From a virus, in the IMG/VR virus record IMGVR_UViG_3300007609_000005, positions 1 to 64,000 of that record: DNA of 64,000 nucleotides, one strand, 5' to 3'. The notes under the pieces were generated by a model that worked only from the letters and a program-made list of their open reading frames with translations, made no database searches and was not told the DNA's origin. This document shows positions 1 to 64,000 of this stretch, piece after piece (position 1 is the stretch's first letter; the number at the start of each line of letters is the position of its first letter). The position numbers and the translations under genes were made by a program.

Positions 1-83
1 TTATAGATGACTATGAATATGGTATTAAAAATACTGATGGAACATATACCGTCATATCAGAAAAAAATATCATCAAACAATAA
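1..83 (+). CDS. 3' end of a hypothetical protein (partial)
   Basis: Open frame from position 3 (IDDYEYGIKNTDGTYTVISEKNIIKQ) ending TAA at 81-83. Confidence 0.5.
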   Translation, partial: IDDYEYGIKNTDGTYTVISEKNIIKQ

Positions 84-110
84 ATATACAGGAAATTCAT
101 TTTTTATTAT

Positions 111-118
111 TACCTTTG
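111..118 (+). promoter_or_regulatory. Bacteroidota-type -7 promoter box TAnnTTTG (representative copy)
   Basis: TACCTTTG 4 nt before ATG 123. The same box precedes starts at 2531, 2867, 4502, 24058, 35338, 36757, 41037, 53283, 55459, 56907, 60570 (+) and 10257, 17516, 18461, 21947 (-). Confidence 0.75.
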
Positions 119-122
119 TTAT

Positions 123-320
123 ATGGAAAATCCTAACAAAGACACATCCGACAAAACAGAAAAACTTTTAAATAGAGGTTTATATGAAATGAGAAGATTG
201 ATGAAAGTGACCAAGGATGCAGATAATGAATATGAACAAGGTGTGTATCTTGGTGCAAAAAGAGGCAGAGATACTATTAAAGAAATAATGGATGAACTTA
301 ATTTAGACTACCCCAAATAA
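123..320 (+). CDS. hypothetical protein
   Basis: 65 aa ORF directly after a TAnnTTTG box. Confidence 0.65.
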   Translation: MENPNKDTSDKTEKLLNRGLYEMRRLMKVTKDADNEYEQGVYLGAKRGRDTIKEIMDELNLDYPK

Positions 321-376
321 TTTAATATTTACCACATTTGTATAAACAAATGATCATAATATCAATATATAAGAAT

Positions 377-436
377 ATGAGCCAGACCCAGACTCACATA
401 CAACAATTGCAACAACAATTCGACACGAAAGGTTGA
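377..436 (+). CDS. Gln-rich attenuator leader peptide MSQTQTHIQQLQQQFDTKG
   Basis: 7 of 19 codons are Gln; lies upstream of the HAD-glnS operon and is followed by a terminator. Confidence 0.85.
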   Translation: MSQTQTHIQQLQQQFDTKG

Positions 437-461
437 ATGAAATGGGTATTGTTGTATATCC

Positions 462-495
462 AACCCATTCGACCTAACAGTTGAATGGGTTTTTT
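462..495 (+). terminator. attenuator terminator upstream of HAD/glnS
   Basis: AACCCATTCGAC-ctaaca-GTTGAATGGGTT hairpin followed by a T run; AATGGGT (441-447) is an alternative partner for ACCCATT (463-469). Confidence 0.85.
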
Positions 496-511
496 AGTCT
501 CATGAAATATA

Positions 512-961
512 ATGAAAGTGAAAACAGTACTACTTGATTTTGATGGTGTTATGGTTAAAAACCAACCTTGGAAAGTTATCCAAAGAGAAAGTGATGGGTT
601 TTACAGTTTTGACAAGAGTGCATTAAAACACCTTAAGCAAATACTAAATGAAACCAGAGCAATGATAACACTGATAACAACACACAAAACCAAATATACT
701 GATGAACAATGGGAAGAGATATTTAGAAGACGAGGAATTCAATGTAGAATAAAAAAGGCAAAAGAATTCGATTCAAGAATCGATGAAGTCGAAAATTGGT
801 ATAAAACAAGACCAACCGATCAATTTGTGATATTGGATGATGATAAGTCATTGAATGACCTAAGAAGTGAAATAAAAGAAAGGTTTGTTCTGATTGAATC
901 AGGAATCGGATTAACAAAAGAAAAAACAGAATTAGCAATAAAAATATTAAACGAAAAATGA
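512..961 (+). CDS. HAD-family phosphatase (RNA-repair-associated type)
   Basis: N-terminal LLDFDGV (DxDG) and FVILDDD motifs. Confidence 0.8.
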   Translation: MKVKTVLLDFDGVMVKNQPWKVIQRESDGFYSFDKSALKHLKQILNETRAMITLITTHKTKYTDEQWEEIFRRRGIQCRIKKAKEFDSRIDEVENWYKTRPTDQFVILDDDKSLNDLRSEIKERFVLIESGIGLTKEKTELAIKILNEK

Positions 962-2526
962 ATTTTATAGAAGAAAAAATAATTAACAAAAACAGAACGG
1001 AAAATATGGTACTTCGTTTTCCACCCGAACCAAATGGACACCTACACTTGGGTCATGCAAAATCACTATGTCTAAACTTTGGACTTGCAGAGAAATATGG
1101 TGGAAAGTGCATTTTGAGGTTTGACGATACCAACCCTGCAAAAGAATCAAATGAATATGTAAATTCAATGATCGAGGATGTTGAGTGGTTGGGTTTCACG
1201 CCTGACAAGATATCATACACATCCGATTACTTTGATGAGATATACGAATGTGCCTTAACATTGATAAGTAAAGGATTAGCATATGTCGACCACTCAACTT
1301 CTGAAGAAATTGCTGAGATGAAGGGAACACCAACAACACCAGGTAAGAACTCACCATATCGTAACAATTCCATAGATGAAAACACATATCTTTTCAAAAA
1401 GATGAGAAATGGGGGATACGGTGATAAAAAAGTTGTTCTCCGTGCAAAAATTGATATGGAAAGTCCCAATATGATATTGAGAGACCCCATCCTATACCGA
1501 ATGATCAATAAACCACATCATCGAACAGGAAATTATTGGTGTATCTACCCAATGTATGATATGGCACATCCCTTATGTGATTATTTCGAAGGTATTACAG
1601 ATTCCCTTTGTACATTGGAATTTGAAGTACATAGACCATTATATAATTGGATATTGAACAATTCAGACCTCGTGGGTAACTTACCAGAGGAAACTGAGTT
1701 TTCCCGATTGAATGTCAATGGACATGTTATGAGCAAAAGGATATTCAATGGTCTGATCGATGAAAATAAAGTAGAAGGATGGAATGACCCAAGGTTATTA
1801 ACTATCAAGGGCTTGAAGAAAAGGGGATTCACACCTGAATCCATAAAGGATTTCTGTGATCGGGTGGGTGTTTCAAAACGTGAGGCATCCATTGATGTAG
1901 AATTATTGGAAGAGTGTCTTAGAATTGAATTAAACAAGTCCTCTGACCGTGTTATGGGTGTATTCGACCCGATCAAACTAACCATTTCCAATTGGGAAAG
2001 TGGTACTGAAATGGTAACCATCGAAAATAACCCCGGAGACGAAACAAAGGGTACAAGAGAAGTTCCATTCTCAGGAAATATATTCATTGAACGAGATGAT
2101 TTCAGAGAAGAAGCCAACCGAAAATACCACAGACTTAAACTTGGACACGAAGTTAGGTTAAAGGGTGCATACATAATTAAGGCAGAGTCTGTTATCAAAG
2201 ATAAAAATGGCGATGTCACTGAGGTCATATGCACATATGACCCAGAAACTCGTTCAGGGAACTGCGATAGAAAAATCAAGGGAACCATCCATTGGGTTTC
2301 AAGTGATGACTGTATAAAAATTCCTACATATTCATACGGAACCCCATTCATTGATAATGAATTCAATGAGGATTCCGAATTGATAAACAACAACTCAGTA
2401 TTTGAACCAAGAGTTCTTGAAATAGAAAATGGAGTAAGTGTTCAAATGATGAGGAAGGGTTATTATGTCAAAGATAATGATCGATTTATAAAGACTGTGG
2501 ATCTGAGATCATCATTCAAAATATAA
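958..2526 (+). CDS. glnS: glutaminyl-tRNA synthetase
   Basis: RFPPEPNGHLHLGHAKS (HIGH), LRFDDTNP, WCIYPMYD, LCTLEF, VMSKR (KMSKS equivalent), KGTIHWVS. Confidence 0.96.
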   Translation: MNFIEEKIINKNRTENMVLRFPPEPNGHLHLGHAKSLCLNFGLAEKYGGKCILRFDDTNPAKESNEYVNSMIEDVEWLGFTPDKISYTSDYFDEIYECALTLISKGLAYVDHSTSEEIAEMKGTPTTPGKNSPYRNNSIDENTYLFKKMRNGGYGDKKVVLRAKIDMESPNMILRDPILYRMINKPHHRTGNYWCIYPMYDMAHPLCDYFEGITDSLCTLEFEVHRPLYNWILNNSDLVGNLPEETEFSRLNVNGHVMSKRIFNGLIDENKVEGWNDPRLLTIKGLKKRGFTPESIKDFCDRVGVSKREASIDVELLEECLRIELNKSSDRVMGVFDPIKLTISNWESGTEMVTIENNPGDETKGTREVPFSGNIFIERDDFREEANRKYHRLKLGHEVRLKGAYIIKAESVIKDKNGDVTEVICTYDPETRSGNCDRKIKGTIHWVSSDDCIKIPTYSYGTPFIDNEFNEDSELINNNSVFEPRVLEIENGVSVQMMRKGYYVKDNDRFIKTVDLRSSFKI

Positions 2527-2540
2527 ATCGTATATTTGTG

Positions 2541-2747
2541 AATGAGAGGTGGAAGAGATGGTATCGCTGGCAACAGAGGAACTTCATGACTGCCAAACCT
2601 AACGTGGGAGATTTAACCAATCGTTTGTACCACGGAAGCAGCAACTAAAACAGACCTAGTGTGTCGGTTTCACTATGATGGTCAGGTATAGGCAAAGATA
2701 AATGATACCTTAAAACAGAATCATGGGTAAGCTCACCACCTCTCATT
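2541..2747 (+). ncRNA. rnpB: minimal RNase P RNA
   Basis: P1 AATGAGAGGTGG/CCACCTCTCATT; P2 GGTATC/GATACC; P3 CTG-GCAA-CAG; GAGGAA-ACT[T]CATGA pairs with TCATGGGT after AAACAGAA (P4 with bulged U); AGATAAATGA segment; TAnnTTTG box at 2531. Confidence 0.85.
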
Positions 2748-2857
2748 TAACTAAATATAAAATTAGGAAATATAAGCAAACCTATCACTCAGACACAATT
2801 AAGAAAGAAATTCTTAAAGAAATAAGGAAAATGAAACTAAACAACCTCCTAAACTAA
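2723..2857 (+). CDS. possible 44-aa basic peptide or gene remnant with the C-terminal RxxKLxxLL tag
   Basis: MGKLTT...KEIRKMKLNNLLN; its ATG lies inside the RNase P P4 3' strand. Confidence 0.35.
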   Translation: MGKLTTSHLTKYKIRKYKQTYHSDTIKKEILKEIRKMKLNNLLN

Positions 2858-2878
2858 ATAAAATAGTATATTTGTATT

Positions 2879-3583
2879 ATGAAAATAGAAGAAATAGATC
2901 TATCATATATTTTTGATTATGTTTCATGGAGTAATGATTGCACTTGTGGTGATGATTATTGTCGGTGTCAAGAAATATTAGACCCAGAGATAACCAATTA
3001 TGAAAATTCTAAATTGGTCAATATCATCATATCAGATATATATAACCCAAATACACCACAAGGTCAAAGGAATAACAAATTATCAAAGATTCTGAACAAT
3101 CAAATAATAGTAGAGTATGCTATTCACCGAATTGTTAGTTTGGGAAATATTAAAAATGGGGATGATGATTGGGATTTTAATATTGAATGGGGGTATTATG
3201 GACAAGAAATGACATCAATTAATCTTTGTCCCAGTGTTGCTCGACCACTATCCGAAAAAATTGACAAAATATTATCACTGAAAACCACTAAAGAAATAAT
3301 AGATTATTCTATGGAACTCGAATATGGAAGTTTATCCAAAGATTCAATGAGATGCAAAGATTATAAGGTCATCAAAATATCACATAGTGAATTAGACAAT
3401 AAAAGTATCAACGAAAACCACCTCAATAAAATCGAAAGAGGACTTTATTCTGATTATCCAAAAAATCTACCAAGGGGTATTGTGAAAAAGAATTCACGTG
3501 GATATGTTATCGTAGATGGCTACCATAGAATATTCGATGTCCCTAGTAACAAAGAGTTTATGGTTTATTCAATGAAATTTTAA
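2879..3583 (+). CDS. hypothetical protein with C-terminal ParB/Srx-like motif
   Basis: YVIVDGYHR motif; Cys-rich N-terminus. Confidence 0.6.
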   Translation: MKIEEIDLSYIFDYVSWSNDCTCGDDYCRCQEILDPEITNYENSKLVNIIISDIYNPNTPQGQRNNKLSKILNNQIIVEYAIHRIVSLGNIKNGDDDWDFNIEWGYYGQEMTSINLCPSVARPLSEKIDKILSLKTTKEIIDYSMELEYGSLSKDSMRCKDYKVIKISHSELDNKSINENHLNKIERGLYSDYPKNLPRGIVKKNSRGYVIVDGYHRIFDVPSNKEFMVYSMKF

Positions 3584-3963
3584 TGGATATTATCTACATC
3601 ATATTTTTCATCTATATGGTAACTGAACTGTCATCGGTTTTCATATTAAACACAACATGGTACGAAAAATTTAAATTCATGGCACTGTGTAAAGAATTCC
3701 TAGATGAAAATTTGGATCAGGTATTCACATATAAACTCAATTTTCTTTTCGTTGAATCTAATGGCATATTTGGAACACATTATCAAAATGAACTGAGTAT
3801 TCACCTCAAAGGACATGAACCACTCTATATTACTATAGTTGTAGAAGATGGACAAGTAAATAATAAAAAAAAGATATTGGATTCCATAAAAGAACATTTC
3901 AACAAATCAAAAATAATTAAAGAGAATAGAAATATCACATTAAAAAACATATTAAATGATTGA
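3583..3963 (+). CDS. hypothetical membrane-anchored protein (C-tag)
   Basis: Hydrophobic N-terminus; ends RNITLKNILND. Confidence 0.65.
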   Translation: MDIIYIIFFIYMVTELSSVFILNTTWYEKFKFMALCKEFLDENLDQVFTYKLNFLFVESNGIFGTHYQNELSIHLKGHEPLYITIVVEDGQVNNKKKILDSIKEHFNKSKIIKENRNITLKNILND

Positions 3964-4477
3964 AAAAAGAGAAAATGTATATGAAGGATTTCTTACCGTT
4001 GAAGCACTGGATGTGAAAACTGAATCAGGTGCAACGGTTAGGAGAGAAGTTATGAAAAGACCTGATGCAGTGGCGGCACTCGTATATGACAGAACCAAGG
4101 AGAAATTCATATTTGTTGAACAATTCAGACCTGGTGTGGGTGATAAAATCACAGAAATTGTTGCAGGGACACTCGATAAACCCAACGAAGACCCAAAAAA
4201 AGCCATCAATAGAGAAATTCTCGAAGAAATAGGATATGGAGAAGGTATTATCACTGAGATAGGCAATTATTATGTATCACCTGGTGCTAACACCGAACAA
4301 GTAAGGATATATTGCATTGAAGTTTCTGATAAAATAGAGGCAGGTGGTGGTCTTCCAGAAGAACACGAGGAAATCAATATAATTGAAATGGATACGTATG
4401 AAATGACCAATTATGAATTCAAAGATATGAAGACTGTAGTTGCCGTAGAGTGGTATATTCAAAACAAACTATTATAA
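3956..4477 (+). CDS. NUDIX hydrolase (ADP-ribose pyrophosphatase-like)
   Basis: QFRP and Nudix box AGTLDKPNEDPKKAINREILEEIGY; SPG; EHEEI. Confidence 0.9.
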   Translation: MIEKRENVYEGFLTVEALDVKTESGATVRREVMKRPDAVAALVYDRTKEKFIFVEQFRPGVGDKITEIVAGTLDKPNEDPKKAINREILEEIGYGEGIITEIGNYYVSPGANTEQVRIYCIEVSDKIEAGGGLPEEHEEINIIEMDTYEMTNYEFKDMKTVVAVEWYIQNKLL

Positions 4478-4516
4478 ATCTCATATATAAAATAAAATTT
4501 GTAACTTTGTGGTATT

Positions 4517-5038
4517 ATGAACACACGAAGAATCATAAAATTATTGGAAGGTCTTGACAAACCTTGGGTAATGGTGTTGATCGGACCTCCATTAAGTGGG
4601 AAAACTACATTCATAAAAAATGTATTGACTGAACAAGAATTCACCCATGTATCATATGATAATATGATTATGGAATTGGACCCTATCCAAGATGGTGATT
4701 ATGAACGTGCATGGAAACAGACCAATTGGAAAATGGTCAACAAAGCATGTAAAAGCCTTATGAGAAAATGCAACGAGAACCGTGAAAATGCTGTTATTGA
4801 TTACACTAACATGAATTCTAAAAGACGACAGTCCAATCTTAGTTTTTTTGACAAAGAATATTATAAGATTGCAGTAAAGTTTCCTATTCTCGAAATGGAA
4901 GAATATAGAGAACGTAATAGAATTCGTATGAGAACCGAATCTAAGATAATATCAGATGATACTATCGAGTTTTTCCTAAAACAGTACAATCCCATCAACC
5001 CAAAGATGGAGAAGTTTGATAAAGTGATAGAACTTTAA
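4517..5038 (+). CDS. P-loop kinase (AAA_33 / polynucleotide kinase-like)
   Basis: GPPLSGKTT Walker A; VIDYTNMNSKRR. Confidence 0.8.
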   Translation: MNTRRIIKLLEGLDKPWVMVLIGPPLSGKTTFIKNVLTEQEFTHVSYDNMIMELDPIQDGDYERAWKQTNWKMVNKACKSLMRKCNENRENAVIDYTNMNSKRRQSNLSFFDKEYYKIAVKFPILEMEEYRERNRIRMRTESKIISDDTIEFFLKQYNPINPKMEKFDKVIEL

Positions 5039-5049
5039 ATCACAAGAAA

Positions 5050-5373
5050 ATGACAAATAAATTAAGTAAGACACTATATATCTTCATAGATAAAAAAAGA
5101 GAAACGGTTGATAGGTTTGAAACCGACCAACCACTGAACATAAATGAGAATGGCTATATCTATATCGATATGGAAAGGATTCTTATTATCAATAAAGAAA
5201 GACCAAAAATATTTATATTCAAAAATATAAATACCATTGTATATGAATATGATGTTAGTGACATTCTTCAGCCGGGAGATATCGAAAAAATGAATCCCGA
5301 TATAACCAAAGAAGTAGATGACCTCATACGAGCAGATAAATTGGCTTCCATTCTACATGAAGAGATAGGTTGA
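5050..5373 (+). CDS. hypothetical protein (C-tag)
   Basis: Ends IRADKLASILHEEIG. Confidence 0.65.
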   Translation: MTNKLSKTLYIFIDKKRETVDRFETDQPLNINENGYIYIDMERILIINKERPKIFIFKNINTIVYEYDVSDILQPGDIEKMNPDITKEVDDLIRADKLASILHEEIG

Positions 5374-5401
5374 TTTAAAATATTTTTTGTAACTTTATAC
5401 T

Positions 5402-5665
5402 ATGGAAAACATATTCAACAAATTATGGAAAGTGGGATTGGTAATTATCGTATTGACAATTGCCTTCGGTGGAATAGTGTTGATCACAATTTCTACACTT
5501 TCAGCATTCATAGTCCTTGGAACATATGGTTATTCACTAATGACCAACCAAGATTATGAAATGGTGTGTCATCATTCGAATTTCATATGGAATATGAACC
5601 AGTGGGGTAAAGCAACATTACTAATATGTAGTGTGGTTCTCTTAATTGGTTTTGCCATAGTTTGA
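5402..5665 (+). CDS. hypothetical membrane protein
   Basis: Two hydrophobic segments. Confidence 0.6.
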   Translation: MENIFNKLWKVGLVIIVLTIAFGGIVLITISTLSAFIVLGTYGYSLMTNQDYEMVCHHSNFIWNMNQWGKATLLICSVVLLIGFAIV

Positions 5666-5666
5666 T

Positions 5667-6014
5667 ATGTTCAAAAAACCGAAAATAGAGGTTTATGGAT
5701 TTGAATATAATTGTGTTACAGACATTATCGATCCTCTATGTAGGAAAGATATATCCACATGCCGCCAAGCAATCCAAAGAAGACTCACCACACACAATGC
5801 ATATGCATTGATACTCAAAAGCAGAGTTATTGTTTGGGTAAAAACAAAATATATTCAACAACTATTCAACTCACCAGAAACGTTATACACCTACAATGAC
5901 CATTTTAATATGGATTCTGATGAAGAACACAAATTAATATGGAGTGCCATATGTAAAGGTCTTAGAAAAGAACACAGGTCAAATATAATATCTAAACTAT
6001 TGAACAATGAATAA
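5667..6014 (+). CDS. hypothetical protein (C-tag)
   Basis: Ends RSNIISKLLNNE. Confidence 0.6.
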   Translation: MFKKPKIEVYGFEYNCVTDIIDPLCRKDISTCRQAIQRRLTTHNAYALILKSRVIVWVKTKYIQQLFNSPETLYTYNDHFNMDSDEEHKLIWSAICKGLRKEHRSNIISKLLNNE

Positions 6015-6615
6015 TACCAAAGAACCACTACACTTTATAAAATACTTTATTATAGAGAATAAAGGCAGATTTATTATTGGAATCATCCTATCAATAATAT
6101 TCTGTGGTCTACTAAAATCAGAATTTAAAACACACCCACACGAACTCATCTATCAATATGAACACAATGATAAAAAAATGGTTCATTATTACGATGTGGT
6201 ATGGGAAACATACGAAACAGTAAAATACCCTAGCAAAACAATGGGTTGGGTGGATGAAGATAATAACACATTTCATTATTTCACACTAACCAAACCACAA
6301 TTTATATTCAGTATTATTGGGGTTTTTCTTCTCATATTTTGGGCAATGTCCTTATTCTTAGAAGACTGGGATATCAGAAAATGTCGTATTGATGCAGGTA
6401 TTAAACATGTTAAGACATTTGAAGAAGATGGTACTATCTATTACCGTTACAAAGGGAAATTATTACACACAACCAGTTACATTATGAACCCATATGAGGT
6501 GAGGGATTTAATAGGTAATTTCTATGATTCTTCACCAAATATGTACCCGGATTTCGAAATGCCTAAACGAAAATTGAGAAACCACCGACTTGGTGAGATA
6601 TTAGATGAAAAATGA
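6007..6615 (+). CDS. hypothetical membrane protein (C-tag)
   Basis: Two TM-like stretches; ends RNHRLGEILDEK. Confidence 0.65.
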   Translation: MNNTKEPLHFIKYFIIENKGRFIIGIILSIIFCGLLKSEFKTHPHELIYQYEHNDKKMVHYYDVVWETYETVKYPSKTMGWVDEDNNTFHYFTLTKPQFIFSIIGVFLLIFWAMSLFLEDWDIRKCRIDAGIKHVKTFEEDGTIYYRYKGKLLHTTSYIMNPYEVRDLIGNFYDSSPNMYPDFEMPKRKLRNHRLGEILDEK

Positions 6616-6627
6616 CATATGATGTCT

Positions 6628-6636
6628 TAATATATA
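6628..6636 (+). promoter_or_regulatory. putative phage late promoter TAATATATA (representative copy)
   Basis: Recurs shortly before starts at 6628, 10929, 12720, 48514 and near-match 18493 (+), and as TATATATTA at 17387, 19909, 24028, 33894, 40973, 44687, 48457, 52742, 60524, 62714 (-); resembles the T4 late promoter TATAAATA. Confidence 0.65.
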
Positions 6637-6640
6637 AACT

Positions 6641-8944
6641 ATGATACGTAATTATTCACAGTTTATAAAAGAGAGTCAATCTAAAAAAATAAGTAAATAT
6701 GTCGATTTTTCCACTTTTTTAAAGTGGTATAATGAAAACCGCAAAAAGATTGCAAACATATTGGAAGTTGATTCATCAGAACTGGCGACAGAAGATGAAA
6801 TCCTAAAACAATCATCTGACCTTATTGAGAAAATAATAAACAGACAAAGTTCTGGAAATTATGGAAGAGAGGGCACAAAAGGAGATTTGGATGGGTTCAA
6901 TGCATTCGAACCACTCACAAACCACATTGCCCACGACATCTTACACAACATCTATAATGTAACTAAGAAGAACTTTGATAATTACGATGAATATGACTTC
7001 AATGAAAGTGAAAATATCGAAGAAATAGAAGTCCTTGCAATTGAAGAATCTCTTATGAAGTATTTTAAGATGGATTATGTTAAATCCGACTTTGTACACC
7101 AAAACATAAATAGGCTTGTTGGATTCCTTATGATGACCATTATCCAAAATGATCCCCAAAGGATTTTAGACATACTAGATGGGAAAATAGAACCATATGT
7201 AGAAGTATATGATGAAAAATATCCAATAAAGGGAACTCCGTTTGAAAATCTTTATGAAATAATTCATCAAATACCAATTGATCCTGTAAGAAAACCAGAC
7301 ACAATTAAAAATGGCCAAGATTTCAAAGATTGGCTTGGGTATATGAAACTCTATAGTGATGCCATTGATTACGAAGAGAATTCTGATAGGGCAAACTTCC
7401 CATATTCAGACTTTTTGGGAGCAAAACAAATGCACGAATTGACAGATGAAGAATTTGAAGAATTTGTAGGCTATGATCATACCACATATGACGAAGATCA
7501 CTTCGAGGGTGCAGACTTTGGATATGACCTAGTTATCCGTGATATGGTAATATCAGAATGGCCTGATTTACCCGGGAGTATATCAGATGTTTTTGATTTA
7601 CAGAAAAAAGTTGAAACAGATGATATACCCAAAAAACTGAAAGATGAAATCGATGTTCTTAAAAATGATAGATACTCTAATTGGACCAGATTCGAATTTC
7701 AACAAGCATATAAAGTCGATGCAGATGATGATGATCATAATCTATTCTCGGACAATTCTGAGTGGTTATTGATATTCGAAGATTCAGACGACACTTTATA
7801 TAAAACATATGACGGTGATTTCAATGAATTAGATACAAAAGTAGGCATATATGACGATGTTACTATGACCGATCTCTGCATAACTGATATGTCATTAGAA
7901 GAAAGTTATTGGGAGGTTCAATGGGATTATATAAAGGATATCGAGGAAGAAATTGATTTTGACCATCACACCGATGATATTGAAACAAATACCGGAAGTA
8001 TGAAGTACACAGATACCTTACGTGCATTGACAAGAAGATATTTCAGATATAATGATGTCCTTGTAAACAATACCAAAATAAAACAAAAGGGTGGGAATTA
8101 CACATTCATCAAAGATTCTTTGTTTGATAATTATAAATCATTAAGTAAAAACCCACTTACAGAAAACGCCAAAAGGTTGATAAGAATTTTCAATGAATTC
8201 AGAGGTTGGACAATTAAAAACTTTGACATGTTGAAGAAAACCCACAAAAAAGTAAAATCTGTATTCAGTAAAGAAGACCTTGAATTAATCGCACAATACG
8301 AAACAAATATTAGAATTATAAAATTCAACATATACAACAACCTAGACAAAATAGAGAAATATACTAATGCTAAAGTTGAGGCAAAATTGAGTGAAGTTGC
8401 CAGCCTTTTCAGTAAAAGTTCAAATGTCAAGGGCACAATTGATACATTTAAAAAATACCAAAAATTATTCAATCAATTTGACAGTGAAATTATATTCAAT
8501 TATCTTAAGAGAGTTCCAAACTTAAATATAGAAAATGTCAAAAAAGATATACATAGATTTGATGATATGTTTGTCCAAAAATTCATCGAAGATTACGAAA
8601 AATGTTATGACAAGTTCATTAACATATCAGATATCGAAGAACACCGTGACGAACTTTTCAAAAAACTTATGGAATTCACAAAAGAGTTTGGTAACCAAAA
8701 TATTGGTCATATCCGTTTTTATACGAAACTCCGAGAGCTTAACATCAAAAAAGAAAATTTCAATGATTTAATAGATATGTATGAATCATTTATAAAAAAC
8801 AAATGTCCGAATTTGGATATTGAAATAGAACGAAGTAGAATAGAACCCATATACAAGGATGAAATACTAGAGGCTATAAATACGGGTGATAATGTATTTT
8901 ACAGTGTCGAATGCTACAAAAGTTTCATTTACATAATCAAATAA
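6641..8944 (+). CDS. large acidic hypothetical protein (N-tag), possible virion internal protein
   Basis: 767 aa; starts MIRNYSQFIKES; HDILH...EVLAIEE could be a zincin-like site. Confidence 0.7.
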   Translation: MIRNYSQFIKESQSKKISKYVDFSTFLKWYNENRKKIANILEVDSSELATEDEILKQSSDLIEKIINRQSSGNYGREGTKGDLDGFNAFEPLTNHIAHDILHNIYNVTKKNFDNYDEYDFNESENIEEIEVLAIEESLMKYFKMDYVKSDFVHQNINRLVGFLMMTIIQNDPQRILDILDGKIEPYVEVYDEKYPIKGTPFENLYEIIHQIPIDPVRKPDTIKNGQDFKDWLGYMKLYSDAIDYEENSDRANFPYSDFLGAKQMHELTDEEFEEFVGYDHTTYDEDHFEGADFGYDLVIRDMVISEWPDLPGSISDVFDLQKKVETDDIPKKLKDEIDVLKNDRYSNWTRFEFQQAYKVDADDDDHNLFSDNSEWLLIFEDSDDTLYKTYDGDFNELDTKVGIYDDVTMTDLCITDMSLEESYWEVQWDYIKDIEEEIDFDHHTDDIETNTGSMKYTDTLRALTRRYFRYNDVLVNNTKIKQKGGNYTFIKDSLFDNYKSLSKNPLTENAKRLIRIFNEFRGWTIKNFDMLKKTHKKVKSVFSKEDLELIAQYETNIRIIKFNIYNNLDKIEKYTNAKVEAKLSEVASLFSKSSNVKGTIDTFKKYQKLFNQFDSEIIFNYLKRVPNLNIENVKKDIHRFDDMFVQKFIEDYEKCYDKFINISDIEEHRDELFKKLMEFTKEFGNQNIGHIRFYTKLRELNIKKENFNDLIDMYESFIKNKCPNLDIEIERSRIEPIYKDEILEAINTGDNVFYSVECYKSFIYIIK

Positions 8945-8950
8945 AGAGAC

Positions 8951-10117
8951 TTAAAAACTAACCGGAAACGGAATAACATCATGAACTTTCGGTGCTTTTG
9001 TTATAAACATCAACAACCTCTCAAAGCCCAATCCGAATCCAGAATGCGGGACTGATCCCCATCTACGTGTTTCAGTGTACCATTTCATCTTATCCATGTC
9101 CATGCCTTCCATTGAATCTAATAACTTTTCATAATCTTCTTCTCTTTGCGAACCTCCAATCAACTCACCAACTTCCGGAAAGATAAGGTCAAAACAAAGA
9201 GCATACCTATCATCTTTCTTCATATAGAATGGTTTCAACTCTTTTGGATAATGAGTAATGAAAGTTGGTCCCCATTTTTCTGTTATTGATTTTTCAACTT
9301 CTGAGGATATATCCTCACCCCATTTGAAGCCGAACTCTTCTTGAATTTCATCATACTTTTTAATAACCCAAGGTTTTGATGTGTCAATAATATCATCGAG
9401 GTGTGAAGTGTCTTTTAATTCCTTCATAGAACCTCTTATAATAGACTTAACAAAGTCTTCAGCGAACCCAATTGTATCATCGAGGGCATACCAAGCAAAT
9501 TCCGGTTCAACCATCCAGAATTCAGATAAATGCTTTCTAGTGGCTGATTTTTCTGCTCTGAACGTTGGTCCAAATGTATAGATTTGCCCAAGTGCCATCA
9601 TCCCTACTTCACCATGTAATTGACCCGAAACAGTTAATTGTTCTTCCATCCAATCAGATGAAACTTTAAAAGTTTCACCAGCACCTTCGCAATCAGCATG
9701 TGTAATTATAGGTGTATGGTATTGATAAACACCCATTTCATCCATATATCGGTGAATTGCCTGTGTAAGATGGTGACGTGTTCTTAAAATTTCTTGAAAT
9801 TGTCTGGCTCTACCACGAAGATGTGGAATAGAACGGAAGAACTCATCTGAATGTTTTTTAGGTTGTAGTGGATATTCATCATCAGCATCACCAATGATTG
9901 TTACTTTGCTTGCAACAATTTCCGGAAATCCTCTTGGTGTAACTCCTTCTTCACCTTCAACTATTACAGATGCTCCTATTTTCAATTCCCCTTTAACATC
10001 ACAAAGCTCTTCTTTGATTGTTATTTGATGATCTTCTGTTCCATCTGTTACGGGAACGAACTTGATTGATTTTGATCTACGGATACTTTTTATCCATCCT
10101 TTTACTTCTCTTTTCAT
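8951..10117 (-). CDS. asnS: asparaginyl-tRNA synthetase
   Basis: LTVSGQLHGE, FGPTFRAEKS..RKHLSEFWMVEPE (motif 2), GELIGGSQRE, PHSGFGLGFER (motif 3). Confidence 0.95.
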   Translation of the reverse strand: MKREVKGWIKSIRRSKSIKFVPVTDGTEDHQITIKEELCDVKGELKIGASVIVEGEEGVTPRGFPEIVASKVTIIGDADDEYPLQPKKHSDEFFRSIPHLRGRARQFQEILRTRHHLTQAIHRYMDEMGVYQYHTPIITHADCEGAGETFKVSSDWMEEQLTVSGQLHGEVGMMALGQIYTFGPTFRAEKSATRKHLSEFWMVEPEFAWYALDDTIGFAEDFVKSIIRGSMKELKDTSHLDDIIDTSKPWVIKKYDEIQEEFGFKWGEDISSEVEKSITEKWGPTFITHYPKELKPFYMKKDDRYALCFDLIFPEVGELIGGSQREEDYEKLLDSMEGMDMDKMKWYTETRRWGSVPHSGFGLGFERLLMFITKAPKVHDVIPFPVSF

Positions 10118-10144
10118 AATTTCTCTCTTTTAATTTTTGTTAAC

Positions 10145-10176
10145 AAAAAAACCCTGTCAGTTTCCTGACAGGGTTT
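10145..10176 (-). terminator. attenuator terminator upstream of asnS
   Basis: Minus strand AAACCCTGTCAG-GAAA-CTGACAGGGTTT followed by a T run. Confidence 0.9.
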
Positions 10177-10204
10177 GCTTAATTTTTAGGCAATAATAAT
10201 CCAG

Positions 10205-10252
10205 TCAGGGTTTCCTGTTATGATTATTATTATTTATTGATAATGATTTCAT
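10205..10252 (-). CDS. Asn-rich attenuator leader peptide MKSLSINNNNHNRKP
   Basis: Four consecutive AAT plus one AAC; lies between a TAnnTTTG box (10257-10264) and the terminator before asnS. Confidence 0.85.
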   Translation of the reverse strand: MKSLSINNNNHNRKP

Positions 10253-10275
10253 TTTACAAATATAATAAAAATTTA

Positions 10276-10731
10276 TTAAGTAAATAAGTCTTTAATTAAA
10301 TTAAGTGCTTCGATATTTTCTCTGATTCTCATCCTCTTCTTAACATCAAAGTTTTCACCCTTTTCCTTTAAATCTTTTTCAAATGATTGTATAGCACTGT
10401 TACAATCATCCTCAATATTACCATTATACATGTCGTTAAATAATGCTGACATATCACCATTATAGTTACGTTTTGCTTCATCGAAAAGTCTATCATGATT
10501 ATCATCATTTTCGAAAAGGCTTCTATTATCAATGAAAAAAGACACTATACGCTTATACTTACTGTGATTCTCATCTGAAATATTTTCCCAAGCACCTTTG
10601 AAATCTCCTTTAAGTATCTTTTTAGCAGCACCCCAAAGTTTTGACATATCAACAACACCTCTAAATAATGCTGATTTAGTTCCTTCATTTGTTATGTTTT
10701 GAAAGTTTTCAAATGATTTTAAATGTTCCAT
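10276..10731 (-). CDS. hypothetical protein (N-tag)
   Basis: Starts MEHLKSFENFQNITNE. Confidence 0.7.
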   Translation of the reverse strand: MEHLKSFENFQNITNEGTKSALFRGVVDMSKLWGAAKKILKGDFKGAWENISDENHSKYKRIVSFFIDNRSLFENDDNHDRLFDEAKRNYNGDMSALFNDMYNGNIEDDCNSAIQSFEKDLKEKGENFDVKKRMRIRENIEALNLIKDLFT

Positions 10732-10947
10732 AATAATAATAATATATATTTTATTATATATAAAATTTTCACAATGGTTAATTTATTTCAGTTCATCTTC
10801 TATCACCTTACTAATGAGCCTAAGTAATGCTTTTACTTATACCACTGCGAGTGATGGGTTTAATAATAAAAGCTGTTCAAAATACCCATAATCACCCAAC
10901 ACCCAAAGTTTATTCCCAACCACACTTTTAATATATATATTGGGTAA

Positions 10948-12615
10948 ATGAAATTTCTACACACATATAATAAATTCATAACATCTTTGAATGAGAATAA
11001 AAAACAAGCAATATCTATTCTCAAAAAGAAGAGTGTGTCACCAAAGAATAAAGATTTCAAGAAGTTGGTCAAGTTATTAGAAGACAAATTCAATAACCTA
11101 AACTTAATAGGGCTACTCACGAAATTCCGATTCCAACAAGATACATCAATAACTGAATTGGAAGACCTCGTTAAATGGCTACACGATAACAATGGTGCAA
11201 AATTATTGAAAAACCCCATACTACAATATAAAACATATGAAAGCCTAAAAGATGAGATAATACAGATCGACATATCAAGAAAAATAAGAATGGTAATGAA
11301 TGAACTACCAAATGAACAAAAACAATTGGTGAACGAGGCAGATATACCACATAAGAAGGAATTTGAGGGGTGGTGTGTGAAATTACACGATATAAAGTAT
11401 AAGAAACCCCTTTTCAAAAAGATATCAAGTTGCAAGACAATTGAGGAGTTATTGGAACGTGTATCCGACTTTGTTCGAACAAATTCTGATATCAAAAATT
11501 ACGATGATAAGTTAAGAGAGATCAAAGAAATGGAAAATGTAGAGATAACACTGGAAGACCCGGATAAGGGAGTTATCATTACAAGAATACTGAATTATAA
11601 CACATCAAATGCATTGGGATCAAGTGCATGGTGTATATCGACAAGTCAAGGTCAATGGATGCACTATGTTTATAAAAATATGGGATATCAGTATTTCATA
11701 TGGGATTACTCAAAATCTGTTGTCGACCCATTACACCAAATAGGAGTAACTATCGGACCACACGATAAGGTAACTCATTGCCATGATATGAATGACAAGG
11801 GAATTATGAATAATCTACCTGAAGTTGTAACAGACAACATAGGGAAAGCATTAAGGGGGATGGACACAGAAGAAGTTGAAAAATTCAAAGGGAACTATAG
11901 AGAAGAAAAAAGGGGAATGGCAAAGCAAATATATGAGAATGAGGATGGTCTGGAAAAACTAGCACAAGCACTCATTACATTCTTAAAAAACCAAGGGATT
12001 TGGTCAGATGAAATGGTATTATATGATATTTTACCACAAGATGATTATAACGGCCTACCCCTATTCGAAGTGAATATAATGGGAGATAAAGAAATTAGTT
12101 ATGCCATAGAAACTGAAGATGTAGTAGACGAAAAATATAAAGAACGTGAAGGAAGTTTAATTGATGATATTGGATATTTCGGATACAATGAATGGTTTTG
12201 GCAAGATTCTATTGATATGTATTCATTAGAAAAATGGGTCAGTGAATGGTTAGAAGAATCTGCACCACACTACATAGAAATGGAAGATGGTGAAACAGAA
12301 GAAGAACATCAACACAATATGGATACGTGGAAAGAAAATGAACTGGATGAATTCATAGATGATCCAATAGAATGGCTTTATCACAAAGACCTATTATACA
12401 AAAAAACACAATCAAATGGGTTTGTGGGTGATTACACAACATGGGAATACTCAAACGACTCTTTAATAGATGCAATGTTTGACAAAGATGACTTCATACA
12501 AAGATCAATAGATGTAAGTGGTAGATTGTCCTTTATAAATGACACCATAGATGAAACTGAACACGAACTTCACTACGATAATGAAAATTACCTAATATAC
12601 ATTTTATACGAATGA
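10948..12615 (+). CDS. hypothetical protein (N-tag) with PcfJ-like GxxxWCI motif
   Basis: Starts MKFLHTYNKFITSLNE; SNALGSSAWCIS motif; acidic C-terminal half. Confidence 0.65.
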   Translation: MKFLHTYNKFITSLNENKKQAISILKKKSVSPKNKDFKKLVKLLEDKFNNLNLIGLLTKFRFQQDTSITELEDLVKWLHDNNGAKLLKNPILQYKTYESLKDEIIQIDISRKIRMVMNELPNEQKQLVNEADIPHKKEFEGWCVKLHDIKYKKPLFKKISSCKTIEELLERVSDFVRTNSDIKNYDDKLREIKEMENVEITLEDPDKGVIITRILNYNTSNALGSSAWCISTSQGQWMHYVYKNMGYQYFIWDYSKSVVDPLHQIGVTIGPHDKVTHCHDMNDKGIMNNLPEVVTDNIGKALRGMDTEEVEKFKGNYREEKRGMAKQIYENEDGLEKLAQALITFLKNQGIWSDEMVLYDILPQDDYNGLPLFEVNIMGDKEISYAIETEDVVDEKYKEREGSLIDDIGYFGYNEWFWQDSIDMYSLEKWVSEWLEESAPHYIEMEDGETEEEHQHNMDTWKENELDEFIDDPIEWLYHKDLLYKKTQSNGFVGDYTTWEYSNDSLIDAMFDKDDFIQRSIDVSGRLSFINDTIDETEHELHYDNENYLIYILYE

Positions 12616-12671
12616 AACACTTAAAATTATTTTTAGAATATAACGAATGGGGGAAAATTGACCAAAAATGA
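12612..12671 (+). CDS. short N-tag peptide or truncated gene MKHLKLFLEYNEWGKIDQK
   Basis: ATGA overlap with the upstream stop; near-perfect N-tag, then a stop after an A5 run. Confidence 0.45.
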   Translation: MKHLKLFLEYNEWGKIDQK

Positions 12672-12734
12672 TTTCGGAGAACATCAGAGAAGTTGATAGA
12701 AAACAAAAACAACAATAATTAATATATACACATT

Positions 12735-13289
12735 ATGAGTATAAAGAAATTTACAAGTATGATAAATGAAATCCGTAAAAACGAGTACGGTTGTTCAATG
12801 GTATATTTTGATTTACCTTTTATTGATATGATACATGAATACATTGACGAAAAAGATATATACGAAGACCCAAATGATCCATCATATGGACTCGAAGATG
12901 AACCACACGTTACACTTCTTTTCGGATTACACGACAATGTTGATGATGAAGACGTATTCGACCTTTCAACACCCAAAGAAATAACACCAATAACATTAAA
13001 AAACATTGGGTGCTTTGAATCCCAAAATGGATATAATGTTCTTAAATTCGAAGCAGAAGCAGATTGGTTGGGGGAATGTAATGAGAAACTTACCGAACTG
13101 CCACACACATCAAATTTCCAGGATTACAAACCACATTGCACCATCTCATATATGATAAATGGAAAGTGTGATAAATATATCGATATCCTAAAGGGAGTTG
13201 AAATAAAAGTAGAACCCAAGGAATTGGTGTATTCAAAACCATCAGGTCAAAAAATCAAACGATCAATCAAGGATATCACCAAGGACTGA
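12735..13289 (+). CDS. 2H phosphoesterase, Acb1/T4 57B-like (N-tag)
   Basis: Two HxT motifs: PHVTLLFG and YKPHCTISY. Confidence 0.8.
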   Translation: MSIKKFTSMINEIRKNEYGCSMVYFDLPFIDMIHEYIDEKDIYEDPNDPSYGLEDEPHVTLLFGLHDNVDDEDVFDLSTPKEITPITLKNIGCFESQNGYNVLKFEAEADWLGECNEKLTELPHTSNFQDYKPHCTISYMINGKCDKYIDILKGVEIKVEPKELVYSKPSGQKIKRSIKDITKD

Positions 13290-13649
13290 TTTCCTCCTTA
13301 TTTTTTTCAGTGTAGGGATATGACCACCATACGTTTTGAATATAAAATCTTTAATATCTTCAATTTCAAGACTGAAATCCTCAAATTCCTGCTCAGTGGC
13401 ACGTGCCATAAGTGATGTCAAGTATGTCATGTATCTAATCTTAACATCTAACTCTTGTATTTCATGTTTGTAATCCGAATATTCATCAAAGAACTCAGAA
13501 ACCCGATCATGGGTGGTATTGGTTCGTTTAATTATCTCATAGGTATTTTTAATCGAATATACCATCGAAACCGAAAATATAATAATGACAACCGCAATTA
13601 CAGTAATAAATATGATATCAATCATCTCCATTTCCCAAAACTTTATCAA
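13263..13649 (-). CDS. hypothetical membrane-anchored protein (C-tag)
   Basis: N-terminal TM segment; ends RKSVLGDILD. Confidence 0.6.
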   Translation of the reverse strand: MIKFWEMEMIDIIFITVIAVVIIIFSVSMVYSIKNTYEIIKRTNTTHDRVSEFFDEYSDYKHEIQELDVKIRYMTYLTSLMARATEQEFEDFSLEIEDIKDFIFKTYGGHIPTLKKIRRKSVLGDILD

Positions 13650-14061
13650 TTGTTGTATTTCTCGTCTCCATCACCCCATCATATTCATCGAACATCTCAT
13701 CAAATTTTTTATTCTGAATTTTTTCAAATCTGACATCTAATGCACATTTTATTTTGTTCATAAACTTTCTATTAGAAGAATTATTATCTATCACAATGCC
13801 TTTATCATTTCGTCTAACAATCACCATATCTATATTACCATGCACCATAAACACATTCACAGTAATTCTAGTAGTATAACTCGATCTCTGAACTAATTTA
13901 TATTTCCTATCATTTTGCTTTCCCGACAAAGAAATAGAAAATCCCCCATTCTTTATAATAGAATGCACTAGGTTGAGTAGCCACCTTTTTCTGGATTCAT
14001 CTAACATATTACAAATATAAGGAAAAATCGGATCACTTACCGATTTTTTCCAAAATCCCAT
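13618..14061 (-). CDS. hypothetical protein (C-tag)
   Basis: Ends RNTTIDKVLGNGDD. Confidence 0.6.
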   Translation of the reverse strand: MGFWKKSVSDPIFPYICNMLDESRKRWLLNLVHSIIKNGGFSISLSGKQNDRKYKLVQRSSYTTRITVNVFMVHGNIDMVIVRRNDKGIVIDNNSSNRKFMNKIKCALDVRFEKIQNKKFDEMFDEYDGVMETRNTTIDKVLGNGDD

Positions 14062-14365
14062 TTACTTCCTCCACCACATATTTATTCTGACGAACGGAAA
14101 CCCATTTACGACCAAAAGGTTGAAGGAATATACGATGTGATATCACACACTTGGCATTCTCACCATAAAATTTAACAGTTCTTTTATGATAAATATCTTC
14201 AAGAACATAATCTTTCATATGTGCCGACCACGATAATATTTTATACTCACCATCGACTTTTATAACTTTTTTGTACCGGTCTTTATAATGACCATCCATT
14301 CCTTTGAAGGTGTGGTTACTTACTTTATCTAAATAATCTTCTACTTGTTTTTGGTAATTTTTCAT
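14033..14365 (-). CDS. hypothetical protein
   Basis: 110 aa ORF in a minus-strand operon. Confidence 0.6.
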   Translation of the reverse strand: MKNYQKQVEDYLDKVSNHTFKGMDGHYKDRYKKVIKVDGEYKILSWSAHMKDYVLEDIYHKRTVKFYGENAKCVISHRIFLQPFGRKWVSVRQNKYVVEEVNGILEKIGK

Positions 14366-14370
14366 AATTT

Positions 14371-14796
14371 TTATTTTTCATTTTTTATCAATTTATCGAT
14401 TTTCACTCTTCTCACTTCTGCATTTGGTAAATGGTAAATTGGTACTATACGATACTCACGATTCGGATTATCACCATACCTATTATACTGAACCATCGCC
14501 TCAACTGCAGTGGTCTGACTCATATAGATTTTATTCTTCCAATTATTCCACCAATTACTCCACTCACCACCCCTTTCCAAAACTCGTTGCTGTATAACCC
14601 AACCATAAGGTTCATAATCACTTTGTATCGATTGTCGGTCTATACTCATAACATTCTCACAGACTATATCATCACCCATTACGGTATTGACATCAAGATA
14701 TCCTTTCCTACACGTAGGACACTCAACTCTTTTTGGACACTCATCTATGATTTCTTGAATCTCCTTTTTAAATATTCTTCTTAATAATTCTTTCAT
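14371..14796 (-). CDS. hypothetical protein (C-tag)
   Basis: CPTC motif; ends RRVKIDKLIK. Confidence 0.6.
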   Translation of the reverse strand: MKELLRRIFKKEIQEIIDECPKRVECPTCRKGYLDVNTVMGDDIVCENVMSIDRQSIQSDYEPYGWVIQQRVLERGGEWSNWWNNWKNKIYMSQTTAVEAMVQYNRYGDNPNREYRIVPIYHLPNAEVRRVKIDKLIKNEK

Positions 14797-14807
14797 AATA
14801 TTAAAAT

Positions 14808-15683
14808 CTATTTATTCATCGTGGCCAAAAATTCACTATTATCCTTGGTATTGACCATCCTATCAAGGATAAATTCTATTGACTCAATTGGTGTCATATC
14901 ACATAAATGATTTCTTAAAATATTCAGTTTTGGTAACACCATATCACTATGTAATAGATCATCCCTACGTGTTCCTGAGGAAGAGATATCTATGGCAGGG
15001 AATATCCTCTTATTCGAAATTGACCTATCCAATTTAACTTCTTGATTACCGGTTCCCTTAAATTCTTCAAATATGACCTCATCCATCTTTGAACCGGTAT
15101 CAACAAGTGCAGTGGCAATTATTGTCAATGAACCACCACCTTCAATATTCCTTGCTGAACCAAAGAATTTTTTAGGCTTATGCAATGAACCCACACCTAT
15201 ACCACCCGAAAGAGTTCTTCCAGAACCAGGCTCTACCTCATTATATGCCCTTGCTAAGCGAGTTATAGAATCCATGAGAATAACTACATCCTCACCATCC
15301 TCTACCATCTTCCTTGATTTATTCAAGACATAATTAGCAGATTTTATATGATCATGTGCCCTTCTATCAAAAGTTGAATACACCACTTCTGCATCTGGAA
15401 CACTCCTTGTTATATCAGTTACCTCCTCAGGTCTCTCATCAATCAACAAGAATATCACTTTTACTCCTTTATGATTTTTTATTATTGACCGTGCCACTGA
15501 TTTGAGTATTGTAGTCTTACCTGTTTTTGGTTGAGCCACTATAAGTGATCTCTGACCCTTTCCTATTGGTGCAAACATATCAATAACACGACATGTCATA
15601 TCTTGATCCAAATTAAATTTCTCATCTGGGAATACTGGAGTTAATTTGTTAAATTTTTTACTTTTCATTTCGTTCTTTTTCAT
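14808..15683 (-). CDS. rho: transcription termination factor Rho, ATPase domain only
   Basis: [72 protein letters not shown]; 291 aa with no N-terminal RNA-binding domain. Confidence 0.93.
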
Positions 15684-16266
15684 TTCTTTCTTTTATTTTT
15701 TTGATTATTGCCTTACCCCTCTGTCGGATAGATTTATACTTTATCTTAAATGATGTACTTTCCATCCCACCGAACATTTCACTATTTGAATGTATTTCGG
15801 CAAGACCCGTTAATAACAAAGTCAAGGAGTATGGATTCTTACTGAACTCTTCCACACCATCTGCCTTCAACAGATGAATATCCATATCGTGTAAAATAAG
15901 TTGGGCTGCATTTGGATTATCGAATATCCTATTGAAGTATTCATAAGACACTTCTGCGTGATGGGCGAAGTGCCTTCTTCCATCATTATCTATTTCCAAA
16001 CAAAAAGGCTTACCAATATCGTGGTATGTGGTATATAGCCGTAGAGTTTCATCATTTGGTAATGATGATAAGAACAGTTCTTTATTCCCCATCAACCATT
16101 CCGGCAACTTCCATTCATATTTCAATGGAATACCATCACGTAAATGGTCAATAAGGTCGAACAAGTGATCTCTTACTGATTCACCGTGTTCAAGAACAGA
16201 CATTCCTTGAGTCTGCTCACATTCCTTCATTTTTTGAAGGATCTCTTCTTTTGTAATCTATTTCAT
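15658..16266 (-). CDS. HD-domain phosphohydrolase; probable true start ATG AAA TAG at 16266 (in-frame amber), otherwise 16230
   Basis: [28 protein letters not shown] motifs; upstream in-frame [11 protein letters not shown]. Confidence 0.8.
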
Positions 16267-16587
16267 ATCGGTTATTATTTTTTCTAATTTAACTTTACGG
16301 GTTTCTTTTTTCACATCGATAACCTCTTCCTCGATGATAGTTCTTCTCATTATGCGTCCATCCAACTTTACAACATATCCGTTCCCATACCACCTGAAGA
16401 ATTTATCCCATTTTTCACTGTAGTCATCTGATGGTCCAATAGTATTATTACCCAACAACTGTGTGGCAAACTTCTGAAATTCAATAAGGTCTTCAATGTT
16501 ATCACTCAAATACTCCTCTTTGGAGTGTCCTATGCCTTCATACCCATACCAACTGAACTTTGAAAAATATTCTATTCTTGTTTTCAT
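16258..16587 (-). CDS. hypothetical protein (C-tag)
   Basis: Ends [16 protein letters not shown], in frame with the downstream HD gene. Confidence 0.65.
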   Translation of the reverse strand: MKTRIEYFSKFSWYGYEGIGHSKEEYLSDNIEDLIEFQKFATQLLGNNTIGPSDDYSEKWDKFFRWYGNGYVVKLDGRIMRRTIIEEEVIDVKKETRKVKLEKIITDMK

Positions 16588-16600
16588 TCTCCTAATTCTT

Positions 16601-17005
16601 TTACTCAGTTAATATTTTATTCAATTTGTTTATCCGGTCATACTTTTTATAATCACATGTTGTATATTTTCCATCACCAGACACACTATCAATTACTTTC
16701 AAATATATTGGATCAGATATTTCTTGGTCTGCATCAACCGAATAACCGGTAAAATTTCCTTCTATCACTTGATACCCATAAATACCACCTTCAAAAAAAT
16801 CATAGGATTCTTTCAATTTTTTGGAATCTTTTACGGATTTCTTAACCAAAGTCAAAAGACCACATAATGTTTCAAAAAAGTATTCTTGATTCTCTAAACT
16901 ATCACCGTGTACTTTGGCATCTGTTTTATTAGAACTCATTGTCCAAAAAGTATCACACTTGTAATATCGCCTTCCATTTGTTTCTATAAAATATACTACT
17001 TTCAT
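16601..17005 (-). CDS. hypothetical protein (C-tag)
   Basis: Ends RINKLNKILTE. Confidence 0.65.
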   Translation of the reverse strand: MKVVYFIETNGRRYYKCDTFWTMSSNKTDAKVHGDSLENQEYFFETLCGLLTLVKKSVKDSKKLKESYDFFEGGIYGYQVIEGNFTGYSVDADQEISDPIYLKVIDSVSGDGKYTTCDYKKYDRINKLNKILTE

Positions 17006-17364
17006 ACTACTGGCTCTTTTTTTGGTTTCAATAATGGTAAGTGTGAAAGTTTTCTACGAACTTCCGGAGTACCCAATAAACAAATAGAAGTACATTCATC
17101 AACATCTGGCTCAAAGAACTTGATGATAGGTGTTATTTCTGAAAATTTATTATATAGGTTCTCTAATTCTTGTTCTGACTTACACCCAAGACATATAACT
17201 GAGTTTGATGTCTTTTTCCAATGGTTGAATTCATTAGGGAATTCGTAAGCAAAGTCTGCCACAGAATGAACAGTCTGTGGAACTGTATACCCAAAGTTTT
17301 TAAAGTCATTTCGGGTAATCATGACTAATTTAGTTTCGTTAAATTTTGAAGTAATCTATTTCAT
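17002..17364 (-). CDS. Pth2-like peptidyl-tRNA hydrolase; probable true start ATG AAA TAG at 17364 (in-frame amber)
   Basis: KLVMITRNDF..GY..PQTVH, W...SNSVICL, FFEPD...TSICL, KLSHLPLL match the Pth2 pattern; KLV lies upstream of the ORF-track Met at 17322. Confidence 0.75.
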
Positions 17365-17410
17365 CTCTTTTCTTATTTTTATGGTTTATATATTAATTTA
17401 CTCTTCTCTG

Positions 17411-17497
17411 TGCGGGGAGGGGGACTCGAACCCCGTGACACCGGGTTAGAATCCGGTCAACGTCTGGCCAATAAAATCTTATTAAGTCTCAACCCGC
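17411..17497 (-). tRNA. atypical tRNA-like RNA, anticodon loop AUUCUAAC (CUA/UCUA, amber-suppressor-like)
   Basis: GCGGG/CCCGC acceptor ends, T-arm GGGG-TTCGAGT-CCCC, anticodon stem ACCGG/CCGGT with 8-nt loop, enlarged D region; own TAnnTTTG box at 17516-17523; no encoded CCA. Confidence 0.6.
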
Positions 17498-17549
17498 ATT
17501 TTTATTTATACCTTACAAAAGTAGTAAAGTTTTTCAACTCCACCAAATT

Positions 17550-18320
17550 TTATTTATTTTTATCGTAATTAACTACGATCTTATTCTTTCTTGTATGATG
17601 CTCTCTACTTTGAAGTACATATATAATGGCTTCTTTTTCCAAACAATCACCATTTATATTATTCCAATTTTTATTTTTTTGTTTAATAAGCCTTTCTGTT
17701 GACATCTTCTTATAACGAACAACATATTCCAAAAAAAATTTTCGATCTGTTGGATTTTTAGGAATTTCAATTTGTGGACGAACTTTACGTGGTTCTATAT
17801 CACTTCCAGAAACAAAACGATGTTCGGCATCATCTTGCATCTTAACAGTGTATTTAACCACACCCTCCTTGTTCTTACCCCCAACAAATGTAATTTTTCC
17901 CGGCATCTTACCAAACCAAACCGAATCACCTTTTTTGAAAGAATTCTGCTTATCCAATAGATATTGCTTCTCGGTTCTTAAATTATTTTCATATTCACGG
18001 TTTTTTCGCAATTTTTCCAACTTCTCCCTCTGCTCATCAGAGTAAATAAGATTCTCGACACTATCAGAGGCATCATCATCAAAAAGACTTTCAATGACAA
18101 CATTCCTATTTACTGTTCTGAAATCATCCTTATTGATACTATAATTTGTTGTGTGCTCAATATCTGAACTATCCTTATACACAAAATATCCGTGGATAGT
18201 ATCACCACTAACTATTGCCATATCTATACCCTTAATCATTTTGATATCAACACCCTTAATAGTGTTGTATAAGTATTTCTCTATCGCCTTGTTTAATTCT
18301 TCTTTATTTGTCTTAGCCAT
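17550..18320 (-). CDS. hypothetical protein
   Basis: 256 aa ORF with a KOW/SH3-like FKKGDSVWF segment. Confidence 0.65.
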   Translation of the reverse strand: MAKTNKEELNKAIEKYLYNTIKGVDIKMIKGIDMAIVSGDTIHGYFVYKDSSDIEHTTNYSINKDDFRTVNRNVVIESLFDDDASDSVENLIYSDEQREKLEKLRKNREYENNLRTEKQYLLDKQNSFKKGDSVWFGKMPGKITFVGGKNKEGVVKYTVKMQDDAEHRFVSGSDIEPRKVRPQIEIPKNPTDRKFFLEYVVRYKKMSTERLIKQKNKNWNNINGDCLEKEAIIYVLQSREHHTRKNKIVVNYDKNK

Positions 18321-18353
18321 CTACTCTTTCTATTTTGAGATTTCCAATATGAT

Positions 18354-18430
18354 TGGTGGGCCCAGCAGGGTTCGAACCTGCGACCTACGCTTTATGAGAA
18401 CGGTGCTCTAACCAACTGAGCTATGGGCCC
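18354..18430 (-). tRNA. tRNA with CAT anticodon (Ile2-like or Met)
   Basis: GGGCCCATAGCTCAGTTGGTTAGAGCA...CTCATAA...GGTTCGAACCC...GGGCCCACCA; canonical cloverleaf with encoded CCA. Confidence 0.92.
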
Positions 18431-18506
18431 AAAATTAACTTTTTTATCAATCTTGTTATACAAAGATAAACAAAAAGTTTAGAATAAAAAATAAATATAT
18501 AGAATA

Positions 18507-18983
18507 ATGAAATATATTAAAAAATATAACGAATCCACAGACAATTCAGATGAAGAATCTCTACTGAAGAGATTTGACGAACCCGTTAAAAAACTATATT
18601 ACAAACTATGTGAAGTTGATGAACTTAAGGATATTTTAACAGGTCGTGGATTGGTAAATATTCTCAGAGTGGTACAACATGAGATGGATGAGATGGATGG
18701 AGAACTACCAAAGGTCTATGGGACATGGTACGAAGAAACGCAAAGGAATTATATTGACCCAAATGAAACCCCAAATGATTACCCATATAGCGAACTTTAC
18801 GAAGCATTTGGACCAACACATGCACGTATATTATGGACACTACATTATGAACAAGATAGCATAATATTAGATACCGAAGAATACCACGTTCGAGAAGTTA
18901 ATGAAGAAGAACGCGCAAAATGGATAGAAGATTGTAAAAAAACATTGGAAATGATAAATAACCCACACGAATTGATATTATGA
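18507..18983 (+). CDS. hypothetical protein (N-tag)
   Basis: Starts MKYIKKYNES. Confidence 0.7.
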   Translation: MKYIKKYNESTDNSDEESLLKRFDEPVKKLYYKLCEVDELKDILTGRGLVNILRVVQHEMDEMDGELPKVYGTWYEETQRNYIDPNETPNDYPYSELYEAFGPTHARILWTLHYEQDSIILDTEEYHVREVNEEERAKWIEDCKKTLEMINNPHELIL

Positions 18984-19904
18984 GAATTTCTTATACGATA
19001 AAAACTTTTCGCTTTCCAATTTTCTCCTTTTAACAAGTCCCGGGAACTTCTTTCGATTCTTCAATCTCCAATTTTCTATTTTACGCCCCGCTTTTTCAAG
19101 ATCACCATTCTTTATATGCCTAATCACACTTGATCGATTCAAAGCACCAACACCACTATTATATGCAAGAGAAACCAAAACATCAAATTGATCCTGTGAT
19201 AATTTCACATCAATCCCTTTATCTTCAAATCTTTTCAAAATACGCCTAACGCCATTCGCAGAAACAGTAAGGTCTTGCTTCAAATACTCATATGCTTGAT
19301 CATATGTTATCTTATCACCGACTTTAATATTTGATTTTTTTGTTTTTTCGGCATGTCCCCAACCAATGGTAACCATACCATCACCAATACTATATGCTGT
19401 CAATACTGGTTTCCCTTTCTGTTTTATTGATCCTTCCTCATATTTAATATAATCCCAACCCTTCTGTGATAGTCTCATATTCTTTGGGTTTTTTTGCAAT
19501 TCCCAGGGTCTATCACTATAATCTATGGGTATTTCTTTCTTTTTGGGAATCTCATCAACACCACTAAATTCTTCACCGGATTCAACGGAAGTAACATCTT
19601 TTGTTGGAATTTTTTCCAATTCTTTCTCAACCAATTCAGTTACATTTGCATCATATGCCAATTCCTTTAACTCAACATCATTTGCAAATAGTTCAGACAC
19701 TTCTGAAATACTCGCCATCGTTATCAATGATGCCAGTCCATAGACCAATATCTTTCTTCGATACTTATAACCTTTTCTTAGTACCAATTTCAATAATTTC
19801 AAAAACTTGTCCCTAAGTGTGGTCTTAGATTCCAATAATAGCATATCTACCTCTTTTATATAGGTTTCAATTATAAATTCATCATATTTAGTGGATAGAT
19901 GCAT
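18978..19904 (-). CDS. GH24 phage-lysozyme domain protein with long N-terminal extension
   Basis: IKYEEG...AY..GDGMVTIGWGH, QDQFDVLVSLAYNSG, PGLVKRRKLE. Confidence 0.88.
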   Translation of the reverse strand: MHLSTKYDEFIIETYIKEVDMLLLESKTTLRDKFLKLLKLVLRKGYKYRRKILVYGLASLITMASISEVSELFANDVELKELAYDANVTELVEKELEKIPTKDVTSVESGEEFSGVDEIPKKKEIPIDYSDRPWELQKNPKNMRLSQKGWDYIKYEEGSIKQKGKPVLTAYSIGDGMVTIGWGHAEKTKKSNIKVGDKITYDQAYEYLKQDLTVSANGVRRILKRFEDKGIDVKLSQDQFDVLVSLAYNSGVGALNRSSVIRHIKNGDLEKAGRKIENWRLKNRKKFPGLVKRRKLESEKFLSYKKFS

Positions 19905-19932
19905 ACCCTATATATTAGGGACATGATCTTAT

Positions 19933-20400
19933 TTAGAATCCCTCCCAGAAGTCAGTACCCTCTTCATGGGGGATTATGTTAGAAGATTCATAATCCGAAT
20001 AACTCCCTTTGATGAATCTTTTGGTTTTCAAACTTATCGATTCAGCCTTATTAGCAGCATCTAAATTACCACCAAATTCAATAACTTCACCATCCTCATA
20101 AATAATATCTATCCTCCCATTTCGGAAAATGTCACGTGAGTTATCACCATCCTTCACGGATAATACCTCTTCCAATTTTCGATTTCGTACCATTGATTCA
20201 GAACCATATTCTTTCCAGAATTTATCTATATCAAGTATCTTACTAGGCAAACCAAGACGGGTCATTGCACCACCGAGACTCGAATATTTTTTAGCCTCTA
20301 ATGGAATGGTTGACCATTTATCTGATATTTTATCCTTATACCCACAATAATATGCCTCACCTCTCCATACTATGTACCAAAACTTTCTATTATTCTTCAT
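19933..20400 (-). CDS. hypothetical protein
   Basis: 155 aa; internal RNRKLEEVL. Confidence 0.6.
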   Translation of the reverse strand: MKNNRKFWYIVWRGEAYYCGYKDKISDKWSTIPLEAKKYSSLGGAMTRLGLPSKILDIDKFWKEYGSESMVRNRKLEEVLSVKDGDNSRDIFRNGRIDIIYEDGEVIEFGGNLDAANKAESISLKTKRFIKGSYSDYESSNIIPHEEGTDFWEGF

Positions 20401-20761
20401 TTAATAAATTTTCAATTTTTAATTTACGTTGATATTGATCATTAACATTCTTAAACATTTTTGAGTTAACCTCAACAAAATACCGATTAAGAAAAGTAGG
20501 ACTTACCAATTTTTCATCACCATACATAATATAATGTAGTTGATGTTCTATTCCAAACCATTCAACTATTATAGATGCCATCCCAAAACAATCACCTTCA
20601 AAAACGTCATAATCCTCATAATTCTTCCCATTATCCGGGTCTTGTAATGGAATTGTAAAACGTCCACTAATACCCAAATCAACACATTTGAACCATACAT
20701 ATTTATGTGGATCAAATCTATCGTCTTTATGCAACAATTTGAAAAATTCCTCACCCATCAT
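20390..20761 (-). CDS. hypothetical protein (C-tag)
   Basis: Ends RKLKIENLLNEE. Confidence 0.6.
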   Translation of the reverse strand: MMGEEFFKLLHKDDRFDPHKYVWFKCVDLGISGRFTIPLQDPDNGKNYEDYDVFEGDCFGMASIIVEWFGIEHQLHYIMYGDEKLVSPTFLNRYFVEVNSKMFKNVNDQYQRKLKIENLLNEE

Positions 20762-21935
20762 ATTCCATTTTTGCTTGTTCTAACCACTTCTGTGCATCCA
20801 TAAGTCTACGGGTCTGCTTCTCATATAATACTTTTATCATATCTACGAGATCTTTATCATTTATAACACCGATTGCAAGAGAGAATAGTTTATGTTTTGA
20901 ATGTTTCAAAGAAAAATCTTTCTTATCACCATCATATTCACTATCAAGAAAATCCATAACTTCCTTATATAACTTCTTTATCTTGAAATTCAATAATTCA
21001 TTTATTTCATTTACTGTCATTTTAACATAAACAGAAGTTTCATCCTCACCCAGTAAAGCAAGTGCATCGTCTATGGTTTCCTCAAATATCATCTTGAATA
21101 TGAGATTTTCCCTATTCAATTCCTCAGTGAAAAGGCCGTGTAAGTCGATATACCATTTTGTTTTCAACTTCACCATTTTTCCGTTCTCGAATTGAATAAC
21201 CCATCCTTCTTTATCTTCAAGGATATCTTTCAATTCAATCAATTTATCCAAAGTGTTATCCTCTGTCACAACGACAGAAACACCATTCAATATGTCTTGA
21301 AAATCATCTATATCAAGATATTCCCCTGTTCGGTTATCTCTTAACTGAAGTAATATAAGGTCAGTGTTCGAATAAGGAACGACAATCTTATTATCAGGTG
21401 ATACATATTCAAATACCGGGACTATATTTTTGGAAAGGAAGTAATCAACAACCCTTCTTATATTATCGTCTGTATCATATACTCTTTGAGAACCAATTGC
21501 CTGATCACTTATGAATGATGCCTTACTCTTTGCCCGAACACTACCATCCGGTAATTTGACAAAAGATGCAATTGAACCATCTTCTTTATTGAATATTCGT
21601 TCGATCTTTAAATCTTTAATAACTGAGTATAATGAACAAGGTGTTTGGTCTATATTGAAGAACTTATTCAATAACAGATACCTATCGTATAGAGTTCCAT
21701 CGTTATTGAACACATATGTAAGTCCTCTTAATTCATAAGCCTTTACACCACTATCATCACCCAATGGGTTTTCAAAATCCTTCCACTGTGCTAATCGGTA
21801 ATTGAATATAGATACATCAAACCCATTGACCACATGTTTGGTTTCATTGAATATAAGGTTATCATTTGCATCACACATTGCCCTACACTCATCATAGGTC
21901 GGTAAATAATATGTATGTGTTTGTCGATTCTCCAT
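20751..21935 (-). CDS. T4 Rnl1-like RNA ligase
   Basis: ELRGL, KFFN, KEDGS (motif I), FEYVSPDNKIVV, EGWV, KLKTKWY. Confidence 0.9.
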   Translation of the reverse strand: MENRQTHTYYLPTYDECRAMCDANDNLIFNETKHVVNGFDVSIFNYRLAQWKDFENPLGDDSGVKAYELRGLTYVFNNDGTLYDRYLLLNKFFNIDQTPCSLYSVIKDLKIERIFNKEDGSIASFVKLPDGSVRAKSKASFISDQAIGSQRVYDTDDNIRRVVDYFLSKNIVPVFEYVSPDNKIVVPYSNTDLILLQLRDNRTGEYLDIDDFQDILNGVSVVVTEDNTLDKLIELKDILEDKEGWVIQFENGKMVKLKTKWYIDLHGLFTEELNRENLIFKMIFEETIDDALALLGEDETSVYVKMTVNEINELLNFKIKKLYKEVMDFLDSEYDGDKKDFSLKHSKHKLFSLAIGVINDKDLVDMIKVLYEKQTRRLMDAQKWLEQAKMEYDG

Positions 21936-21971
21936 TTTAATATATACAAAGATAAGAAGTTTTTCTGAATT

Positions 21972-22223
21972 ATGAACACAACAGACATAAAATATAAGAT
22001 AAAATCACTTATTATATTAATAGGAATAACATACAATGAAATAGTCATTGATGTTCGAATAGGCAATTATCATTTCGACACCATAGAATGGGATAAAGAC
22101 GTAGATGATGTATTCTTACACACATTTGACGAAAACCTAAGTATCGAATTCACATTTGACCACTTAGAGGAAGACGTTAAAGAAGGTATATACAACCACC
22201 TAATGAAATTAGCAATATTATGA
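21972..22223 (+). CDS. hypothetical protein
   Basis: 83 aa ORF overlapping the next gene by ATGA. Confidence 0.55.
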   Translation: MNTTDIKYKIKSLIILIGITYNEIVIDVRIGNYHFDTIEWDKDVDDVFLHTFDENLSIEFTFDHLEEDVKEGIYNHLMKLAIL

Positions 22224-22903
22224 TAGAACCAAGTAAAAAATTGAAAAAAAGAATAATCGAATTCATTGAAGAAAATGATCTGGATTACAAAGTTATTGAC
22301 AATAAAATAACAAGATTCCAATTGGAATCATATGACGGTATTACTTTTTATATACAAGACACTGATGATAAATGTTATCTGGTAAAAGATTTCGTTGATG
22401 ATAACAATAACCAAAAATTCGAGTATTATGAAATGGAAAGTGTTACAAAATTATTAGAAACGTTATCCAATTACGATAAATCATTACATAAAACATATTG
22501 GCAGATGATACCAAGTACAGGTGAATATGGTGTCAAAATTGAAAAATATATTGATGACTGGTATTCAGATATAATAAATGAAAAATCCAAAATAGGTGAA
22601 ATGGAAAATGGGTTCTCATGTGTTGTTTTCGAAGATGATAGTTATAAGCCGGTCATCCGATCACCATTCAATACACTACACGAAGTCAGTGAACTAAATA
22701 ATATTGAACACACAACAGTTGAAAAACTTTATTTTGAAATACACCCAGTCGATTGCATGAATGAAAAATACATACTTAAATTACTGATAAATAATGAAGA
22801 GGTATTCAAAGAATACAATAATTTTTACGTATTCAGCAAAAAAGGACTGAAATTATTAATTGAAACCATTTTCACTGAAATGGAACAGTTCAAATTATCA
22901 TAA
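22220..22903 (+). CDS. hypothetical protein
   Basis: 227 aa ORF. Confidence 0.65.
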   Translation: MIEPSKKLKKRIIEFIEENDLDYKVIDNKITRFQLESYDGITFYIQDTDDKCYLVKDFVDDNNNQKFEYYEMESVTKLLETLSNYDKSLHKTYWQMIPSTGEYGVKIEKYIDDWYSDIINEKSKIGEMENGFSCVVFEDDSYKPVIRSPFNTLHEVSELNNIEHTTVEKLYFEIHPVDCMNEKYILKLLINNEEVFKEYNNFYVFSKKGLKLLIETIFTEMEQFKLS

Positions 22904-23392
22904 TTGACCCCTCTTACTTTTCATATATGCCTCTAAATCATCATAGGTTATTTGACCCGGATTGCTGAATACCTTATTTGGATCACTGACCTTCTGTGCC
23001 TTTTCAATTCTTTCCTGTTCCGCCTTCTTTGCCTTTTTATCTAATTTTGTTTCAATTTCCTTCAATAAGTAGCCGAGGTAGAAATTAATCCCCTTCTCAT
23101 TTACCAAAGCCTCGTCAAAATCAAATATAAATTCTTCCGAATCTTTATAAAATGCAATTTGGTCTTTTCGGATATAATGATCAACATAGAACATTATGTT
23201 TCCAATATTACCTTGTCCATAAATGGTAGTTTTATATCTAGTATTATAAAAATACGAGAATTTATCCTTCTCATTATAAACACGGTTTCCATTCTTTTCA
23301 ACTGTATTGACCAATCCAAGATTTGTTTGGAAATTAGGACTCTTCTTAACATACCCAATAACCTTCATATTTGTAACTATATTATAACTCAT
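22898..23392 (-). CDS. hypothetical protein
   Basis: 164 aa ORF. Confidence 0.65.
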   Translation of the reverse strand: MSYNIVTNMKVIGYVKKSPNFQTNLGLVNTVEKNGNRVYNEKDKFSYFYNTRYKTTIYGQGNIGNIMFYVDHYIRKDQIAFYKDSEEFIFDFDEALVNEKGINFYLGYLLKEIETKLDKKAKKAEQERIEKAQKVSDPNKVFSNPGQITYDDLEAYMKSKRGQL

Positions 23393-23423
23393 ATTTTATA
23401 TATGATGTAATACAATTCCCCTA

Positions 23424-24023
23424 TTATGTTTCAATCTCGAATTCTTCTTCACTTGAACCATACTCATCATCCAATTCTATCTTCAATTTAACTATGAGGT
23501 CTTCATCAATATCAGATATTTTAACGGTTCTTGGACCCAATTGACCAACTATTTGATCAACATCATTATACTTCTTGAACTTAATGGAACATTCCTTAAT
23601 ATCATCATCAGAGAAATCGGACTCACCATCCTCCGGTCTTGCAGATTTCAAAGGTATCGCAACGTATAAATTATACCAACTCTCCGGGTCAGAAAATTTA
23701 AAAGTAACATTATCCATAGTAGATGAATAATTACTCAGTTCAGATGATTCAAGTCTAAGTCCCATATCGGTTAAAGATATACTCGAATTTTTCTTTTCCT
23801 TCTCCTTCCCTTTTTCAATTGCTTGGTTCAATGTTAGAATATTATCTCCTTCTTCTCCTTCTTCTTCACCTTCTCCTTCTTCTGATTTTGAATATGGTTC
23901 TTCTACTTGCTCCTCAAATAAGGAATCCACACGTTTCTTTATCTTCATAAGAGCATTCTTAATATACTCCTCCGGTGTGTCCTGGTGATTTTCGTTAAAT
24001 TGACTATATTTTAAAATGTTCAT
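23424..24023 (-). CDS. acidic hypothetical protein (N-tag)
   Basis: Starts MNILKYSQFNE after TAATATATA. Confidence 0.7.
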   Translation of the reverse strand: MNILKYSQFNENHQDTPEEYIKNALMKIKKRVDSLFEEQVEEPYSKSEEGEGEEEGEEGDNILTLNQAIEKGKEKEKKNSSISLTDMGLRLESSELSNYSSTMDNVTFKFSDPESWYNLYVAIPLKSARPEDGESDFSDDDIKECSIKFKKYNDVDQIVGQLGPRTVKISDIDEDLIVKLKIELDDEYGSSEEEFEIET

Positions 24024-24069
24024 AAACTATATATTAAATACATTCAATGGAAATTATTATATTTGTAAA

Positions 24070-24603
24070 ATGAGAAACCTTATATTACATTATATATCAA
24101 GTCTAATCTTTCTTTTCGGTAACCTATTTTGGATAATACCCAAATTGAATCCAGATGACATAATTACGTGGATATTAGCCGTTATAGTGTGGGTTCTTAC
24201 AACTCTTGTCACATCATTCTTAATGTTTTGCATAATATCATTTATCATTAGTGAAGAGTCCCTGCCGATAATATTCTCACCATTCATATATCTTTCTTTA
24301 AGATTTCCCAAAGTTAAACCACTCAATGGCAACACATTAAAAAATGTATATCTCTTCTACAGTGATAGAGAGTTGTGGGTATTTGAATTGAATCTATTCT
24401 ATATAATAGACATAAAATCACCCATTGAATATAATAAAGAGAGTAATATCCAAGAATTACTCAATGAAGAGTTAGAGGATTATATAAATAAACGTTTGGA
24501 TAAAATAGATCAAATGAAAAACGTTTCTGAATGGGATGGGTTTTTACTTGATAAGGACAGGCGTAACAACACAATTAAATCGATCATTGATAAAAAGAAG
24601 TGA
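24070..24603 (+). CDS. hypothetical membrane protein (C-tag)
   Basis: Start reassigned to the ATG after the TATATTTG box; TM segments; ends RNNTIKSII. Confidence 0.65.
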   Translation: MRNLILHYISSLIFLFGNLFWIIPKLNPDDIITWILAVIVWVLTTLVTSFLMFCIISFIISEESLPIIFSPFIYLSLRFPKVKPLNGNTLKNVYLFYSDRELWVFELNLFYIIDIKSPIEYNKESNIQELLNEELEDYINKRLDKIDQMKNVSEWDGFLLDKDRRNNTIKSIIDKKK

Positions 24604-24607
24604 CCAA

Positions 24608-25309
24608 TTATAACAACATCTCCTTTATAAATGCCCTTATCTTCATATAAATGGATTGATTCTTTGGGAATTTCATAGCCCTCATGGACATTATTGACTG
24701 CAAGTGTTTTAAATAAACACCACTTTCTGTTTTATTTATACCACTCACCAATTCCATCATATACTTTATACAAGCATCATCCCCCTTCTCTTCATATACA
24801 CCAACTATATCATCACAATCAATACTTGCCTTATCAAATATATCAATAGATGTCAATGATTCCTTCTGTGCCTCTGATTCTAACTCCTCAGGCGTTAATA
24901 TGGCTCTATTATAACCTTCCATCCTCAATCGATATCTTACTTTAACTCTATCAGAGATCTTACAAGGAGTACCCTCTTCGTTTATCTTAACAAACACAAC
25001 CTTTGTATCACAAACACAAAATTGATCACCATTCTCTACATTATGCTTCCTTGCTTCCAAATGTATAGTTATTGAAGTTTCTCCGAATTTAACAACTTCC
25101 CCATAAATCTTTATCAAATTACCAACCTTTACTGGCATATTGAATATTACCTCTTCGAATTTTACAGTCACTAACCTTGGGGAGTCTGTTAATTGGGCAG
25201 CATATGCTGCTCCTGCAAGGTCTAACCAACTTAACATAACTCCACCGAACAAATTATTACTGACACCCATATCAGATGCTAGTGCCGTTTTAGTTGTTAT
25301 TAATTCCAT
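24608..25309 (-). CDS. hotdog-fold acyl-CoA thioesterase with C-terminal extension
   Basis: DMGVSNNLFGGVMLSWLDLAG...LVTV...F..PVKVG...G.TSI. Confidence 0.85.
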   Translation of the reverse strand: MELITTKTALASDMGVSNNLFGGVMLSWLDLAGAAYAAQLTDSPRLVTVKFEEVIFNMPVKVGNLIKIYGEVVKFGETSITIHLEARKHNVENGDQFCVCDTKVVFVKINEEGTPCKISDRVKVRYRLRMEGYNRAILTPEELESEAQKESLTSIDIFDKASIDCDDIVGVYEEKGDDACIKYMMELVSGINKTESGVYLKHLQSIMSMRAMKFPKNQSIYMKIRAFIKEMLL

Positions 25310-25319
25310 TTCTCTATTT

Positions 25320-26078
25320 TCATTTTTTATATGTTATTGACCAATTCTTTGGTAAATGGCCACAACTATTGTTTTCTAAGAAGTGTTTTCGCCACATCTC
25401 AACGAACTCTTGATAGTCATCTATATTCTCACAAACAATCTCACCATGGTTCTTAATATTCTTTGTAATTAGTTGATTACTCAGATAAACCAACCTTCTA
25501 TTTGTGATACGTTCCCAACCAAAATTTTCCCTTAAAATATTTTTCATTTCTTCAATACGTTCTTTCGGTACTTTTTCTTGATATAAGAGACAATGTGCAA
25601 TTCTCTTCATTTTAGAAGCAGTCTTATCAAAATCTGTTATTCCGGAAATAGGTGCATCATACATATCACCCAATTCCTTCTTAACTATATCTGCCTTCCT
25701 CTCATATGATTCATGACATTCAGGACACATTACAAGCACATCGTGGAAATTATGACTCTTCAACTCAATAGGGAAATATTTACGATAACAATAAGGTATG
25801 ACATGATGCCGAGTCAAGAACTCATCCGACCCACAATTAACACACTTGTTCTCCATCTTAACAAGTCCCCATTCACTATTATGATATCCCTTCCCCTTTG
25901 GTTCAAAATTCAGTCTTATAACCATTGGGTCATCTGAAATAATATCAGCCAATCCCTTCTTCAAATACCAATTGGTCTTTCTTTCACCACAACGGAACAT
26001 AAGAGTCCCATCAGGAGATTGAACTTGACAATTTCCATATACCTTCCGGTCTTTATCAACTGTCTTTCTAAGACCCAT
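25320..26078 (-). CDS. HNH-like protein resembling the EXD2 C-terminal domain
   Basis: YGNC...SPDG..MFRC..RK.NWYLKKG, ENKCVNCG...HHVIP..YRKYFP...KSHNFHDV..MC..CH. Confidence 0.7.
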   Translation of the reverse strand: MGLRKTVDKDRKVYGNCQVQSPDGTLMFRCGERKTNWYLKKGLADIISDDPMVIRLNFEPKGKGYHNSEWGLVKMENKCVNCGSDEFLTRHHVIPYCYRKYFPIELKSHNFHDVLVMCPECHESYERKADIVKKELGDMYDAPISGITDFDKTASKMKRIAHCLLYQEKVPKERIEEMKNILRENFGWERITNRRLVYLSNQLITKNIKNHGEIVCENIDDYQEFVEMWRKHFLENNSCGHLPKNWSITYKK

Positions 26079-26620
26079 TAGATTTTCTCTACCTGTCCAA
26101 AGGTAAGTTCCATATCGGTAACTCTATTGAAAATAGATACTTGCATCTTCAATTTCTGACGATCATTATCAACATCAGTAATAGTTCCCTTGAAAGTTGC
26201 AAATGGACCATCAGTTACTTTAACCTCTTCACCTACAGCATAAAGATTACTAACATCAAGTTCTTGTTCTTCTTTATGATCACTGAACAGTTTATCAACT
26301 TCTCTTTGTCGCATAGGCGTTATTGAACCATCTCTTCCCTTTACAAAACCACCCGCACCATTTATATTTCTCAATATCTGATTTACCTCACCGGTTGCAG
26401 ATGTTTCTATGAAAATGTATCCAGGCATCATAACCTTCTCTTTGATAATTTTCTTACCATCTTTTATGGATAATGATTTTTCAATCGGAATTATAGAATC
26501 ACCTAATATATTACTCATTCCATCGGATTCTAATTCACTCTTAAGCCTTTCCATAACTTTCTTTTCTCTATTTGCCTGTGTTTTTACCACATACCACTTC
26601 ATATTCTTATTTTTTTCCAT
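26078..26620 (-). CDS. nusG: transcription termination/antitermination factor NusG
   Basis: KWYVV...[47 protein letters not shown]. Confidence 0.93.
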
Positions 26621-26657
26621 TTATTTAATTGTTTATTTATTTAGTTATTATATCTTG

Positions 26658-27011
26658 TTATCTTATTTGTTGTAGTAATGTTTCTAATTTATAATCTCTT
26701 GACCGCTTAATGAATGGCTGTGCCCTTGAACCAAAATATTCATCTTTCTCAACAAAATCATATATTTTAGATGACCTCAACACAGTACATAATTCATCTT
26801 TACCTTCTACATACATTCTAAATATACTTTCTCCAACATCAACATTACAAGCCTTTAAATCTTGAACCATTTCTATTGAAATGTTAGCTGACTTTAAAAA
26901 ACAACCGGTCTTCTCATCAAAAAGTACTAAGAAACAAATAAAATTTTCTGGTACGGTATACATACCAACACACGAAAGACCATTTATTATTTCTGTTGGG
27001 TACTTATACAT
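26658..27011 (-). CDS. hypothetical protein (C-tag)
   Basis: Ends RDYKLETLL. Confidence 0.6.
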   Translation of the reverse strand: MYKYPTEIINGLSCVGMYTVPENFICFLVLFDEKTGCFLKSANISIEMVQDLKACNVDVGESIFRMYVEGKDELCTVLRSSKIYDFVEKDEYFGSRAQPFIKRSRDYKLETLLQQIR

Positions 27012-27205
27012 CTTTCAATTTCTTCATTTATTTTAATACCATAATCATTCAGTTCGTCCAAATTATTACACGAACACACCATTAATTCATTACGAATTGA
27101 AACCAATTCAGTACTCTTGAATTTACCCAACCATTCAGTTATACTATCAACCAAATAATTCCTATATTCATATCTAAATACTAGGTGTGTGATTTCTTCA
27201 GCCAT
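26987..27205 (-). CDS. hypothetical protein
   Basis: 72 aa ORF overlapping its neighbours. Confidence 0.5.
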   Translation of the reverse strand: MAEEITHLVFRYEYRNYLVDSITEWLGKFKSTELVSIRNELMVCSCNNLDELNDYGIKINEEIERCISTQQK

Positions 27206-27570
27206 TTCAATTCTTCTTTAACCATATTCGGATATTTTTTGAATAATATGTCCAAGTCTTCCATCTTATCCAATTGTAAATTTGTCATTAGAATCATTCT
27301 ATCATCCTTATGAATAATATCTTTGGGTTTACTTGACTTGGACCAAAAATCTTCTGGATATGACTTATCCGCCATAAAATAATACCATATATTCAACATA
27401 CTCACGGGATCTTGACCCTTCAGATTCAATAGGGCAGAATGATATGGAAACATCTTCGACAAAAACCTATTCATTATAAAGGCGTTCTTCTCCTTTTCCT
27501 CATCCGTAATCGTATGCCAATCACCTCTGTTTTTAAACATCGCATTAGAAACTTCCAACAAACTACTCAT
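27181..27570 (-). CDS. hypothetical protein, possibly clamp-loader small subunit (T4 gp62-like)
   Basis: FIMNRFLS motif and size; weak resemblance only. Confidence 0.4.
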   Translation of the reverse strand: MSSLLEVSNAMFKNRGDWHTITDEEKEKNAFIMNRFLSKMFPYHSALLNLKGQDPVSMLNIWYYFMADKSYPEDFWSKSSKPKDIIHKDDRMILMTNLQLDKMEDLDILFKKYPNMVKEELKWLKKSHT

Positions 27571-27928
27571 CCTTTAAAATTTTTCTAAGTGTCACATTAC
27601 GTACAATACTTGGATCATAATAATTCAAGTATTCTATTGGGAATATATCCAAAAGTTGTTCATATGTTATAAATGAATCCCAGTTAGTATTTTTGGTGTG
27701 TTCTAATAATTCACCATCCCAATCAATACCATCCTTCTTGATCTCATCAAACTTTTCATTTAGTTCCAATAATATTTCCTTTGAGGAATCATCTTCCCAA
27801 TTGATATAATCAGAACAAATTCTCATCAGTTCCACATTACTCATATCATAAGAACTTTCAAGTATGGAAGACCAATCCCATTGCCAATCAACATATTTTT
27901 TATTGTCATAATTCCCCACAAATCTCAT
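27563..27928 (-). CDS. hypothetical protein (C-tag)
   Basis: Likely start MRFVG at 27928; ends RNVTLRKIL. Confidence 0.6.
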   Translation of the reverse strand: MRFVGNYDNKKYVDWQWDWSSILESSYDMSNVELMRICSDYINWEDDSSKEILLELNEKFDEIKKDGIDWDGELLEHTKNTNWDSFITYEQLLDIFPIEYLNYYDPSIVRNVTLRKILKDE

Positions 27929-28889
27929 TCCATTTTTCTTCAAGAGATTTCTTGATATCAGTTGGGAAAAATTCAGTTTCCAATTGTACCATTTTCCTAT
28001 TCTCTTGTACCCTATTTGAAATTGACTCAATTTTATCCTTTCCCAATTTCTTCTTTTCACAGATGAGATCACCTATATTCTCTGCTAGGTCAGGATCATC
28101 AATATCCAAAGGTCCGAATTCCTTTATATAATTATTTAAAATGGTCTTTGCACCTTTAACCCCAATTCCTCTCAATTTACCGGTTGTTGTTCTACCCAAA
28201 TAAACAGACTTTATATTATCTGATGCATCACCGGAAATTATCTTAGATATTAAGGATTCTGTCCAATCTATCTCAGTGGTCTTATGACTTGTGGTCAATG
28301 TCTCACATAAGTTCAGAAATTCAGAATTATCATTCATATTGAAGATATCATCATTAGGTTTATCCCCTATCTTATTTAAGAACATCTTGTAATTCATTGG
28401 CATGAACACACTCTTGTTGTTATACATTTCATTGGAAATGAAATTTATCCATTCGTCTTCAAGATCCATCCTTACCAACTGTTTTATATCGTGGTCATTC
28501 GTTACTATAAGGTTGGATTCCCCAACACTATTTGTTTTTTCACATATAAGTGCAATCCAATCATCACCCTCAATACGTGGATATTCAAGTACTTTTATAA
28601 AACTTCTTCTTTCCTTAAATTCATTATATGTGTTATAAACAAAGTCCCAATCAATATCATTGTCCTTTTTTCTATTCGATTTGTATTTTTTACTCAATTC
28701 CTTTCTCCAAGAACGTTCCTTGGAATCACTCACCAAATAAATTGTGTGGAATGGGTATAATTTACGATAGTTGCTCAGTGTATTTTCCAATGCCTGGTCA
28801 AGTGCCCCATATAAAAGGTTATTTTTGTGTAATGTGAAAACTAATTTTGATAAAATATAATTTCCATCCAATATAAGATTAAGTAACAT
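27906..28889 (-). CDS. T4 RNase H-like 5'-3' exonuclease (FEN family)
   Basis: LDGN, SWRK...YKSNR, EGDD, NDHDIKQL, GDASDNI, GIG.K. Confidence 0.88.
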   Translation of the reverse strand: MLLNLILDGNYILSKLVFTLHKNNLLYGALDQALENTLSNYRKLYPFHTIYLVSDSKERSWRKELSKKYKSNRKKDNDIDWDFVYNTYNEFKERRSFIKVLEYPRIEGDDWIALICEKTNSVGESNLIVTNDHDIKQLVRMDLEDEWINFISNEMYNNKSVFMPMNYKMFLNKIGDKPNDDIFNMNDNSEFLNLCETLTTSHKTTEIDWTESLISKIISGDASDNIKSVYLGRTTTGKLRGIGVKGAKTILNNYIKEFGPLDIDDPDLAENIGDLICEKKKLGKDKIESISNRVQENRKMVQLETEFFPTDIKKSLEEKWNEICGEL

Positions 28890-28925
28890 AATATGTTATG
28901 TTTTATTATTATAACATATTGTAAA

Positions 28926-29840
28926 TCATTTGTTTAGAAGATGACCAATCTTTTTTACACGTTCTAATTTTGTTTCATCCATACAACACATATACTCAAC
29001 CAAGAAATCATAATCACTTATACTGGACCGAACATAATCCAACCATTTCTCAGATACATTCAAAACATCAATAGTATATGTATGTCTATTGAATATATAA
29101 TTATCAGACAGATATAAAGTATTGAAAAATGATTCCCTTCTAGGAGTTGAAAAAATAAAAACCTTTTCAGAAAAATTAGCAGGTACAAATGGTCCTCTTG
29201 GTATATGCATATCAAATAACCTTTTGAAATTATCATTGAATGCCACTTTGTCAAAAATAAGTACATCATGCCCACCTTTTCTACCAACATCAACACCGAA
29301 ACGAACACTGCACCCATTATCAAATATGATATGATCCTTCCCTAAATGTGAAACAACCGGTTGTAAAAAATATGGCAATGAACTTAACATATCCACTAAT
29401 ATTCTAAGTTGTTCTTCACAATCAGATTTATCCGGTAAAACAACCGTAACATTTCCACCTTTACTAATTGCCATCCACATACAAAACACACGTATCATCG
29501 TAGATATTCCAATCTGTCGAGAAACCCTGAAAATATCAAATCCTTTTGATTCATTCATCACAGTTAAAATGTTTTTCTGATAATCCCTAATACCTATCTG
29601 CATTTTATTAACAAAAATTCCTCTGTGTAAAAAATATTCAAAATCAGTCTTCATTCGAAGAGATTCATTTATCTCTCTTTCCGTATATTCAAAATCATTA
29701 ACTATCCTTAATTTGGTATCTTTATAATAAGGTCTTCCTTTTGGGTAACCATGATCACCCAGTATCTCGGAAATCATAATTGCACGTTTCTCCTTAATAT
29801 CACCATTCCATAGATCAATGAATTTAGATGTCCATTTCAT
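28926..29840 (-). CDS. degenerate terminase large subunit ATPase-domain paralog (C-tag)
   Basis: RDYQ, SRQIGIST (Walker A Lys lost), FDKVAF (Walker B Glu lost), FSTP, EYMC; no nuclease domain. Confidence 0.7.
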   Translation of the reverse strand: MKWTSKFIDLWNGDIKEKRAIMISEILGDHGYPKGRPYYKDTKLRIVNDFEYTEREINESLRMKTDFEYFLHRGIFVNKMQIGIRDYQKNILTVMNESKGFDIFRVSRQIGISTMIRVFCMWMAISKGGNVTVVLPDKSDCEEQLRILVDMLSSLPYFLQPVVSHLGKDHIIFDNGCSVRFGVDVGRKGGHDVLIFDKVAFNDNFKRLFDMHIPRGPFVPANFSEKVFIFSTPRRESFFNTLYLSDNYIFNRHTYTIDVLNVSEKWLDYVRSSISDYDFLVEYMCCMDETKLERVKKIGHLLNK

Positions 29841-30379
29841 GTCAATAATTGTGTTAATTTTATATCTCTTCTAAGAGAATTAAAAGCATCTCTTACCCTC
29901 TCTGGTGATTCATAATAAAATGATTTTGGTGTAACCCAATTATAACTTTTCTTATTAATTCTCACTAACAATTCTTCATACTCTTCATCAAATATCACCA
30001 TTGAATCCGTTTGGTTAATATATTTAACCAATAATTCAACAAAACTCAATTCATTACATTCGAAAAAATTAAAGAATGGCTCATAAATCCAATTATGTAA
30101 CATATTACGTATATTCTCTCGTATTATAATATCTTCACGATTACGTCTGTATTTTGGGTCAAAAAGTACAGGTGATATCAACATAATATCCAAATTCTGT
30201 TTGTTGAAATATTTTAATGTTCTCTTAATTTGGTTAACTGTTCTACGATCAAAAGATATATGTACCTGATCAGTGGAAAATTTAAACAAAGGCAATTCCA
30301 CCATACTTGTTTTAACATACACTATATCACCCTTTATAGTATATTGTTGTCCCCTTTCGTACCTCTCGATGCATATCAT
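29837..30379 (-). CDS. hypothetical protein (C-tag)
   Basis: Ends RRDIKLTQLLT. Confidence 0.6.
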   Translation of the reverse strand: MICIERYERGQQYTIKGDIVYVKTSMVELPLFKFSTDQVHISFDRRTVNQIKRTLKYFNKQNLDIMLISPVLFDPKYRRNREDIIIRENIRNMLHNWIYEPFFNFFECNELSFVELLVKYINQTDSMVIFDEEYEELLVRINKKSYNWVTPKSFYYESPERVRDAFNSLRRDIKLTQLLT

Positions 30380-30698
30380 ATATTTCGTCCTCTATAAATT
30401 TATCTACAAGCTTTTTATCACCTTCTCTTGTTTTAGTTGACAAACCATTCGAAGAAGGCTTCTTGGTTCTATATTTTCCAAATGAATTTGGACTGTATTT
30501 AGAAGCATAGATATTTCTATAACTCATAAATATATCCTTATCTCCTATCAAATATATCCATCTCGAAGTCCCAGCAGGAAATCCATTCACATCCAAGGTT
30601 GGCCAAAACCACCGAGACCTACTGATCCTCGCAATTTTATACTTACGTCTTTTATACTTTTCCTTTTGAAATCTACGCCATTCTCTCCCACGTTCCAT
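30327..30698 (-). CDS. basic hypothetical protein
   Basis: Arg/Lys-rich 123 aa ORF. Confidence 0.55.
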   Translation of the reverse strand: MERGREWRRFQKEKYKRRKYKIARISRSRWFWPTLDVNGFPAGTSRWIYLIGDKDIFMSYRNIYASKYSPNSFGKYRTKKPSSNGLSTKTREGDKKLVDKFIEDEIYDMHREVRKGTTIYYKG

Positions 30699-30708
30699 AA
30701 AAATCTAT

Positions 30709-31161
30709 TTAAATAATACTACTTAATTTGTGATCCCTTATTAATTTAAACCTATCCAATTCACAATCCTTATCAATTAATTCAGTACTTAATATTCGAA
30801 ATGAGGTGTTGAAATAAACCAAGTCTTTACCATCACCGTAAAAATCCATATCAAAAGAATTGAATTCAACACTCATCACTTCTTTATGCAATACTTCACC
30901 ATCCTCATTATATACAGTAAATACACCAATAACAACTTCCTTAAAAATATCCATAATTGAACATTTATCTAAATAACGATCGGTAACAGAATACCTTAAT
31001 GATATAAAATCACCATCTTTATTCGATGATAACCGAACCCGATCAGGAAACAATAACCGAATCATTTCATCATCTTTCAAACTAATGGCTGTGAAATCAT
31101 ACGCATTCTCCTTTATAGGATGCACTATATTAAAATGTTTACCAAAATGTGGCAATGGCAT
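30709..31161 (-). CDS. hypothetical protein (C-tag), possibly tail-tube-like fold
   Basis: MPLPHF start, beta-rich pattern; ends RDHKLSSII. Confidence 0.55.
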   Translation of the reverse strand: MPLPHFGKHFNIVHPIKENAYDFTAISLKDDEMIRLLFPDRVRLSSNKDGDFISLRYSVTDRYLDKCSIMDIFKEVVIGVFTVYNEDGEVLHKEVMSVEFNSFDMDFYGDGKDLVYFNTSFRILSTELIDKDCELDRFKLIRDHKLSSII

Positions 31162-31595
31162 TATTCAAGTATTTCTTTTAATTTTCTATCTCTCCTTAAT
31201 TTAAATCCAAATTGTTCAATTTCACTCTGACTGACCAATGATGTTCGAGATTCACATCCCAATATTCTTAACTTCAAATCTAATTTTGGAGGAGTTCCAA
31301 AATTATTAGCAGCCAACCACCTATCTATACTTAAAGAAATCAAATTTACCCTATATATATCTGCTGTTCCGGCAGTTTCACTGGTTGAATCAAGTGATAT
31401 ATTTTCGTTGTTAATAACAACGAACATTCCATCACGGTCATTTCCTCCTCGGAAATTATCTGATACACCATTTATACTCAGAATATCTTCATCTATAACA
31501 TAAGAGGCATATAAAATTTGATAAGTCACATCACAATTAACCACATGAATTTCTTGGGCGGAATACGAACTATTACCAAAATTCATTGAAATCAT
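31161..31595 (-). CDS. hypothetical protein (C-tag)
   Basis: Ends RDRKLKEILE. Confidence 0.6.
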   Translation of the reverse strand: MISMNFGNSSYSAQEIHVVNCDVTYQILYASYVIDEDILSINGVSDNFRGGNDRDGMFVVINNENISLDSTSETAGTADIYRVNLISLSIDRWLAANNFGTPPKLDLKLRILGCESRTSLVSQSEIEQFGFKLRRDRKLKEILE

Positions 31596-33442
31596 TTCAT
31601 CATCTCTTTTTTTCTATGTGATGAATCTTTACCGAACCATACATCCAATGACTTTTTAGAAGAATTAGTTGCTTCAATTTTAACCAATTTTGGATTATTT
31701 ATGATTTCATTATATTCATCATCCACCAATGCAGCCAAACCCTTTTTATACTTTATTTCCCAATTACCAGGTTTTACCTTTTTCAACCAAGACTGATATT
31801 GTTCCTGAGTATAAAACAAAGTCTTATCCTTTCTCCCCTTTCGTTTTGCAACGACAATAGGTGTTTCTACTTTGTATACCATATTCATCTCAAATAGTTT
31901 AGGCCAATATCGATAGAAGAAATTTATCAGTTGGGCGGCAATGGAGTTACCATCCACATCTGCATCGACATATAATAATATCCTTCCATATCTAAGATCT
32001 TTTAAATTAGGTTCGTGACCCAATTTAAGACCAATAGCAGCCATAAGATTGACCACCTCCTTATTTGATACAAACTTATCATTTGATATATCAGTAACAT
32101 TCATAAATTTACCCTTCAATGGAAATGCACCCATTAATTCAGGTGTTCTGTATTTTCGGAAAGCACTAGTGGCTGAATCACCCTCAAATATTCCCAATTG
32201 ACACTTCCACCGGGTCTTTCCTTTGGCATCGATCAACTTATCAACTTTTTTACTCGATAAAGACTTATTCAATTTTCTTTTTTTCCTCATCTCATCGGCA
32301 AGTTCTTTCTGTTTTACCCAATCAAGTATAGAACTTACAATCTCAGACTTAAGTACTTGTTGAATGAATTTTTTAGATACTGTGTGAGTTGTTTTAAACT
32401 CCTTCTGTTCAGTTATCAATTTATCCTTTGTCTGTGATTGGAAAAATGGATTAATGACCGTACAGTTAAGGTAAAGTGCCATATGATTCTTTATATTGGA
32501 AGGTTTCACATCAACCTTGTGTTTTTTCTGAAAATATTCCCTCAATTCCTTCACAACTTGGTCTATTATGAAATCAACATGTGTTCCACCATCACTTGTT
32601 TCAGTAGTATTCACAAAACTTATATGTTCAAACCCATTTTCGGATGGTGATAATGCAATTGTCCAATCTTTTGATGACTCACTTATATAATCTGTTGTAA
32701 ACATCTCTATATAATCTTCAAATTTCTTGAAATCTATTTTCTTGCCATTGAAAGTAACATTCAATTTAGGATTACATGCTGCCACCTCATAACATCTCTT
32801 CTCAATCATTGCAAAATGGTTGAGATCTATTTTTCTCATACCAAATTGTTTAAAATCCGGTACGTATGATATCTCAGTATGCTTCCTTGTGAATTTTGTT
32901 ATTTTCGCCTTTGTTCTTTTCTTCATATTACTATTGAAAGTTTGAACAAATTTCTTTTTACCATCACTACTCGATACTTTGAATTCTGTTGAAAATATGT
33001 TAGTTAATTTTGCACCTAACCCATTCAATCCAGCAACATCCCTATCCTCTGCATCATCATAATTTGAACCAGAACGTAGAGAGCCGAATATCATCTCAGG
33101 TACATACTTCTTCTCAACCTTATGCATCACAATAGGTATCCCACCATTATCTTTAATGGTTATACGCCCAGTATCTCTATCTACCTTCACATCCAACTTA
33201 TTCAACCTCCCATTCCTCTTATGTTCATCTACCGAATTGGTTATTACCTCATCAAATATCTTTAAGAAAGATGGTATATAAGTAATATCCCTTTTGGACA
33301 TTTTATTGCCATTTTTAACCAACCATTTGGTTTCTGTATGTTTCTTGTTTGAACCCACATATGTCTGTGGCCTTTTCAATACGTGGTCGATCTCATCCAG
33401 TGATTGAAATTCTTCTTCGATTGTCTTCTTTCTCCTTGCCAT
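31592..33442 (-). CDS. type IIA DNA topoisomerase, ATPase/TOPRIM subunit (T4 gp39+60-like)
   Basis: HVLKRP..YVGS, EVITNSVDE, DNGGIP, GLNGLGAKL, EGDSA, PLKGK, DADVDG, KGL; likely start MARRKK. Confidence 0.94.
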   Translation of the reverse strand: MARRKKTIEEEFQSLDEIDHVLKRPQTYVGSNKKHTETKWLVKNGNKMSKRDITYIPSFLKIFDEVITNSVDEHKRNGRLNKLDVKVDRDTGRITIKDNGGIPIVMHKVEKKYVPEMIFGSLRSGSNYDDAEDRDVAGLNGLGAKLTNIFSTEFKVSSSDGKKKFVQTFNSNMKKRTKAKITKFTRKHTEISYVPDFKQFGMRKIDLNHFAMIEKRCYEVAACNPKLNVTFNGKKIDFKKFEDYIEMFTTDYISESSKDWTIALSPSENGFEHISFVNTTETSDGGTHVDFIIDQVVKELREYFQKKHKVDVKPSNIKNHMALYLNCTVINPFFQSQTKDKLITEQKEFKTTHTVSKKFIQQVLKSEIVSSILDWVKQKELADEMRKKRKLNKSLSSKKVDKLIDAKGKTRWKCQLGIFEGDSATSAFRKYRTPELMGAFPLKGKFMNVTDISNDKFVSNKEVVNLMAAIGLKLGHEPNLKDLRYGRILLYVDADVDGNSIAAQLINFFYRYWPKLFEMNMVYKVETPIVVAKRKGRKDKTLFYTQEQYQSWLKKVKPGNWEIKYKKGLAALVDDEYNEIINNPKLVKIEATNSSKKSLDVWFGKDSSHRKKEMMK

Positions 33443-33521
33443 CCATATTAACTTGATTTGATTTATATATACAATCAATGAGTCTTTCACGAATTATTAG
33501 GAATTCAAAATCAATATAATA

Positions 33522-33889
33522 TCAATTGTACTTTTCTTTATACATTGATTTCAGTTTATCTAAACGGGCTTCAAGTCTTTTAAATTTCGGTTCTTCTGCA
33601 GCCTGCTCCATTTCATCATCAGAATCATCATATTTATATAACAGGTCTTCTAATTTTTTTCCAATCGTTCAATTTCACCCTTATCTTTGATCTGTTGTTC
33701 AGTCATCTTATTTGATGATGATATATTCTTTAGACTACTTTCTAATTTAGATATGTCAGTATATGTTCCAGTTTTTGTACTTGGTTTCATTTTATCCAAT
33801 AATGATTCAAGTAATGATTTCATCATATTATATGCCTCATTACCATCATACTTATTGTTCTCGTTAAATTCTATCCAATTATCAATAAT
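33522..33889 (-). pseudogene. split N-tag gene (non-ATG start; -1 frameshift at A7 run)
   Basis: IIDNWIEFNEN...IERLEKN-TAG; the -1 frame continues KLEDLLYKYDDSDDEMEQAAEEPK...YKEKYN; TAATATATA upstream. Confidence 0.55.
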
Positions 33890-33975
33890 ATACTATATAT
33901 TAATATAAATAAGATGCAAAGTACTATGTTATATATAACAAAAAACATAGATAATGTTTCACAATAGATAATATA

Positions 33976-35322
33976 ATGCATATGGAAAAGAAAAATATCG
34001 AAAACTTCCTCAATGAAGAATATAAAGAATTTGCAATGTATTCCCTGGAATCAAGGGCAATTGCATCAATGATCGATGGATTTAAACCGGTTCAAAGAAA
34101 AATCATCCACATATCATCCAATATATGGAAAACTGGAAATGAAAAAACACTTAGAGTGTTTCAATTGTCCGGTAAAGTTGCAAGTGATTCATTCTACCAC
34201 CATGGAGATAAATCACTGAATGATGCCATTATCAATATGGCACAAAGTTTTAAGAACAATGCACCATTATTGGACGAAGATGGACAATTTGGATCACTTA
34301 GATCCCCCGAATCAGGTGCACCACGATATATAGGGACTCGTTTAAATTCGAGTTTTAGAAAAATATACAAAGATTTCAACTTACTTGAAAATCAAATAGA
34401 AGAAGGAGAAATGATAGAACCTAAATTCCTTCTACCTATAATCCCAATGCTACTTATAAATGGTGGCGGTGGTATTGCAGTAGGATTCCGATCCGAAATA
34501 CTCAATAGAGATGTTAAAACAGTAGCAAGGGAATGTCTCAGATTCTTAAAATCCAATAGGGTCAATAAAATACCACCCCACTTAAATGGATTCAAAGGAA
34601 CTTATAGACAAGATGATGACAATCCCAATAAGTGGTGGGTAAAGGGTGTTTTCGAACGTGTTAATACGACAACAGTTAAAATAACAGAACTCCCACCATC
34701 TATAACATATCAGAATTATGAAGACCACCTCGAAAAATTGATTGAAAACGATGCAATAAAATCATATGAAGATAATTGCCGAGATGATGTTAATTATGTT
34801 ATCAAAATGAGTAGAAAAGACCTGAAAGAAATAACTGATGATAAATTGGTAAAGTTACTGAAGTTGGAAGAAACTCAATATGAATATCTAAATGTTTTGG
34901 ATGAAAATGGGAAACTGAAAACATTCACAGATGTTAAAGATATACTCAAATATTTTGTGAAATTCAGATTGAAATGGTATGATATCCGTAAGAAAACAAT
35001 CCTTGAAAATATGGAGAAAGACCTTAAGGTAATGACCAATAAGGCCAAATTCATATCCCTCATAATAAAAGGCGATATACTTATAAATAACATCAAAAAG
35101 ACAGACATTGAAAAATCAATTGCCAAATATAAATTAGATAAGGTATTGGGTTCTTACAATTACCTTTTTAAGATACCAATCCATAACCTCACCAAAGAAA
35201 ACTATGAAAAGATACAGAATGATATGAAAGCATCCAAGAAAGACATATCATATCTCAAAAAGGTGAAACCCAAGGATATGTATATCGATGAATTGGAAGA
35301 TTTTATAAAGAAATGGAAATAA
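33976..35322 (+). CDS. type IIA DNA topoisomerase, breakage-reunion subunit (T4 gp52-like)
   Basis: RAI...IDGFKPVQRK, YHHGD.SL, GQFGS, APRYI (catalytic Tyr), LLINGGGGIAVGF. Confidence 0.94.
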   Translation: MHMEKKNIENFLNEEYKEFAMYSLESRAIASMIDGFKPVQRKIIHISSNIWKTGNEKTLRVFQLSGKVASDSFYHHGDKSLNDAIINMAQSFKNNAPLLDEDGQFGSLRSPESGAPRYIGTRLNSSFRKIYKDFNLLENQIEEGEMIEPKFLLPIIPMLLINGGGGIAVGFRSEILNRDVKTVARECLRFLKSNRVNKIPPHLNGFKGTYRQDDDNPNKWWVKGVFERVNTTTVKITELPPSITYQNYEDHLEKLIENDAIKSYEDNCRDDVNYVIKMSRKDLKEITDDKLVKLLKLEETQYEYLNVLDENGKLKTFTDVKDILKYFVKFRLKWYDIRKKTILENMEKDLKVMTNKAKFISLIIKGDILINNIKKTDIEKSIAKYKLDKVLGSYNYLFKIPIHNLTKENYEKIQNDMKASKKDISYLKKVKPKDMYIDELEDFIKKWK

Positions 35323-35362
35323 TACGAAAATAATTATTACCTTTGTTCAAAATACTATAAAT

Positions 35363-35938
35363 ATGTTCATAGGTACTTATTTTGTAAAACGACTATTCTA
35401 TTTTAATATATTCATATCACTCTTAACATTCTTCACACCACTTGGTGAATATTTGTTAATGGGGTTTGGATTAATTGACTTTTGGAACCCGATTCAATTG
35501 ATAGGATACCTATTTCTTCATGGAAATTTTAATCATCTATTTGGAAATATGATTGGATTAATTGTTTTTGGACCTATTGTAGAACAATATACAGGTGCTA
35601 AAAAATTCATTTTATATTACTTAATAATGGGAATAGTTGCCGGTATATCTCAATTGTTATTAGGTTCATCCAATGCTATGTTAATTGGTGCATCCGGTTC
35701 AATATTCGGATTGATAACATTTGCATTCTTATTGAACCCAAATATGAAATTCTTGTTTGGAATACCATTTAAATTGGTATTCTATGCAATTATTGGATTT
35801 GAAATATTTGCACTGTTCGGTCCACTCGATAATATCGGACACATCGCCCATTTATTCGGTGCATTGACCGGACTTCTTCTATTCATTTACGAATGTGGTT
35901 TCAATCCACAGAAATGGAAAAAATTATACTTGTTTTGA
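35363..35938 (+). CDS. rhomboid intramembrane serine protease
   Basis: FLHG.FNHLFGNM, GASG, HIAHLFGALTG. Confidence 0.9.
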   Translation: MFIGTYFVKRLFYFNIFISLLTFFTPLGEYLLMGFGLIDFWNPIQLIGYLFLHGNFNHLFGNMIGLIVFGPIVEQYTGAKKFILYYLIMGIVAGISQLLLGSSNAMLIGASGSIFGLITFAFLLNPNMKFLFGIPFKLVFYAIIGFEIFALFGPLDNIGHIAHLFGALTGLLLFIYECGFNPQKWKKLYLF

Positions 35939-36387
35939 TAAAAGAAAAAATTTCAAATACATATAGGTACTTACTAATATGTTCCCCCTCTATGGGTGAA
36001 TATCATACGGTAGATTACATGGAAGAAAAATATAATTCCCTAATAGGAATCCATAATAAAGATCTATCAGAAAAGTATAAGCCTTTACTTCGCCTATCCG
36101 AAGAATTCTATAATTGGATGGATGTATTCCAAGTATCCGATGAAGAAGTTGAACGTATGGGGTATAATGTCTTATATTGGACATTGAAATTAAAACATTT
36201 TCCACCATTTAATGAACATATGAAAATTTTCAGAGAGATAATAGGTGACCCAAATGACATCAACCTAGATAATAATTGTTCAATACACCCACTCATTAAT
36301 GAAAGAATAGAAACTATAATACTCTCGCAGCCACAAATTAAAAGAAATATTAAAATATATGAGATATTAAATTATATTATATCATGA
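35893..36387 (+). CDS. hypothetical protein (C-tag)
   Basis: Ends RNIKIYEIL. Confidence 0.6.
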   Translation: MWFQSTEMEKIILVLIKEKISNTYRYLLICSPSMGEYHTVDYMEEKYNSLIGIHNKDLSEKYKPLLRLSEEFYNWMDVFQVSDEEVERMGYNVLYWTLKLKHFPPFNEHMKIFREIIGDPNDINLDNNCSIHPLINERIETIILSQPQIKRNIKIYEILNYIIS

Positions 36388-36752
36388 TGTTGCACAATTT
36401 TCACGAAAAAATAGATAACTTACTAGAAAACCATATTGAATATTACCGTAATTGGTGTATTGATGTCATACAAGACCTAGATGAAAAAATGACCCAGAGT
36501 GAATTAGCATTCTTTCTTTGTGTCTGTATATCTAAATATGGAACATATGATAAAATAAATGAAGTTACTCGCCTAAATTTCAAACACTATGCTGAACATT
36601 TGTCAAACATATTACACGATGATGAAGATTTAAAAAAACAATTTAATACATTTTTAACAGACCCAGACTTACATAAAAAAATCCCGGATACATATACGAA
36701 TCAAGAAATCCGTGAAATAAAATTAAAAAGATTATTGTCGGAAGAGAAATAA
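36384..36752 (+). CDS. hypothetical protein (C-tag)
   Basis: Ends REIKLKRLLSEEK. Confidence 0.65.
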   Translation: MMLHNFHEKIDNLLENHIEYYRNWCIDVIQDLDEKMTQSELAFFLCVCISKYGTYDKINEVTRLNFKHYAEHLSNILHDDEDLKKQFNTFLTDPDLHKKIPDTYTNQEIREIKLKRLLSEEK

Positions 36753-36802
36753 TTTGTACATTTGTAATTCCAAATACGAAACATTAATAAAAACAAAAAG
36801 AA

Positions 36803-38602
36803 ATGCCAGAGAAAATTCAACTAAACCAATCAGAAGAAAACGAGATGAAAGAACCTAAAATTGGTAAATTTCGTCCAAAGAAATTGATGAAAACATTCCT
36901 TATGGTAAAAGGTAGAGGAAGAGTTCATACAGAAACTGCATTCCTTTCAGGAAAGGCACTAAGTGGCATGTTAGAACACGTTACTTTTAAATTGACAATT
37001 TGTGACGAAGGCACGGTCGATTTCGAAGAAGTTGATACCAACGAATGTGATGAAAATATGATGAAACGCCTTCTTGATGATATTACAGAACGTAATGTTG
37101 TATTGTATGCCGAAAAAACGGTTATCCCATCATTGAAGTTCAGTGCCGGTGAAGAATTCCAAAACCAATTGGTCTATTTGGAAATCGAAGAAGAAGCCAA
37201 ACCATTCAACAAACTACAAGGAATTTTCAACGAAAAACCAGAAGTTTCGAATAAAGCCAATGATTTCCTTGGAGATTTACTTGGGATTGACCCATCTGAA
37301 TCAAATTCCGAATCAAATGAAGAAGAAACTGAGGAAGAACAGGAAGAAGAAGTAACAGACACCACAGAAAAGCCCGAAGTGGTCGAAGAAGAAACTTCTG
37401 AAGGCTCTATGTATAAAGAGATGATGAAAGAAGCACTGGCAGAAGCAAATGCTAAGAAGAAAGCAGAACTTCAAAAAAGAATTGACCAATGTTTGGATGA
37501 TAAAAAGAAGCAAACATTTGCTCTCCAAACTGCTGAACAGCAACTTGATAAAATTGAAGAAGATCTAAAGATCTTGAATACTCGAAAAGAGTCAATGCAA
37601 CCACAACTCGACCCCAATGGATATGTTTTCTATGTAGCACCCGGTGAGAATTCCGGTGTTGATCCAACTGATACAACAACCATCGAAGTAATTGAGAAAT
37701 TAGCACCGTTGATGAAGTTGAATGTTCCGGCAGTACTCGATGTACTCGGACAAACAACATATGAGATCAGAATTGATCGTAAAGGGGTGTATGAAGACAC
37801 TGAAATTGCAGAAGATGAAATTAATGAACTTGTTATGAACTTTGACATTTTGGGACAAACAACAATGACAAATAAAAATGTTTTCTCATACCAAGGTGAA
37901 TTGACATGGCACCAGATTGTTGATAAACTTTTGAAACTTGGTTTTGAACAAGATTCAGAGTATGACAAACTGTGTGGATCTCCTTCTTACCAAAGTACTA
38001 CTGATAATTATGACACATCAAGTGTTGATGCGGAATCAGATGAAAATCCTACACCGGAAACTCCTGTGGGCGAAAAAAGTGAAAACTTCAAATCAAGAAA
38101 ACTTCGTTCATTCAAAGAACAGACAATCGTTATTCTTGATGCAAACGGTAGTGATGTAGCACCTTCGGTAGATGTTGAAATTAATGATGACGAAGAATAC
38201 CTTGACCTATATGTTGATGGTGCGAAACTTGATGTGAATGTAAGAACACAAGGATTCGCCAACATTATGACCAAAGAACAATTTGATAGAGTAATGGAGG
38301 AAGACGGTGAATTATTAAGTAGTTGCGATGGGTGGTTCAATGGTGTAGTTATTCCTAACTTCACAGGTGATATTGAAATCACAGGACATGATTACTCAAC
38401 CGGTGAATTCAAAACTGATTTTGATGAATCAAGTTTCATTAACCACCAAGAAGGTTTTGAAACTATTAATGTTGGTCTTAACTTCCCAGTAGGAACAGAA
38501 GTATATGAATTAAACAAAGATTTTTCATATCCAATGAATGTTTTGAGAGATGCAATGAACACAGGCGTTCTTGATGAAGACTCTGACAATTCAGAGGATT
38601 AA
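36803..38602 (+). CDS. large acidic coiled-coil hypothetical protein
   Basis: 599 aa; own TAnnTTTG box and terminator. Confidence 0.75.
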   Translation: MPEKIQLNQSEENEMKEPKIGKFRPKKLMKTFLMVKGRGRVHTETAFLSGKALSGMLEHVTFKLTICDEGTVDFEEVDTNECDENMMKRLLDDITERNVVLYAEKTVIPSLKFSAGEEFQNQLVYLEIEEEAKPFNKLQGIFNEKPEVSNKANDFLGDLLGIDPSESNSESNEEETEEEQEEEVTDTTEKPEVVEEETSEGSMYKEMMKEALAEANAKKKAELQKRIDQCLDDKKKQTFALQTAEQQLDKIEEDLKILNTRKESMQPQLDPNGYVFYVAPGENSGVDPTDTTTIEVIEKLAPLMKLNVPAVLDVLGQTTYEIRIDRKGVYEDTEIAEDEINELVMNFDILGQTTMTNKNVFSYQGELTWHQIVDKLLKLGFEQDSEYDKLCGSPSYQSTTDNYDTSSVDAESDENPTPETPVGEKSENFKSRKLRSFKEQTIVILDANGSDVAPSVDVEINDDEEYLDLYVDGAKLDVNVRTQGFANIMTKEQFDRVMEEDGELLSSCDGWFNGVVIPNFTGDIEITGHDYSTGEFKTDFDESSFINHQEGFETINVGLNFPVGTEVYELNKDFSYPMNVLRDAMNTGVLDEDSDNSED

Positions 38603-38620
38603 GAATGAAATCATATAAAC

Positions 38621-38653
38621 AAAAAAGGGATTCTATTCGAATCCCTTTTTTTT
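38621..38653. terminator. bidirectional intrinsic terminator
   Basis: AAAAAAGGGATTC-tattc-GAATCCCTTTTTTTT between convergent genes. Confidence 0.85.
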
Positions 38654-38665
38654 ATTCAATACATA

Positions 38666-39187
38666 TTATACTTTTGGTTCTTCACCATCAATATCACTCT
38701 TAGGTTCTTCAATAACCTCTTCTTCACCACTTGTAAGTTCAACCGGTTCATTATATACTTCATCAATATCTGAACGAGAATTATTTACCGTACTATCTTC
38801 TTTCATAGTTACTTCCATATCATCACCATATATCATTTCTTGGTCTGAATATTCCTTTTCTTGATAAGCACCATCATTGATAATCTCCTCTTTATATTCC
38901 ATATATGAACTATCATCCATATATTCTCCAGATGAGTATGTGCCATCTTCATAATCTTCTTCGTGTGTATCAGAAAGTGAATCACTTTCTTGACCATTAC
39001 AACAACCAGATGTACAACCACATGATACATTAGCACAGATTTCCTTTGCCCTTTTTGTTACCATCATATCAATTGCCTCACCAAATAAGTTTTTTTCCTC
39101 TTCGGTCATTGTACTGAAAAATGCACCTTCAGCAAATAACACAGATGTAATTTCATTAAGCCTTTGTTCGAAATAATTATCTTCCAT
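38666..39187 (-). CDS. acidic hypothetical protein
   Basis: 173 aa with a Cys cluster (CANVSCGCTSGCC). Confidence 0.6.
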   Translation of the reverse strand: MEDNYFEQRLNEITSVLFAEGAFFSTMTEEEKNLFGEAIDMMVTKRAKEICANVSCGCTSGCCNGQESDSLSDTHEEDYEDGTYSSGEYMDDSSYMEYKEEIINDGAYQEKEYSDQEMIYGDDMEVTMKEDSTVNNSRSDIDEVYNEPVELTSGEEEVIEEPKSDIDGEEPKV

Positions 39188-39288
39188 AATTTTGTTTGTT
39201 TTTAATATATATCAAGAACAAATACAATGATATTTCACAGAGGATTCTCTTTATTTTTATCCATTATGAATGAATCGAATAAATAAAT

Positions 39289-40968
39289 CTATACACACAA
39301 ATTATATTTTAACTTACCACAATCCCATATACGTTCAATTTTATTACTTTGCATATATGATTTTTCAGATTCTTTTTCGGAAATACTCTCTAATTTATCC
39401 CTTTGAAAACTTCTTTTATTGACCCTACTACCATTAACAATATATTTATAGTCCGGACCACTACTTTTCACCCTCTCAAATCCAAGTTTTTCATATAGAT
39501 TGCCTTCACTCCAACACCTATCTGCATAACTGATTATACGGGTTGCATTATATTCCCTTATAAACCATTTCAACAATTTCCCGGCACCACCAATAACATT
39601 CGTGTTCAATTTGTTACAGAACCTCGAAAGATTCCATTCACCATCATCCATCTTCACCCTCCCCTCGAATTTATTGAATGTCATTACTGCCACAAGTTCA
39701 TCATTGTATAAAAGACCAATATAAACAGAACTTCTATCATTCCCTTGTATATGATTTTCCTTTAAAAACTCAGAACACCGTCTAGTACTTAATTTAACAA
39801 CTTCACATTTCCGTGCCCCTATTTTCGTATCACTTATAGATAATATACTTGATATCTGACTCTTTATGATTGAACCTCTTTCAACCCAATCATCTTCCCA
39901 TATATGTATGATACGTATACCTTTATCATTGAAATATGATGTTTTATCAATGTGGTAGTTTTTATACTTATATTTCTCAGAATGCCAATAAAGCCCATTG
40001 AATTCAAAGCCTATTTTCAACTCCGGTAAGTAAATATCAATTTCCAAACCATCTCGATAAGACCTCACCACTTCACCATTATATATTGAATTGATGTATT
40101 CATATAACTCACCCTCCTTAATAGAAGTGGAATCCGATATTGGATTACAAACAGTACATAGGTTTACATTTGATTTTTTCCGATTATAGTACATATATGA
40201 TGATATCTCAAAATTATGATCACAACCTTTATCACAATTGAATTCTGAAATATTGTCACCAACATATCCAATGTAATTTTCATCATTTGATAAATGGACA
40301 CTATGACCTCTTATAGATTCAGAAGAATATGGCGAAGTTGAACCATATCTATCTAACATTGTTTTCTTAATTTTTTCTCTAACACCTGGGTCAGATAAAC
40401 TGGACCAATATCCCGTCTTATCATAATATGTTTTGGATATCCTATCATATATTTCTGGAACCTTTGATGGGTGATCCACCCCATACTTCTCCAAAAATGA
40501 ATTTCTTATCATTTCTTTATCATGGAATGGATTTTTAAATCCAAACTTCTCCATATTGGTTTTGGACTTACGTTCTTTATATTCATCCGTTTTAGAATAA
40601 TGATCCACCCCATATCTATCTAAGTTGGTTTCCTTAACTCGGTCTTTATATTGATTGGTCTTCGAATAATGATCCACCCCATATTTTTGAGAATTAGTTA
40701 CTTTATTCTTAACACTAGAACATTTAACACAAGTGTAAATAGGCAGTTCCTCACAAGAATTCACATTCTTGTTATAAGACTGATATGTTATGATATTCTC
40801 AGAAAAACAAACATCACAAGACACTTTAACCTTTTTATTACTCTTTTTCTGAAGATGTATAATATCAATATCTATCACATCGCCACATTCTATACCAACA
40901 TAATATTCACTGAAATGATCAATATTCCTCTTACTTATCTTAACCTTTATTGATTTATCTACTAACAT
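39289..40968 (-). CDS. homing-endonuclease-like protein (zinc ribbons, KYGVDH repeats, PD-(D/E)xK/Vsr-like domain)
   Basis: CDVC/CVKC, repeated YGVDH(Y/P)SK, LEIDIYLPELKIGFEFNGLYWH, IHIWEDDW, C-terminal GARKC...SRFC...SYAD domain. Confidence 0.75.
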   Translation of the reverse strand: MLVDKSIKVKISKRNIDHFSEYYVGIECGDVIDIDIIHLQKKSNKKVKVSCDVCFSENIITYQSYNKNVNSCEELPIYTCVKCSSVKNKVTNSQKYGVDHYSKTNQYKDRVKETNLDRYGVDHYSKTDEYKERKSKTNMEKFGFKNPFHDKEMIRNSFLEKYGVDHPSKVPEIYDRISKTYYDKTGYWSSLSDPGVREKIKKTMLDRYGSTSPYSSESIRGHSVHLSNDENYIGYVGDNISEFNCDKGCDHNFEISSYMYYNRKKSNVNLCTVCNPISDSTSIKEGELYEYINSIYNGEVVRSYRDGLEIDIYLPELKIGFEFNGLYWHSEKYKYKNYHIDKTSYFNDKGIRIIHIWEDDWVERGSIIKSQISSILSISDTKIGARKCEVVKLSTRRCSEFLKENHIQGNDRSSVYIGLLYNDELVAVMTFNKFEGRVKMDDGEWNLSRFCNKLNTNVIGGAGKLLKWFIREYNATRIISYADRCWSEGNLYEKLGFERVKSSGPDYKYIVNGSRVNKRSFQRDKLESISEKESEKSYMQSNKIERIWDCGKLKYNLCV

Positions 40969-41077
40969 AACCTATATATTACAATTAAATTCTTCTTATT
41001 ATGGTAATTTTTTGTTGTTTGTTTAAAAAAAAGCATTATCTTTGTAAAACAAATCTTAAACATATAATAAAATTAAC

Positions 41078-42652
41078 ATGATTATAAACAAGAACATACA
41101 CGAAAAACTCCTTACGTCAATCCAAGAAATGTTGATCGATACGAAAGTTAATCTACCATACTATGGTGAATTTAACTTATTGGTGAACTTTCACGAGTCC
41201 AATAACCTTCCAACATGTGGTGTAAATGTTACATCAAAGGGGATGAACTTCTACTACAATCCGAAGTTCCTACAACACATGTCCCAAAAAGAAGTGAACT
41301 TCGTAACACTACACGAAGATTTCCACTTACTTTTCAATCACCCACGTAGAACAATCACGGGTCAATATAATCACAAATTGTCGAATATTGCACAAGATAT
41401 GATTATCAACTACATCATTTGGGACGATATCTCTCACAATTTTGTAGAAATTCCAAAGGATGAGAATGGTAAGAATATGGCACTGTTCCCACCAAAGGAA
41501 TACAAAGGTAAATTGATCTATGAAGAAGTCTATACTTGGTTGAAAGACGAAAAAGAAAAGTGGGACGAAGAACAGAAGAAAAACTCCGGTGATGGTGATT
41601 GCCAAACATGTAACGGCTCTGGTCAAAAACAAGACCAAAATGATCAAGGTCAAAGTGATGGTCAAGGTCAAGACCAAGGCCAAGGTCAAGGTGATGGTCA
41701 AGGTGATGGTCAAGGTGATGGAGAAGGTCAAGACCAAGGTCAAGGTCAAGGTGATGGTCAAGGTGATGGAGAAGGTCAAGGTCAAGGTGATGGTCAAGGT
41801 GATGGACACAATCACGGTCAATCAGGCGAACCTTGCCCAGATTGTAATGGCACGGGTAACCAAAATGGTATGGATTCATCTGGTAAGCCATCTTATGGTC
41901 CATATGGACAAAACCCATCCGGAGATGGTTCTATTGATACATGGTCAAAAGAACAGATCTTTAAGGACATGGATCAGAATGATGGACAATATATGGATTC
42001 CCACATCACCGATGATGTTCCTGAGGACATGAGAGAAACAATGGTACGAGATGCCATGGAAAGATTGGCTGCACGAGGACTTGCATCAGGTAATATTGAA
42101 ACAACTCTGAATAAACTTCAGAAGAAACGAAAAGATTACTTGAAAGAAATCAAACGTTCAATCTCAAATGAGATCTTCGGTACTAAAAAACAAAAGACTA
42201 TTACTCGAATCAATCGTAGAGGTATCAAAGGTCTTAAAGGTAACCGAAAGACCAAGACAACAATCAACGTTATTCTTGATACATCCGGTTCTATGGGTGG
42301 TCAAGGGACATTTGAAAGAGTTCTGTCGTATGTTTATAGGAACGACATTGAAATAAACTTCATCCAAGGTGATACTGATGTGAAGTGGGTTGAGAAGTTC
42401 AAGAAGAAACGTCAATTGGAAACAATGAAAATCCGAGGTCTTGGTGGCACTGTGCTCCAACCTAGCGTGGATTACTGTGTCGAACACTATAATGAGTACA
42501 ATACTTGTATACTTACGGATGGTTACACAGATACTCTTGACCTCTCTAAGTTGAATGGACGAGTTCTAATGATTTCTGTTGGTGTTGAAGTACCAACTAG
42601 CCGACCACCAAAGAAAGGTGTGAAGCAAATCGTACTTGAAGAAACTCACTAA
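41078..42652 (+). CDS. DUF2201-type metallopeptidase + VWA domain protein
   Basis: HEDFH (HExxH), NIAQDMIIN, MIDAS DTSGSM, GGT, LTDG. Confidence 0.85.
   Translation: MIINKNIHEKLLTSIQEMLIDTKVNLPYYGEFNLLVNFHESNNLPTCGVNVTSKGMNFYYNPKFLQHMSQKEVNFVTLHEDFHLLFNHPRRTITGQYNHKLSNIAQDMIINYIIWDDISHNFVEIPKDENGKNMALFPPKEYKGKLIYEEVYTWLKDEKEKWDEEQKKNSGDGDCQTCNGSGQKQDQNDQGQSDGQGQDQGQGQGDGQGDGQGDGEGQDQGQGQGDGQGDGEGQGQGDGQGDGHNHGQSGEPCPDCNGTGNQNGMDSSGKPSYGPYGQNPSGDGSIDTWSKEQIFKDMDQNDGQYMDSHITDDVPEDMRETMVRDAMERLAARGLASGNIETTLNKLQKKRKDYLKEIKRSISNEIFGTKKQKTITRINRRGIKGLKGNRKTKTTINVILDTSGSMGGQGTFERVLSYVYRNDIEINFIQGDTDVKWVEKFKKKRQLETMKIRGLGGTVLQPSVDYCVEHYNEYNTCILTDGYTDTLDLSKLNGRVLMISVGVEVPTSRPPKKGVKQIVLEETH
41641..41806 (+). 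repeat. intragenic GQGQ/GDGQ low-complexity tandem repeat
   Basis: Multiple GGTCAA and GGTGATGGTCAA units. Confidence 0.9.
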
Positions 42653-42682
42653 GAGTTTAACAAGTTGTGTATGTTTGTTTGT

Positions 42683-42714
42683 GAGTGGGGTTGAATTTCA
42701 ACCCCACTCTTTTT
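42683..42714 (+). terminator. intrinsic terminator
   Basis: GAGTGGGGTTGA-att-TCAACCCCACTC followed by TTTTT. Confidence 0.88.
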
Positions 42715-42735
42715 AACTGAAAAAAGAAAAATAAC

Positions 42736-43875
42736 ATGAAAAGTATATTAACAGTAATATTTATCTTAATTTCCCAACTTTTATATGCTGGATGTGGTCC
42801 ATACGAAATTGTAGATGTTTATCCTGAGGTTGGGTCAATAGAAGTGCCAATAAATTTAACTTCAATAAAATTCATACCTGATAACCTACTATCATGTAGC
42901 ACTGCTGCAAAATTTAGAGATGGGTACTTACGAATATTTGAATCTACAACAAATCAGTTAGTTGATAGTATTGATGTAAATGATTATTACCCATATGGTT
43001 ATGAAGCACCATTTGGCGAAGAACTTATTTTTCCACTTAATACAACGTTACAATATTGTACTAATTATTATGTAACAATGGATATAGGTACTGTATATAA
43101 CCCGTGCTGTTCAAGTGGTGGGGATTTTGGGATGTATGGTCAAATTGATCCAAATACAGGGGATGGTTACTTTTGGGGAGAATGGGTAACAACACCTCAA
43201 CCACATTGGGAAGGATTTACTTGGGAATTTACAACAATAACACCGGAAATACAATTAGATGTCACCGATGCTTCTTGTTACAATTCCTGTGATGGTTCTA
43301 TCGAAATATATTCACCTTTAACCAATCAAGGACAAATTTATAATAATCATTGTCCAAATACATACTTCTTTGACCTGTCTGCAATAACATATGGATGTAT
43401 TGACAATTTTGAAGTTACTATAGATTCCCCAGATTCAATAGTTATTTATGAAACTGTTACGAATTCAAGTATTAATTTGTCTGTAAATGGAGGAATACCA
43501 CCATACCAATTTAATTGGACTGGACCAAATGGGTTTATATCAAATCAACCATATAACATAAACAATTTACAGGGCGGTATATACACATATACTATTACTG
43601 ATAATAATGGGTGTCAATCATCAAACGAAATATCTATTAGTATCATGTCCATTGAAGATATCACCCACATAAAAAATTCGGAACACATTTTATTTCCAAA
43701 TCCTTCGAAGATACAAATTAATATCAAACCAAATACTAATTATAGAATAATTGATATTTCTGGCAGAACAATATCAAAAAATTTTACAGAGAATGGGACA
43801 ATAAATGTATCACATTTGAATGGGGTGTATTATTTATTTGATAATAACCAAATTCATAAATTCATAGTTGAATAG
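42736..43875 (+). CDS. secreted protein with Ig-like/SprB-like segments and a T9SS type-A C-terminal sorting domain
   Basis: Signal peptide; VTDASC..CDGSI and GG.PPY.F.W.GPNG...G.YTYTITD.NGC; C-terminal FPNPS...IIDISGR...INVSHL.GVYYL...KFIVE. Confidence 0.8.
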   Translation: MKSILTVIFILISQLLYAGCGPYEIVDVYPEVGSIEVPINLTSIKFIPDNLLSCSTAAKFRDGYLRIFESTTNQLVDSIDVNDYYPYGYEAPFGEELIFPLNTTLQYCTNYYVTMDIGTVYNPCCSSGGDFGMYGQIDPNTGDGYFWGEWVTTPQPHWEGFTWEFTTITPEIQLDVTDASCYNSCDGSIEIYSPLTNQGQIYNNHCPNTYFFDLSAITYGCIDNFEVTIDSPDSIVIYETVTNSSINLSVNGGIPPYQFNWTGPNGFISNQPYNINNLQGGIYTYTITDNNGCQSSNEISISIMSIEDITHIKNSEHILFPNPSKIQINIKPNTNYRIIDISGRTISKNFTENGTINVSHLNGVYYLFDNNQIHKFIVE

Positions 43876-44681
43876 CTTTCCTCAGTAAGAAAAGATTTAG
43901 ATGAATTGTGTCTCTTCTTTGTCATACATAAGTTTGACAGAGAAGAGATTTCTTCTTCAGATATATTGTTTTGAAACCCGTGAATAATACTCACTTTATG
44001 ATCCAACGTTGGATATTCTCTATCAGTGTGTTTGTATGAAAAGTTATTGGCAATATATTCACCATCATAATAATCATTACCATCCCAATTCTCCATCAAT
44101 ATCTTTCGGTTCCTTTCAGTGAGTTTCCTAACCCTTTTCCGGTAAATATCCCATTCAGTCAATTGTTCATCAGGAATTATTAAACCTCTTTCCATTTTGG
44201 TTATTAAACCTTTCTCAATTATCTTTGAATTAAATTCTTCTAATTTCATATAGTGACCACCATACCTTTCATTTAAAGTTCCCTTTAATTGTTCTTTGTG
44301 TTGATCAGAATCAACATAATATTCTGACCCATATTTCTCCAAGCAAGTTTTTTTCCTTTTCTCAACAACTTCTTCACACTTACTTGGATTATCAACACCA
44401 TATTTATCCAACATGGTCTTTTTGGCTGTGATGTTATTACACGATTTACAATTATAAGTCCCACTTCTATCTTTATTCTTTGAATACTTCAACATAGATA
44501 AATTTTTAGTGATAGAACCACAACTATCACATTGAGCATCAATCTTATACTTACAATACTTCATTAAATATTTGACCGGCATCATAACTTTCTTACCATA
44601 TTCAACTTCAATACCTTGTTCTCGGAAGTGCTTCATATTCTTAGGATTAAATGTTATCTCCACTTCTTTTGTCAGTATCAT
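43854..44681 (-). CDS. HNH-like homing endonuclease with KYG repeats
   Basis: CDSC/CKSC, KYGVDNPSK, TLDHKVSI...SNLCM..K.HNSSK; likely start MILTK. Confidence 0.7.
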   Translation of the reverse strand: MILTKEVEITFNPKNMKHFREQGIEVEYGKKVMMPVKYLMKYCKYKIDAQCDSCGSITKNLSMLKYSKNKDRSGTYNCKSCNNITAKKTMLDKYGVDNPSKCEEVVEKRKKTCLEKYGSEYYVDSDQHKEQLKGTLNERYGGHYMKLEEFNSKIIEKGLITKMERGLIIPDEQLTEWDIYRKRVRKLTERNRKILMENWDGNDYYDGEYIANNFSYKHTDREYPTLDHKVSIIHGFQNNISEEEISSLSNLCMTKKRHNSSKSFLTEESYSTMNL

Positions 44682-45092
44682 AAGTCTATATATTATCTTT
44701 ACAAAATCCAAAAACTCATCGTTTTTATCACATAATGCTACTACTTGAGAAAATTTACGAACATTTTCAATAAATTAATAATTACTAATAGAGATAGGTA
44801 CTAAAACCTAATAAAAATAGAATTGATAAATTATGGAATTTTTAATGGAAATAATTAAAGAATTAATAATTGAAATTATCAAACGAATGTTGGATAAGTA
44901 TTGTGCAAAAAGTGAACTAATACCATACTTAAAGAAGTGTGATCATTCATAAACACCGATGGTGAATTGATTAAACTGTGTAGTGGCTTATATCATTGTG
45001 ATATGGATATATGATTGTGGTAAGATAAAGTTCGAAAAATTGATATAAATTACCGTTCTATTTTATATATAGAAGAAACAACCAAATCACCA

Positions 45093-45773
45093 ATGAGTAA
45101 ACTCATAACGAGTCTATCAGAATACATCAAAGAAGAAACCACCAATGGTATTTGGTATCACGGAACACCGGATAGTAGAGGAATCGAAAAAAATGGATTC
45201 GATAAAAGAACTAAGAGTATAACATATCTAAAAGATATTGAAAAATACAAGGAAGCCCAATCAAAATTGAAATCTGCACGAGAAAATGATGATATGGATT
45301 TATATCATAGGATATTGGATACGATATCTTATTTCAAGTCTGATATGACATATAATTCTCCTATATTCTTAACTGATAACTACTCGGTTGCTAGAACATA
45401 TGCTGACCCAATGAGGGCATTTGATTACCAAGGGGCGATTGAAAAAGTTTATAAGGTAAGGGTCAATAACTGTAATAGGGTAGTTCGGATAAATGCAACT
45501 GGTGATAGGTTTCGTTTCATATCAGTTGATAAGGTTAAAAGAGGATTTATGGCATTTGGTATAACCGAGGAGGAAATAACTGACCTTATAAACAAATTCA
45601 ATTTTTATGTTCAGAATAACAAAGGTGTGCAAACTGATGTTATTGCAGCCATTGGTAATTGTCTCAAAATAGATTGTATTGATGTAATTGGTGTATATGA
45701 TTCATATAATGGGGGCAAAATAAAATCCACCGTTAGAATGGTATTAGACCCATCAAACATAGAGATAGTATAG
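45093..45773 (+). CDS. putative ADP-ribosyltransferase-fold protein (N-tag)
   Basis: WYHGT and IFLTDN...A.TYA motifs; starts MSKLITSLSEYIKEE. Confidence 0.55.
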   Translation: MSKLITSLSEYIKEETTNGIWYHGTPDSRGIEKNGFDKRTKSITYLKDIEKYKEAQSKLKSARENDDMDLYHRILDTISYFKSDMTYNSPIFLTDNYSVARTYADPMRAFDYQGAIEKVYKVRVNNCNRVVRINATGDRFRFISVDKVKRGFMAFGITEEEITDLINKFNFYVQNNKGVQTDVIAAIGNCLKIDCIDVIGVYDSYNGGKIKSTVRMVLDPSNIEIV

Positions 45774-45826
45774 TGATGAATTAAAACAAGTATCAACTAT
45801 TCACATTATTTTACATAGAATAATGT

Positions 45827-46291
45827 ATGAATAGACATATTAAGAAATTTCAAGATAAGAATAACAATGAAATAAAATCAACTATATTGTTATCTGCCTT
45901 TCCGGGTACAGGTAAATCACACCTCTTTAAGAATAACAAAAACCTTAAAATTTTGGATAGTGACAGTAGTACATTCGATAAAAAAGATTTTCCGGAAAAT
46001 TATATAAAACACATCAAAGAAAATATTGGTGTTGTAGATATCATATGCATAAGTAGTCATGAAGAGGTAAGGAAGGCATTAGTTGATAACGGACTCATGT
46101 TCTTACTTGTATATCCTAATATAGAACTCAAAGATGAGTATATTGAGAGATATGAAACCAGAGGGAACGACAAAGGATTCATCGAATTATTGACAGATAA
46201 ATGGGATGAATGGATAACAGATGTTTCTGAACAGAAAAATTGCATAAGAATTGAATTGGGTAAAAATGAATTCATAGGAGATAAATTATGA
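45827..46291 (+). CDS. P-loop nucleotide kinase-like protein (N-tag)
   Basis: AFPGTGKS, DSDSS, RY..RGN. Confidence 0.7.
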   Translation: MNRHIKKFQDKNNNEIKSTILLSAFPGTGKSHLFKNNKNLKILDSDSSTFDKKDFPENYIKHIKENIGVVDIICISSHEEVRKALVDNGLMFLLVYPNIELKDEYIERYETRGNDKGFIELLTDKWDEWITDVSEQKNCIRIELGKNEFIGDKL

Positions 46292-46482
46292 CAAGTATAT
46301 TACAAACAGGTCTAATACCAACCGTAGGATATTCATCAACACCGATCAAAACCATAATCGGTTATGAGGATGTTAAGGGACTAGGAACTATAGAACATTC
46401 TGTATTGAGTGGAAGGTCATTAACACTGGAAGAGATAAAGGAAGAAAAAGCCAAATTAAAGAAAAGATTAGATAAGGAATGA
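46288..46482 (+). CDS. hypothetical protein
   Basis: 64 aa; ATGA overlaps on both sides. Confidence 0.55.
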   Translation: MTSILQTGLIPTVGYSSTPIKTIIGYEDVKGLGTIEHSVLSGRSLTLEEIKEEKAKLKKRLDKE

Positions 46483-47426
46483 ACGTATTAAGTCTATTTG
46501 ATGGTATGAGTTGTGGTCAAATTGCCCTCAATCGTCAAGGAATAAAATATAAGAATTATTATGCAAGTGAGATTGATAAACATGCAATCCAAGTAACTGA
46601 GAAAAACTATCCAAAAACCATACAACTCGGTGACGTAAAGGATATTACCAAAGAAACATTCGGTGATGAGAAGATAGATCTTTTGATAGGTGGTTCGCCT
46701 TGTCAGGGATTCTCCAAGGCAGGGAAGGGATTGAACTTCGAAGACCCAAGGTCAAAGTTATTTTTCGAATATGTACGTTTACTGAAAGAACTCAAACCAA
46801 AATATTTTCTTTTGGAAAATGTTAAAATGAAGAAGGAACACGAGGAAATAATAACCGATTTTCTTGGGGTATATCCAATGAAAATAGATTCACTGCACCT
46901 TACACCACAAACACGTAAAAGGTTATATTGGACAAATATTCCCGGTGGGGTCAATGTTATTCAGAATGATAGAAAAGAACTCAGAGATATTATCGAAAAG
47001 AATCACCCAATAACAGATAAAGAAATAAAGTATCTCGAAAAGTTCCCACTATTGGAACGAGTTGGTGATAAATTAATACATCCTGAGGCAACTAAGAAAG
47101 GTTATGCAGAGGCAAGTATTTATGAAGGACTTGATCTATCATTCCCCAATTCCCAAACAAGAAGAGGTCGGTCAATGAAAGATTATTCCAATTGTTTAAC
47201 TGCATCAGGTCATGACCTTGGTATAGTGGTAAAACATAATGATAAATTGATTTGGAGAAGATTCACACCAGTGGAATGTGAAAGATTACAAACAGTTCCT
47301 GATAATTACACATCAGTAAAAGATGAAGAAGGGAATGAATTAATATCCGATACACAAAGGTATAAAATGTTGGGCAATGGATGGACAGTTGATATTATTG
47401 GAAATATTTTGAAAAATATGGAATGA
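46479..47426 (+). CDS. C5 DNA cytosine methyltransferase
   Basis: LSLFDG, GGSPCQGFS, LENV, Q.RKRLYW, ECERLQ, LGNGW. Confidence 0.93.
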   Translation: MNVLSLFDGMSCGQIALNRQGIKYKNYYASEIDKHAIQVTEKNYPKTIQLGDVKDITKETFGDEKIDLLIGGSPCQGFSKAGKGLNFEDPRSKLFFEYVRLLKELKPKYFLLENVKMKKEHEEIITDFLGVYPMKIDSLHLTPQTRKRLYWTNIPGGVNVIQNDRKELRDIIEKNHPITDKEIKYLEKFPLLERVGDKLIHPEATKKGYAEASIYEGLDLSFPNSQTRRGRSMKDYSNCLTASGHDLGIVVKHNDKLIWRRFTPVECERLQTVPDNYTSVKDEEGNELISDTQRYKMLGNGWTVDIIGNILKNME

Positions 47427-47813
47427 TCATCTTTGGTAATTATTCTGTACTGCATATATGATTGACTTGAACCGGGTTTCAATTTCTTCATCTTGTGCCT
47501 TTTTTAATTCACCAAGATTTCTAACTATTCCTTTCAGAGCCTTTATATGTTCAAATTTTAAAAACATCAAATAAGGGAAGTATCTTATAGGCTTTTTGTC
47601 CTTATTCCATCGACCATACAATGCCGCCTTGAAATTTTTCTTAGTAATTTCCACTATATCATATTCATAATTAATGACATACATTTTAAGACCATATCCA
47701 AGCACAATATCATAATCATCTAACTTTAAAAGGCTTAGATCACTTATATGATAAAAATTCCTATCTTTAACATGTATCTCATATTCCTCATTGAATTTTT
47801 TAAGATGTTTCAT
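47423..47813 (-). CDS. hypothetical protein (N-tag)
   Basis: Starts MKHLKKFNEE; ORF track gives 47427-47813. Confidence 0.65.
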
Positions 47814-48207
47814 TTATACCACCTCCCTTTCTAGCCAATACTTTGACATATTCAAACATAGTCTTCATTTTTTTGTTGTATATTTTTTCCACCTCTGATA
47901 ATTTATCCAATAACTCTTGTACATCATCAAGTTGTTCACCTTTCAAGAATAAAAAGTACTTAAAAACATCAGGTGTATCAAATGTACTTTTATTATAATA
48001 AGCAGTCTTGGTCTTTACCTCCCAAAATCTTTTAATTTTTTCTAATTTATAATCCTTATTTACGAAATAAACCTCTTTACCCATTTTATTTAATTTTTTG
48101 AAATCCTCTGAATTCAACATATCCATTTTTTCAATAGGGAAAATGGAACTTGATAATATACTATCTCCAACAGATTTCTTTTCATTATAATTTTTAATAT
48201 GCTGCAT
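47800..48207 (-). CDS. hypothetical protein (N-tag), probable paralog of the neighbouring gene
   Basis: Likely start MQHIKNYNE; shares Y(V/F)(I/V)N..Y and F.Y..FLK patterns with 47427-47813. Confidence 0.65.
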   Translation of the reverse strand: MQHIKNYNEKKSVGDSILSSSIFPIEKMDMLNSEDFKKLNKMGKEVYFVNKDYKLEKIKRFWEVKTKTAYYNKSTFDTPDVFKYFLFLKGEQLDDVQELLDKLSEVEKIYNKKMKTMFEYVKVLARKGGGINETS

Positions 48208-48211
48208 GATT

Positions 48212-48451
48212 TTAATATTCAATTTTATCAACACTGTGTAAATAAACCTCATGTTCCTCATTATCATATAAAACAGTAATAAGACCATCATTATCAATAC
48301 TTACAGGGACGAGAGATTTATCTGGATCTGCATCAGGAAAATCTTTAACGGTTGATGCATATAACCTTCCTTGATTCTTTATGGTTTCTACAACATCATC
48401 ATGTTCGATATTATTCACCTTAAACCCCTCATATGTTTTAATGTGTTTCAT
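48212..48451 (-). CDS. hypothetical protein (N-tag)
   Basis: Likely start MKHIKTYEGF after TAATATATA. Confidence 0.65.
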   Translation of the reverse strand: MKHIKTYEGFKVNNIEHDDVVETIKNQGRLYASTVKDFPDADPDKSLVPVSIDNDGLITVLYDNEEHEVYLHSVDKIEY

Positions 48452-48541
48452 TATAATATATATTAAAACCAATTCCTATCATTAATACAATTTTTAAAAC
48501 CACATGAGTCATTTAATATATAACAAAAACCAAGTATCAAT

Positions 48542-49360
48542 ATGTCATTTATAAAGAAGTATAACGAACTGAATAGTGATAAATATAAATTGGCAGGAGA
48601 AGAATTAACTAAACTAGGTCACTCTGGCCGCGGGAAAAAACTTATTGAATGGGGAGAACATAAACGATATTCGGAAATATCGGAAAAGGCAGAATATGCT
48701 AGAAATATTTATTCCAAATACGGAAAATTGCGAATTTATGTGGAGGGATTTCATGACACCAGGGATAAACAACTTTGGGGAGATTTAATTCCGGATGAGT
48801 TTGATTATTTTATACATTTTTCGAATGATGTTACAGTAGAAGAGTTTGGAACTGTTGATGATGGAAATGATTCGGAGATACTACACTTCAATCTTTATAT
48901 TATTCCAACCCAAGAAATGATAGACCGACTTTTCAACGCTGATCACAAAACAACTGACAAACAACTTATAACTTTTTACAAAGACGAACTTAGCATTGAT
49001 GATTTTTCATCTTACTTCTTTTTATGCACTTTTACAATCGAATTTAAGAAAGATCTCGAAAATCAAAAATTGAATTTATCAGATATAAGTATTTGCCCGG
49101 TTGAAATGGACTTTGGTAAAATAACATTAAAAACAAAAAGGGATGCAGCCAAATTCAGAGAGCTATTGTATTCAATATTCAATAAAGACATAGACTACCC
49201 AACATATCCGAATAATACACTTTCAAAAAAACCAATGTATGATGAAATTCAAGAAACATTGGTAGAACTTGATGTACTTACGAATTACGGACTTGAAATT
49301 GAAGATATTGCAGAACAGATAAAAATATTTTCAACAAATAAATTGTATAAAGAGATATGA
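48542..49360 (+). CDS. hypothetical protein (N-tag), tandem paralog 1
   Basis: MSFIKKYNEL; similar to the next ORF (LT..GH..RG.KL, DYP, KP.Y.E..E.L.E.DVL..YGL..EDIAE). Confidence 0.75.
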   Translation: MSFIKKYNELNSDKYKLAGEELTKLGHSGRGKKLIEWGEHKRYSEISEKAEYARNIYSKYGKLRIYVEGFHDTRDKQLWGDLIPDEFDYFIHFSNDVTVEEFGTVDDGNDSEILHFNLYIIPTQEMIDRLFNADHKTTDKQLITFYKDELSIDDFSSYFFLCTFTIEFKKDLENQKLNLSDISICPVEMDFGKITLKTKRDAAKFRELLYSIFNKDIDYPTYPNNTLSKKPMYDEIQETLVELDVLTNYGLEIEDIAEQIKIFSTNKLYKEI

Positions 49361-50109
49361 AAAAACATTTAAGAAAGTATAACGAATTACACTCAAGTGT
49401 GTATAAGAAAGTCGGTAAAAAACTAACAGATATGGGACATATTAATCGTGGCGAAAAATTATCTGATTATGCAGAACACAAAAAACATTCAGAAATCCAT
49501 GAAAGAGCAACCGAAACAAGAGAACTTTATTCAAAATATCCCCAATTCAAACCAACAATAACATTTTACGATGGATGGGGTATGGAAGAACCCGAATACA
49601 CAACATTTATAACATTCAGCACACATGAGATATCGAATCTGTTTCATGGTATTGGAGACAATAAGAAATATTTAGAATTTGGACTATATATGGTACCATC
49701 TAAACAAATGATCGATTATATTTTTGAATTGCAAAAAGAAATGAAAATCTATAAATTCATATACACACCATACATTATATTAGGTTTGGTTAATATGGAG
49801 TTTCATGCAGATGCTGCAAAAATGACACTATCAAGATTATATTATGATGACGAACGATCCGATATATCCTCAGAATTTACAAGCCGCAGAGAAGCAGTTA
49901 GCCTGAAAAAACTAATATATGATATATTAAATAAAGAAACAGATTACCCAGTTGGTCCATGGAACGAAAACACAAAATCAAAACCACAATACCAAGAGTT
50001 CGAGGAAGCACTGTCTGAAGTTGATGTCCTTGGTGAATATGGACTTGATATGGAAGATATTGCAGAAATGGTCAAAAACCATACAGTAAATGAATTATAT
50101 AAGAATTAA
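49357..50109 (+). CDS. hypothetical protein (N-tag), tandem paralog 2
   Basis: MKKHLRKYNEL; paralogous to 48542-49360. Confidence 0.75.
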   Translation: MKKHLRKYNELHSSVYKKVGKKLTDMGHINRGEKLSDYAEHKKHSEIHERATETRELYSKYPQFKPTITFYDGWGMEEPEYTTFITFSTHEISNLFHGIGDNKKYLEFGLYMVPSKQMIDYIFELQKEMKIYKFIYTPYIILGLVNMEFHADAAKMTLSRLYYDDERSDISSEFTSRREAVSLKKLIYDILNKETDYPVGPWNENTKSKPQYQEFEEALSEVDVLGEYGLDMEDIAEMVKNHTVNELYKN

Positions 50110-51330
50110 ATGATACATAATTTTAAAAAATACAATGAAGCCCAAGAAGATACAGTTGGGAAACTTCCCTTGGAGGCAGAAGGTCTATATGATATGATGC
50201 CCGATTCCATAAAGGAGATATCCAAAGTATTCAGTGAATCAGGGAAAAGCCTTTACCTTGTGGGTGGTGCAATCAGAGATTATATCAAAGGTCAAGAACC
50301 AAAAGATTATGATGTTGCAACTGATGCAATGCCAGATGAAGTATTGGATATCCTTAAAGGGTATAAGACACAACTACAAGGAGAAGCTTTTGGAATCGTA
50401 GTGGTTTACACAGATGATCAACCAGAAGGAATGGAAATTGCCACCTTCCGCCAAGATATAAGCAAAGGCAGAAACCCAAAGGTAAAACTTGGTGTAACGA
50501 TTGAAGAAGATGTGGAAAGGCGTGACCTAACCTATAATGCAATGTTCTATCACATTGAGAAAAAGGAGATATATGACCTTGTTGGTGGTATGAAGGACTT
50601 AGAAGATGGCATAACACGAATGGTTGGAGATCCTTTCGAAAGAATAGAAGAAGATTCCCTTAGAATTTTGAGGGCTTTCCGGTTTGCATCCAGATACAAT
50701 CACATATTGGATGAACGTTCAATCGAGGCATTTGAAAAGAGAAATAATTTAGAGAACATCGATCCAGATACAGGGGAATTGAAAAGAATATCTTCCGAAC
50801 GTATTTATGAAGAAATGCAAAAGGCATGGAAACAATCACCTGACTATAACTATTATTTACAATTCTTCAATGAATTCAATATGTGGTCAGAGGTCTTTCC
50901 AGGTGCAAATATAAATGAGAATTTGATTGAAACCGATAGTTTCAGAGTATGCCTCGCCAATCTTTTCAGAAATGAGAATCCAAATGGATTGGCGAATAAA
51001 CTGATAAGTAAATATAAGATAGATGGTGGTACAGCCGACACCATCGAATTTTTAATTGAATTCAACAATATGACTGAAGAAAATGCCATTGAAGTTCAGA
51101 AAAAATTGAAAAAGAAAAATCTTGATGTGGAAAATATCAAGGAATCGGATATACTTGAATGGATACGAGTTGAAAATCTTGGTAACCTACATAAGAAATT
51201 TCTTCAATATAAACCAAAGAATTGGAGTGACGAATTGAAGAAACAAGGGTTTAAACCCGGTCCGGAATTCGGAAAAGAGATAAGAAAACGTAGTATAGAC
51301 GATTTTAAGACTTTCATTTCTAATAAATAA
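50110..51330 (+). CDS. cca: class II CCA tRNA nucleotidyltransferase (N-tag)
   Basis: LVGGAIRD, KDYDVAT, EIATFR, RRDLTYNA, EDSLRILRAFRF, SSERI..E. Confidence 0.88.
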   Translation: MIHNFKKYNEAQEDTVGKLPLEAEGLYDMMPDSIKEISKVFSESGKSLYLVGGAIRDYIKGQEPKDYDVATDAMPDEVLDILKGYKTQLQGEAFGIVVVYTDDQPEGMEIATFRQDISKGRNPKVKLGVTIEEDVERRDLTYNAMFYHIEKKEIYDLVGGMKDLEDGITRMVGDPFERIEEDSLRILRAFRFASRYNHILDERSIEAFEKRNNLENIDPDTGELKRISSERIYEEMQKAWKQSPDYNYYLQFFNEFNMWSEVFPGANINENLIETDSFRVCLANLFRNENPNGLANKLISKYKIDGGTADTIEFLIEFNNMTEENAIEVQKKLKKKNLDVENIKESDILEWIRVENLGNLHKKFLQYKPKNWSDELKKQGFKPGPEFGKEIRKRSIDDFKTFISNK

Positions 51331-51334
51331 CTAT

Positions 51335-52084
51335 ATGATACACTATTTAACACACGTAAAAGATGTTATTGGACAGAACTATATTGGTATTAAGTTCAAT
51401 AAAACGCAATTGACACCATTCCTTGATCAATTAAAGGAACACCTTGGGGATGATTATGAGGAATATGTTAAAAATCAACAGAATCGTGATAGAGGAGGTC
51501 ATCATATGACCGTTATAAATGTCCGAGATTATAATAAACTCACAAAAGAAATCGGTATGGACGAATTTACAAAACAAGTAAGTGAGTTATTCAAATATCC
51601 AATAAATGACCTTAAACTCATGGGAGTTGGTACGGGGACAAATGGAACAAACACTACATACTTCGTTGTAGGTAAATCAGATAAATTAGATGCCATCCGA
51701 AAAAGATATGACCTCAAAGAACATGATTTCCACATAACCATCGGTTTTAAACACAAAGATGTTTTCGGTATTCGAAAAAATGAGGTTATGAAGAAGAAAA
51801 GCAAATTTGTTGATGTTTTCAGAGAAAAATTCATGGAAAGGGAGAATTTTCACTTTTTAAAACAAATAGATAATTGGAAGGAGAATCCCGATAAAGATAT
51901 AATACCTATATCAATATCAGACGAAGATCTAATTGTTAAGGTTGATGATACTGTATTGAGAATAAGTCTTGTTGATCTGGGAAAGGGTGATGTTCTATGG
52001 GTTACCAATCGTTATAAAGATGAAAAAAACCTAAAACGAATGCCACTTACAGATGTTATCGGTTTCCTGAAAGAAAAAAATTGA
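51335..52084 (+). CDS. 2H phosphoesterase (RNA-repair type)
   Basis: HHMTV and DFHITIGF...DV motifs. Confidence 0.8.
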   Translation: MIHYLTHVKDVIGQNYIGIKFNKTQLTPFLDQLKEHLGDDYEEYVKNQQNRDRGGHHMTVINVRDYNKLTKEIGMDEFTKQVSELFKYPINDLKLMGVGTGTNGTNTTYFVVGKSDKLDAIRKRYDLKEHDFHITIGFKHKDVFGIRKNEVMKKKSKFVDVFREKFMERENFHFLKQIDNWKENPDKDIIPISISDEDLIVKVDDTVLRISLVDLGKGDVLWVTNRYKDEKNLKRMPLTDVIGFLKEKN

Positions 52085-52088
52085 TGAA

Positions 52089-52343
52089 ATGAAATTATAC
52101 CGATATTATTCATTTGTCGAATGTTCAGATGAAAGTGAAGTAACAGATTACCTTGAAGATCTAAGGTACGAGGGGAAAATACAATGGGAAATGATCGATC
52201 AATGGTCATTCCATATTGAGGATTCTGACCTATCAGAATTTGATGAAAGATTACTTATCGAATATTTAGATGAAAAGAATGTTTTACCATCATCAGATTT
52301 TGAAGATGGAGATGAAATGGGCGGATACTATTATGATTATTGA
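52089..52343 (+). CDS. acidic hypothetical protein
   Basis: 84 aa ORF. Confidence 0.55.
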   Translation: MKLYRYYSFVECSDESEVTDYLEDLRYEGKIQWEMIDQWSFHIEDSDLSEFDERLLIEYLDEKNVLPSSDFEDGDEMGGYYYDY

Positions 52344-52347
52344 TTCT

Positions 52348-52737
52348 TTACTTGAAATTTGAAAACTTTACAATATCAAAATTGTTATCAACACTATCCA
52401 TTATTTTATCCATCACCTTAGGTTTAGATAATGGTAATAAATTCTTCAATGCCTGTTGAATTCTATTCTTTTGGTCAAGTGCAAGTTCAACAACTTCACC
52501 ATCTTTCTTAACAACAAGGTCTTTGGCTTTAATAATTTCAATAGGGGCTTCTATATCAACCCGTCCAGATAAAACTTCAATGGTTATTTTCATGACATTT
52601 TCATCACGATAGACATCCGGTTTTACATCATGGAGCATTGAAGTTATTTCATTCACCAGATCCTTATTCTTATTGGCACTTCTTCCAATGCCGAACATTT
52701 CCTCATTTACTTGGTCGAAAGTTTTAATATTATTCAT
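52348..52737 (-). CDS. hypothetical protein (N-tag)
   Basis: Starts MNNIKTFDQVNEE after TAATATATA. Confidence 0.65.
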   Translation of the reverse strand: MNNIKTFDQVNEEMFGIGRSANKNKDLVNEITSMLHDVKPDVYRDENVMKITIEVLSGRVDIEAPIEIIKAKDLVVKKDGEVVELALDQKNRIQQALKNLLPLSKPKVMDKIMDSVDNNFDIVKFSNFK

Positions 52738-52803
52738 ACACTATATATTATTATATGAATCCCTTTTTTCAAACTTACCAATCCATATTACATATATAAA
52801 TGT

Positions 52804-53190
52804 ATGTATAAAGTGAGATTCAATTTAGGAAGAGGTTCTAACTTTCGGAAATGGCAAGTACGGGATAAAGACAACAAACCAACCCACTTCGATCCAATGG
52901 AAGTAACATTGGTAATGTCTAAATGCCAACTCAAAAATAATAAAAATACAGCCAATAAGATATTCGAGGGCTCACATAAAACAGTTTGTGCATGGATAGA
53001 ATGCGAATCTGTTAATGTTATTCGAAAAAATCACCCAATGGATATGGAAACAATGGAATTGAAATATAACCCAAGAAAAAATCCATATTGGACAATTGGA
53101 GACAGTAACGAGGATATAGACAATGAAAAGTATGATCTTATATATTCTGGTAACACACATTTATACACTCCAAAATTATTTTTTGACTAA
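52804..53190 (+). CDS. phage hypothetical protein
   Basis: 128 aa; KVRFNLGRG...KTVCAW...YNPRKNP.W. Confidence 0.65.
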   Translation: MYKVRFNLGRGSNFRKWQVRDKDNKPTHFDPMEVTLVMSKCQLKNNKNTANKIFEGSHKTVCAWIECESVNVIRKNHPMDMETMELKYNPRKNPYWTIGDSNEDIDNEKYDLIYSGNTHLYTPKLFFD

Positions 53191-53328
53191 ATAAATACCA
53201 CATTTGAACTTAAATTGGAATAAATTTCAAAAAATTTCAAAAAAAGTTCACACAATATTTGTTTGTATCAAAAAGAAATGCATATCTTTGTAATCGTAAA
53301 TCAATTATTAATCATAAACAACAGTAAA

Positions 53329-54498
53329 ATGTCAGAAGAAAAAGAAAAAAATGTGCAACGGATTAAAGACCGAGAGGCAAAATCCGAAAGTGGAATGATC
53401 TCTAACCAAGAGTTCTCTCCACGAATGAAAAACCTCACAAAGAAAGAGGAAGCCTACTTCCGTTCAATGTGGCCAAAGTATGGTGTTCTCTTCATCACAG
53501 CAAAACCAGGTGTTGCTAAATCAGCAATTGCCCGTTCCATTGCTGAGAAGATGGGATTCCGTTACATGGACCTTCGCCTTTCAATGGTTGATGAGACTGA
53601 TGTCGGTCTTTTCCCAAATGTGAGTGAAGTTGATGGTTCTAAAGTTCTTGATCACGTTGTTCCACGTTGGGCAGTTGAATCCAACAAGCAACCAACCATC
53701 ATCCACTTCGAGGAGTTGAACCGTGCAACCCAACAGGTTCGTAATGCAGCACTTCAAATCCTTCTTGAAAGAGAAATCGGTACGAATTTCAAATTCAATG
53801 ACAATGTATTGATGATGGCTTCAGGTAACCTTGGTGACGAAGATGGTACTGATGTCGAGGAATTTGACTCAGCATTGAACGGTCGTCTTATCCACGTTCA
53901 ACACACATTGAGTGTAGATGAGTGGATGGAAAACTTCGCAAAGGAGAATGTTCACCCAACAATCGTTGGATATCTGAACTCTCACCCGGAGAAACTTTAT
54001 GTTGATCCAAACCAGGATGACAAATTCAATGCATACGCATCACCACGTTCATGGACAATGATGAGTGAGTTTATTGTGAAGAACTACGGCATCAATGCAA
54101 CTGCGAAGGATTTCCTTCCTGCATTGAAACAACAAGCCGGTTCTTATATCGGTGCAACTGCGGTGAAGTACATCCAATACTGTGAGGATATGTTGCGTAT
54201 CAGCATCATGGATGTATTGAACAACTACAAGAAAGTTAAAAACGATCTTGAGCAGTACAACCGTGACAAGAAGTCTGAACTAATTCAATCTCTTAAAGAG
54301 ATGGAGGTAACAGAACTTACTGATAAGCAGATGAAAAACTGCGTAGCTTTCTTGAAGACTGTGGATGATGATGAATTGACTGCATACCTTCTTCACCTAG
54401 TAGATACCAATTACGAAGTGACAAGTGATAAACTGAAGAAATTTCTTTTGAATTTCAGAGATACACTTCAGACAATCCACAGTATTAACAACAAATAA
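53329..54498 (+). CDS. MoxR-like AAA+ ATPase
   Basis: KPGVAKS Walker A, FEELNRA..QVRNAALQ, ASGN, ALNGR, SPRSW; likely start MSEEK after the TATCTTTG box. Confidence 0.88.
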   Translation: MSEEKEKNVQRIKDREAKSESGMISNQEFSPRMKNLTKKEEAYFRSMWPKYGVLFITAKPGVAKSAIARSIAEKMGFRYMDLRLSMVDETDVGLFPNVSEVDGSKVLDHVVPRWAVESNKQPTIIHFEELNRATQQVRNAALQILLEREIGTNFKFNDNVLMMASGNLGDEDGTDVEEFDSALNGRLIHVQHTLSVDEWMENFAKENVHPTIVGYLNSHPEKLYVDPNQDDKFNAYASPRSWTMMSEFIVKNYGINATAKDFLPALKQQAGSYIGATAVKYIQYCEDMLRISIMDVLNNYKKVKNDLEQYNRDKKSELIQSLKEMEVTELTDKQMKNCVAFLKTVDDDELTAYLLHLVDTNYEVTSDKLKKFLLNFRDTLQTIHSINNK

Positions 54499-54537
54499 GT
54501 GTATGTTGTATAGACATATAATACTGTGATACTGTTG

Positions 54538-54572
54538 AGAGGGGCTTTGGTAAAACAAAGCCCCTCTTTTTT
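54538..54572 (+). terminator. intrinsic terminator
   Basis: AGAGGGGCTTTG-gtaaaa-CAAAGCCCCTCT followed by TTTTT. Confidence 0.88.
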
Positions 54573-54584
54573 CGTATAAAGATA

Positions 54585-54797
54585 ATGAGAATCAGAATTC
54601 GTGTCATATCAGAACTTGGGGAATTCATAGGTGATACCTTAGAAGTAACACCCGATGAATATAAAGGACTTTGTGAAATATCTAAAGACTATTATAACCA
54701 AAATGGATTCGAAATGATAACGGAAGATGGTGGTTTGGTAATAATACCACCAAATATAATAACTGATTCCATATTAAAAATAGATGTTATGAAATGA
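54585..54797 (+). CDS. hypothetical protein
   Basis: 70 aa ORF with ATGA overlap. Confidence 0.55.
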   Translation: MRIRIRVISELGEFIGDTLEVTPDEYKGLCEISKDYYNQNGFEMITEDGGLVIIPPNIITDSILKIDVMK

Positions 54798-55453
54798 GTA
54801 GGTTTAAAAATATGTTTAAGAAATTCGGAGGTGAAAAAATCCCGGACATTATAGAGTATTTAAGAGAACGGATAGATGAAAACCCCAATCTCACAATTAC
54901 TGTTGGATGTGATTCCATACAAAAACGTAGAAAAACCATTTACGCATGTACAATAATGTTCTATGATATGGATATCCGTAGAGGGGCACACGTTGTCTTT
55001 TTCCGTGAAAAGGTAGATAAGGTAAGGGATGACCTTGAAAGACTTTATAAGGAGTCTGTATATGCATATGAGATTGCAGAGTACTTGGATTCTGAGTTAT
55101 CATCTTTCTATGTTCGAAAAGACATAACAGATTATGAAAGAAAGAGATATAAATACCACCTACAGGAATGTGACGGTAACAATTCTTGGATAAAAGACCA
55201 CCATGTTGAGAAATACATCGATAACATGGTGCTTTCTGACCAAGAAAAATCTATGGAATATAAAATGGTTGATATACACTTGGATTATAACCCAAAGAAA
55301 TATACATTGAACCGAGGCAGGAAGCAAGTAAATATATCCAATGAATCTTTTTTAAGTTACGTTCCATGGTTGAAAGGACTTAATTACAGAGTGTTCTGTA
55401 AAAAGGATAGCCATGCTGCAACTTCTGCTGCTGACTTGTTATTGAAAGATTAA
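54794..55453 (+). CDS. RNase H-fold YkuK (DUF458)-like protein
   Basis: VGCDS, RL..E...A, IHLDYN, SHAATSAAD. Confidence 0.75.
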   Translation: MSRFKNMFKKFGGEKIPDIIEYLRERIDENPNLTITVGCDSIQKRRKTIYACTIMFYDMDIRRGAHVVFFREKVDKVRDDLERLYKESVYAYEIAEYLDSELSSFYVRKDITDYERKRYKYHLQECDGNNSWIKDHHVEKYIDNMVLSDQEKSMEYKMVDIHLDYNPKKYTLNRGRKQVNISNESFLSYVPWLKGLNYRVFCKKDSHAATSAADLLLKD

Positions 55454-55509
55454 ATCCTTATATTTGTAATCAATCATTAAACAAAATCATAAAATAAGAT
55501 ATAAGTAAT

Positions 55510-56076
55510 ATGAATAGAGAAGTAAGTGTACATGGATTACATTATTCACAAAGTCAAGTTGGTACATATGTATGCCTTTTATCAGAAGATATTGGCACAC
55601 GCAAATTACCCATCATTGTAAATTCTGCAGATGCACAAGTAATAGCATTGAAAGTTGAGAATATGAAATCTCCAAGACCTTTGATGGCAGATGTTGTCGA
55701 TAATGTTATTGATGCATTCGGTGGATTTTGTAGAGAAGTTGTGATATATAACATTCTTGAAGGTGTTTTTTATGCAAAAATCGTAGTTAGCAATCATGTT
55801 GATACATTTGATATTGAATGTACTGCCGGTGCTGCCATTACATTATCAAAGGTATTTAATTGCCCTCTTTTCGTTGATGAAAAGGTTCTTGATAGTACTG
55901 GGATTGAAATTGGGGATGATGGAGAACCGGTTGAAGAAGAACATCAACCAAGTGAAAGTGTTGTTCGGATTGAAGACCTTGAACGAATGTTAGAAGATGC
56001 ACTCGATTCCGAGGATTATATGTTGGCTGCTGAATTACGTGATAAGATCCAAGACCGAAAGGAACAAGAGCAGTAA
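55510..56076 (+). CDS. bifunctional nuclease (DUF151) with C-terminal UVR domain
   Basis: RKLPI...AQVIA...PRPL..D, EGVFYAKI; C-terminal LEDAL..EDY.LAAELRD. Confidence 0.85.
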   Translation: MNREVSVHGLHYSQSQVGTYVCLLSEDIGTRKLPIIVNSADAQVIALKVENMKSPRPLMADVVDNVIDAFGGFCREVVIYNILEGVFYAKIVVSNHVDTFDIECTAGAAITLSKVFNCPLFVDEKVLDSTGIEIGDDGEPVEEEHQPSESVVRIEDLERMLEDALDSEDYMLAAELRDKIQDRKEQEQ

Positions 56077-56147
56077 TAAAGGTTTATTCTGCCTTATTGC
56101 AATCACACGGTTCTTTCATCAGGTGAACACTTAAAGGATATATTTTA

Positions 56148-56504
56148 ATGCCAGAATACACCAATATAAGTAAAGAAGTAAGGGGAACATTGATGGATAC
56201 AACATCAACCGAATTAATCGCAAATTGGCTAAAGCCGTATTTCCCAGAAATAACATATGAAAATATAGATATATCAAAAACACCATTTAATAATTTAACG
56301 CTAAATTATAAAGATATCCCAATACTGTTTGAGAGGGATTTTGTTTTAACCATAAACCCTGTAAAAGATAAACATGGTAATTACCAAACTACCGAATTCA
56401 AACGATGGATAATTGAGGATCTTCCGGCATTAACAATTAAACACAAAAGGAGAAAACTTCTTGATACAATAATGAATGAGAAAAGGAGCACAAACATTCA
56501 ATGA
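56148..56504 (+). CDS. hypothetical protein (C-tag)
   Basis: RRKLLDTIM near the C-terminus. Confidence 0.55.
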   Translation: MPEYTNISKEVRGTLMDTTSTELIANWLKPYFPEITYENIDISKTPFNNLTLNYKDIPILFERDFVLTINPVKDKHGNYQTTEFKRWIIEDLPALTIKHKRRKLLDTIMNEKRSTNIQ

Positions 56505-56872
56505 AGATCAAACTCAAAAAAGCAAAAATACAACTCCGCCACAGGATAAAGATATTTAAACATTTTTACCTCAAAAGATATTTTATCATAAATGGTATTA
56601 TTCTAATTATTGCGATACACAACTATGTAATGCATGGTGACTTAACAGGATTCATTTGTTTTGGTTCAACATTGGCAATATTCCTATTACTTTTTTTATC
56701 AGTTGATATTCAGGCAAGATCAGATAATAATTTCAATCACCCAATCGATAAACTTCTCCAAAGAGAAATAGGTAATGACCAAGAATATAAATCAATACTC
56801 GAAGAAGAGAAATTTACAAAGAACAAAAAAGAACGTGAAAAGAAACTTAAGAAAATATTAAATGATAATTGA
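56501..56872 (+). CDS. hypothetical membrane protein (C-tag)
   Basis: Two TM segments; ends REKKLKKILNDN. Confidence 0.6.
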   Translation: MKIKLKKAKIQLRHRIKIFKHFYLKRYFIINGIILIIAIHNYVMHGDLTGFICFGSTLAIFLLLFLSVDIQARSDNNFNHPIDKLLQREIGNDQEYKSILEEEKFTKNKKEREKKLKKILNDN

Positions 56873-56918
56873 CATATGGAACACTTGCCATTCCATTTAA
56901 AATCTGTATATTTGTATT

Positions 56919-57641
56919 ATGGATATTACAAAACCATTTTATATATTCGGGTCAGAAAACTCACAAGATTATGATGTGTTGGTCTCCGTTGATGAAATAC
57001 CACAGGAAATTGATAAAGCACATAAAATCTGTAAGTTTTGGAATCAAAGATTATCTCTTATTCTAACAGACAAACCATTAAACTGTAACATCGGTGTTTT
57101 TAATGATGGTGATCTGGTTTCTTGTTTTAAAGGAACTGTTGACGAATTATCAAATGTGTTGTATTATACATATGATAACCACACACAATATTTCCCCAAC
57201 CCCATTAAAAATCCAGTTGAACGGGACTTGGATGAAAAATTGGTAAGAGTTGCAAGATTCATCATTTCCTTTTATTCACGTACAGAACTCAGAAGTGATA
57301 TTAAGAAGGCACTACGTGGAAACATATCGGATAGAACCAATGTCATTAAAAAGATAGATTTTACCAAAATGACCGAATTCCCCGGTAAAAAAGAAAAGAA
57401 AGAAGACATATACAAAGTACTTGCTTTCCAATTTGGACAAGTATTCTCTATGGTGGATGATAAAGAATCTGAATCTTATACCAAAACCGAGATAATGAAA
57501 AACTATCCCGATCTGGGAAATATGTTAGTTAGGGGAGAAACCAAACAAACCGACCTGGAAACTCTCAATGAGTACCGTGATCGGTTTGTCGATTATGTGG
57601 AGAAAAACTTGGATAGTAAGTTAGTAGAGACTCTTATTTAA
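56919..57641 (+). CDS. pol-beta-family nucleotidyltransferase-like protein
   Basis: YIFGS...QDYDVLV (GS...DxD). Confidence 0.6.
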   Translation: MDITKPFYIFGSENSQDYDVLVSVDEIPQEIDKAHKICKFWNQRLSLILTDKPLNCNIGVFNDGDLVSCFKGTVDELSNVLYYTYDNHTQYFPNPIKNPVERDLDEKLVRVARFIISFYSRTELRSDIKKALRGNISDRTNVIKKIDFTKMTEFPGKKEKKEDIYKVLAFQFGQVFSMVDDKESESYTKTEIMKNYPDLGNMLVRGETKQTDLETLNEYRDRFVDYVEKNLDSKLVETLI

Positions 57642-57798
57642 GAAGCCTCTCTGCCTTTATCTTTTTCCACTTCTCTATATCATTCTCCATAAGCTTTCGG
57701 ATTCTCTTAGACATAGTAAAACTATTTTCTTCACAGAAATCTTTATAATCTTTATGTAATTTCTTAGGGATTCGGATATTCATTAACTTATCGTGCAT
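57634..57798 (-). CDS. ribbon-helix-helix DNA-binding protein (54 aa, absent from ORF track)
   Basis: MHDKLMNIRIPKKLHKDYKDFCEENSFTMSKRIRKLME: RHH beta-alpha-alpha pattern. Confidence 0.7.
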   Translation of the reverse strand: MHDKLMNIRIPKKLHKDYKDFCEENSFTMSKRIRKLMENDIEKWKKIKAERLLK

Positions 57799-57878
57799 AA
57801 TTCAGACTTTTATTTACTTGTATATATATGTATTTCTCCTCTCCCTAAACCATTTATTAAATTTATCATATAAAACAC

Positions 57879-58118
57879 ATGTGCAATTCACGAATATATG
57901 ACGAAAAGATATTTAAGGATAAAATTGAGAAACTTAGAACGGAGTATTACTATTGCCCTCACTGCTTTGCGAATAATTTAACATCCATAACAAGTGGTGG
58001 TGCTATATTAATACATGATTACCTATGCATCAATTGCAATGAAACATTCGATATTATTTTAGCATTGACCAAGACGGAAATTAGGGAATTGAAACTCAAT
58101 AAACTACTTTCTAATTGA
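57879..58118 (+). CDS. zinc-ribbon protein (C-tag)
   Basis: CPHC...CINC; ends RELKLNKLL. Confidence 0.65.
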   Translation: MCNSRIYDEKIFKDKIEKLRTEYYYCPHCFANNLTSITSGGAILIHDYLCINCNETFDIILALTKTEIRELKLNKLLSN

Positions 58119-58472
58119 CTTTCTATGTTGAATTACCCTATGACAACGATAACCTACATATAATTGAACAAAACATGGATAAACATTCACAAATAGGTTA
58201 AATAACCACCACATTGGAGGTATGTGCCCAATTATAGATAAGGGTATAATTATATAAGTAAGAAAACCAATAATATGTATAGTGAATATTCGTACTGCAC
58301 TCGCCTTTCTAATTTTAACACTTTTTAAAGCCGATAACCCACTTGCAATAAAACGTATGATAGGGTTCTTTGATTGCCCATTTGTCACAAGTAACCAGTT
58401 CATATAGAATTTAGTACCGGTAACAATTGCTAACACCTCAACAACATCTCTGATCTTATCTGAATCATACAT
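58104..58472 (-). CDS. membrane protein, weak CrtO-acyltransferase-like pattern
   Basis: H..G...N...NVYP..VQ.Y...R. Confidence 0.45.
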   Translation of the reverse strand: MYDSDKIRDVVEVLAIVTGTKFYMNWLLVTNGQSKNPIIRFIASGLSALKSVKIRKASAVRIFTIHIIGFLTYIIIPLSIIGHIPPMWWLFNLFVNVYPCFVQLYVGYRCHRVIQHRKSIRK

Positions 58473-58511
58473 ATGATGTAAATATACAACAAAAAATTTA
58501 ATATATGTAAT

Positions 58512-58862
58512 ATGAAGTTAGATTTTCAATTACTTAGACACAACTATATCAAACGACTTGTTATATTTTCTCTATTTCTATATAAGAACCAAAGAAAAAA
58601 TGAAGTGACATATTCCAACTTAGTCCGTTCGTTCATTGACAAAAGACTTAATATAAACATAGAATTGGATATTGATGTTGGTCCAAAAATGCCAAAGGTC
58701 GATGTGAGAAATGTTCTATTAGATGACATACTTGGTGATTCAGATATGGATGTGGGAGTAATGAATCTTGTCATTGTTAATTTCAAAACAGGACACAAAG
58801 AGGAAACACTACAAATAAATTTGAACGATGAAGAAAAATACGAACTATTTTTAGAATCTTAG
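58512..58862 (+). CDS. hypothetical protein
   Basis: 116 aa; internal RNVLLDDIL. Confidence 0.55.
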   Translation: MKLDFQLLRHNYIKRLVIFSLFLYKNQRKNEVTYSNLVRSFIDKRLNINIELDIDVGPKMPKVDVRNVLLDDILGDSDMDVGVMNLVIVNFKTGHKEETLQINLNDEEKYELFLES

Positions 58863-59500
58863 TTCGAAACTGGAACATATTTATCAACTTTCCTTTTGTG
58901 CAGCCGGTTGCTGCGTAATTTAAAATATTTCCACTTACGTCTCATGTTCATTGCAACATAATATGCATCAGGTTTCAATAGATCATTGAATATTTTCATA
59001 TTATGAAATTGTCTTTTATAAACCATCTCAATGAATCCATCATCTACATTATGACCACCTTTTTCCGAACGTTCTTTATTTTGTTTTTTCGCAGTTTCGA
59101 GATCAACAATAATATGTACAAACATTAGTTTATATCCATATTTCTTAGATTCCTCCTTCACCCTCAAAAGTACTCTATCATTGGTTGCTGTTGTATCATA
59201 TACAAAGTTTTGTCCAGACTCCATAAAGGCAAATAATCTTTTAATATTCAATTCAGACGAACCCGAAACATATTCCTCACTCGAACCACCTAATAAAGTA
59301 CGTGAAACATCATCTGTTGAAAAAATTTTAACATTTTTCATCTTTCTCTTTATCTCATTCATAGCAAATGTTGATTTCCCAGCACCGGGTGCTCCGGTCA
59401 ATATTATTCCCAATTTAGAATTTTCTCTGAATTCTGGAATTGGGTCATTCTTGGAATACTCTTCATTTATATGTTCTTTATACTTTAAAATTTCCATCAC
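58859..59500 (-). CDS. P-loop kinase (zeta-toxin/AAA_33-like) (N-tag)
   Basis: GAPGAGKST, YDTT, R...GGH.V; starts MMEILKYKEHINEE. Confidence 0.75.
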   Translation of the reverse strand: MMEILKYKEHINEEYSKNDPIPEFRENSKLGIILTGAPGAGKSTFAMNEIKRKMKNVKIFSTDDVSRTLLGGSSEEYVSGSSELNIKRLFAFMESGQNFVYDTTATNDRVLLRVKEESKKYGYKLMFVHIIVDLETAKKQNKERSEKGGHNVDDGFIEMVYKRQFHNMKIFNDLLKPDAYYVAMNMRRKWKYFKLRSNRLHKRKVDKYVPVSN

Positions 59501-60504
59501 CCATCATGCCTTATTGTTATATCCACACTATTATATGCTGAATTAGATATCCATATATCATATGGTACTTGGTAAGAAAAATCATTTGAAAATGTATAAC
59601 CATCCTTTATCTTGGTGAAATCATTTGAAAACATGTTACCAACATAGAATCCATCATTTGGTAGGTTACCATAAACACTTGGGTGAGCATATACGAAATA
59701 AGAACCAGTCCCAAAACTCATATGAGTCTCAAAATCAAACCCGTTCTGTAATGAACTTACCGTAAGACCCTTTATACGTGTATCTGTTATATATGCTCTT
59801 GTAGTAGTAACTGATGATGGAAGACTTGGTGTATATCCCCCAATAGGTGTGAGGTCAATCGGACCATAATAAACCTTGTGTTTATAAATAGCAGAGGATG
59901 TTGCACTAAAAGTCATACCATCACCAGTAACAACACTCATTGTAAATATATTCAATTCTGTAACTGCTGGAGTTGATGAGAATGTAGGCGAAATACCACT
60001 TTGAGTACCTACTTCCGGGTAACTACCGGTCGGTACCACTGTACCTAACAATCCGGTAGGACCATTGAATGATATGGAAAATAATGGAGAGTACCCGGGT
60101 GTTATCTGATATGATAAAGATTGTATAGGTGCTAATTGACCAAATTGATACTCATCAATAACAGCATCAAACCCATCTATCAATGGTTCTCTGTATGATT
60201 CTAACATTTGACCAAACAGTTGATATGGTGTCAAATCGGATAATGTTATTCCCCTTGGAACACCACCAACCTCATACGTTGTCCTTCTCAATGAAGAAAA
60301 AGTTACACCACTTGCAGTTGCAACAGACTGTGATCCTATTTCAAGAACACGGTTATGTAATGTCCATGCCATATCACGAACATCTTTTGCATCAATTAAA
60401 TTACCGGTGTTATCTTGTAACCTTTGTAATAACTGAGTAAAATCGTCCTCATATTCCGAGTACCAATTCGATCCTGTTCCAGTTGATGGTGTTCCTAATG
60501 ACAT
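59497..60504 (-). CDS. putative virion structural protein
   Basis: Gly/Ser/Thr-rich beta-type composition; TAATATATA upstream; L.DNT..LI.A.DVRD motif. Confidence 0.55.
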   Translation of the reverse strand: MSLGTPSTGTGSNWYSEYEDDFTQLLQRLQDNTGNLIDAKDVRDMAWTLHNRVLEIGSQSVATASGVTFSSLRRTTYEVGGVPRGITLSDLTPYQLFGQMLESYREPLIDGFDAVIDEYQFGQLAPIQSLSYQITPGYSPLFSISFNGPTGLLGTVVPTGSYPEVGTQSGISPTFSSTPAVTELNIFTMSVVTGDGMTFSATSSAIYKHKVYYGPIDLTPIGGYTPSLPSSVTTTRAYITDTRIKGLTVSSLQNGFDFETHMSFGTGSYFVYAHPSVYGNLPNDGFYVGNMFSNDFTKIKDGYTFSNDFSYQVPYDIWISNSAYNSVDITIRHDG

Positions 60505-60547
60505 TCAATGAAATTCTTTTATCTATATATTATTTTGAAAAAGCCTA

Positions 60548-61492
60548 TTGTTAATCCAAAAGTTATATGTATCTTTGTACAACAAATCAAAAACACACAC
60601 AAAATTGAGTTATTACAGAAGAACACCAAATTTCCAACCTTACAACAAACAAAATCTTCTTGATCGAATCAACAAGATTGAAATTATCCGTGAGGAAAAC
60701 CAAGTCATTACTAAATATGACGGAAGAGTAACTGCAATTTCAGATGTTTCCAATAAGTATGAGGTCTTTGATATCAAGAAGTATATCCAAGAAAAACTTG
60801 ACCTTATTGAGAAAAACTTTGAAATCAAAGAGTTTTATTTTAGTGTAACAAAAGGAATCCAACAATTGAAACTGATCAGTGATACTATCGAGATCAATGG
60901 TATGGAATTCCACAAAACGTTTTTCATCATCAACTCATCTGATCGTTCAAGAAGACTTCAATTCAATTCAGGACTTTACTCAAAAGGAAGTAACTTCTAC
61001 ATGGTGAGTACAACACAAAACCTCGGACTCTCCAAAAAGCATTACCGAGGAATCACAGATGCAGCCGAGGAAGCAACAAAAGACATCAATGTTGAAACAT
61101 TTGACGAGCAGATTGAAGCAATTCAGAAATTAGTGGGACACAAGGTTGCATTCTCAAAACTACGTAAGGTCATGGTCGGTGATGGTAGTGTAAAAACAAA
61201 TCACCTTAAATTTGATAAACTCAAAGAACATCTTCTGTGGGCACTCCGAGAGGATAAATCTGTAACAATGACCGGTGAAAATTATTCACTCCTCAGAAAA
61301 CGGTCACAATATGCAGGAGATGTCGACCCAAATAAAGATTTCTATATGGATGCATTCATGGTATTCCAAGTTTATATGAAATTGTATTCACACTTGGACT
61401 CACACATTGTTAAAACAGAAACAGAAAGAATTCTTGGAATTACACAGTGGGCTGTGAGAAATGAATTATTGGGTGATCTTTTAGCAGTATAA
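60548..61492 (+). CDS. hypothetical protein, DUF932-like (C-tag)
   Basis: VSNKYEVFD...IINSSDRS...KKHY; probable start TTG 60605; ends RNELLGDLL. Confidence 0.55.
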   Translation: MLIQKLYVSLYNKSKTHTKLSYYRRTPNFQPYNKQNLLDRINKIEIIREENQVITKYDGRVTAISDVSNKYEVFDIKKYIQEKLDLIEKNFEIKEFYFSVTKGIQQLKLISDTIEINGMEFHKTFFIINSSDRSRRLQFNSGLYSKGSNFYMVSTTQNLGLSKKHYRGITDAAEEATKDINVETFDEQIEAIQKLVGHKVAFSKLRKVMVGDGSVKTNHLKFDKLKEHLLWALREDKSVTMTGENYSLLRKRSQYAGDVDPNKDFYMDAFMVFQVYMKLYSHLDSHIVKTETERILGITQWAVRNELLGDLLAV

Positions 61493-61497
61493 GTATT

Positions 61498-61713
61498 GTG
61501 GAAATAATACACCAAATAATAGCAGAAAGTGTCAGTGGCGGGGTTTTCAACTTCATTGGATATTGGTTAATGATAACGATATTCATTGGAGTTCCCGCCA
61601 AATTAATAGGATTTATAATAAATAGGATTCTAAGACACTGGACAATCAGAAAACATGGATACCCACCACCACATTGTGATGCAGATGGGGATTTTAAAGA
61701 AAAGGATAATTGA
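61498..61713 (+). CDS. small membrane protein
   Basis: TM segment; HGYPPPHCDADGD tail. Confidence 0.55.
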   Translation: MEIIHQIIAESVSGGVFNFIGYWLMITIFIGVPAKLIGFIINRILRHWTIRKHGYPPPHCDADGDFKEKDN

Positions 61714-61728
61714 CATGATAGTTTGCAA

Positions 61729-62403
61729 TTAATCTCCCATAGCATCCCAATATCCCCAAAGGTATTTCTTAAATCGTTTCATTTGTTTGGCATTAAGAAC
61801 TTTCTTATAAACATCCCAAACCCAAGATTTTATATCCTTGGGATTATTCAATAACTGTAAAATATCATCCTTACTTTTACCTTGCTCAACTAACTGATCA
61901 ATCAATGATTGTGCATAGGCCATCAATTCCTTTTTATCATTCCAATATTTTTTAGGATTATGCGTTGGTGATGAATCTAACAAATATAAATCTGAATTAC
62001 CCATTCTACTAACTTGTTGTAGATGTATAGATTCATGTCTAAGAACCTCATTTAAAAAGGTGCATATATTTCTAACCATTTCTTTATCAGATAATGATTT
62101 TATGAACTTGTCTTCAATAACAACAATCATTATCATATCTTTATACTTATTATAAAGTGCGAATTTTATTCCAGCAAACAATTCTAACTCACGTGGTGCC
62201 ATTTCTTTCTCAATTTCAGTACCAAGGGAATCATGAAACGTGTCAAAATCAGCAAATTCTACTTTATACTCCCTTGACATTTTATTTAACGAAGAAATGC
62301 CATCAAACTTCTCATTTTTCAAACTCTGTAAAAGTTTATCGAAATTAAGTGGTTTTATTACACCTTCACTGAACGATATATAATTATCAAGATATTTCAT
62401 CAC
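61729..62403 (-). CDS. HExxH metallopeptidase-like protein (N-tag)
   Basis: RHESIHLQQ...E..AYA; starts MKYLDNYISFSE. Confidence 0.65.
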   Translation of the reverse strand: MMKYLDNYISFSEGVIKPLNFDKLLQSLKNEKFDGISSLNKMSREYKVEFADFDTFHDSLGTEIEKEMAPRELELFAGIKFALYNKYKDMIMIVVIEDKFIKSLSDKEMVRNICTFLNEVLRHESIHLQQVSRMGNSDLYLLDSSPTHNPKKYWNDKKELMAYAQSLIDQLVEQGKSKDDILQLLNNPKDIKSWVWDVYKKVLNAKQMKRFKKYLWGYWDAMGD

Positions 62404-62708
62404 ATACCCAATGCACTATTATCTTTATCCTCATAATATTCTTGTTCAGCCTTAACCTCATCAATAACTGATTGATCAACATTATTTGCTTCAAGTATAT
62501 TAACCACATTCTGATAAACATCCCTTTGTGCAGTTTTGCATATTGTAGTTGCATCACTCCGTTCTATAAACTTTTTCTTACGGAAATCTTCACCATATAA
62601 CTCTTCCCAATACCTTCCACTTCCTAACTGTTTCTTGAAAATATGTTCCCACATTTCACTTCTTATTTTGTCATCAGATGACTCATTGAATTTCTTTAAA
62701 TGTTTCAT
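62400..62708 (-). CDS. hypothetical protein (N-tag)
   Basis: Likely start MKHLKKFNES after TAATATATA. Confidence 0.7.
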   Translation of the reverse strand: MKHLKKFNESSDDKIRSEMWEHIFKKQLGSGRYWEELYGEDFRKKKFIERSDATTICKTAQRDVYQNVVNILEANNVDQSVIDEVKAEQEYYEDKDNSALGM

Positions 62709-62753
62709 ATGGTTATATATTAAACATTCCACCTGAAAAAATGTATAAAAATT

Positions 62754-63494
62754 ATGAACATTGACGAAGTAAAAAAGAAATTAGAGGTATTCAATGACCC
62801 ACAATTCACATTTAATGAGGAGAAACATATGTATCACTACAAAGGTGAGAGGTATATATCAGCAACTCAATTCCTTGAAAAATTCCATAAACCATTCGAT
62901 CAAAATTATTGGTCGAAAAGGAAAGCAGATGAACGTGGTGTTGAGCAACAAGTAGTACTTGATGAATGGCAAGAACTGAATGACTATGCAAATATAGTAG
63001 GATCTGCTACACATGAATGGATAGAGAATTACTTTAACCGAGTATATCAAGAACTACCAACCAATTTAGATATAATCGACCGAATCAACAAATTCAATAA
63101 GATATACCCAACACACCTTTCCAAATTAGAACCGATAAAAATGGAAACCCGGGTATTTTCCAAGAAATACCCAATTGCAGGAACTATTGATTCACTGTTT
63201 CTCTACAAGGGGAAAATTGTCATTGTTGATTATAAGACCAATAAAAAATTTACAACGGATGAAGATAATAGATGGAATATGTTGTTACCTCCATTTGATG
63301 ATCACTATGAGAATCATCACAATGAATATTCCATACAAGTATCATTATATGCATACATTTTGAAAGAGTGGGGATTTGATGTTGCTGGCGGCTATCTACT
63401 ATACATTGGACCTAATGATGATGCAAAATTTTACAAATCACACAACTTTATTGATAGACTTGGTGAATATTTACCACAACATAAGTTTGAATAA
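62754..63494 (+). CDS. PD-(D/E)xK exonuclease (RecB/Cas4-like)
   Basis: F.EE.H.Y, GS..H..IE, AGTID, VDYKT, Y..Q...Y. Confidence 0.85.
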   Translation: MNIDEVKKKLEVFNDPQFTFNEEKHMYHYKGERYISATQFLEKFHKPFDQNYWSKRKADERGVEQQVVLDEWQELNDYANIVGSATHEWIENYFNRVYQELPTNLDIIDRINKFNKIYPTHLSKLEPIKMETRVFSKKYPIAGTIDSLFLYKGKIVIVDYKTNKKFTTDEDNRWNMLLPPFDDHYENHHNEYSIQVSLYAYILKEWGFDVAGGYLLYIGPNDDAKFYKSHNFIDRLGEYLPQHKFE

Positions 63495-63527
63495 TTAGTA
63501 TAACAATTATAAAAAAGATATAAAATT

Positions 63528-63983
63528 ATGGATTTTAGAATAGTAAACACCGAAACACTTCTTAAAAACTTCAAACCATATCACGAGTCTATGGATTTGA
63601 TCAATGAGGAGAAAAAGAAATTCACTGATAGAGTTGATAGTATCAGAAATGAAATGGAAGGACTTGTCAAATCATCACAATTGATATTAGACGACAAGAG
63701 TACTCAGTCAAAAAAGGAAAGATTCAATGAATTGCAAACAGAGGCAGTTGAACTAGAAAACGAATTCAGACAGATGATATCTAAAATGCAAAACGAAGAG
63801 TTGGATAAGAACTTCAAAGATATTACTGACATCACACAAGAATGGGCAGTTAATAATGATGTAAAACACGTATTCAATGCACTTCAAATGGCATATACTG
63901 ATGGTACTGCAGATTGTACAGATGAAATCATTGAACTTATCAAAGAAAGAAACTTATATAAAGAATTTACTGAGGAAACCTAA
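63528..63983 (+). CDS. OmpH/Skp-like chaperone lacking a signal peptide
   Basis: VNTETLL..F...coiled coil...A......VF....AY.D...D.TDEII. Confidence 0.6.
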   Translation: MDFRIVNTETLLKNFKPYHESMDLINEEKKKFTDRVDSIRNEMEGLVKSSQLILDDKSTQSKKERFNELQTEAVELENEFRQMISKMQNEELDKNFKDITDITQEWAVNNDVKHVFNALQMAYTDGTADCTDEIIELIKERNLYKEFTEET

Positions 63984-64000
63984 AACCAATGATTGATTAT

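Follow-up and report, generated by a model that had tools for sequence, protein, structure and literature searches.

Bacterial amino-acid operons, and likewise pheST, are textbook cases of control by leader-peptide attenuation. In the trp, his, leu and thr leaders of enterobacteria, the position of the ribosome on the regulatory codons decides whether an antiterminator or a terminator is formed. Bacterial synthetase genes such as thrS, or those behind T-boxes, are controlled by a protein or a tRNA that binds the leader, and the T-box riboswitches of Firmicutes respond to the charging state of one particular tRNA and regulate the synthetase genes downstream by antitermination. In Streptomyces, classical attenuators have been predicted to precede trpS and leuS, in a paper that names T-boxes as well (PMC1262725). 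For glnS, a 5'-UTR motif was predicted in Shewanella under the label 'tRNA synthetase leader', and the accessible part of that paper describes no Gln-codon leader peptide for it (PMC2659441). Huge phages carry many tRNA and synthetase genes, and the terms 'attenuat', 'leader' and 'terminator' do not occur in the main text of the paper that reports them (PMC7162821). Our literature searches, which did not cover supplements, found no leader-peptide attenuation in any phage, nor any for Gln or Asn, in agreement with the initial annotation of the present locus, which had considered such control undescribed in phages.

Here we analyzed a stretch of 64,000 nucleotides from the genome of a large uncultured phage (the window), in which a Gln-rich leader, a terminator, a phosphatase-family gene and glnS follow each other. 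The attenuator of E. coli pheST (with its pheM leader) and those predicted for Streptomyces trpS and leuS likewise have an ORF with cognate codons, 1:2, 2:3 and 3:4 helices and a terminator before the synthetase gene. The phage element differs from these in reading Gln, in having HAD_SAK_2 as its first gene and in holding the stop codon inside the antiterminator strand; in addition, it belongs to a phage genome with a set of four such devices and has neither sequence homology nor an Rfam match to them. As in the trp, his, leu and thr leaders the free RNA is predicted to terminate, whereas the cargo is made up of charging and RNA-repair-type genes and not of amino-acid biosynthesis genes. In contrast to a T-box, the putative sensor is a translated ORF, and both a specifier loop and the T-box sequence are missing. 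With no expression data at hand, we consider it likely that the element is a ribosome-mediated leader-peptide transcription attenuator, which gauges the speed of Gln-codon decoding and gates the phage glnS.

Leader, terminator and competing folds before glnS

The initial annotation had placed a Gln-rich leader ORF at 377-436 of the plus strand, and an ORF of 19 residues, MSQTQTHIQQLQQQFDTKG, is indeed found there, with 7 Gln codons (5 CAA, 2 CAG) and the stop codon TGA at 434-436. At the genome Gln frequency of 2.6% the probability of at least 7 Gln in 18 residues is 2e-7. In-frame starts at ATG 350 or TTG 338 could extend the peptide to 28-32 aa, and by any start the ORF has at most 32 codons; a Shine-Dalgarno sequence is absent before it. 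Genome-wide there are 691 CAA and 195 CAG codons, CAA being the common one, so that the sensor would not rely on rare codons. The exact 35-nt pattern of this leader matched no stretch in the viral contigs.

Downstream of the ORF lies an intrinsic terminator (462-495, plus strand), with a stem of 12 pairs (462-473/480-491, 5 G-C), a 6-nt loop, a U tract to 495 and a hairpin energy of -16.2 kcal/mol, which bears out the 3:4 helix proposed earlier. Computational folding, suggested in the initial annotation as a check, gave -36.4 kcal/mol for 363-500 compared to -21.6 +/- 3.2 for 200 dinucleotide shuffles (z -4.60), none of which was as good. In the minimum free energy (MFE) fold of the free RNA, region 1 (398-410, over codons Ile8-Gln12), the 5' strand of the anti-antiterminator, forms 12 pairs with region 2b (446-457), and this helix coexists with the terminator. 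It contains the exact 10-bp complement 398-407/448-457 that had been put forward as the 1:2 helix. An inner hairpin at 418-438 (418-424,426/431,432-438) encloses the stop codon and is seen in the free RNA only.

The competing fold differs in part from the one first described. The 2:3 helix initially suggested, 441-447/463-469, is an exact 7-bp complement, but on its own it reaches only -6.7 kcal/mol and is weaker than a pairing of 430-439 with 466-475. Together with an inner hairpin, 443-449/456-462, the latter gave the strongest antiterminator in constrained folding (-20.8 to -22.6 kcal/mol). In these folds the 5' strand of the antiterminator (AGGUUGAAUG..U, 430-443) includes the stop codon and would be covered by a ribosome that has reached it; the 3' strand (462-475) consists of the terminator 5' arm (462-473) and 2 nt of the loop. 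Region 2b lies within the inner hairpin when the RNA is antiterminated, and its TATTGT core is kept across an alignment of 12 leaders. Placing a ribosome footprint over the Gln run sequestered 9 of the 12 terminator-arm nucleotides of the nascent RNA in silico, at -22.6 kcal/mol. Spacer shuffles reached -9.9 +/- 2.7 (z -4.76), and none of 200 equalled both the energy and the pairing. When the footprint was moved to the stop codon, also in silico, 0/12 arm nucleotides were paired and 12/12 terminator pairs were formed.

These folds suggest how the element may work. RNA polymerase would transcribe the leader while a ribosome is translating it. When Gln-tRNA(Gln) is plentiful, the ribosome should reach the stop codon (434-436) and cover 430-443, the terminator (462-491) would form and transcription would end at the U tract (about 495). 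If charged tRNA(Gln) is short, the ribosome would be expected to stall on the Gln codons at 401-418 and to cover region 1 (398-410), whereby 430-439 could pair with 466-475 before the 3' arm of the terminator is made and the polymerase would read through into HAD_SAK_2 and glnS. In an untranslated leader, region 1 would pair with 446-457, the terminator would form and the operon would be off. Translation of the leader, function of the terminator in the host, response to Gln-tRNA and the triggering event are all inferred, and the trigger named in the initial annotation, starvation or a host tRNA-targeting defence, is pure inference. GlnRS relatives and promoter-like motifs are the basis for inferring a host of Bacteroidota type, in which transcription-translation coupling has not been shown.

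Cognate leaders in this genome and in related phages

A genome-wide detector (2 x 132 kb) gave five matches, three of which stand directly before cognate synthetase genes (Gln, Asn and Ile); the identities of the synthetases in the genome were assigned by NCBIfam. The Asn attenuator is of the same design and lies on the minus strand at 10145-10264, with TATATTTG at 10264-10257, the leader MKSLSINNNNHNRKP at 10252-10205 and a terminator at 10176-10149 whose U tract runs to 10145. Behind it is asnS (8951-10117, minus strand; TIGR00457, 392.6 bits vs a cut-off of 342.6). Furthermore, ileS stands behind an Ile leader and a valS-like gene behind a Val leader. All four leaders pass the fold test (0/200 shuffles each), and a cognate leader is present for four of the five synthetase genes found in the genome; the LeuRS-like gene has none. 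The two remaining detector matches, one Ala-rich (108474, minus strand) and one Leu-rich (88001, minus strand), have unassigned cargo and were set aside as probable chance matches.

Conservation of the leader at related phage glnS genes had been proposed as a further check, and a Gln-run leader with a terminator was found in 13 related huge-phage loci, where the switch logic is shared and the sequences are different. Both of the nearest GenBank huge phages (LR745206 and LR756502) carry it, as do 11 of 76 IMG/VR glnS loci, that is, 10 of the 13 with 57-62% GlnRS identity, plus L027. Two of these 13 close relatives (L024/L010 and L026/L012) have no leader, and in a third (L017/L006) the upstream DNA is too short to judge. 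With the same detector, neither the 62 viral glnS loci that are more distant nor 80 bacterial ones (104,640 nt; mostly Bacteroidota, 48-53% identity) gave an upstream match. A bacterial origin of the leader was rejected on this ground, as 0/80 bacterial loci had a Gln leader with a terminator; in a single one of the 80 a small Gln-rich ORF lies more than 1 kb upstream, with no terminator.

In all 13 relatives the terminator is followed by 2-4 tRNA-Gln genes and then by glnS, and the first tRNA-Gln starts 3 nt past the U tract in nine of them and after 7-58 nt in the other four. The window, in contrast, has protein genes directly after the terminator; it contains no tRNA-Gln gene, and tRNA-Met is the only kind of tRNA in 132 kb of the genome. 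The leaders of the relatives match their tRNA cargo also beyond Gln, with an Asn-rich leader before tRNA-Asn and Asp/Pro-rich ones before tRNA-Asp/Pro. A general sensor would need no such matching, and in our genome the codons of each leader (Gln, Asn, Ile or Val) correspond to the synthetase that follows. Both observations make it improbable that the switch senses general translation capacity, such as the supply of ribosomes while the host is taken over, or infection timing, with the Gln run serving merely as a delay patch, even though the untranslated fold is terminated, so that any loss of translation would switch the operon off, and the Gln codons are of the common CAA type.

The leader ORFs of the relatives have 15-28 codons and follow the same design as the one in the window, with a Gln run and then G[A/G]UUGA at or near the stop, which pairs with the terminator 5' arm; the TATTGT strand of the anti-antiterminator is conserved and glnS is 57-62% identical. 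Constrained folds gave the stall/stop logic in all 13, with 7-13 arm nucleotides sequestered when stalled and 0-6 at the stop. Support from shuffles was weaker in four of them (L005 5/200, L013 5/200, L019 3/200, L027 6/200). In the antiterminator, G[A/G]UUGA pairs with UCAAUC, UCGACC or UUAGUC; a compensatory change from C-G to U-A is seen in L007, and the strands of L011, L014 and L027 are unrelated. The GAUUGA motif is retained in L005 and L019 despite a different reading frame and stop, which points to constraint on the RNA. Several rows of the MAFFT alignment (12 leaders) had their terminator arms out of register, and covariation was therefore taken from constrained folds of the individual leaders, each fitted to its own sequence. 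The start of the antiterminator 11-14 nt past the last Gln codon is bounded below by the footprint mask and is not evidence. In equilibrium full-length folds with a stalled ribosome (11 leaders) the terminator remained the MFE in most relatives and was lost only in the window (both stall positions) and in L007 (with the ribosome stalled on the final Gln codon of its run); antitermination in most relatives must thus be kinetic.

That a leader-binding protein or tRNA controls several bacterial synthetase genes, as for thrS and T-boxes, leaves room for a trans-acting factor here too: GlnRS, an uncharged tRNA acting as in a T-box, or a phage protein could read the leader RNA, with the ORF being incidental. 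We regard this as very improbable, since what is conserved amid changing sequence is the ORF, its Gln run and a stop codon placed within the antiterminator strand, and neither a specifier-loop-like nor a tRNA-like element was seen. Nor did an Rfam 15 search of the whole window at gathering score find a T-box or any other leader family; its only match was tRNA-Met.

Promoter-like motifs and the genes behind the terminator

The nearest exact TAnnTTTG upstream of the leader on the plus strand is TACCTTTG at 111-118, 4 nt before a 65-aa ORF (123-320), and no further one occurs on this strand between 118 and 2531. A one-mismatch variant, CACATTTG, lies at 333-340 (plus strand), 36 nt before the leader ATG, and in L005, a syntenic relative, the corresponding position is taken by an exact TACATTTG. 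Possibly CACATTTG is the leader's own promoter, an inference from the one-mismatch motif only. That TAnnTTTG acts as a promoter element is itself inferred; the motif also precedes glnS in Bacteroidota loci. Its frequency in the window (110 vs 91 +/- 10 expected) is barely enriched, so the promoter calls are uncertain. Sigma-70-like sites were not found on the plus strand from 227 to 671.

The U tract is followed after 16 nt by a gene of the HAD_SAK_2 phosphatase family (512-961, plus strand; PF18143, E 1.6e-23, 84 bits vs a cut-off of 27.5), which spans profile positions 2-138 of 139 and has DFDGV as its HAD motif I (DxDxV/T) as well as a DDD motif. Its stop overlaps the start of glnS (glutamine--tRNA ligase; 958-2526, plus strand) in ATGA. 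The glnS product matches TIGR00440 with 612.3 bits (cut-off 425.8) and also Pfam PF00749, PF03950 and PF20974. The label 'RNA-repair phosphatase' given earlier to the gene at 512-961 has as its sole basis the Pfam family name HAD_SAK_2, which denotes the HAD domain of 'Swiss Army Knife' RNA-repair proteins, and a role in repair is inferred. Six relatives of the HAD protein were found in metagenome contigs and none among the viral contigs, and a sequence comparison with solved structures gave nothing significant. The only close relative (L174, 59% identical) also adjoins glnS; its contig ends 75 nt upstream of the HAD gene, so any leader would be outside the contig. Beyond glnS, an RNase P-like match at 2551-2737 was rejected (27-35 bits vs a gathering score of 84; z +0.6 vs shuffles), and the bacterial type A RNase P model found nothing.

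Given the uncertain promoter calls, the absence of expression data and the abundance of terminator-like sites (4 in 3 kb), the hairpin and U tract might be taken for a constitutive terminator of ORF 123-320, with a chance or unrelated Gln ORF and a start signal of its own for HAD-glnS, but this is hardly tenable, since chance cannot account for four leaders that each agree in amino acid with the synthetase they precede, the Gln leader is retained with altered sequence in 13 relatives, the antiterminator is matched by 0/200 shuffles and the 16 nt between the U tract and the HAD gene contain no promoter-like site.

Reading of the switches

Taken together, the constrained folds, the 13 relatives and the three further cognate leader/synthetase pairs support the view, held from the outset, of an attenuator of the trp/his/pheST type. 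A short ORF, cognate codons, a terminator, an antiterminator and an anti-antiterminator are all present, the last two in silico. We read the element as a classical ribosome-stalling attenuator with a new amino acid, in a phage, and with new cargo.

A more far-reaching interpretation of the attenuators is tentative and, in our judgement, unlikely to hold. The leaders may act as decoding alarms, one per amino acid, with each synthetase gene (Gln, Asn, Ile, Val) and, in the relatives, each block of tRNA genes behind its cognate leader. Every alarm would detect a depleted or damaged tRNA species and answer with the matching charging or replacement function. An anticodon nuclease or an acceptor-stem tRNase of the host could, for instance, be the cause during infection. 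The Gln alarm would then also induce a HAD enzyme of 3'-phosphatase type that heals cut tRNA ends, and the operon would serve damage-induced tRNA repair and recharging instead of nutritional control.

If the attenuators work as we read them, the phage does more than add parts for translation and meters each one through decoding speed, read out directly for the codon family concerned. The purpose of phage synthetases would then become directly testable, be it to compensate for codon-usage mismatch, host shut-off or tRNA-cleaving host defences. To our knowledge few such regulators are known in Bacteroidota-type hosts, and the leaders would provide compact amino-acid-specific sensors, seemingly for hosts of this type.

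Elements and competing folds of the Gln leader

The IMG/VR virus record comprises 132,459 bases and is estimated to be 52% complete, the window being its first 64 kb. At 377-436 (+) lies a short ORF, MSQTQTHIQQLQQQFDTKG, with 7 Gln codons (5 CAA and 2 CAG), which can be extended to 28-32 codons via an in-frame ATG at 350 or TTG at 338. At the genome Gln frequency of 2.6%, finding at least 7 Gln in 18 residues has a probability of 2e-7. The terminator scan placed a stem of 12 pairs (5 G-C, 6-nt loop) at 462-491 (+), followed by a T tract. A 149-aa HAD_SAK_2 protein (+; PF18143, E 1.6e-23) starts 16 nt past the U tract, and its stop codon and the GlnRS start (+; PF00749, E 5e-97; TIGR00440, 612 bits vs a cut-off of 426) overlap in an ATGA. 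The leader, the terminator and the order of a HAD phosphatase-family gene and glnS thus agree with the initial annotation, which had proposed a Gln attenuator in front of these genes.

Computational folding, which had been suggested as a check, gave -36.4 kcal/mol for 363-500 as compared to -21.6 +/- 3.2 for 200 dinucleotide shuffles (RNAfold; z -4.60, 0/200 as good). The proposed helix over the Gln codons, 398-407 with 448-457, is an exact 10-bp complement and was extended to 12 pairs in the minimum free energy fold, where it coexists with the terminator. The leader transcript was also folded with a 28-nt ribosome footprint kept unpaired. With the footprint on the Gln run and the RNA ending before the 3' arm of the terminator, 430-439 (AGGUUGAAUG) paired with 466-475 and an inner hairpin formed at 443-449/456-462. 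In this stalled nascent fold (-20.8 to -22.6 kcal/mol) 9 of the 12 nt in the terminator 5' arm were sequestered; spacer shuffles reached -9.9 +/- 2.7 (z -4.76) and none of 200 matched energy and pairing together. When the full-length window RNA was folded with the same footprint the terminator was lost (0/12 pairs kept), whereas a footprint on the stop codon sequestered no arm nucleotides and left the terminator with 12/12 pairs. The antiterminator put forward initially, 441-447 with 463-469, is indeed an exact 7-bp complement, but at only -6.7 kcal/mol it is not the best one. The folding model predicts that the better antiterminator is the longer 430-439/466-475 helix, whose 5' strand includes the stop codon (434-436).

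Conservation and cargo of the Gln leader in related phages

The closest phage GlnRS proteins in GenBank belong to two uncultured huge phages of 634 and 642 kb (62% and 57% identity). Both have a Gln-run ORF (MTTTQQIQQQQINQTD, MTTSFQQQQQQQINRTD) about 500 nt upstream of glnS and a strong terminator, in the order leader, terminator, 3 or 4 tRNA-Gln genes and glnS. A profile scan of IMG/VR gave 76 distinct glnS loci (numbered with an L). These were searched for a leader ORF (8-45 codons) in which QQQ occurs or Gln takes up 4 or more of 7 residues; after it, a hairpin at or below -9 kcal/mol and no fewer than 5 T were required. A Gln leader with terminator was detected in 11 of the 76: ten of the 13 loci with a GlnRS 57-62% identical to that of the window, and L027 at 53%. 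The close loci without a detected device were L017, with just 127 nt of upstream DNA, L024, with tRNA-Gln genes and no detected leader, and L026 with neither. The remaining 62 IMG/VR loci gave no match to this detector, nor was leader plus terminator found at any of 80 bacterial glnS loci (104,640 nt upstream; mostly Bacteroidota, 48-53% identity). The leader conservation that the initial annotation had asked about is seen in 13 relatives, and was not detected in the 62 distant loci.

The pairing strands vary among loci. In most of them (C)AGAUUGA, an Asp codon and the stop, pairs with UCAAUCU(G) at the apical end of the terminator arm. In the window the strands are GGUUGA and UCGACC, with G-C replacing A-U, and in L007 they are UAGAUUGA and UCAGUCUA, with U-A in place of C-G; L002 has G-U pairs in its antiterminator, and the strands of L011, L014 and L027 are unrelated. 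L005 and L019 retain GAUUGA although it is in another reading frame with the stop further downstream, which argues for a constraint on the RNA rather than on the peptide. Across the 13 relatives, 7-13 arm nucleotides were sequestered with the ribosome stalled vs 0-6 once it had reached the stop; nine relatives had 0-1/200 shuffles that matched on both counts, and L005, L013, L019 and L027 had 3-6/200. When the full-length stalled RNA was folded at equilibrium (11 leaders) most relatives retained the terminator, which was lost in the window and L007 only. In those relatives antitermination must therefore be kinetic, as is textbook behaviour for attenuators.

What follows the terminator differs. 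tRNA-Gln genes follow in all 13 relatives, the first one 3 nt past the U tract in nine and 7-58 nt past it in the others. The window has protein genes directly after the terminator and no tRNA-Gln, the sole tRNA of the whole record being a tRNA-Met. Behind a Gln leader of the same design there are either tRNA-Gln or protein genes, so the cargo varies while the sensor is constant. None of the 13 relatives has a HAD gene near glnS. On the metagenome contig L174 (1-2126), however, a 59% identical HAD_SAK_2 gene adjoins glnS with the same ATGA overlap, so that HAD and glnS are paired in a second phage lineage as well; the ORF before this HAD gene has an end matching the 120-aa ORF before glnS in L005. 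L005 in turn shares genes after glnS with the window, namely a 234-aa ORF (window 2879-3583), NUDIX and an AAA_33 kinase.

Cognate leaders before other synthetase and tRNA genes

Both strands of the 132 kb were searched for ORFs of up to 45 codons with one amino acid at 4 or more of 7 residues and with a terminator at or below -10 kcal/mol. Five matches were obtained, including the Gln leader; the Ala-rich and Leu-rich ones are probably chance. An Asn leader, MKSLSINNNNHNRKP, lies at 10252-10205 (-), its Asn codons joined by an 11-pair helix to 10202-10192, with a terminator at 10176-10149 (-; -20 kcal/mol) and AsnRS at 10117-8951 (-; TIGR00457, 392.6 bits vs a cut-off of 342.6). It follows the same stall/stop logic as the Gln leader (z -3.1, 0/200 shuffles). 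Outside the window, in coordinates of the whole record, an Ile leader, MRSTCIIIIHRLTPWIFQW, with terminator and IleRS is found at 97427-95055 (-; TIGR00392, 690.6 vs 621.4 bits), and a Val leader, MNNKSENNLVVVTDIVKMLV, with a ValRS-like gene at 67887-69366 (+). The hairpin of the Val leader has 15 pairs, but the T tract is weak and so short that the detector missed this leader. All three leaders passed the stall/stop test with 0/200 shuffles. The ValRS-like protein (442 aa; 68038-69366, +) and a LeuRS-like protein (426 aa; 73443-74723) both fall below the NCBIfam cut-off; at roughly half the length typical of these enzymes, they may be without an editing domain. No leader was found for the LeuRS-like gene. 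Accordingly, of the five synthetase genes identified, four (Gln, Asn, Ile and Val) lie behind a leader enriched in the cognate amino acid.

In the related huge phages, other tRNA blocks are likewise preceded by leader and terminator units (L002 1561-1668, L007 2205-2300, L009 2227-2316, L013 2259-2354, L010 2078-2164): an Asn-rich leader (MKTQNQYNQNQNWYQNYQ..) stands before two tRNA-Asn genes, and Asp/Pro-rich leaders with ..VDVDQDPD.. or ..PDQDPD.. stand before tRNA-Asp/Pro genes. Apart from these, window 39289-42652 contains a head-to-head pair of large HNH/homing-endonuclease-like genes (559 and 524 aa).

Transcription context and proposed mechanism

TAnnTTTG, which we take to be the Bacteroidota promoter motif, also stands before glnS in the Bacteroidota loci examined. 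Overall it is just marginally enriched (110 vs 91 +/- 10). The motif, mostly as TATATTTG, precedes an ATG by exactly 4 nt at window 111-118, 2867-2874 (ORF 2879), 10264-10257 (-; Asn leader) and 56907-56914 (ORF 56919), and at about 73431-73438 of the record (LeuRS-like gene), which suggests Bacteroidota-type promoters giving leaderless or near-leaderless mRNAs. The plus strand has no TAnnTTTG from 118 to 2531, and no sigma-70-like site was found from leader to HAD. In the absence of a promoter-like site we infer that HAD and glnS must be transcribed through the attenuator, from a start inferred to be either TACCTTTG (111-118, 4 nt before ORF 123-320) or the one-mismatch CACATTTG (333-340). 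In five relatives (L001, about 2425-2485; L002, L004, L008 and L018) the Gln leader begins about 30 nt after an upstream tRNA gene; these leaders seem to lie within a long tRNA transcript, with no obvious room for a promoter.

TATATTTG also occurs at 2531-2538, just upstream of a weak RNase P RNA match (RF00373) at 2551-2737 (+) in the 350-nt gap after glnS. With 27-35 bits (E 1.7e-8 to 5.7e-6) this match stays below the gathering score of 84; the GAGGAA, AGCAAC, CAGGUA and ACAGAA blocks align and most of the specificity domain is missing. The fold of the region is not more stable than those of shuffles (z +0.6), the bacterial type A RNase P model has no match in it, and seven related loci lack the RNase P-like match.

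Taken together, the elements, competing folds, conservation with changed sequence and cognate matching observed for the window device support the ribosome-stalling architecture initially assigned to it, and a classical attenuator of this kind is the best reading and a likely one, with strong support in silico. With fast Gln decoding the ribosome would reach the stop codon and cover the antiterminator strand, and transcription would end near 495; with slow decoding this strand would be free to capture the terminator 5' arm, and HAD and GlnRS would be made. It is inferred that the leader is translated, that the terminator works and coupling occurs in the unknown host, and that the device responds to Gln-tRNA; its trigger is likewise a matter of inference. 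A host tRNA-targeting defence, suggested earlier as a possible trigger, would agree with the neighbouring genes merely through their names (HAD_SAK_2 phosphatase, polynucleotide-kinase-like AAA_33, 2H/Acb1-like protein and CCA-adding enzyme). Genes of an RNA-end/tRNA toolkit are scattered at window 3956-5038, 12735-13289 and 50110-51330, and comprise NUDIX, the AAA_33 kinase (PHROG annotated as polynucleotide kinase), a 2H/Acb1-like phosphoesterase and a CCA-adding tRNA nucleotidyltransferase.

Among synthetase genes, pheST is known to have a classical attenuator, and others have been predicted upstream of trpS and leuS of Streptomyces (PMC1262725). Our literature search turned up no leader-peptide attenuator for Gln or Asn, nor any such attenuator in a phage, in agreement with the initial view that such a device is undescribed in phages; the main text of the huge-phage paper is without 'attenuat', 'leader' or 'terminator' (PMC7162821), and no Rfam family matches the leader at gathering score. 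The mechanism itself is known, and what is new here is the amino acid, the phage as host of the element, its cargo and the set of leaders for several amino acids.

What the first reader, a model, noticed from the sequence alone, without database searches (positions are those of the whole stretch)
2531..2747. Very small (207 nt) phage RNase P RNA with a fully covaried P4
Seen: a 12-bp P1, P2, tetraloop P3, P5 TGCC/GGCA and inner helices ACCT/AGGT, CGTGG/CCACG, GACC/GGTC and TAGTG/CACTA, with conserved-region-like segments GAGGAA, AGCAGCAACTAAAA, AGATAAATGA and AAACAGAA. P4 is ACT[T]CATGA/TCATGGGT instead of the typical bacterial AAG[U]CCGGG/CCCGGCUU, yet pairing and the bulged U are retained. 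There is no room for P15-P18. Established: typical bacterial P RNAs are about 350-400 nt. Inference: a minimal ribozyme for phage tRNA 5' maturation, placed right after glnS, which standard covariance models might miss.
Basis: partly seen in the sequence, partly recalled or inferred. Interest (0 to 1): 0.8.

Follow-up and report, generated by a model that had tools for sequence, protein, structure and literature searches.

The report
Phage-encoded miniature RNase P RNA
Just after a phage glutaminyl-tRNA synthetase gene lies a 207-base cut-down gene for RNase P RNA, the ribozyme that trims new tRNAs; it keeps the catalytic half, has lost almost all of the half that reads tRNA shape, and belongs to a large family in big phages that I could not find described in print.

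Summary
Window 2541-2747 (+) is a real, conserved structured RNA gene derived from RNase P RNA. Rfam misses it at gathering scores. In E-value mode it matches RNaseP_arch end to end at 34.8 bits.

I collected 48 distinct relatives from large phage contigs. On these the fold is 91.0% paired, against 35-45% for slid controls. P4 (97.6%) and the P6 pseudoknot (89.9%) covary although neither was in my model.

The RNA has P1-P6, P15-P17 and an L15 GGU. P18 is absent and the specificity domain is one 32-nt hairpin.

Relatives occur in the 635-735 kb megaphages and in a cultured Stenotrophomonas phage. 17 of 41 loci have a tRNA gene within 500 nt.

Some huge phages also encode the protein subunit RnpA; 46 of 46 other carriers do not.

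Catalysis and expression are untested. Eight literature searches found no description. This scan noted the same family earlier on other DNA.

The parts
2541..2747 (+). Whole miniature RNase P RNA gene (207 nt)
   Evidence: R1 196.1 bits, model 1-212. RF00373 34.8 bits, model 1-288, at 2551-2737.
2541..2557 (+). P1 5' strand. Outer 2541-2552 pairs with 2736-2747. Inner GAG 2555-2557 pairs with CTC 2732-2734.
   Evidence: Sequence. 15 of 15 pairs covary; 81.7% of cells paired on A3.
2560..2565 (+). P2 5' strand GGTATC; pairs with GATACC at 2704-2709
   Evidence: 97.9% paired; 4 of 6 pairs change on both sides.
2567..2576 (+). P3 hairpin CTG-GCAA-CAG
   Evidence: 98.6% paired. Its length varies among relatives.
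2576..2580 (+). J3/4 (CR-I), GAGGA, leading into P4
   Evidence: Aligned to the GAGGAAAGUCC consensus of the Rfam RNase P models. Its invariance in A3 is partly imposed by my search pattern. Among the 6 members found by other routes, 3 have GAGGAA and 3 have GAGAAA.
2581..2589 (+). P4 5' strand ACT[T]CATGA, with bulged T at 2584
   Evidence: 97.6% paired and 7 of 8 pairs covary, although P4 was not in the model. The bulged U is kept in 47 of 48 sequences.
2590..2593 (+). P5 5' strand CTGC; pairs with GCAG at 2638-2641
   Evidence: 100% paired; 4 of 4 pairs covary.
2595..2599 (+). P6 pseudoknot 5' strand AAACC; pairs with GGTTT at 2666-2670 in the P17 loop
   Evidence: 89.9% paired and 5 of 5 pairs covary. 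P6 was not in the model.
2603..2634 (+). Stub that replaces the specificity domain. Outer stem CGTGG/CCACG, inner stem GATT/AATC, and an asymmetric internal loop.
   Evidence: Outer stem 96.1% paired, inner stem 86.4%. Loop residues G67, A69, G70 and A89 are each kept in 46 of 46 sequences with a letter there. In the Rfam alignments it takes the place of about 117-140 model positions.
2642..2647 (+). J5/15 (CAA) and P15 5' strand (CTA; pairs with TAG at 2689-2691)
   Evidence: A103 is kept in 44 of 48 and A104 in 47 of 48. P15 is 97.9% paired and 3 of 3 pairs covary.
2653..2683 (+). P16 (GACC/GGTC) and P17 (TAGTG/CACTA) hairpin
   Evidence: P16 is 93.0% paired and P17 81.2%. All 9 pairs change on both sides.
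2685..2687 (+). GGT on the 3' side of the P15 internal loop (L15)
   Evidence: G, G and T are each kept in 47 of 48 sequences, and none was part of my search pattern. The Rfam class A consensus has GGGUa at the same place. The role in binding the tRNA 3' CCA is recalled knowledge; the RCCA-RPR interaction is named in PMC11143913.
2696..2705 (+). CR-IV-like AGATAAATGA, running into the P2 3' strand (2704-2709)
   Evidence: Aligned to AGAugAAUG of RF00010. The same words occur in a Bacteroidales rnpB. Invariance is partly imposed by my pattern.
2714..2728 (+). CR-V AACAGAA (2714-2720) and P4 3' strand TCATGGGT (2721-2728)
   Evidence: Aligned to ACAGAA plus the P4 3' strand of the Rfam models.
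2732..2747 (+). P1 3' strand
   Evidence: See the P1 5' strand.
958..2526 (+). glnS (glutaminyl-tRNA synthetase), directly upstream; the likely shared transcript
   Evidence: PF00749 at 324.9 bits, plus PF03950 and PF20974. No promoter-like or terminator-like site lies between it and the RNA.

Best explanation
Window 2541-2747 (+) encodes a phage-borne RNase P RNA reduced to its catalytic domain.

Structure.
- It keeps P1, P2, P3, P4 with the bulged U, P5, the P6 pseudoknot and P15-P16-P17.
- It keeps an L15 GGU and the CR-I, CR-IV and CR-V strands.
- It has no P18.
- One 32-nt hairpin stands where the specificity domain (P7-P14) would be.

Proposed mechanism (inferred).
- It is made during infection, probably as the tail of the glnS transcript.
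- It folds into the RNase P active site.
- It binds an RnpA-type protein. In this phage that is most likely the host's. A few giant relatives encode their own.
- It cuts the 5' leaders from pre-tRNAs. Substrates would be held mainly through the acceptor end (leader, cleavage site, 3' CCA) and not through the T-loop/D-loop elbow.

This gives the phage its own tRNA-maturation capacity, alongside its glnS, CCA-adding enzyme and RNA-repair genes.

Shown here: homology, fold, conservation, phage residence, and linkage to tRNA and RnpA genes. Inferred: transcription, protein partner and cleavage.
For: Homology.
- RF00373 matches end to end at 34.8 bits, E 2.7e-8.
- Relatives match RF00010 at up to 71.9 bits. 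In that alignment only the S-domain and P18 positions are deleted.

Fold.
- On 39 MAFFT-aligned sequences, 85.7% of cells are paired against 35-43% when partners are slid. The covariation score is 0.692 against 0.10-0.17, and 0 of 500 shuffles reach it.
- On 48 distinct model-aligned sequences, 91.0% are paired against 35-45%, with covariation 0.742 against 0.08-0.13.
- P4 (97.6%) and P6 (89.9%) covary although they were left out of model R1.

Functional residues not imposed by my pattern.
- Bulged U: 47 of 48.
- L15 G, G and U: 47 of 48 each.
- J5/15 A103 and A104: 44 and 47 of 48.

Independent members. Nine were not in the training set and scored 127-186 bits: the LR745206.1 copy (L173), L135, L145, L206, L251, L278, L289, L295 and L312. 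L313 scored 146, L294 90.7 and L314 81.

Phage residence.
- 47 of 61 pattern matches in IMG/VR are strong R1 hits.
- 12 carrier records are at least 90% complete, spanning 82-494 kb.
- Copies occur in LR745206.1, LR756502.1 and LR756501.1 (635-735 kb) and in the cultured Stenotrophomonas phage DLP_6.

Link to tRNA.
- 17 of 41 loci have a tRNA gene within 500 nt, in arrays of up to 28.
- In DLP_6 the RNA fills the unannotated gap before tRNA-Arg.

Link to the protein subunit.
- RnpA (PF00825, 49-52 bits, with the KKFKRAVDRNR(V/I)KRLMRE motif) is encoded in 2 of 4 GenBank carrier phages.
- 3 of 6 IMG/VR contigs found through that protein also carry the RNA, including 2 of 2 that are at least 90% complete.

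Feasibility. [quoted passage not shown]

Window context.
- glnS, a CCA-adding enzyme, RNA ligase and a PNK-like kinase are present.
- The contig's one tRNA gene encodes its CCA.
Against: - No transcript or cleavage was tested. The only run found for this DNA is a DNA run.
- The record holding the window has only one tRNA gene and no RnpA in 132 kb, at 52% estimated completeness. Here the RNA is not in a tRNA array.
- 0 of 46 IMG/VR carrier records encode RnpA, so for most carriers the partner is an assumption.
- Loss of P18 cut the E. coli ribozyme's rate more than 3000-fold in vitro (PMC11143913, passage seen).
- Only 109 of 291 tRNA genes next to family members encode CCA, and some phages have almost none. 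The conserved GGU therefore cannot always read an encoded CCA.
- Some relatives change core words: GAGAAA for GAGGAA, and GCAAAA or ACAGGA for ACAGAA.
- The invariance of GAGGAA, AGAnAAATGA and AACAGAA in my alignments is imposed by the search pattern.
- P4 pairing was used to pick the training set.
- The MFE z-score is only -1.10.
Confidence: 0.72

Rival explanations
1. Decoy. The RNA keeps the protein-binding catalytic-domain fold but serves mainly to soak up host RnpA, or to compete for substrates. That would shut down host tRNA maturation without itself processing tRNAs.
For: - 0 of 46 IMG/VR carriers encode RnpA, so the RNA must compete for the host protein.
- Loss of the S-domain and of P18 should weaken catalysis (PMC11143913, passages seen).
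- A poxvirus RNase P-like RNA was discussed as a possible decoy (PMC3001073, passage seen).
Against: - A decoy needs no intact active site, yet the bulged U, the J5/15 adenosines and the L15 GGU are kept in 44-47 of 48 sequences.
- P4 and P6 are kept by compensatory change.
- Some giant phages add their own RnpA, which is the opposite of sequestration.
- Placement inside phage tRNA arrays suits processing.
Confidence: 0.1
2. Retargeted nuclease. It is an active RNase P-type ribozyme whose real substrates are not tRNAs. Without elbow recognition it could cut phage mRNAs, host RNAs or tRNA-like structures instead.
For: - The S-domain, which reads the tRNA elbow, is gone.
- Bacterial RNase P is known to cut non-tRNA substrates, and pre-4.5S RNA does not need an intact S-domain (PMC11143913, passages seen).
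- In the window the RNA is not next to tRNA genes.
Against: - 17 of 41 loci lie within 500 nt of tRNA genes.
- The CCA-reading GGU is conserved.
- S-domain-less bacterial constructs still cleave pre-tRNA (PMC11143913).
Confidence: 0.1
3. A decaying remnant of a captured host rnpB gene, with no function.
For: - It is below Rfam gathering scores.
- About 40% of a normal RNase P RNA is missing.
Against: - 48 distinct sequences keep the same reduced architecture with 56 of 62 pairs changing on both sides.
- The same stub, with invariant loop residues, recurs in phages from 82 kb to 735 kb.
Confidence: 0.03
4. A cellular RNase P RNA of an unusual bacterium, such as a reduced-genome lineage, on contigs wrongly called viral.
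For: - 4 strong hits lie in genome bins labelled as bacteria.
- Diverged RNase P RNAs are known in CPR bacteria (PMC8172020, passages seen).
Against: - Those 4 contigs are 0.5-13 kb pieces of metagenome bins.
- 3 of the 4 bins also hold a full-length class A RNase P RNA at 226-351 bits on another contig.
- Carriers include complete phage genomes with terminal repeats and a cultured phage.
- The window has phage genes.
Confidence: 0.03

Closest known systems
Bacterial class A RNase P RNA (Rfam RF00010; rnpB/M1 RNA type)
   Same: Same P1-P2-P3-P4 core with the bulged U, P5, the P6 pseudoknot, and P15-P16-P17 with GGU in L15. Same CR-I, CR-IV and CR-V words. A Bacteroidales rnpB shares the 3' AGAUAAAUGA...AAAACAGAA stretch.
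   Different: - 203-258 nt for the 41 members measured, against 340-420 nt (PMC4919922).
- About 140 S-domain model positions are replaced by about 50 nt, and the 24 P18 positions by none.
- Scores are 49-72 bits against a gathering score of 100.
- R1 gives real rnpB at most 31 bits.
- It is encoded by phages.
Archaeal type T (also written type P) minimal RNase P RNA of Pyrobaculum and Thermoproteaceae
   Same: A natural RNase P RNA that keeps the catalytic domain and lacks nearly the whole specificity domain, and is still active (PMC4919922 and PMC7191817, passages seen). The primary paper, PMC3012483, is not held.
   Different: - Type T is cellular, archaeal and works with several archaeal proteins.
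- The phage RNA is bacterial-type: it has the L15 GGU and P6, and RnpA in some carriers.
- I could not see the RF02357 score, because the tool shows only the best family of a clan.
Archaeal type A RNase P RNA (Rfam RF00373)
   Same: It is the best Rfam match for the window, probably because this type also lacks P18 while keeping P6 and P15-P17 (PMC4919922).
   Different: It scores only 34.8 bits against a gathering score of 84. The S-domain is missing. The carriers are bacteriophages, with bacterial RnpA where a protein subunit is found.
Engineered S-domain-less (catalytic-domain-only) bacterial RNase P RNAs
   Same: The same part of the molecule. These are reported active on pre-tRNA with and without protein, with weaker binding (PMC11143913, passage seen).
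   Different: Those are laboratory deletions. This is a natural, conserved gene family with its own conserved stub hairpin.
Orthopoxvirus (camelpox) RNase P-like RNA
   Same: A virus-encoded RNA with some likeness to bacterial and archaeal RNase P RNA (PMC3001073, passage seen).
   Different: That RNA showed no pre-tRNA processing in vitro and comes from an animal virus. The phage family keeps the full catalytic-core signature and is linked to tRNA and RnpA genes.

Membership tests
RNase P RNA (clan CL00002) | P4 helix with a bulged U, flanked by CR-I (GAGGAA...) and CR-V (ACAGAA...) | tested here: met
   Window: 8 pairs plus bulged T2584. Family: 97.6% paired, 7 of 8 pairs covary, and U is kept in 47 of 48.
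RNase P RNA (clan CL00002) | P1-P2-P3 stack, with P2 crossing P4 | tested here: met
   P1 81.7%, P2 97.9% and P3 98.6% paired. My first bracket string failed until P4 was written as a crossing helix.
RNase P RNA (clan CL00002) | Score at or above an Rfam gathering threshold | tested here: not met
   Window: 34.8 bits against 84. Relatives: 0 of 18 over threshold, best 71.9 against 100.
RNase P RNA (clan CL00002) | Specificity domain with CR-II and CR-III (P10-P12) | tested here: not met
   It is replaced by one 32-nt hairpin, and the matching model positions are deleted. The recognised type T also lacks it (PMC7191817).
RNase P RNA (clan CL00002) | Cleaves pre-tRNA 5' leaders | not testable with these tools
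   No assay was possible, and no RNA run was found.
Bacterial class A (RF00010) | P15 internal loop with GGU, plus P16-P17 and the P6 pseudoknot | tested here: met
   GGU is kept in 47 of 48. P15 is 97.9%, P16 93.0%, P17 81.2% and P6 89.9% paired, and all 17 of their pairs covary.
Bacterial class A (RF00010) | P18 hairpin | tested here: not met
   Its 24 model positions align to 0 nt in a relative. The window has 4 nt between P15 and AGATAAATGA. The LR756501.1 copy has a 29-nt insert at this place.
Bacterial class A (RF00010) | Works with an RnpA protein | tested here: inconclusive
   RnpA is present in 2 of 4 GenBank carrier phages. 3 of 6 RnpA-bearing IMG/VR contigs carry the RNA. There is none in the window's record or in 46 of 46 other carriers. 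Binding was not tested.
Archaeal type T (RF02357) | Archaeal (Thermoproteaceae) host and archaeal protein partners | tested here: not met
   Carriers are bacteriophages, including a Stenotrophomonas phage. Where a protein subunit is present it is bacterial RnpA.

The most novel reading that the evidence does not exclude
Large phages carry their own RNase P. It is a ribozyme that evolved once within phages by shedding the tRNA-elbow reader, and in the largest genomes it comes with its own RnpA.

As an elbow-independent enzyme it would mature the phage's densely packed and sometimes unusual tRNA transcripts. It would also keep tRNA supply running when host RNase P is shut off or host defences attack tRNAs.

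In the window it would be one part of a self-contained tRNA supply and repair kit, together with glnS, the CCA-adding enzyme, RNA ligase and the kinase.
Probability: 0.3. Interest if true: 0.92.

Novelty: new variant of a known kind. Interest (0 to 1): 0.85.

Why it matters
RNase P RNA is one of the few universal ribozymes and is regarded as a cellular housekeeping gene.

- **Extends phage autonomy.** A conserved, naturally minimised, bacterial-type version in phages would add tRNA 5' processing to the list of translation functions that phages carry.
- **A natural experiment.** The family shows how little of RNase P is needed. The catalytic domain of about 200 nt is the size of the smallest known cellular form.
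- **A gap in annotation.** Standard models miss all 19 loci tested.
- **A testable system.** The copy in a cultured Stenotrophomonas phage can be studied at the bench.
- **A full enzyme in some phages.** RnpA genes in about 480-640 kb phages suggest that some phages encode the whole holoenzyme.

Tried and rejected
**Searches and reads that led nowhere**
- An exact two-anchor pattern taken from the window found nothing in IMG/VR.
- The window's weak snoRNA and pntA matches inside glnS are chance-level and were dropped.
- MFE folding does not single out the region or the strand, and it cannot model P4 or P6.
- My first structure string nested P4 wrongly, so it gave false low pairing for P2 and P4. 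This was corrected.
- A sigma-70 promoter and terminator scan found nothing specific around the RNA.
- A kink-turn reading of the stub's internal loop was considered by eye and rejected, because there is no G-A step next to the outer stem.
- RNA expression: no RNA holder was listed, so I did not lay reads.

**Rows dropped**
- Duplicates: L082, L140, L149, L157, L164, L167 and L170.
- Dropped by eye as non-members: L027, L056 and L058.
- L141 was left out of A2 because it is cut at the 5' end.
- L153 (24.7 bits, doubtful) remains in A3.
- 13 of the 61 pattern loci gave no R1 match.
- The record of L131 was not held.

**Literature**
- Eight searches found no paper describing a phage-encoded RNase P RNA.
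- The main text of PMC7162821 has 0 occurrences of "RNase P", "ribonuclease P" and "rnpA".
- Its supplementary tables, and those of the other papers, were closed and could list RnpA or such RNAs.
- Only the held open-access library was searched.
- E. coli residue numbers and the CCA-binding role of GGU are recalled knowledge.
Full report
**What is there.** The window belongs to an IMG/VR virus record of 132,459 bases, estimated 52% complete.
- Phage-type genes in the window: topoisomerase II subunits (31592-33490 minus strand, 33976-35322), an RNA ligase of PHROG 562 (20751-21935 minus strand), two homing/HNH endonucleases, and a tRNA nucleotidyltransferase (50110-51330).
- A complete glnS occupies 958-2526.
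- Fourteen bases after its stop codon a 207-nt stretch, 2541-2747, can be drawn as an RNase P RNA.
- Rfam at gathering thresholds reports only one tRNA in the 64 kb.
- In E-value mode the archaeal RNase P model RF00373 matches 2551-2737 on the plus strand end to end, at 34.8 bits against a gathering score of 84, E 2.7e-8. Only the specificity-domain positions are skipped.
- Energy folding is not informative: z = -1.10 on the plus strand and -2.14 on the minus strand.

**Relatives.**
- glnS resembles that of two uncultured 635-642 kb phages. One of them, LR756502.1, has an RF00373 match of 32.4 bits far from its glnS. The pairwise alignment already showed compensatory changes in P1, P2, P4 and P5.
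- A motif pattern (GAGGAA, gap, AGAnAAATGA, gap, AACAGAA) found 61 places in IMG/VR.
- I scored eight P4 pairs at each of 172 pattern matches. The result was bimodal: 39 had 8 of 8 and 8 had 7 of 8, while the rest peaked at 2-3.
- After removing 7 duplicates, 3 obvious non-members and one truncated copy, 39 sequences of 203-236 nt were aligned as A2.

**The fold.** On A2, which was not fitted to any structure:
- My structure is paired in 85.7% of cells, against 35-43% when the partners are slid.
- The covariation score is 0.692 against 0.10-0.17, and no shuffle of 500 reaches it.

A covariance model, R1, was built from the nested helices only. It realigned 55 matches, 48 of them distinct, as alignment A3.
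- 91.0% are paired against 35-45%; covariation is 0.742 against 0.08-0.13; 56 of 62 pairs change on both sides.
- The two crossing helices were not in the model, so they are fair tests. P4 is 97.6% paired with 7 of 8 pairs covarying. The P6 pseudoknot is 89.9% paired with 5 of 5 covarying.
- P5 is 100% paired.
- Caveat: P4 pairing was my selection filter for the training set. The other helices were not.

**Anatomy in the window** (index = position minus 2540):

| Element | Index |
|---|---|
| P1 | 1-12/196-207 and 15-17/192-194 |
| P2 | 20-25/164-169 |
| P3 | 27-29/34-36, GCAA loop |
| P4 | 41-43 and 45-49 with 181-188; U44 bulged |
| P5 | 50-53/98-101 |
| P6 | 55-59/126-130 |
| Stub hairpin | 63-94 |
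| J5/15 | 102-104 |
| P15 | 105-107/149-151 |
| P16 | 113-116/140-143 |
| P17 | 117-121/131-135 |
| GGU | 145-147 |
| CR-IV | 156-165 |
| CR-V | 174-180 |

- In a relative aligned to the class A model RF00010, about 140 specificity-domain positions are replaced by about 50 nt, and the 24 P18 positions by none.
- So this is a class-A-like catalytic domain without P18 and with a stub in place of P7-P14.
- The stub is not a random linker. Both of its stems covary, and loop residues G67, A69, G70 and A89 are each kept in 46 of 46 sequences. Its role is unknown.

- Right: the identity, the size, P1, P2, P3, P4, three inner helices, the conserved segments, the position after glnS, and the prediction that standard models miss it.
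- Wrong: P5 as TGCC/GGCA (45-48% paired) and ACCT/AGGT. The latter is 81% paired only because an invariant GGU can wobble-pair, and 367 of 500 shuffles reach its covariation score.
- Also wrong: "no room for P15-P18". P15-P17 and P6 are present.

**Conservation of functional residues.** The invariance of GAGGAA, AGAnAAATGA and AACAGAA in A2 and A3 is imposed by the pattern.
- Residues outside the pattern are informative: bulged U 47 of 48; L15 G, G and U 47 of 48 each; J5/15 adenosines 44 and 47 of 48; A189 48 of 48.
- Six members were found by other routes: by model, by blastn, or through RnpA. They keep the fold and the GGU, but the core words vary. Three have GAGAAA for GAGGAA, two have ACAGGA, and two have GCAAAA for ACAGAA.

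**Where it lives.**
- 47 of the 61 IMG/VR pattern matches are strong R1 hits of 76-203 bits.
- R1 also finds copies in LR745206.1 (151.5 bits), LR756502.1 (166.8) and LR756501.1, the 735-kb record (126.7, with a 29-nt insert at the P18 site).
- It finds one at 90.7 bits in the cultured Stenotrophomonas phage vB_SmaS-DLP_6 (168,489 bp). There it fills an unannotated gap between a hypothetical gene and tRNA-Arg, inside a tRNA array.
- Twelve carrier records are at least 90% complete, spanning 82-494 kb, several with terminal repeats.
Only 4 are strong R1 hits, and all lie on 0.5-13 kb contigs of metagenome bins.
- Three of those four bins also hold a normal class A RNase P RNA at 226-351 bits on another contig.
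- R1 gives genuine rnpB at most 31 bits, and only over the 3' words.

**Links to function.**
- 17 of 41 loci have a tRNA gene within 500 nt, some inside arrays of 24-28 tRNAs.
- The window's record is an exception. It has one tRNA gene, Met, whose CCA is encoded.
- It lies in a neighbourhood rich in tRNA and RNA-repair functions: glnS, a HAD_SAK_2 domain, NUDIX and a PNK-like kinase, plus RNA ligase and the CCA-adding enzyme further on.
- The protein subunit RnpA (PF00825) is absent from the window's record and from 46 of 46 IMG/VR carriers.
- It is present in LR745206.1 and LR756502.1 at 49-52 bits, as roughly 100-residue proteins with the arginine-rich RNR-type motif.
- Six further viral contigs encode relatives of that protein. 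Three of them, including both that are at least 90% complete (476 and 483 kb), carry the miniature RNA.
- So most carriers must borrow the host protein or act alone, and a few giants may encode the whole enzyme.
- Published work supports feasibility. Bacterial catalytic domains lacking the S-domain cleave pre-tRNA with and without protein, though they bind it less well. Deleting P18 alone slowed the E. coli ribozyme more than 3000-fold (PMC11143913, passages seen).
- CCA is encoded in 109 of 291 neighbouring tRNA genes, nearly all or nearly none depending on the phage. The conserved GGU therefore does not track encoded CCA.

**Comparison and novelty.**
- The closest kinds are bacterial class A RNase P RNA (same catalytic domain) and the archaeal type T of Pyrobaculum (same loss of the S-domain; PMC4919922 and PMC7191817, passages seen).
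- It fails Rfam thresholds and lacks two class A features, the S-domain and P18. I therefore call it a new variant of RNase P RNA and not a member of an existing Rfam family.
- The only virus-encoded RNase P-like RNA I found in print is the inactive orthopoxvirus one (PMC3001073, passage seen).
- Eight full-text searches found no phage RNase P RNA. The huge-phage paper does not mention RNase P in its main text. Supplements were closed.
- Earlier notes of this scan describe the same family on five other genomes. One of them led me to look for the cultured phage and the largest genomes, which I confirmed myself.

**Verdict.**
- A real, conserved, phage-borne RNase P RNA derivative: about 0.95.
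- Acts as a tRNA 5' maturation ribozyme with an RnpA-type protein: about 0.7.
- Expression and catalysis remain untested.

Noticed in passing
LR756502.1 525189-525473 (L296:1498-1803) and LR745206.1 76444-76752 (L297:1501-1812); also L306-L311: Megaphages encode an RnpA-like RNase P protein (PF00825, 49-52 bits) with an RNR-type motif. Six more viral contigs have relatives, and three of those also carry the miniature RNA. I did not find this mentioned in the main text of the huge-phage paper.
   Followed up: partly
window 512-961, 3956-5038, 20751-21935 (-), 50110-51330: The phage has a tRNA supply and RNA-repair gene set: a HAD_SAK_2 domain protein, NUDIX, a PNK-like P-loop kinase, a T4-type RNA ligase and a CCA-adding enzyme, besides glnS.
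   Followed up: partly
L295:1966-2204 (LR756501.1, 735 kb): This copy has a 29-nt insert between P15 and CR-IV, at the place of P18. It can form two small hairpins, one with a GAAA loop. It also has ACAGGA in place of ACAGAA.
   Followed up: no
29 member loci: Encoded 3' CCA in neighbouring phage tRNA genes is all-or-none by phage. Examples: 24 of 26, 13 of 13 and 15 of 15, against 1 of 28, 0 of 9 and 0 of 12. The L15 GGU of the RNA is conserved in both groups.
   Followed up: partly
L136:1261-1644 (-): A phage tmRNA gene (RF00023, 97.4 bits) lies about 1.2 kb from the miniature RNase P RNA on a 150-kb viral contig.
   Followed up: no
L243:2183-2330 (Paceibacterota bin, 364-kb contig): A weak R1 match (23.6 bits, 148 nt) in a CPR bacterium. 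It could be part of that lineage's diverged RNase P RNA, or chance.
   Followed up: no
window 39289-40968 (-) and 41078-42652 (+): Two large homing/HNH endonuclease genes lie side by side (PHROG 3339, 559 and 1314).
   Followed up: no
window 2522-2529: TATAAATC sits right before the RNA, overlapping the glnS stop codon. It resembles the T4 late-promoter word as I recall it. I did not test it, and it is not seen upstream of the relatives I looked at.
   Followed up: no
L173, L313: Two megaphage copies replace the near-universal ACAGAA with GCAAAA, and GAGGAA with GAGAAA, while keeping P4 pairing. Both phages also encode RnpA.
   Followed up: no

Follow-up and report, generated by a model that had tools for sequence, protein, structure and literature searches.

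A putative portable docking helix, mostly C-terminal, on unrelated accessory proteins of one huge-phage clade

Terminal peptides acted on by Clp systems include the ssrA tag, the MuA C-terminus, and the SspB XB tail. The T4 capsid-targeting sequence and the encapsulin cargo-loading peptides act in an HK97-type virus or compartment, PIP boxes and other clamp-binding peptides bring many clients to one hub, and in the BC-box/SOCS-box and F-box modules each variable protein brings a different target to one machine. An adaptor-like protein of phage origin, SPO1 Gp53, has been described (PMC6873191). In the mitochondrial processing peptidase (MPP), two acidic residues recognize an Arg at -2 of presequences that can form amphipathic helices (PMC3772902).

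The tag analyzed here was found in a stretch of 64,000 nucleotides (the window) of a 132-kb contig. The phage is large and uncultured, and the tag carriers are otherwise unrelated proteins with unassigned functions; a literature search for the C-terminal helix tag found no description of such a tag. Like the MPP presequences (PMC3772902), the tag is basic and prone to form a helix, has a single fixed Arg ahead of hydrophobic residues, and is borne by many unrelated carriers, and a phage M16B (MPP-like) peptidase gene with an intact HxxEH motif tracks its distribution; unlike them, it is C-terminal or internal, departs from the R-2/R-3 spacing rules, and belongs to a system with no organelle. 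Clp degrons and adaptor tethers are likewise short terminal peptides that unrelated proteins have in common, and the phage encodes its own Clp unfoldase, but the distance of the tag to the carboxyl end varies, internal copies are conserved, and the unfoldase lacks the adaptor-binding N-domain and occurs also in tagless relatives. The T4 and encapsulin labels, too, are portable terminal peptides that put unlike proteins under one handler, whereas carriers of the C-terminal tag (C-tag) lie outside the virion module and lack a TATATA box; the N-tag of the same phage is a better counterpart of these labels. Clamp-binding peptides have the same C-terminal place and h-x-x-h-h spacing, but the phage tag has no aromatic pair, its Arg is invariant, and no recognizable clamp gene was found in five related records. 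The BC-box/SOCS-box and F-box adaptor modules, including viral ones, are likewise short helices or small modules on many variable proteins, but they show no sequence relation to the tag, the phage case involves no ubiquitin system, and the phage bodies are only putative binders of targets.

Near protein ends, the tag was defined as R-x-x-K-[LI]-x-x-[IL]-[LI] at most 12 residues from the end, and loosely as R..[KRTLIVNHQ][LIVM]..[LIVM][LIVM], with matches counted as C-terminal when no more than 12 residues separated their end from the stop; the motif is our own regular expression, and genes were called crudely, as a greedy set of ORFs. All 24 C-terminal peptides listed by the initial annotation were recovered at the ends of the named ORFs, one of them in the same frame with an earlier start, and its three internal copies are also present (Table 1). 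In the curated greedy ORF set of the window (n = 93), 24 genes have a loose-pattern tag at the C-terminus and internal matches number 7, whereas 300 whole-protein shuffles yielded a mean of 0.39 and a maximum of 3 C-terminal matches. About one protein in six of the phage has the tag. On the whole contig, which is only 52% complete, it is present on 40 of 202 genes. The loose pattern in the contig greedy set (205 genes, 41,648 residues) gave 34 C-terminal and 12 internal matches, compared with shuffle means of 0.96 (maximum 5) and 10.8, respectively; the excess is thus limited to the C-terminal class. The strict pattern gave 28 C-terminal versus 2 internal matches (shuffle mean 0.13), a reversed-pattern control a single C-terminal match, and a scan of the N-terminal windows of contig genes none. 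The motif ends 0-10 residues before the stop codon, most commonly 2.

Table 1. Copies of the tag and genes of two candidate readers in the window
Feature	Position	Strand	ORF	Remarks
RKMKLNNLL	2825..2851	+	2723-2857 (44 aa)	stop 1 residue after tag
RNITLKNIL	3928..3954	+	3583-3963 (126 aa)	TM-like segment at N-terminus
RADKLASIL	5329..5355	+	5050-5373 (107 aa)	
RSNIISKLL	5976..6002	+	5667-6014 (115 aa)	weaker variant
RNHRLGEIL	6577..6603	+	6007-6615 (202 aa)	TM-like segment
RKSVLGDIL	13269..13295	-	13263-13649 (128 aa)	TM-like segment
RNTTIDKVL	13636..13662	-	13618-14061 (147 aa)	
RRVKIDKLI	14386..14412	-	14371-14796 (141 aa)	
RKVKLEKII	16273..16299	-	16258-16587 (109 aa)	
RINKLNKIL	16610..16636	-	16601-17005 (134 aa)	
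RKLKIENLL	20402..20428	-	20390-20761 (123 aa)	
RNNTIKSII	24562..24588	+	24016-24603 (195 aa)	TM-like segment; 24070 in the initial annotation
RDYKLETLL	26673..26699	-	26658-27011 (117 aa)	
RNVTLRKIL	27575..27601	-	27563-28072 (169 aa)	tag kept in L005 and L006 orthologues
RVKKIGHLL	28935..28961	-	28926-29840 (304 aa)	paralogue of N-terminal half of large terminase
RDIKLTQLL	29843..29869	-	29837-30379 (180 aa)	tag kept in 4/5 locus orthologues
RDHKLSSII	30712..30738	-	30709-31161 (150 aa)	extreme C-terminus
RDRKLKEIL	31167..31193	-	31161-31595 (144 aa)	directly downstream of topoisomerase II large subunit gene
RNIKIYEIL	36343..36369	+	35893-36387 (164 aa)	
REIKLKRLL	36711..36737	+	36384-36752 (122 aa)	
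RRKLLDTIM	56448..56474	+	56148-56504 (118 aa)	weak variant; stop 9 residues after tag
REKKLKKIL	56834..56860	+	56501-56872 (123 aa)	TM-like segment
RELKLNKLL	58083..58109	+	57879-58118 (79 aa)	
RNELLGDLL	61457..61483	+	60548-61492 (314 aa)	degraded version in L013 orthologue
RNNKLSKIL, internal	3068..3094	+	2879-3583 (234 aa)	with Arg in 8/9 orthologues
RNRKLEEVL, internal	20161..20187	-	19933-20400 (155 aa)	orthologue looked for, none found
RNVLLDDIL, internal	58707..58733	+	58512-58862 (116 aa)	RDYLLEDIL in LR745206 orthologue
DUF2201 protein, candidate reader	41078..42652	+		putative metallopeptidase and vWA-like domain
MoxR-like AAA+ ATPase, weaker candidate	53263..54498	+		not found in tag-bearing G001

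As had been proposed from the sequence, the copies differ in their DNA and the conservation lies in the protein. Codon use at the conserved tag positions is close to genome-wide use for Arg (p = 0.88 over five codons) as well as for Leu and Ile (p 0.10-0.99), the sole departure being a slight enrichment of the Lys codon AAA (p = 0.02), and so conservation acts on the peptide. The carriers are unrelated at the sequence level: in pairwise blastp comparisons of 39 bodies without the tag the best E-value was 0.06, none of these bodies has a Pfam match at E < 0.001, and only one has a PHROG match. The tagged bodies have at least two different predicted folds, and a TM-like segment is present in seven of the 40 tagged proteins, consistent with the reported occurrence of the tag on both soluble and membrane proteins. 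In one tagged family, the tagless homologues in G003 and G004 stop about 20 residues sooner.

The tag is kept in 11 of 14 orthologue pairs at 24-46% identity. Its Arg is one of five invariant columns in the alignment of family A2, and Arg and Leu9 are two of three in that of family A5. When position 1 is left free, it is R in 31 and K in none of 36 C-terminal matches, and in the relatives R in 31 and K in none of 34. In the AF2 model of a 180-aa protein of family A2 the tag forms a helix (residues 169-179, pLDDT about 91), while in the model of family A5 a helix at 98-125 (pLDDT 53-62) follows a beta body at about 90. The A2 tag helix is modeled as confidently as the body, and in this family it may form part of the packed fold instead of being free.

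The tag, conserved as a peptide on unrelated bodies, fits a portable docking or address helix. This part of the initial proposal, an address helix for a common hub, agrees with the peptide-level conservation, the unrelated bodies, the helical models, the retention in orthologues, and the near-invariant Arg. Its alternative wording as a degron is weakened in the strict free-end sense: tail length ranges between 0 and 10 residues, and two families conserve an internal copy, which points to a docking helix rather than to a free-end signal.

The tag is a trait of one sharply bounded clade. Among topoisomerase-flank loci, all 36 with at least 56% identity have at least two tags, compared with none of 49 at 55% or less; the set includes apparent near-duplicates (L139/L140 and L145/L146, with equal counts), and the 36 loci do not represent 36 independent phages. 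Across the tag-bearing whole genomes, the tag is found on 3.5-17% of genes (35/205 in G000, 40/499 in G001, 121/815 in G002, and 7/199 in G006, where shuffles gave a mean of 1.0 and a maximum of 4). Samples of about 42 kb from LR756502 and LR745206 have 9/80 and 15/74 tagged genes, respectively. The tagless relatives G003 and G004 have 2/349 each and no strict matches, which is background. The hosts of the tag-bearing clade are predicted to be Bacteroidetes.

Tag carriers are located among replication and translation genes. The proposal that the C-tag never occurs together with the N-tag holds in this contig, where 27 genes are N-tagged, 40 C-tagged, and none of 202 both (expected 5.3; hypergeometric P = 0.0016), but not in G001, where the same loose N-tag pattern leaves two genes with both tags (expected 2.9, P = 0.43, not significant). 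A TATATA box, which by analogy with T4 may be a late promoter, precedes 20 of 27 N-tagged versus one of 40 C-tagged genes of the contig, and in G001 1/40 tagged versus 147/459 other genes (p = 1.5e-5). This contrast supports the view that the two tags mark different gene classes.

We consider it probable that the tag is a portable docking helix, mostly C-terminal, read by one common putative partner. The helix would comprise about 14 residues under protein-level selection, with Arg1, Lys4, Leu5, Ile8, and Leu9 on one face and the consensus [K]-[K/Q]-x-x-R-[N/D]-x-K-[L/I]-x-x-[I/L]-L-[N/D/S/T]. Of the 499 G001 proteins, 38 are present in every tag-bearing genome compared and absent from every tagless one, the best conserved being Hsp70, a DUF2201 vWA-metallopeptidase, M28 peptidases, and the M16B peptidase. 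Of these, M16B agrees best with the chemistry of the tag, in which a fixed Arg and hydrophobic residues are combined in a basic peptide prone to form a helix. Such co-occurrence contrasts one clade with its relatives, that is, one or two independent contrasts, and is shared by all 38 genes.

It is rather unlikely that the tag is a processing signal, in which the clade-specific M16B would read the fixed Arg and the following hydrophobic residues as MPP reads presequences, and would then cut off the tail or degrade the smallest tagged proteins, switching carriers on or off. Apart from the phage's own fragment, all five tag-bearing genomes searched have the M16B gene, at 57-83% identity to that of G001, compared with none of four tagless ones; its HxxEH zinc motif and a downstream E-rich motif are intact, among solved chains it is nearest to a Bacillus processing protease and MPP-beta, and two M28 aminopeptidase-like genes have the same phyletic pattern. 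The tag, however, is C-terminal rather than N-terminal, and its R-x-x-K-L spacing conforms to neither the R-2 nor the R-3 rule; the 52% fragment of the phage itself yielded neither an M16B nor an M28 gene, and the phyletic pattern is common to 37 other genes.

Equally doubtful is chaperone recruitment, in which the tag would bring the phage Hsp70/DnaJ system or a vWA-MoxR pair to small proteins that evolve fast and are marginally stable. The phage Hsp70, at 75-78% conservation, is the top of the 38 clade-specific proteins, occurs in six of six tag-bearing and none of four tagless records, and has a DnaJ gene nearby (N-terminus examined). Hsp70 binds an extended Leu-rich core, whereas the tag, with its fixed Arg and a spacing of i, i+3/4, i+7/8, suggests a helix read by a groove; acidic residues are common at its x positions. 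It has been proposed that vWA domains capture a substrate peptide and MoxR then remodels it (PMC7159879). The initial suggestion of a MoxR/VWA hub may still hold for the vWA partner: the DUF2201 protein is present in all six tag-bearing records searched, with 63-72% identity in five relatives, while the search of four tagless records gave no close homologue, only a weak 31% match in G007. It is weaker for MoxR, which was not found in the tag-bearing G001 (95% complete), and the tag has no conserved acidic position for a MIDAS site.

Binding of the tag by the phage ClpC, together with a phage or host ClpP, is distinctly unlikely; it would lead to scheduled removal of early proteins or to use of the tagged proteins as adaptors. 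The contig-encoded ClpC matches residues 153-802 of S. aureus ClpC (E = 1.7e-231) and has no N-domain, the usual adaptor dock; it keeps the G-V-G-F ClpP loop and the Tyr/Arg/Asp of the M-domain tip and has an acidic N-terminal tail. This delta-N ClpC is found in five of five close relatives and ClpP in three of five, and the gene directly upstream of clpC belongs to a conserved tagged family whose sole invariant columns are I6, the tag R, and the tag L. Yet the same delta-N ClpC occurs in the tagless G003, G004, and G007 at 55-56% identity, the four residues that set the tag-clade ClpC apart from other viral delta-N ClpC all lie outside the M-domain, the variable tails and conserved internal copies are unlike ssrA-type degrons, and seven of 40 carriers are membrane proteins. 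The delta-N form of S. aureus ClpC gains activity only when M-domain contacts are disrupted (PMC12583610); an activator would thus be required.

Very unlikely is a PIP-like clamp-binding peptide or a ligand of another host hub (beta clamp, RNA polymerase, or ribosome). The near-C-terminal polar-x-x-[LI]-x-x-h-h resembles Q-x-x-[LIM]-x-x-[FY][FY], and the L009 orthologue of the 180-aa family (ORF 29837-30379) ends in QIKLNLFF, but the tag itself has no aromatics and its fixed residue is Arg, not Gln. The DnaN, PCNA, and gp45 Pfam models had no match in five records, the two gp45 models being without a valid positive control, and a reader encoded by the phage accounts better for the sharp clade boundary than would a hub conserved in the host. 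A membrane-targeting amphipathic helix without a protein reader, of the MinD/FtsA C-terminal-helix type, would account for the C-terminal placement, the basic and hydrophobic residues, and the L-x-x-[IL]-L spacing; it is very improbable nonetheless, as Arg is never replaced by Lys, which is unexpected for lipid binding, there are only three aliphatic residues and no aromatics, and a TM-like segment is already present in seven of the 40 carriers. Least probable is a capsid cargo label of the type of the T4 capsid-targeting sequence, encapsulin cargo peptides, or scaffolding C-terminal helices, although unrelated proteins share a short peptide at their ends, the phage has a very large head, and the basic residues are spaced i, i+3 as in the P22 scaffolding protein: in the virion region of G001 (0-140 kb) only 1/156 genes is tagged, compared with 39/343 elsewhere, and tagged genes lie among replication and translation genes and do not have the box that marks N-tagged genes, which also weakens the phage-compartment reading of the initial annotation.

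We suggest that many accessory proteins of one huge-phage clade, fast-evolving and not part of the virion, bear the docking helix, in most cases at the C-terminus. The common partner would present an acidic rim for Arg and Lys and a hydrophobic groove for the L/I/L residues; if phage-encoded, it is expected among the 38 G001 proteins with the distribution of the tag. By gripping the carriers through this helix, the partner would handle them as a class, and the outcome for them may be processing, folding help, recruitment, or removal.

The initial annotation had listed 24 C-terminal peptides of the form R-x-x-K-[LI]-x-x-[IL]-[LI] and had staked its reading on their excess at gene ends. All 24 are present at the ends of the named ORFs, and with the loose pattern and a curated greedy ORF set, 24 of the 93 window genes carry this tag at most 12 residues from the stop codon, against a mean of 0.39 and a maximum of 3 in 300 shuffles. 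Over the 205 genes of the contig, 34 C-terminal and 12 internal matches were found, for shuffle expectations of 0.96 and 10.8, respectively, so that the excess is confined to the terminal class; reversing the pattern gave one terminal match, and the N-terminal window gave none. After revision of the ORF set, in which five ORFs dropped by the greedy procedure were restored and eight that we judged to be likely shadow ORFs were taken out, 40 of 202 genes are tagged, encoding proteins of 44-314 residues (median 123). The logo of the tag is [K]-[K/Q]-[E/L]-x-R-[N>K,D,E]-x-K-[L/I]-x-x-[I/L]-L-[N/D/S/T], followed by a tail of 0-10 mostly polar residues; position 8, counted from the arginine, is I/L and position 9 is L/I in 39 of 40 cases each, and aromatics are absent. 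With position 1 left free in the search, arginine occupies it in 31 of 36 terminal matches (lysine in none), in 31 of 34 matches in the relatives, and in 2 of 45 internal background matches. Since arginine dominates the terminal matches even when unconstrained, it is a genuine part of the tag and not an artefact of the pattern.

The view that the DNA differs between copies while the protein is conserved is borne out by codon use, which at the fixed tag positions equals that of the genome. For instance, the arginine codons AGA, AGG, CGA, CGG, and CGT occur 17, 8, 5, 2, and 8 times, for expected values of 18.3, 7.5, 5.5, 2.1, and 5.8 (p = 0.88). A DNA-level signal in the gene ends, such as a promoter, a ribosome site, or a recombination box, was rejected, as arginine and leucine are each written with five codons in genome proportions. 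A single paralogous family as the source of the tag was rejected as well: the 39 tested protein bodies are unrelated, as had been claimed, without mutual similarity (best pairwise E-value 0.06) or a common family. None of the 39 matches Pfam at E < 0.001, though nine weak one-off matches lie at 0.0016-0.0097, and one matches PHROG. Ten more tagged proteins, from the window and three related contigs (L006, L012, and L013), gave three annotation matches, all below the cut-off, and ten large tagged proteins of the tag-bearing relative G001 gave none in Pfam. A homologue search with the 180-residue carrier found two proteins, and a Foldseek comparison of its model with the PDB gave nothing at E <= 0.001. 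Structure prediction covered the two families having enough relatives: the 180-residue family is predicted to adopt an alpha/beta fold (pLDDT 90.5) with the tag within helix 169-179, and the 129-residue family an all-beta fold with the tag in a low-confidence terminal helix, residues 98-125.

The tag is kept in 11 of 14 orthologue pairs from related contigs, at an overall identity of 24-46%. Two family alignments have three to five invariant columns, among which is the tag arginine in both and the last leucine in one. The signal resides in the peptide rather than in the DNA, and it can be carried by unrelated proteins. Two internal copies are conserved too: the Arg-bearing copy of the ORF at 2879 is retained in eight of nine orthologues, the ninth lacking the arginine and lying on a contig outside the tag-rich group, and that of the ORF at 58512 is retained in LR745206. 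Because internal copies are conserved and the tails are variable, the sequences favour a docking helix that would usually, though not necessarily, be terminal.

The window is the first part (64 kb) of a contig of 132,459 bp, with a G+C content of 33% and a CheckV completeness of 52%. Parts of the contig have a DNA identity of 66-70% to the "uncultured phage" genomes LR745206 and LR756502 (635-642 kb). Those sizes agree with the largest genomes reported by Al-Shayeb et al. 2020 (PMC7162821), which are assigned there to the Mahaphage clade, with Bacteroidetes as predicted hosts; the terms "C-terminal," "chaperone," and "Clp" are absent from the main text of that paper. Literature searches directed at a C-terminal tag common to phage proteins turned up no description of it; supplements could hold more. 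The Bacteroidetes-type -7 box TANNTTTG lies upstream of 29 of 202 genes and is unrelated to the tag. Several such boxes (TAnnTTTG) are placed 4 nt upstream of start codons, which suggests leaderless or near-leaderless mRNAs. The features considered in this study are listed in the table.

Features of the contig and of related genomes (L002 and L003, later parts of the contig; L008 and L009, related contigs; G001, G002, and G006, tag-bearing relatives; G003, G004, and G007, tagless relatives)
Feature	Location	Remarks
Glutaminyl-type tRNA synthetase	window	
Asparaginyl/aspartyl-type tRNA synthetase	window	
Type II topoisomerase	window	both subunits
DUF2201 metallopeptidase/vWA protein	window	
Protein with type IX secretion sorting domain	window	
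RNA ligase; exonuclease; endolysin; homing endonuclease; MoxR-like ATPase	window	
S-adenosylmethionine synthetase	own contig, outside window	
Hsp70	own contig, outside window; L002:4905-6782	full length; Pfam E 3e-247
DnaJ-like protein	contig 92399-93460	1.6 kb downstream of Hsp70; J-domain seen at N-terminus
ClpC	own contig, outside window; L003:15132-17246 = contig 119132-121249	conserved poly-Asp N-terminal tail, no N-domain, intact ClpP loop
129-aa all-beta protein	L003:14742-15131 = contig 118742-119131	just upstream of clpC; kept in 12 contigs
180-aa carrier	window 29837-30379	
ORFs with conserved internal tag copy	window 2879-3583, 58512-58862	
N-tagged examples	window 47427-47813(-), 48542-49360(+), 10276-10731(-), 18507-18983(+)	
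TAnnTTTG boxes	window 2857-2879, 56872-56919; contig 71227-71241	
Terminase ATPase-half paralogue	window 28926-29840(-)	
Orthologue of 180-aa carrier	L009:11830-12366(-)	
Four adjacent genes with similar endings	L008:5182-8499	
Virion region of G001	first 140 kb	virion structural protein, major head protein, head protease, portal, large terminase, tail fibre
Cluster confined to tag-bearing genomes	G001:C1:154000-172000	
ClpC matches with one in-frame TAA	G003:C1:111018-112982; G004:C1:46261-48243; G007:C1:109717-111678	
MoxR match with one in-frame TAG	G002:C1:354957-356147	
M16B match with one in-frame TAG	G006:C1:131384-132490	

The distribution of the tag has a sharp boundary. In the surroundings of the topoisomerase gene in 85 related viral contigs, a set of loci that includes near-duplicates, all 36 loci with at least 56% protein identity contain 2-11 tagged genes, whereas all 49 loci with at most 55% contain none or one. 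Four of the tagless loci were inspected by eye, and no other common C-terminal ending was seen in them. At the genome level, 35 of 205 genes are tagged in the contig itself, 40 of 499 in G001 (385 kb), 121 of 815 in G002 (508 kb), and 7 of 199 in the outlying G006 (shuffle mean 1.0, maximum 4); the tagless G003 and G004 have 2 of 349 each, with no strict matches, no more than shuffling gives. In LR756502 and LR745206, samples of about 42 kb contain 9 of 80 and 15 of 74 tagged genes, respectively. Only 6 of the 203 tagged proteins from four genomes have a homologue in either of the two tagless genomes; two of the six are paralogues, truncated, of the ATPase half of the terminase, and for another one the tagless homologues stop about 20 residues sooner. 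A C-tagged protein of 304 residues that is encoded in the window, with a counterpart in G002, is a paralogue of the large terminase in its N-terminal (ATPase) half. Of 80 clpC flanks surveyed, 11 of the 15 in the close group contain one or more loose tags, as do 3 of the remaining 65 (no strict matches). The survey says little about the distribution of the tag, however, because these flanks are glycosyltransferase clusters, tag-poor even in the contig studied here; the topoisomerase survey took its place. The peptide label is genuine and under strong selection, and it extends across the clade, with 8-17% of genes carrying it in the main tag-bearing genomes and 3.5% in G006. Other endings were observed outside the clade. 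In a contig just beyond it, the orthologue of the 180-residue carrier ends in R-Q-I-K-L-N-L-F-F-D, canonical PIP-box-like, and in a more distant relative four adjacent genes end in ...SLF, ...TLF, ...VLW, and ...GLW after an F-x-N-L-[FL] stretch, which may be another common terminal signal or a small paralogous family.

A separate N-terminal label, M-K-H-L-K-K-[FY]-N-E, is carried by about 27 proteins of the contig, and such N-termini recur in LR756502, LR745206, and G001. In 20 of these approximately 27 genes, a TAATATATA-type box lies 5-15 nt upstream of the start codon. When the box is defined as [AT]ATATATA or TAATATA[ACT] and sought in the 40 nt before each gene, 20 of 27 N-tagged genes have it, compared with 1 of 40 in the C-tagged class (Fisher test, C-tagged versus N-tagged, p = 2.8e-10) and 19 of the other 135. 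The relatives were scored in the same way: 1 of 40 tagged genes versus 147 of 459 others in G001 (p = 1.5e-5), and 2 of 45 versus 38 of 227 in other relatives. By analogy with T4, the TATATA box may be a late promoter. Further, tagged genes of G001 make up 1 of 156 genes in the virion region versus 39 of 343 elsewhere. Given the scarcity of both the box and the tag in these comparisons, the C-terminal tag marks non-virion genes, interleaved among replication and translation genes. The earlier claim that the two labels never meet holds for the contig, with no coincidences (P = 0.0016), though not as an absolute rule, as two genes of G001 fit both loose patterns, a number expected by chance.

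Candidate partners that would recognise the tag were sought by a tblastn profile of the 499 G001 proteins, retaining those with matches in both G002 and G006 but in neither G003 nor G004. The profile was passed by 38 proteins, headed in conservation by Hsp70, the vWA protein, an M28 peptidase, a ligase-like protein, a 70-residue protein, and an M16B peptidase. Hsp70 occurs in 6 of 6 tag-bearing records and 0 of 4 tagless ones, and both M16B and M28 in 5 of 5 and 0 of 4, leaving aside the 52% fragment studied here, on which no M16B gene was found. A cluster of about ten genes in G001, encoding ligase-like, NUDIX, and 1716-residue proteins and several of no known function, is also confined to tag-bearing genomes. 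Since the co-distribution lies within one clade, these genes are nominated candidates, not proven readers.

Among known peptide signals, the presequences cleaved by the mitochondrial processing peptidase (MPP) are the closest chemical match: MPP is described as recognising a fixed arginine in basic, helix-prone presequences (PMC3772902). M16B co-occurs with the tag, retains an intact HxxEH motif (H-L-M-E-H), and is closest to a Bacillus processing protease and MPP-beta; however, the MPP arginine stands at -2 or -3 of an N-terminal presequence, whereas the tag is C-terminal or internal. Capture by a vWA-MoxR pair predicts both partners alongside the signal. The DUF2201 vWA protein is found in 6 of 6 tag-bearing records (among the tagless ones, a weak 31% match in G007 alone) and MoxR in 5 of 6, with none found in G001. 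Such capture involves an acidic peptide residue for the MIDAS metal, but no tag position is conserved as acidic, position 10 being N/D/S/T and positions 6 and 7 mixed.

The phage ClpC aligns to S. aureus ClpC from residue 153 onward (E 1.7e-231) and thus lacks the N-domain, in place of which it has an acidic tail; the ClpP loop and the M-domain tip are intact, and the relatives encode ClpP. ClpC ORFs of about 630-760 residues are present in about 55 of 80 viral contigs among the matches listed. This truncated ClpC is encoded by the contig and by 5 of 5 close relatives, but as the tagless G003, G004, and G007 encode it too, ClpC is weakened as a tag-specific reader. Four positions set ClpC of the tag clade apart from other truncated viral ClpC, and all four map to the small D1 subdomain, outside the M-domain and the N-tail. 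The protein encoded just upstream has a tag-like helix, E-R-R-D-E-I-I-D-E-I-L-N, followed by a tail of 7-20 residues; complex prediction of ClpC (17-row alignment) with this protein (12 rows), run without controls, scored 0.00, which speaks neither for nor against binding. S. aureus ClpC without its N-domain is described as inactive unless the M-domain contacts are broken (PMC12583610). One in-frame stop codon was observed in each of several matches to ClpC (TAA), MoxR, and M16B (both TAG), and may reflect match overhang, split genes, or recoding.

A degron of the ssrA/MuA type is fixed at the extreme C-terminus, where the last residues and the carboxylate are read. The tag, in contrast, is followed by 0-10 variable residues and has internal copies conserved in two families, and the Clp unfoldase required by such a degron accompanies the tag but occurs in tagless relatives as well. 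A tether of the SspB XB type docks on the unfoldase N-domain, which the phage ClpC lacks. Membrane-targeting helices of the MinD/FtsA type follow a loose basic/hydrophobic pattern with K and R interchangeable, unlike position 1 of the tag. Clamp-binding motifs, Q-x-x-[LIM]-x-x-[FY]-[FY] or QL[SD]LF, differ from the tag, which has no aromatics, a fixed R, and I/L at positions 8 and 9; of sliding-clamp families, PF00712, PF00705, PF02916, and PF09116 were unmatched in five records, though a valid positive control was lacking for the two gp45 models among them. The T4 CTS and encapsulin cargo peptides mark proteins that are synthesised together with the head and packaged in it, which hardly fits a tag found on one gene of the G001 virion region and preceded by a TATATA box in one of 40 cases. 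The tag resembles portable peptides of known kinds, among them degrons, tethers, presequences, and the peptides that bind clamps or direct cargo, yet lacks a defining feature of each family tested.

The most likely role of the tag is that of a helix by which proteins dock onto a single partner encoded by the phage. A wider scheme, which we consider improbable, is that huge phages with predicted Bacteroidetes hosts use two labels for proteome-wide addressing: an N-terminal label on the TATATA-box genes and the C-terminal docking helix on 8-17% of all genes. The C-labelled proteins would be adaptors or effectors, numerous and fast-evolving, that plug into one clade-specific proteostasis machine, composed of the M16B and M28 peptidases, Hsp70, the vWA-metallopeptidase, and ClpC-ClpP. 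The machine could mature or clear them on schedule, or each might bring a different host target to it, similar to the viral SOCS-box and F-box proteins in eukaryotes.

Five of these findings are new: the abrupt edge of the clade, the split in gene class from the N-terminal label, the conservation of internal copies, the evidence that weakens ClpC as the specific reader, and the short list of proteostasis genes co-distributed with the tag. Nearly all carriers have no family or known function, and proteins of this class form the bulk of huge-phage genomes. The common label makes about 200 proteins in four genomes candidates for handling by one partner, and therefore identification of that partner would give the first functional handle on all of them together. 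The clade boundary and the 38 co-distributed genes, led by those for chaperones and peptidases, reduce the search for it to a short screen that can be tested directly. Should the tag prove to be a docking or processing signal, it would also provide a portable peptide, usable as it stands, for labelling proteins in phage systems of Bacteroidota.
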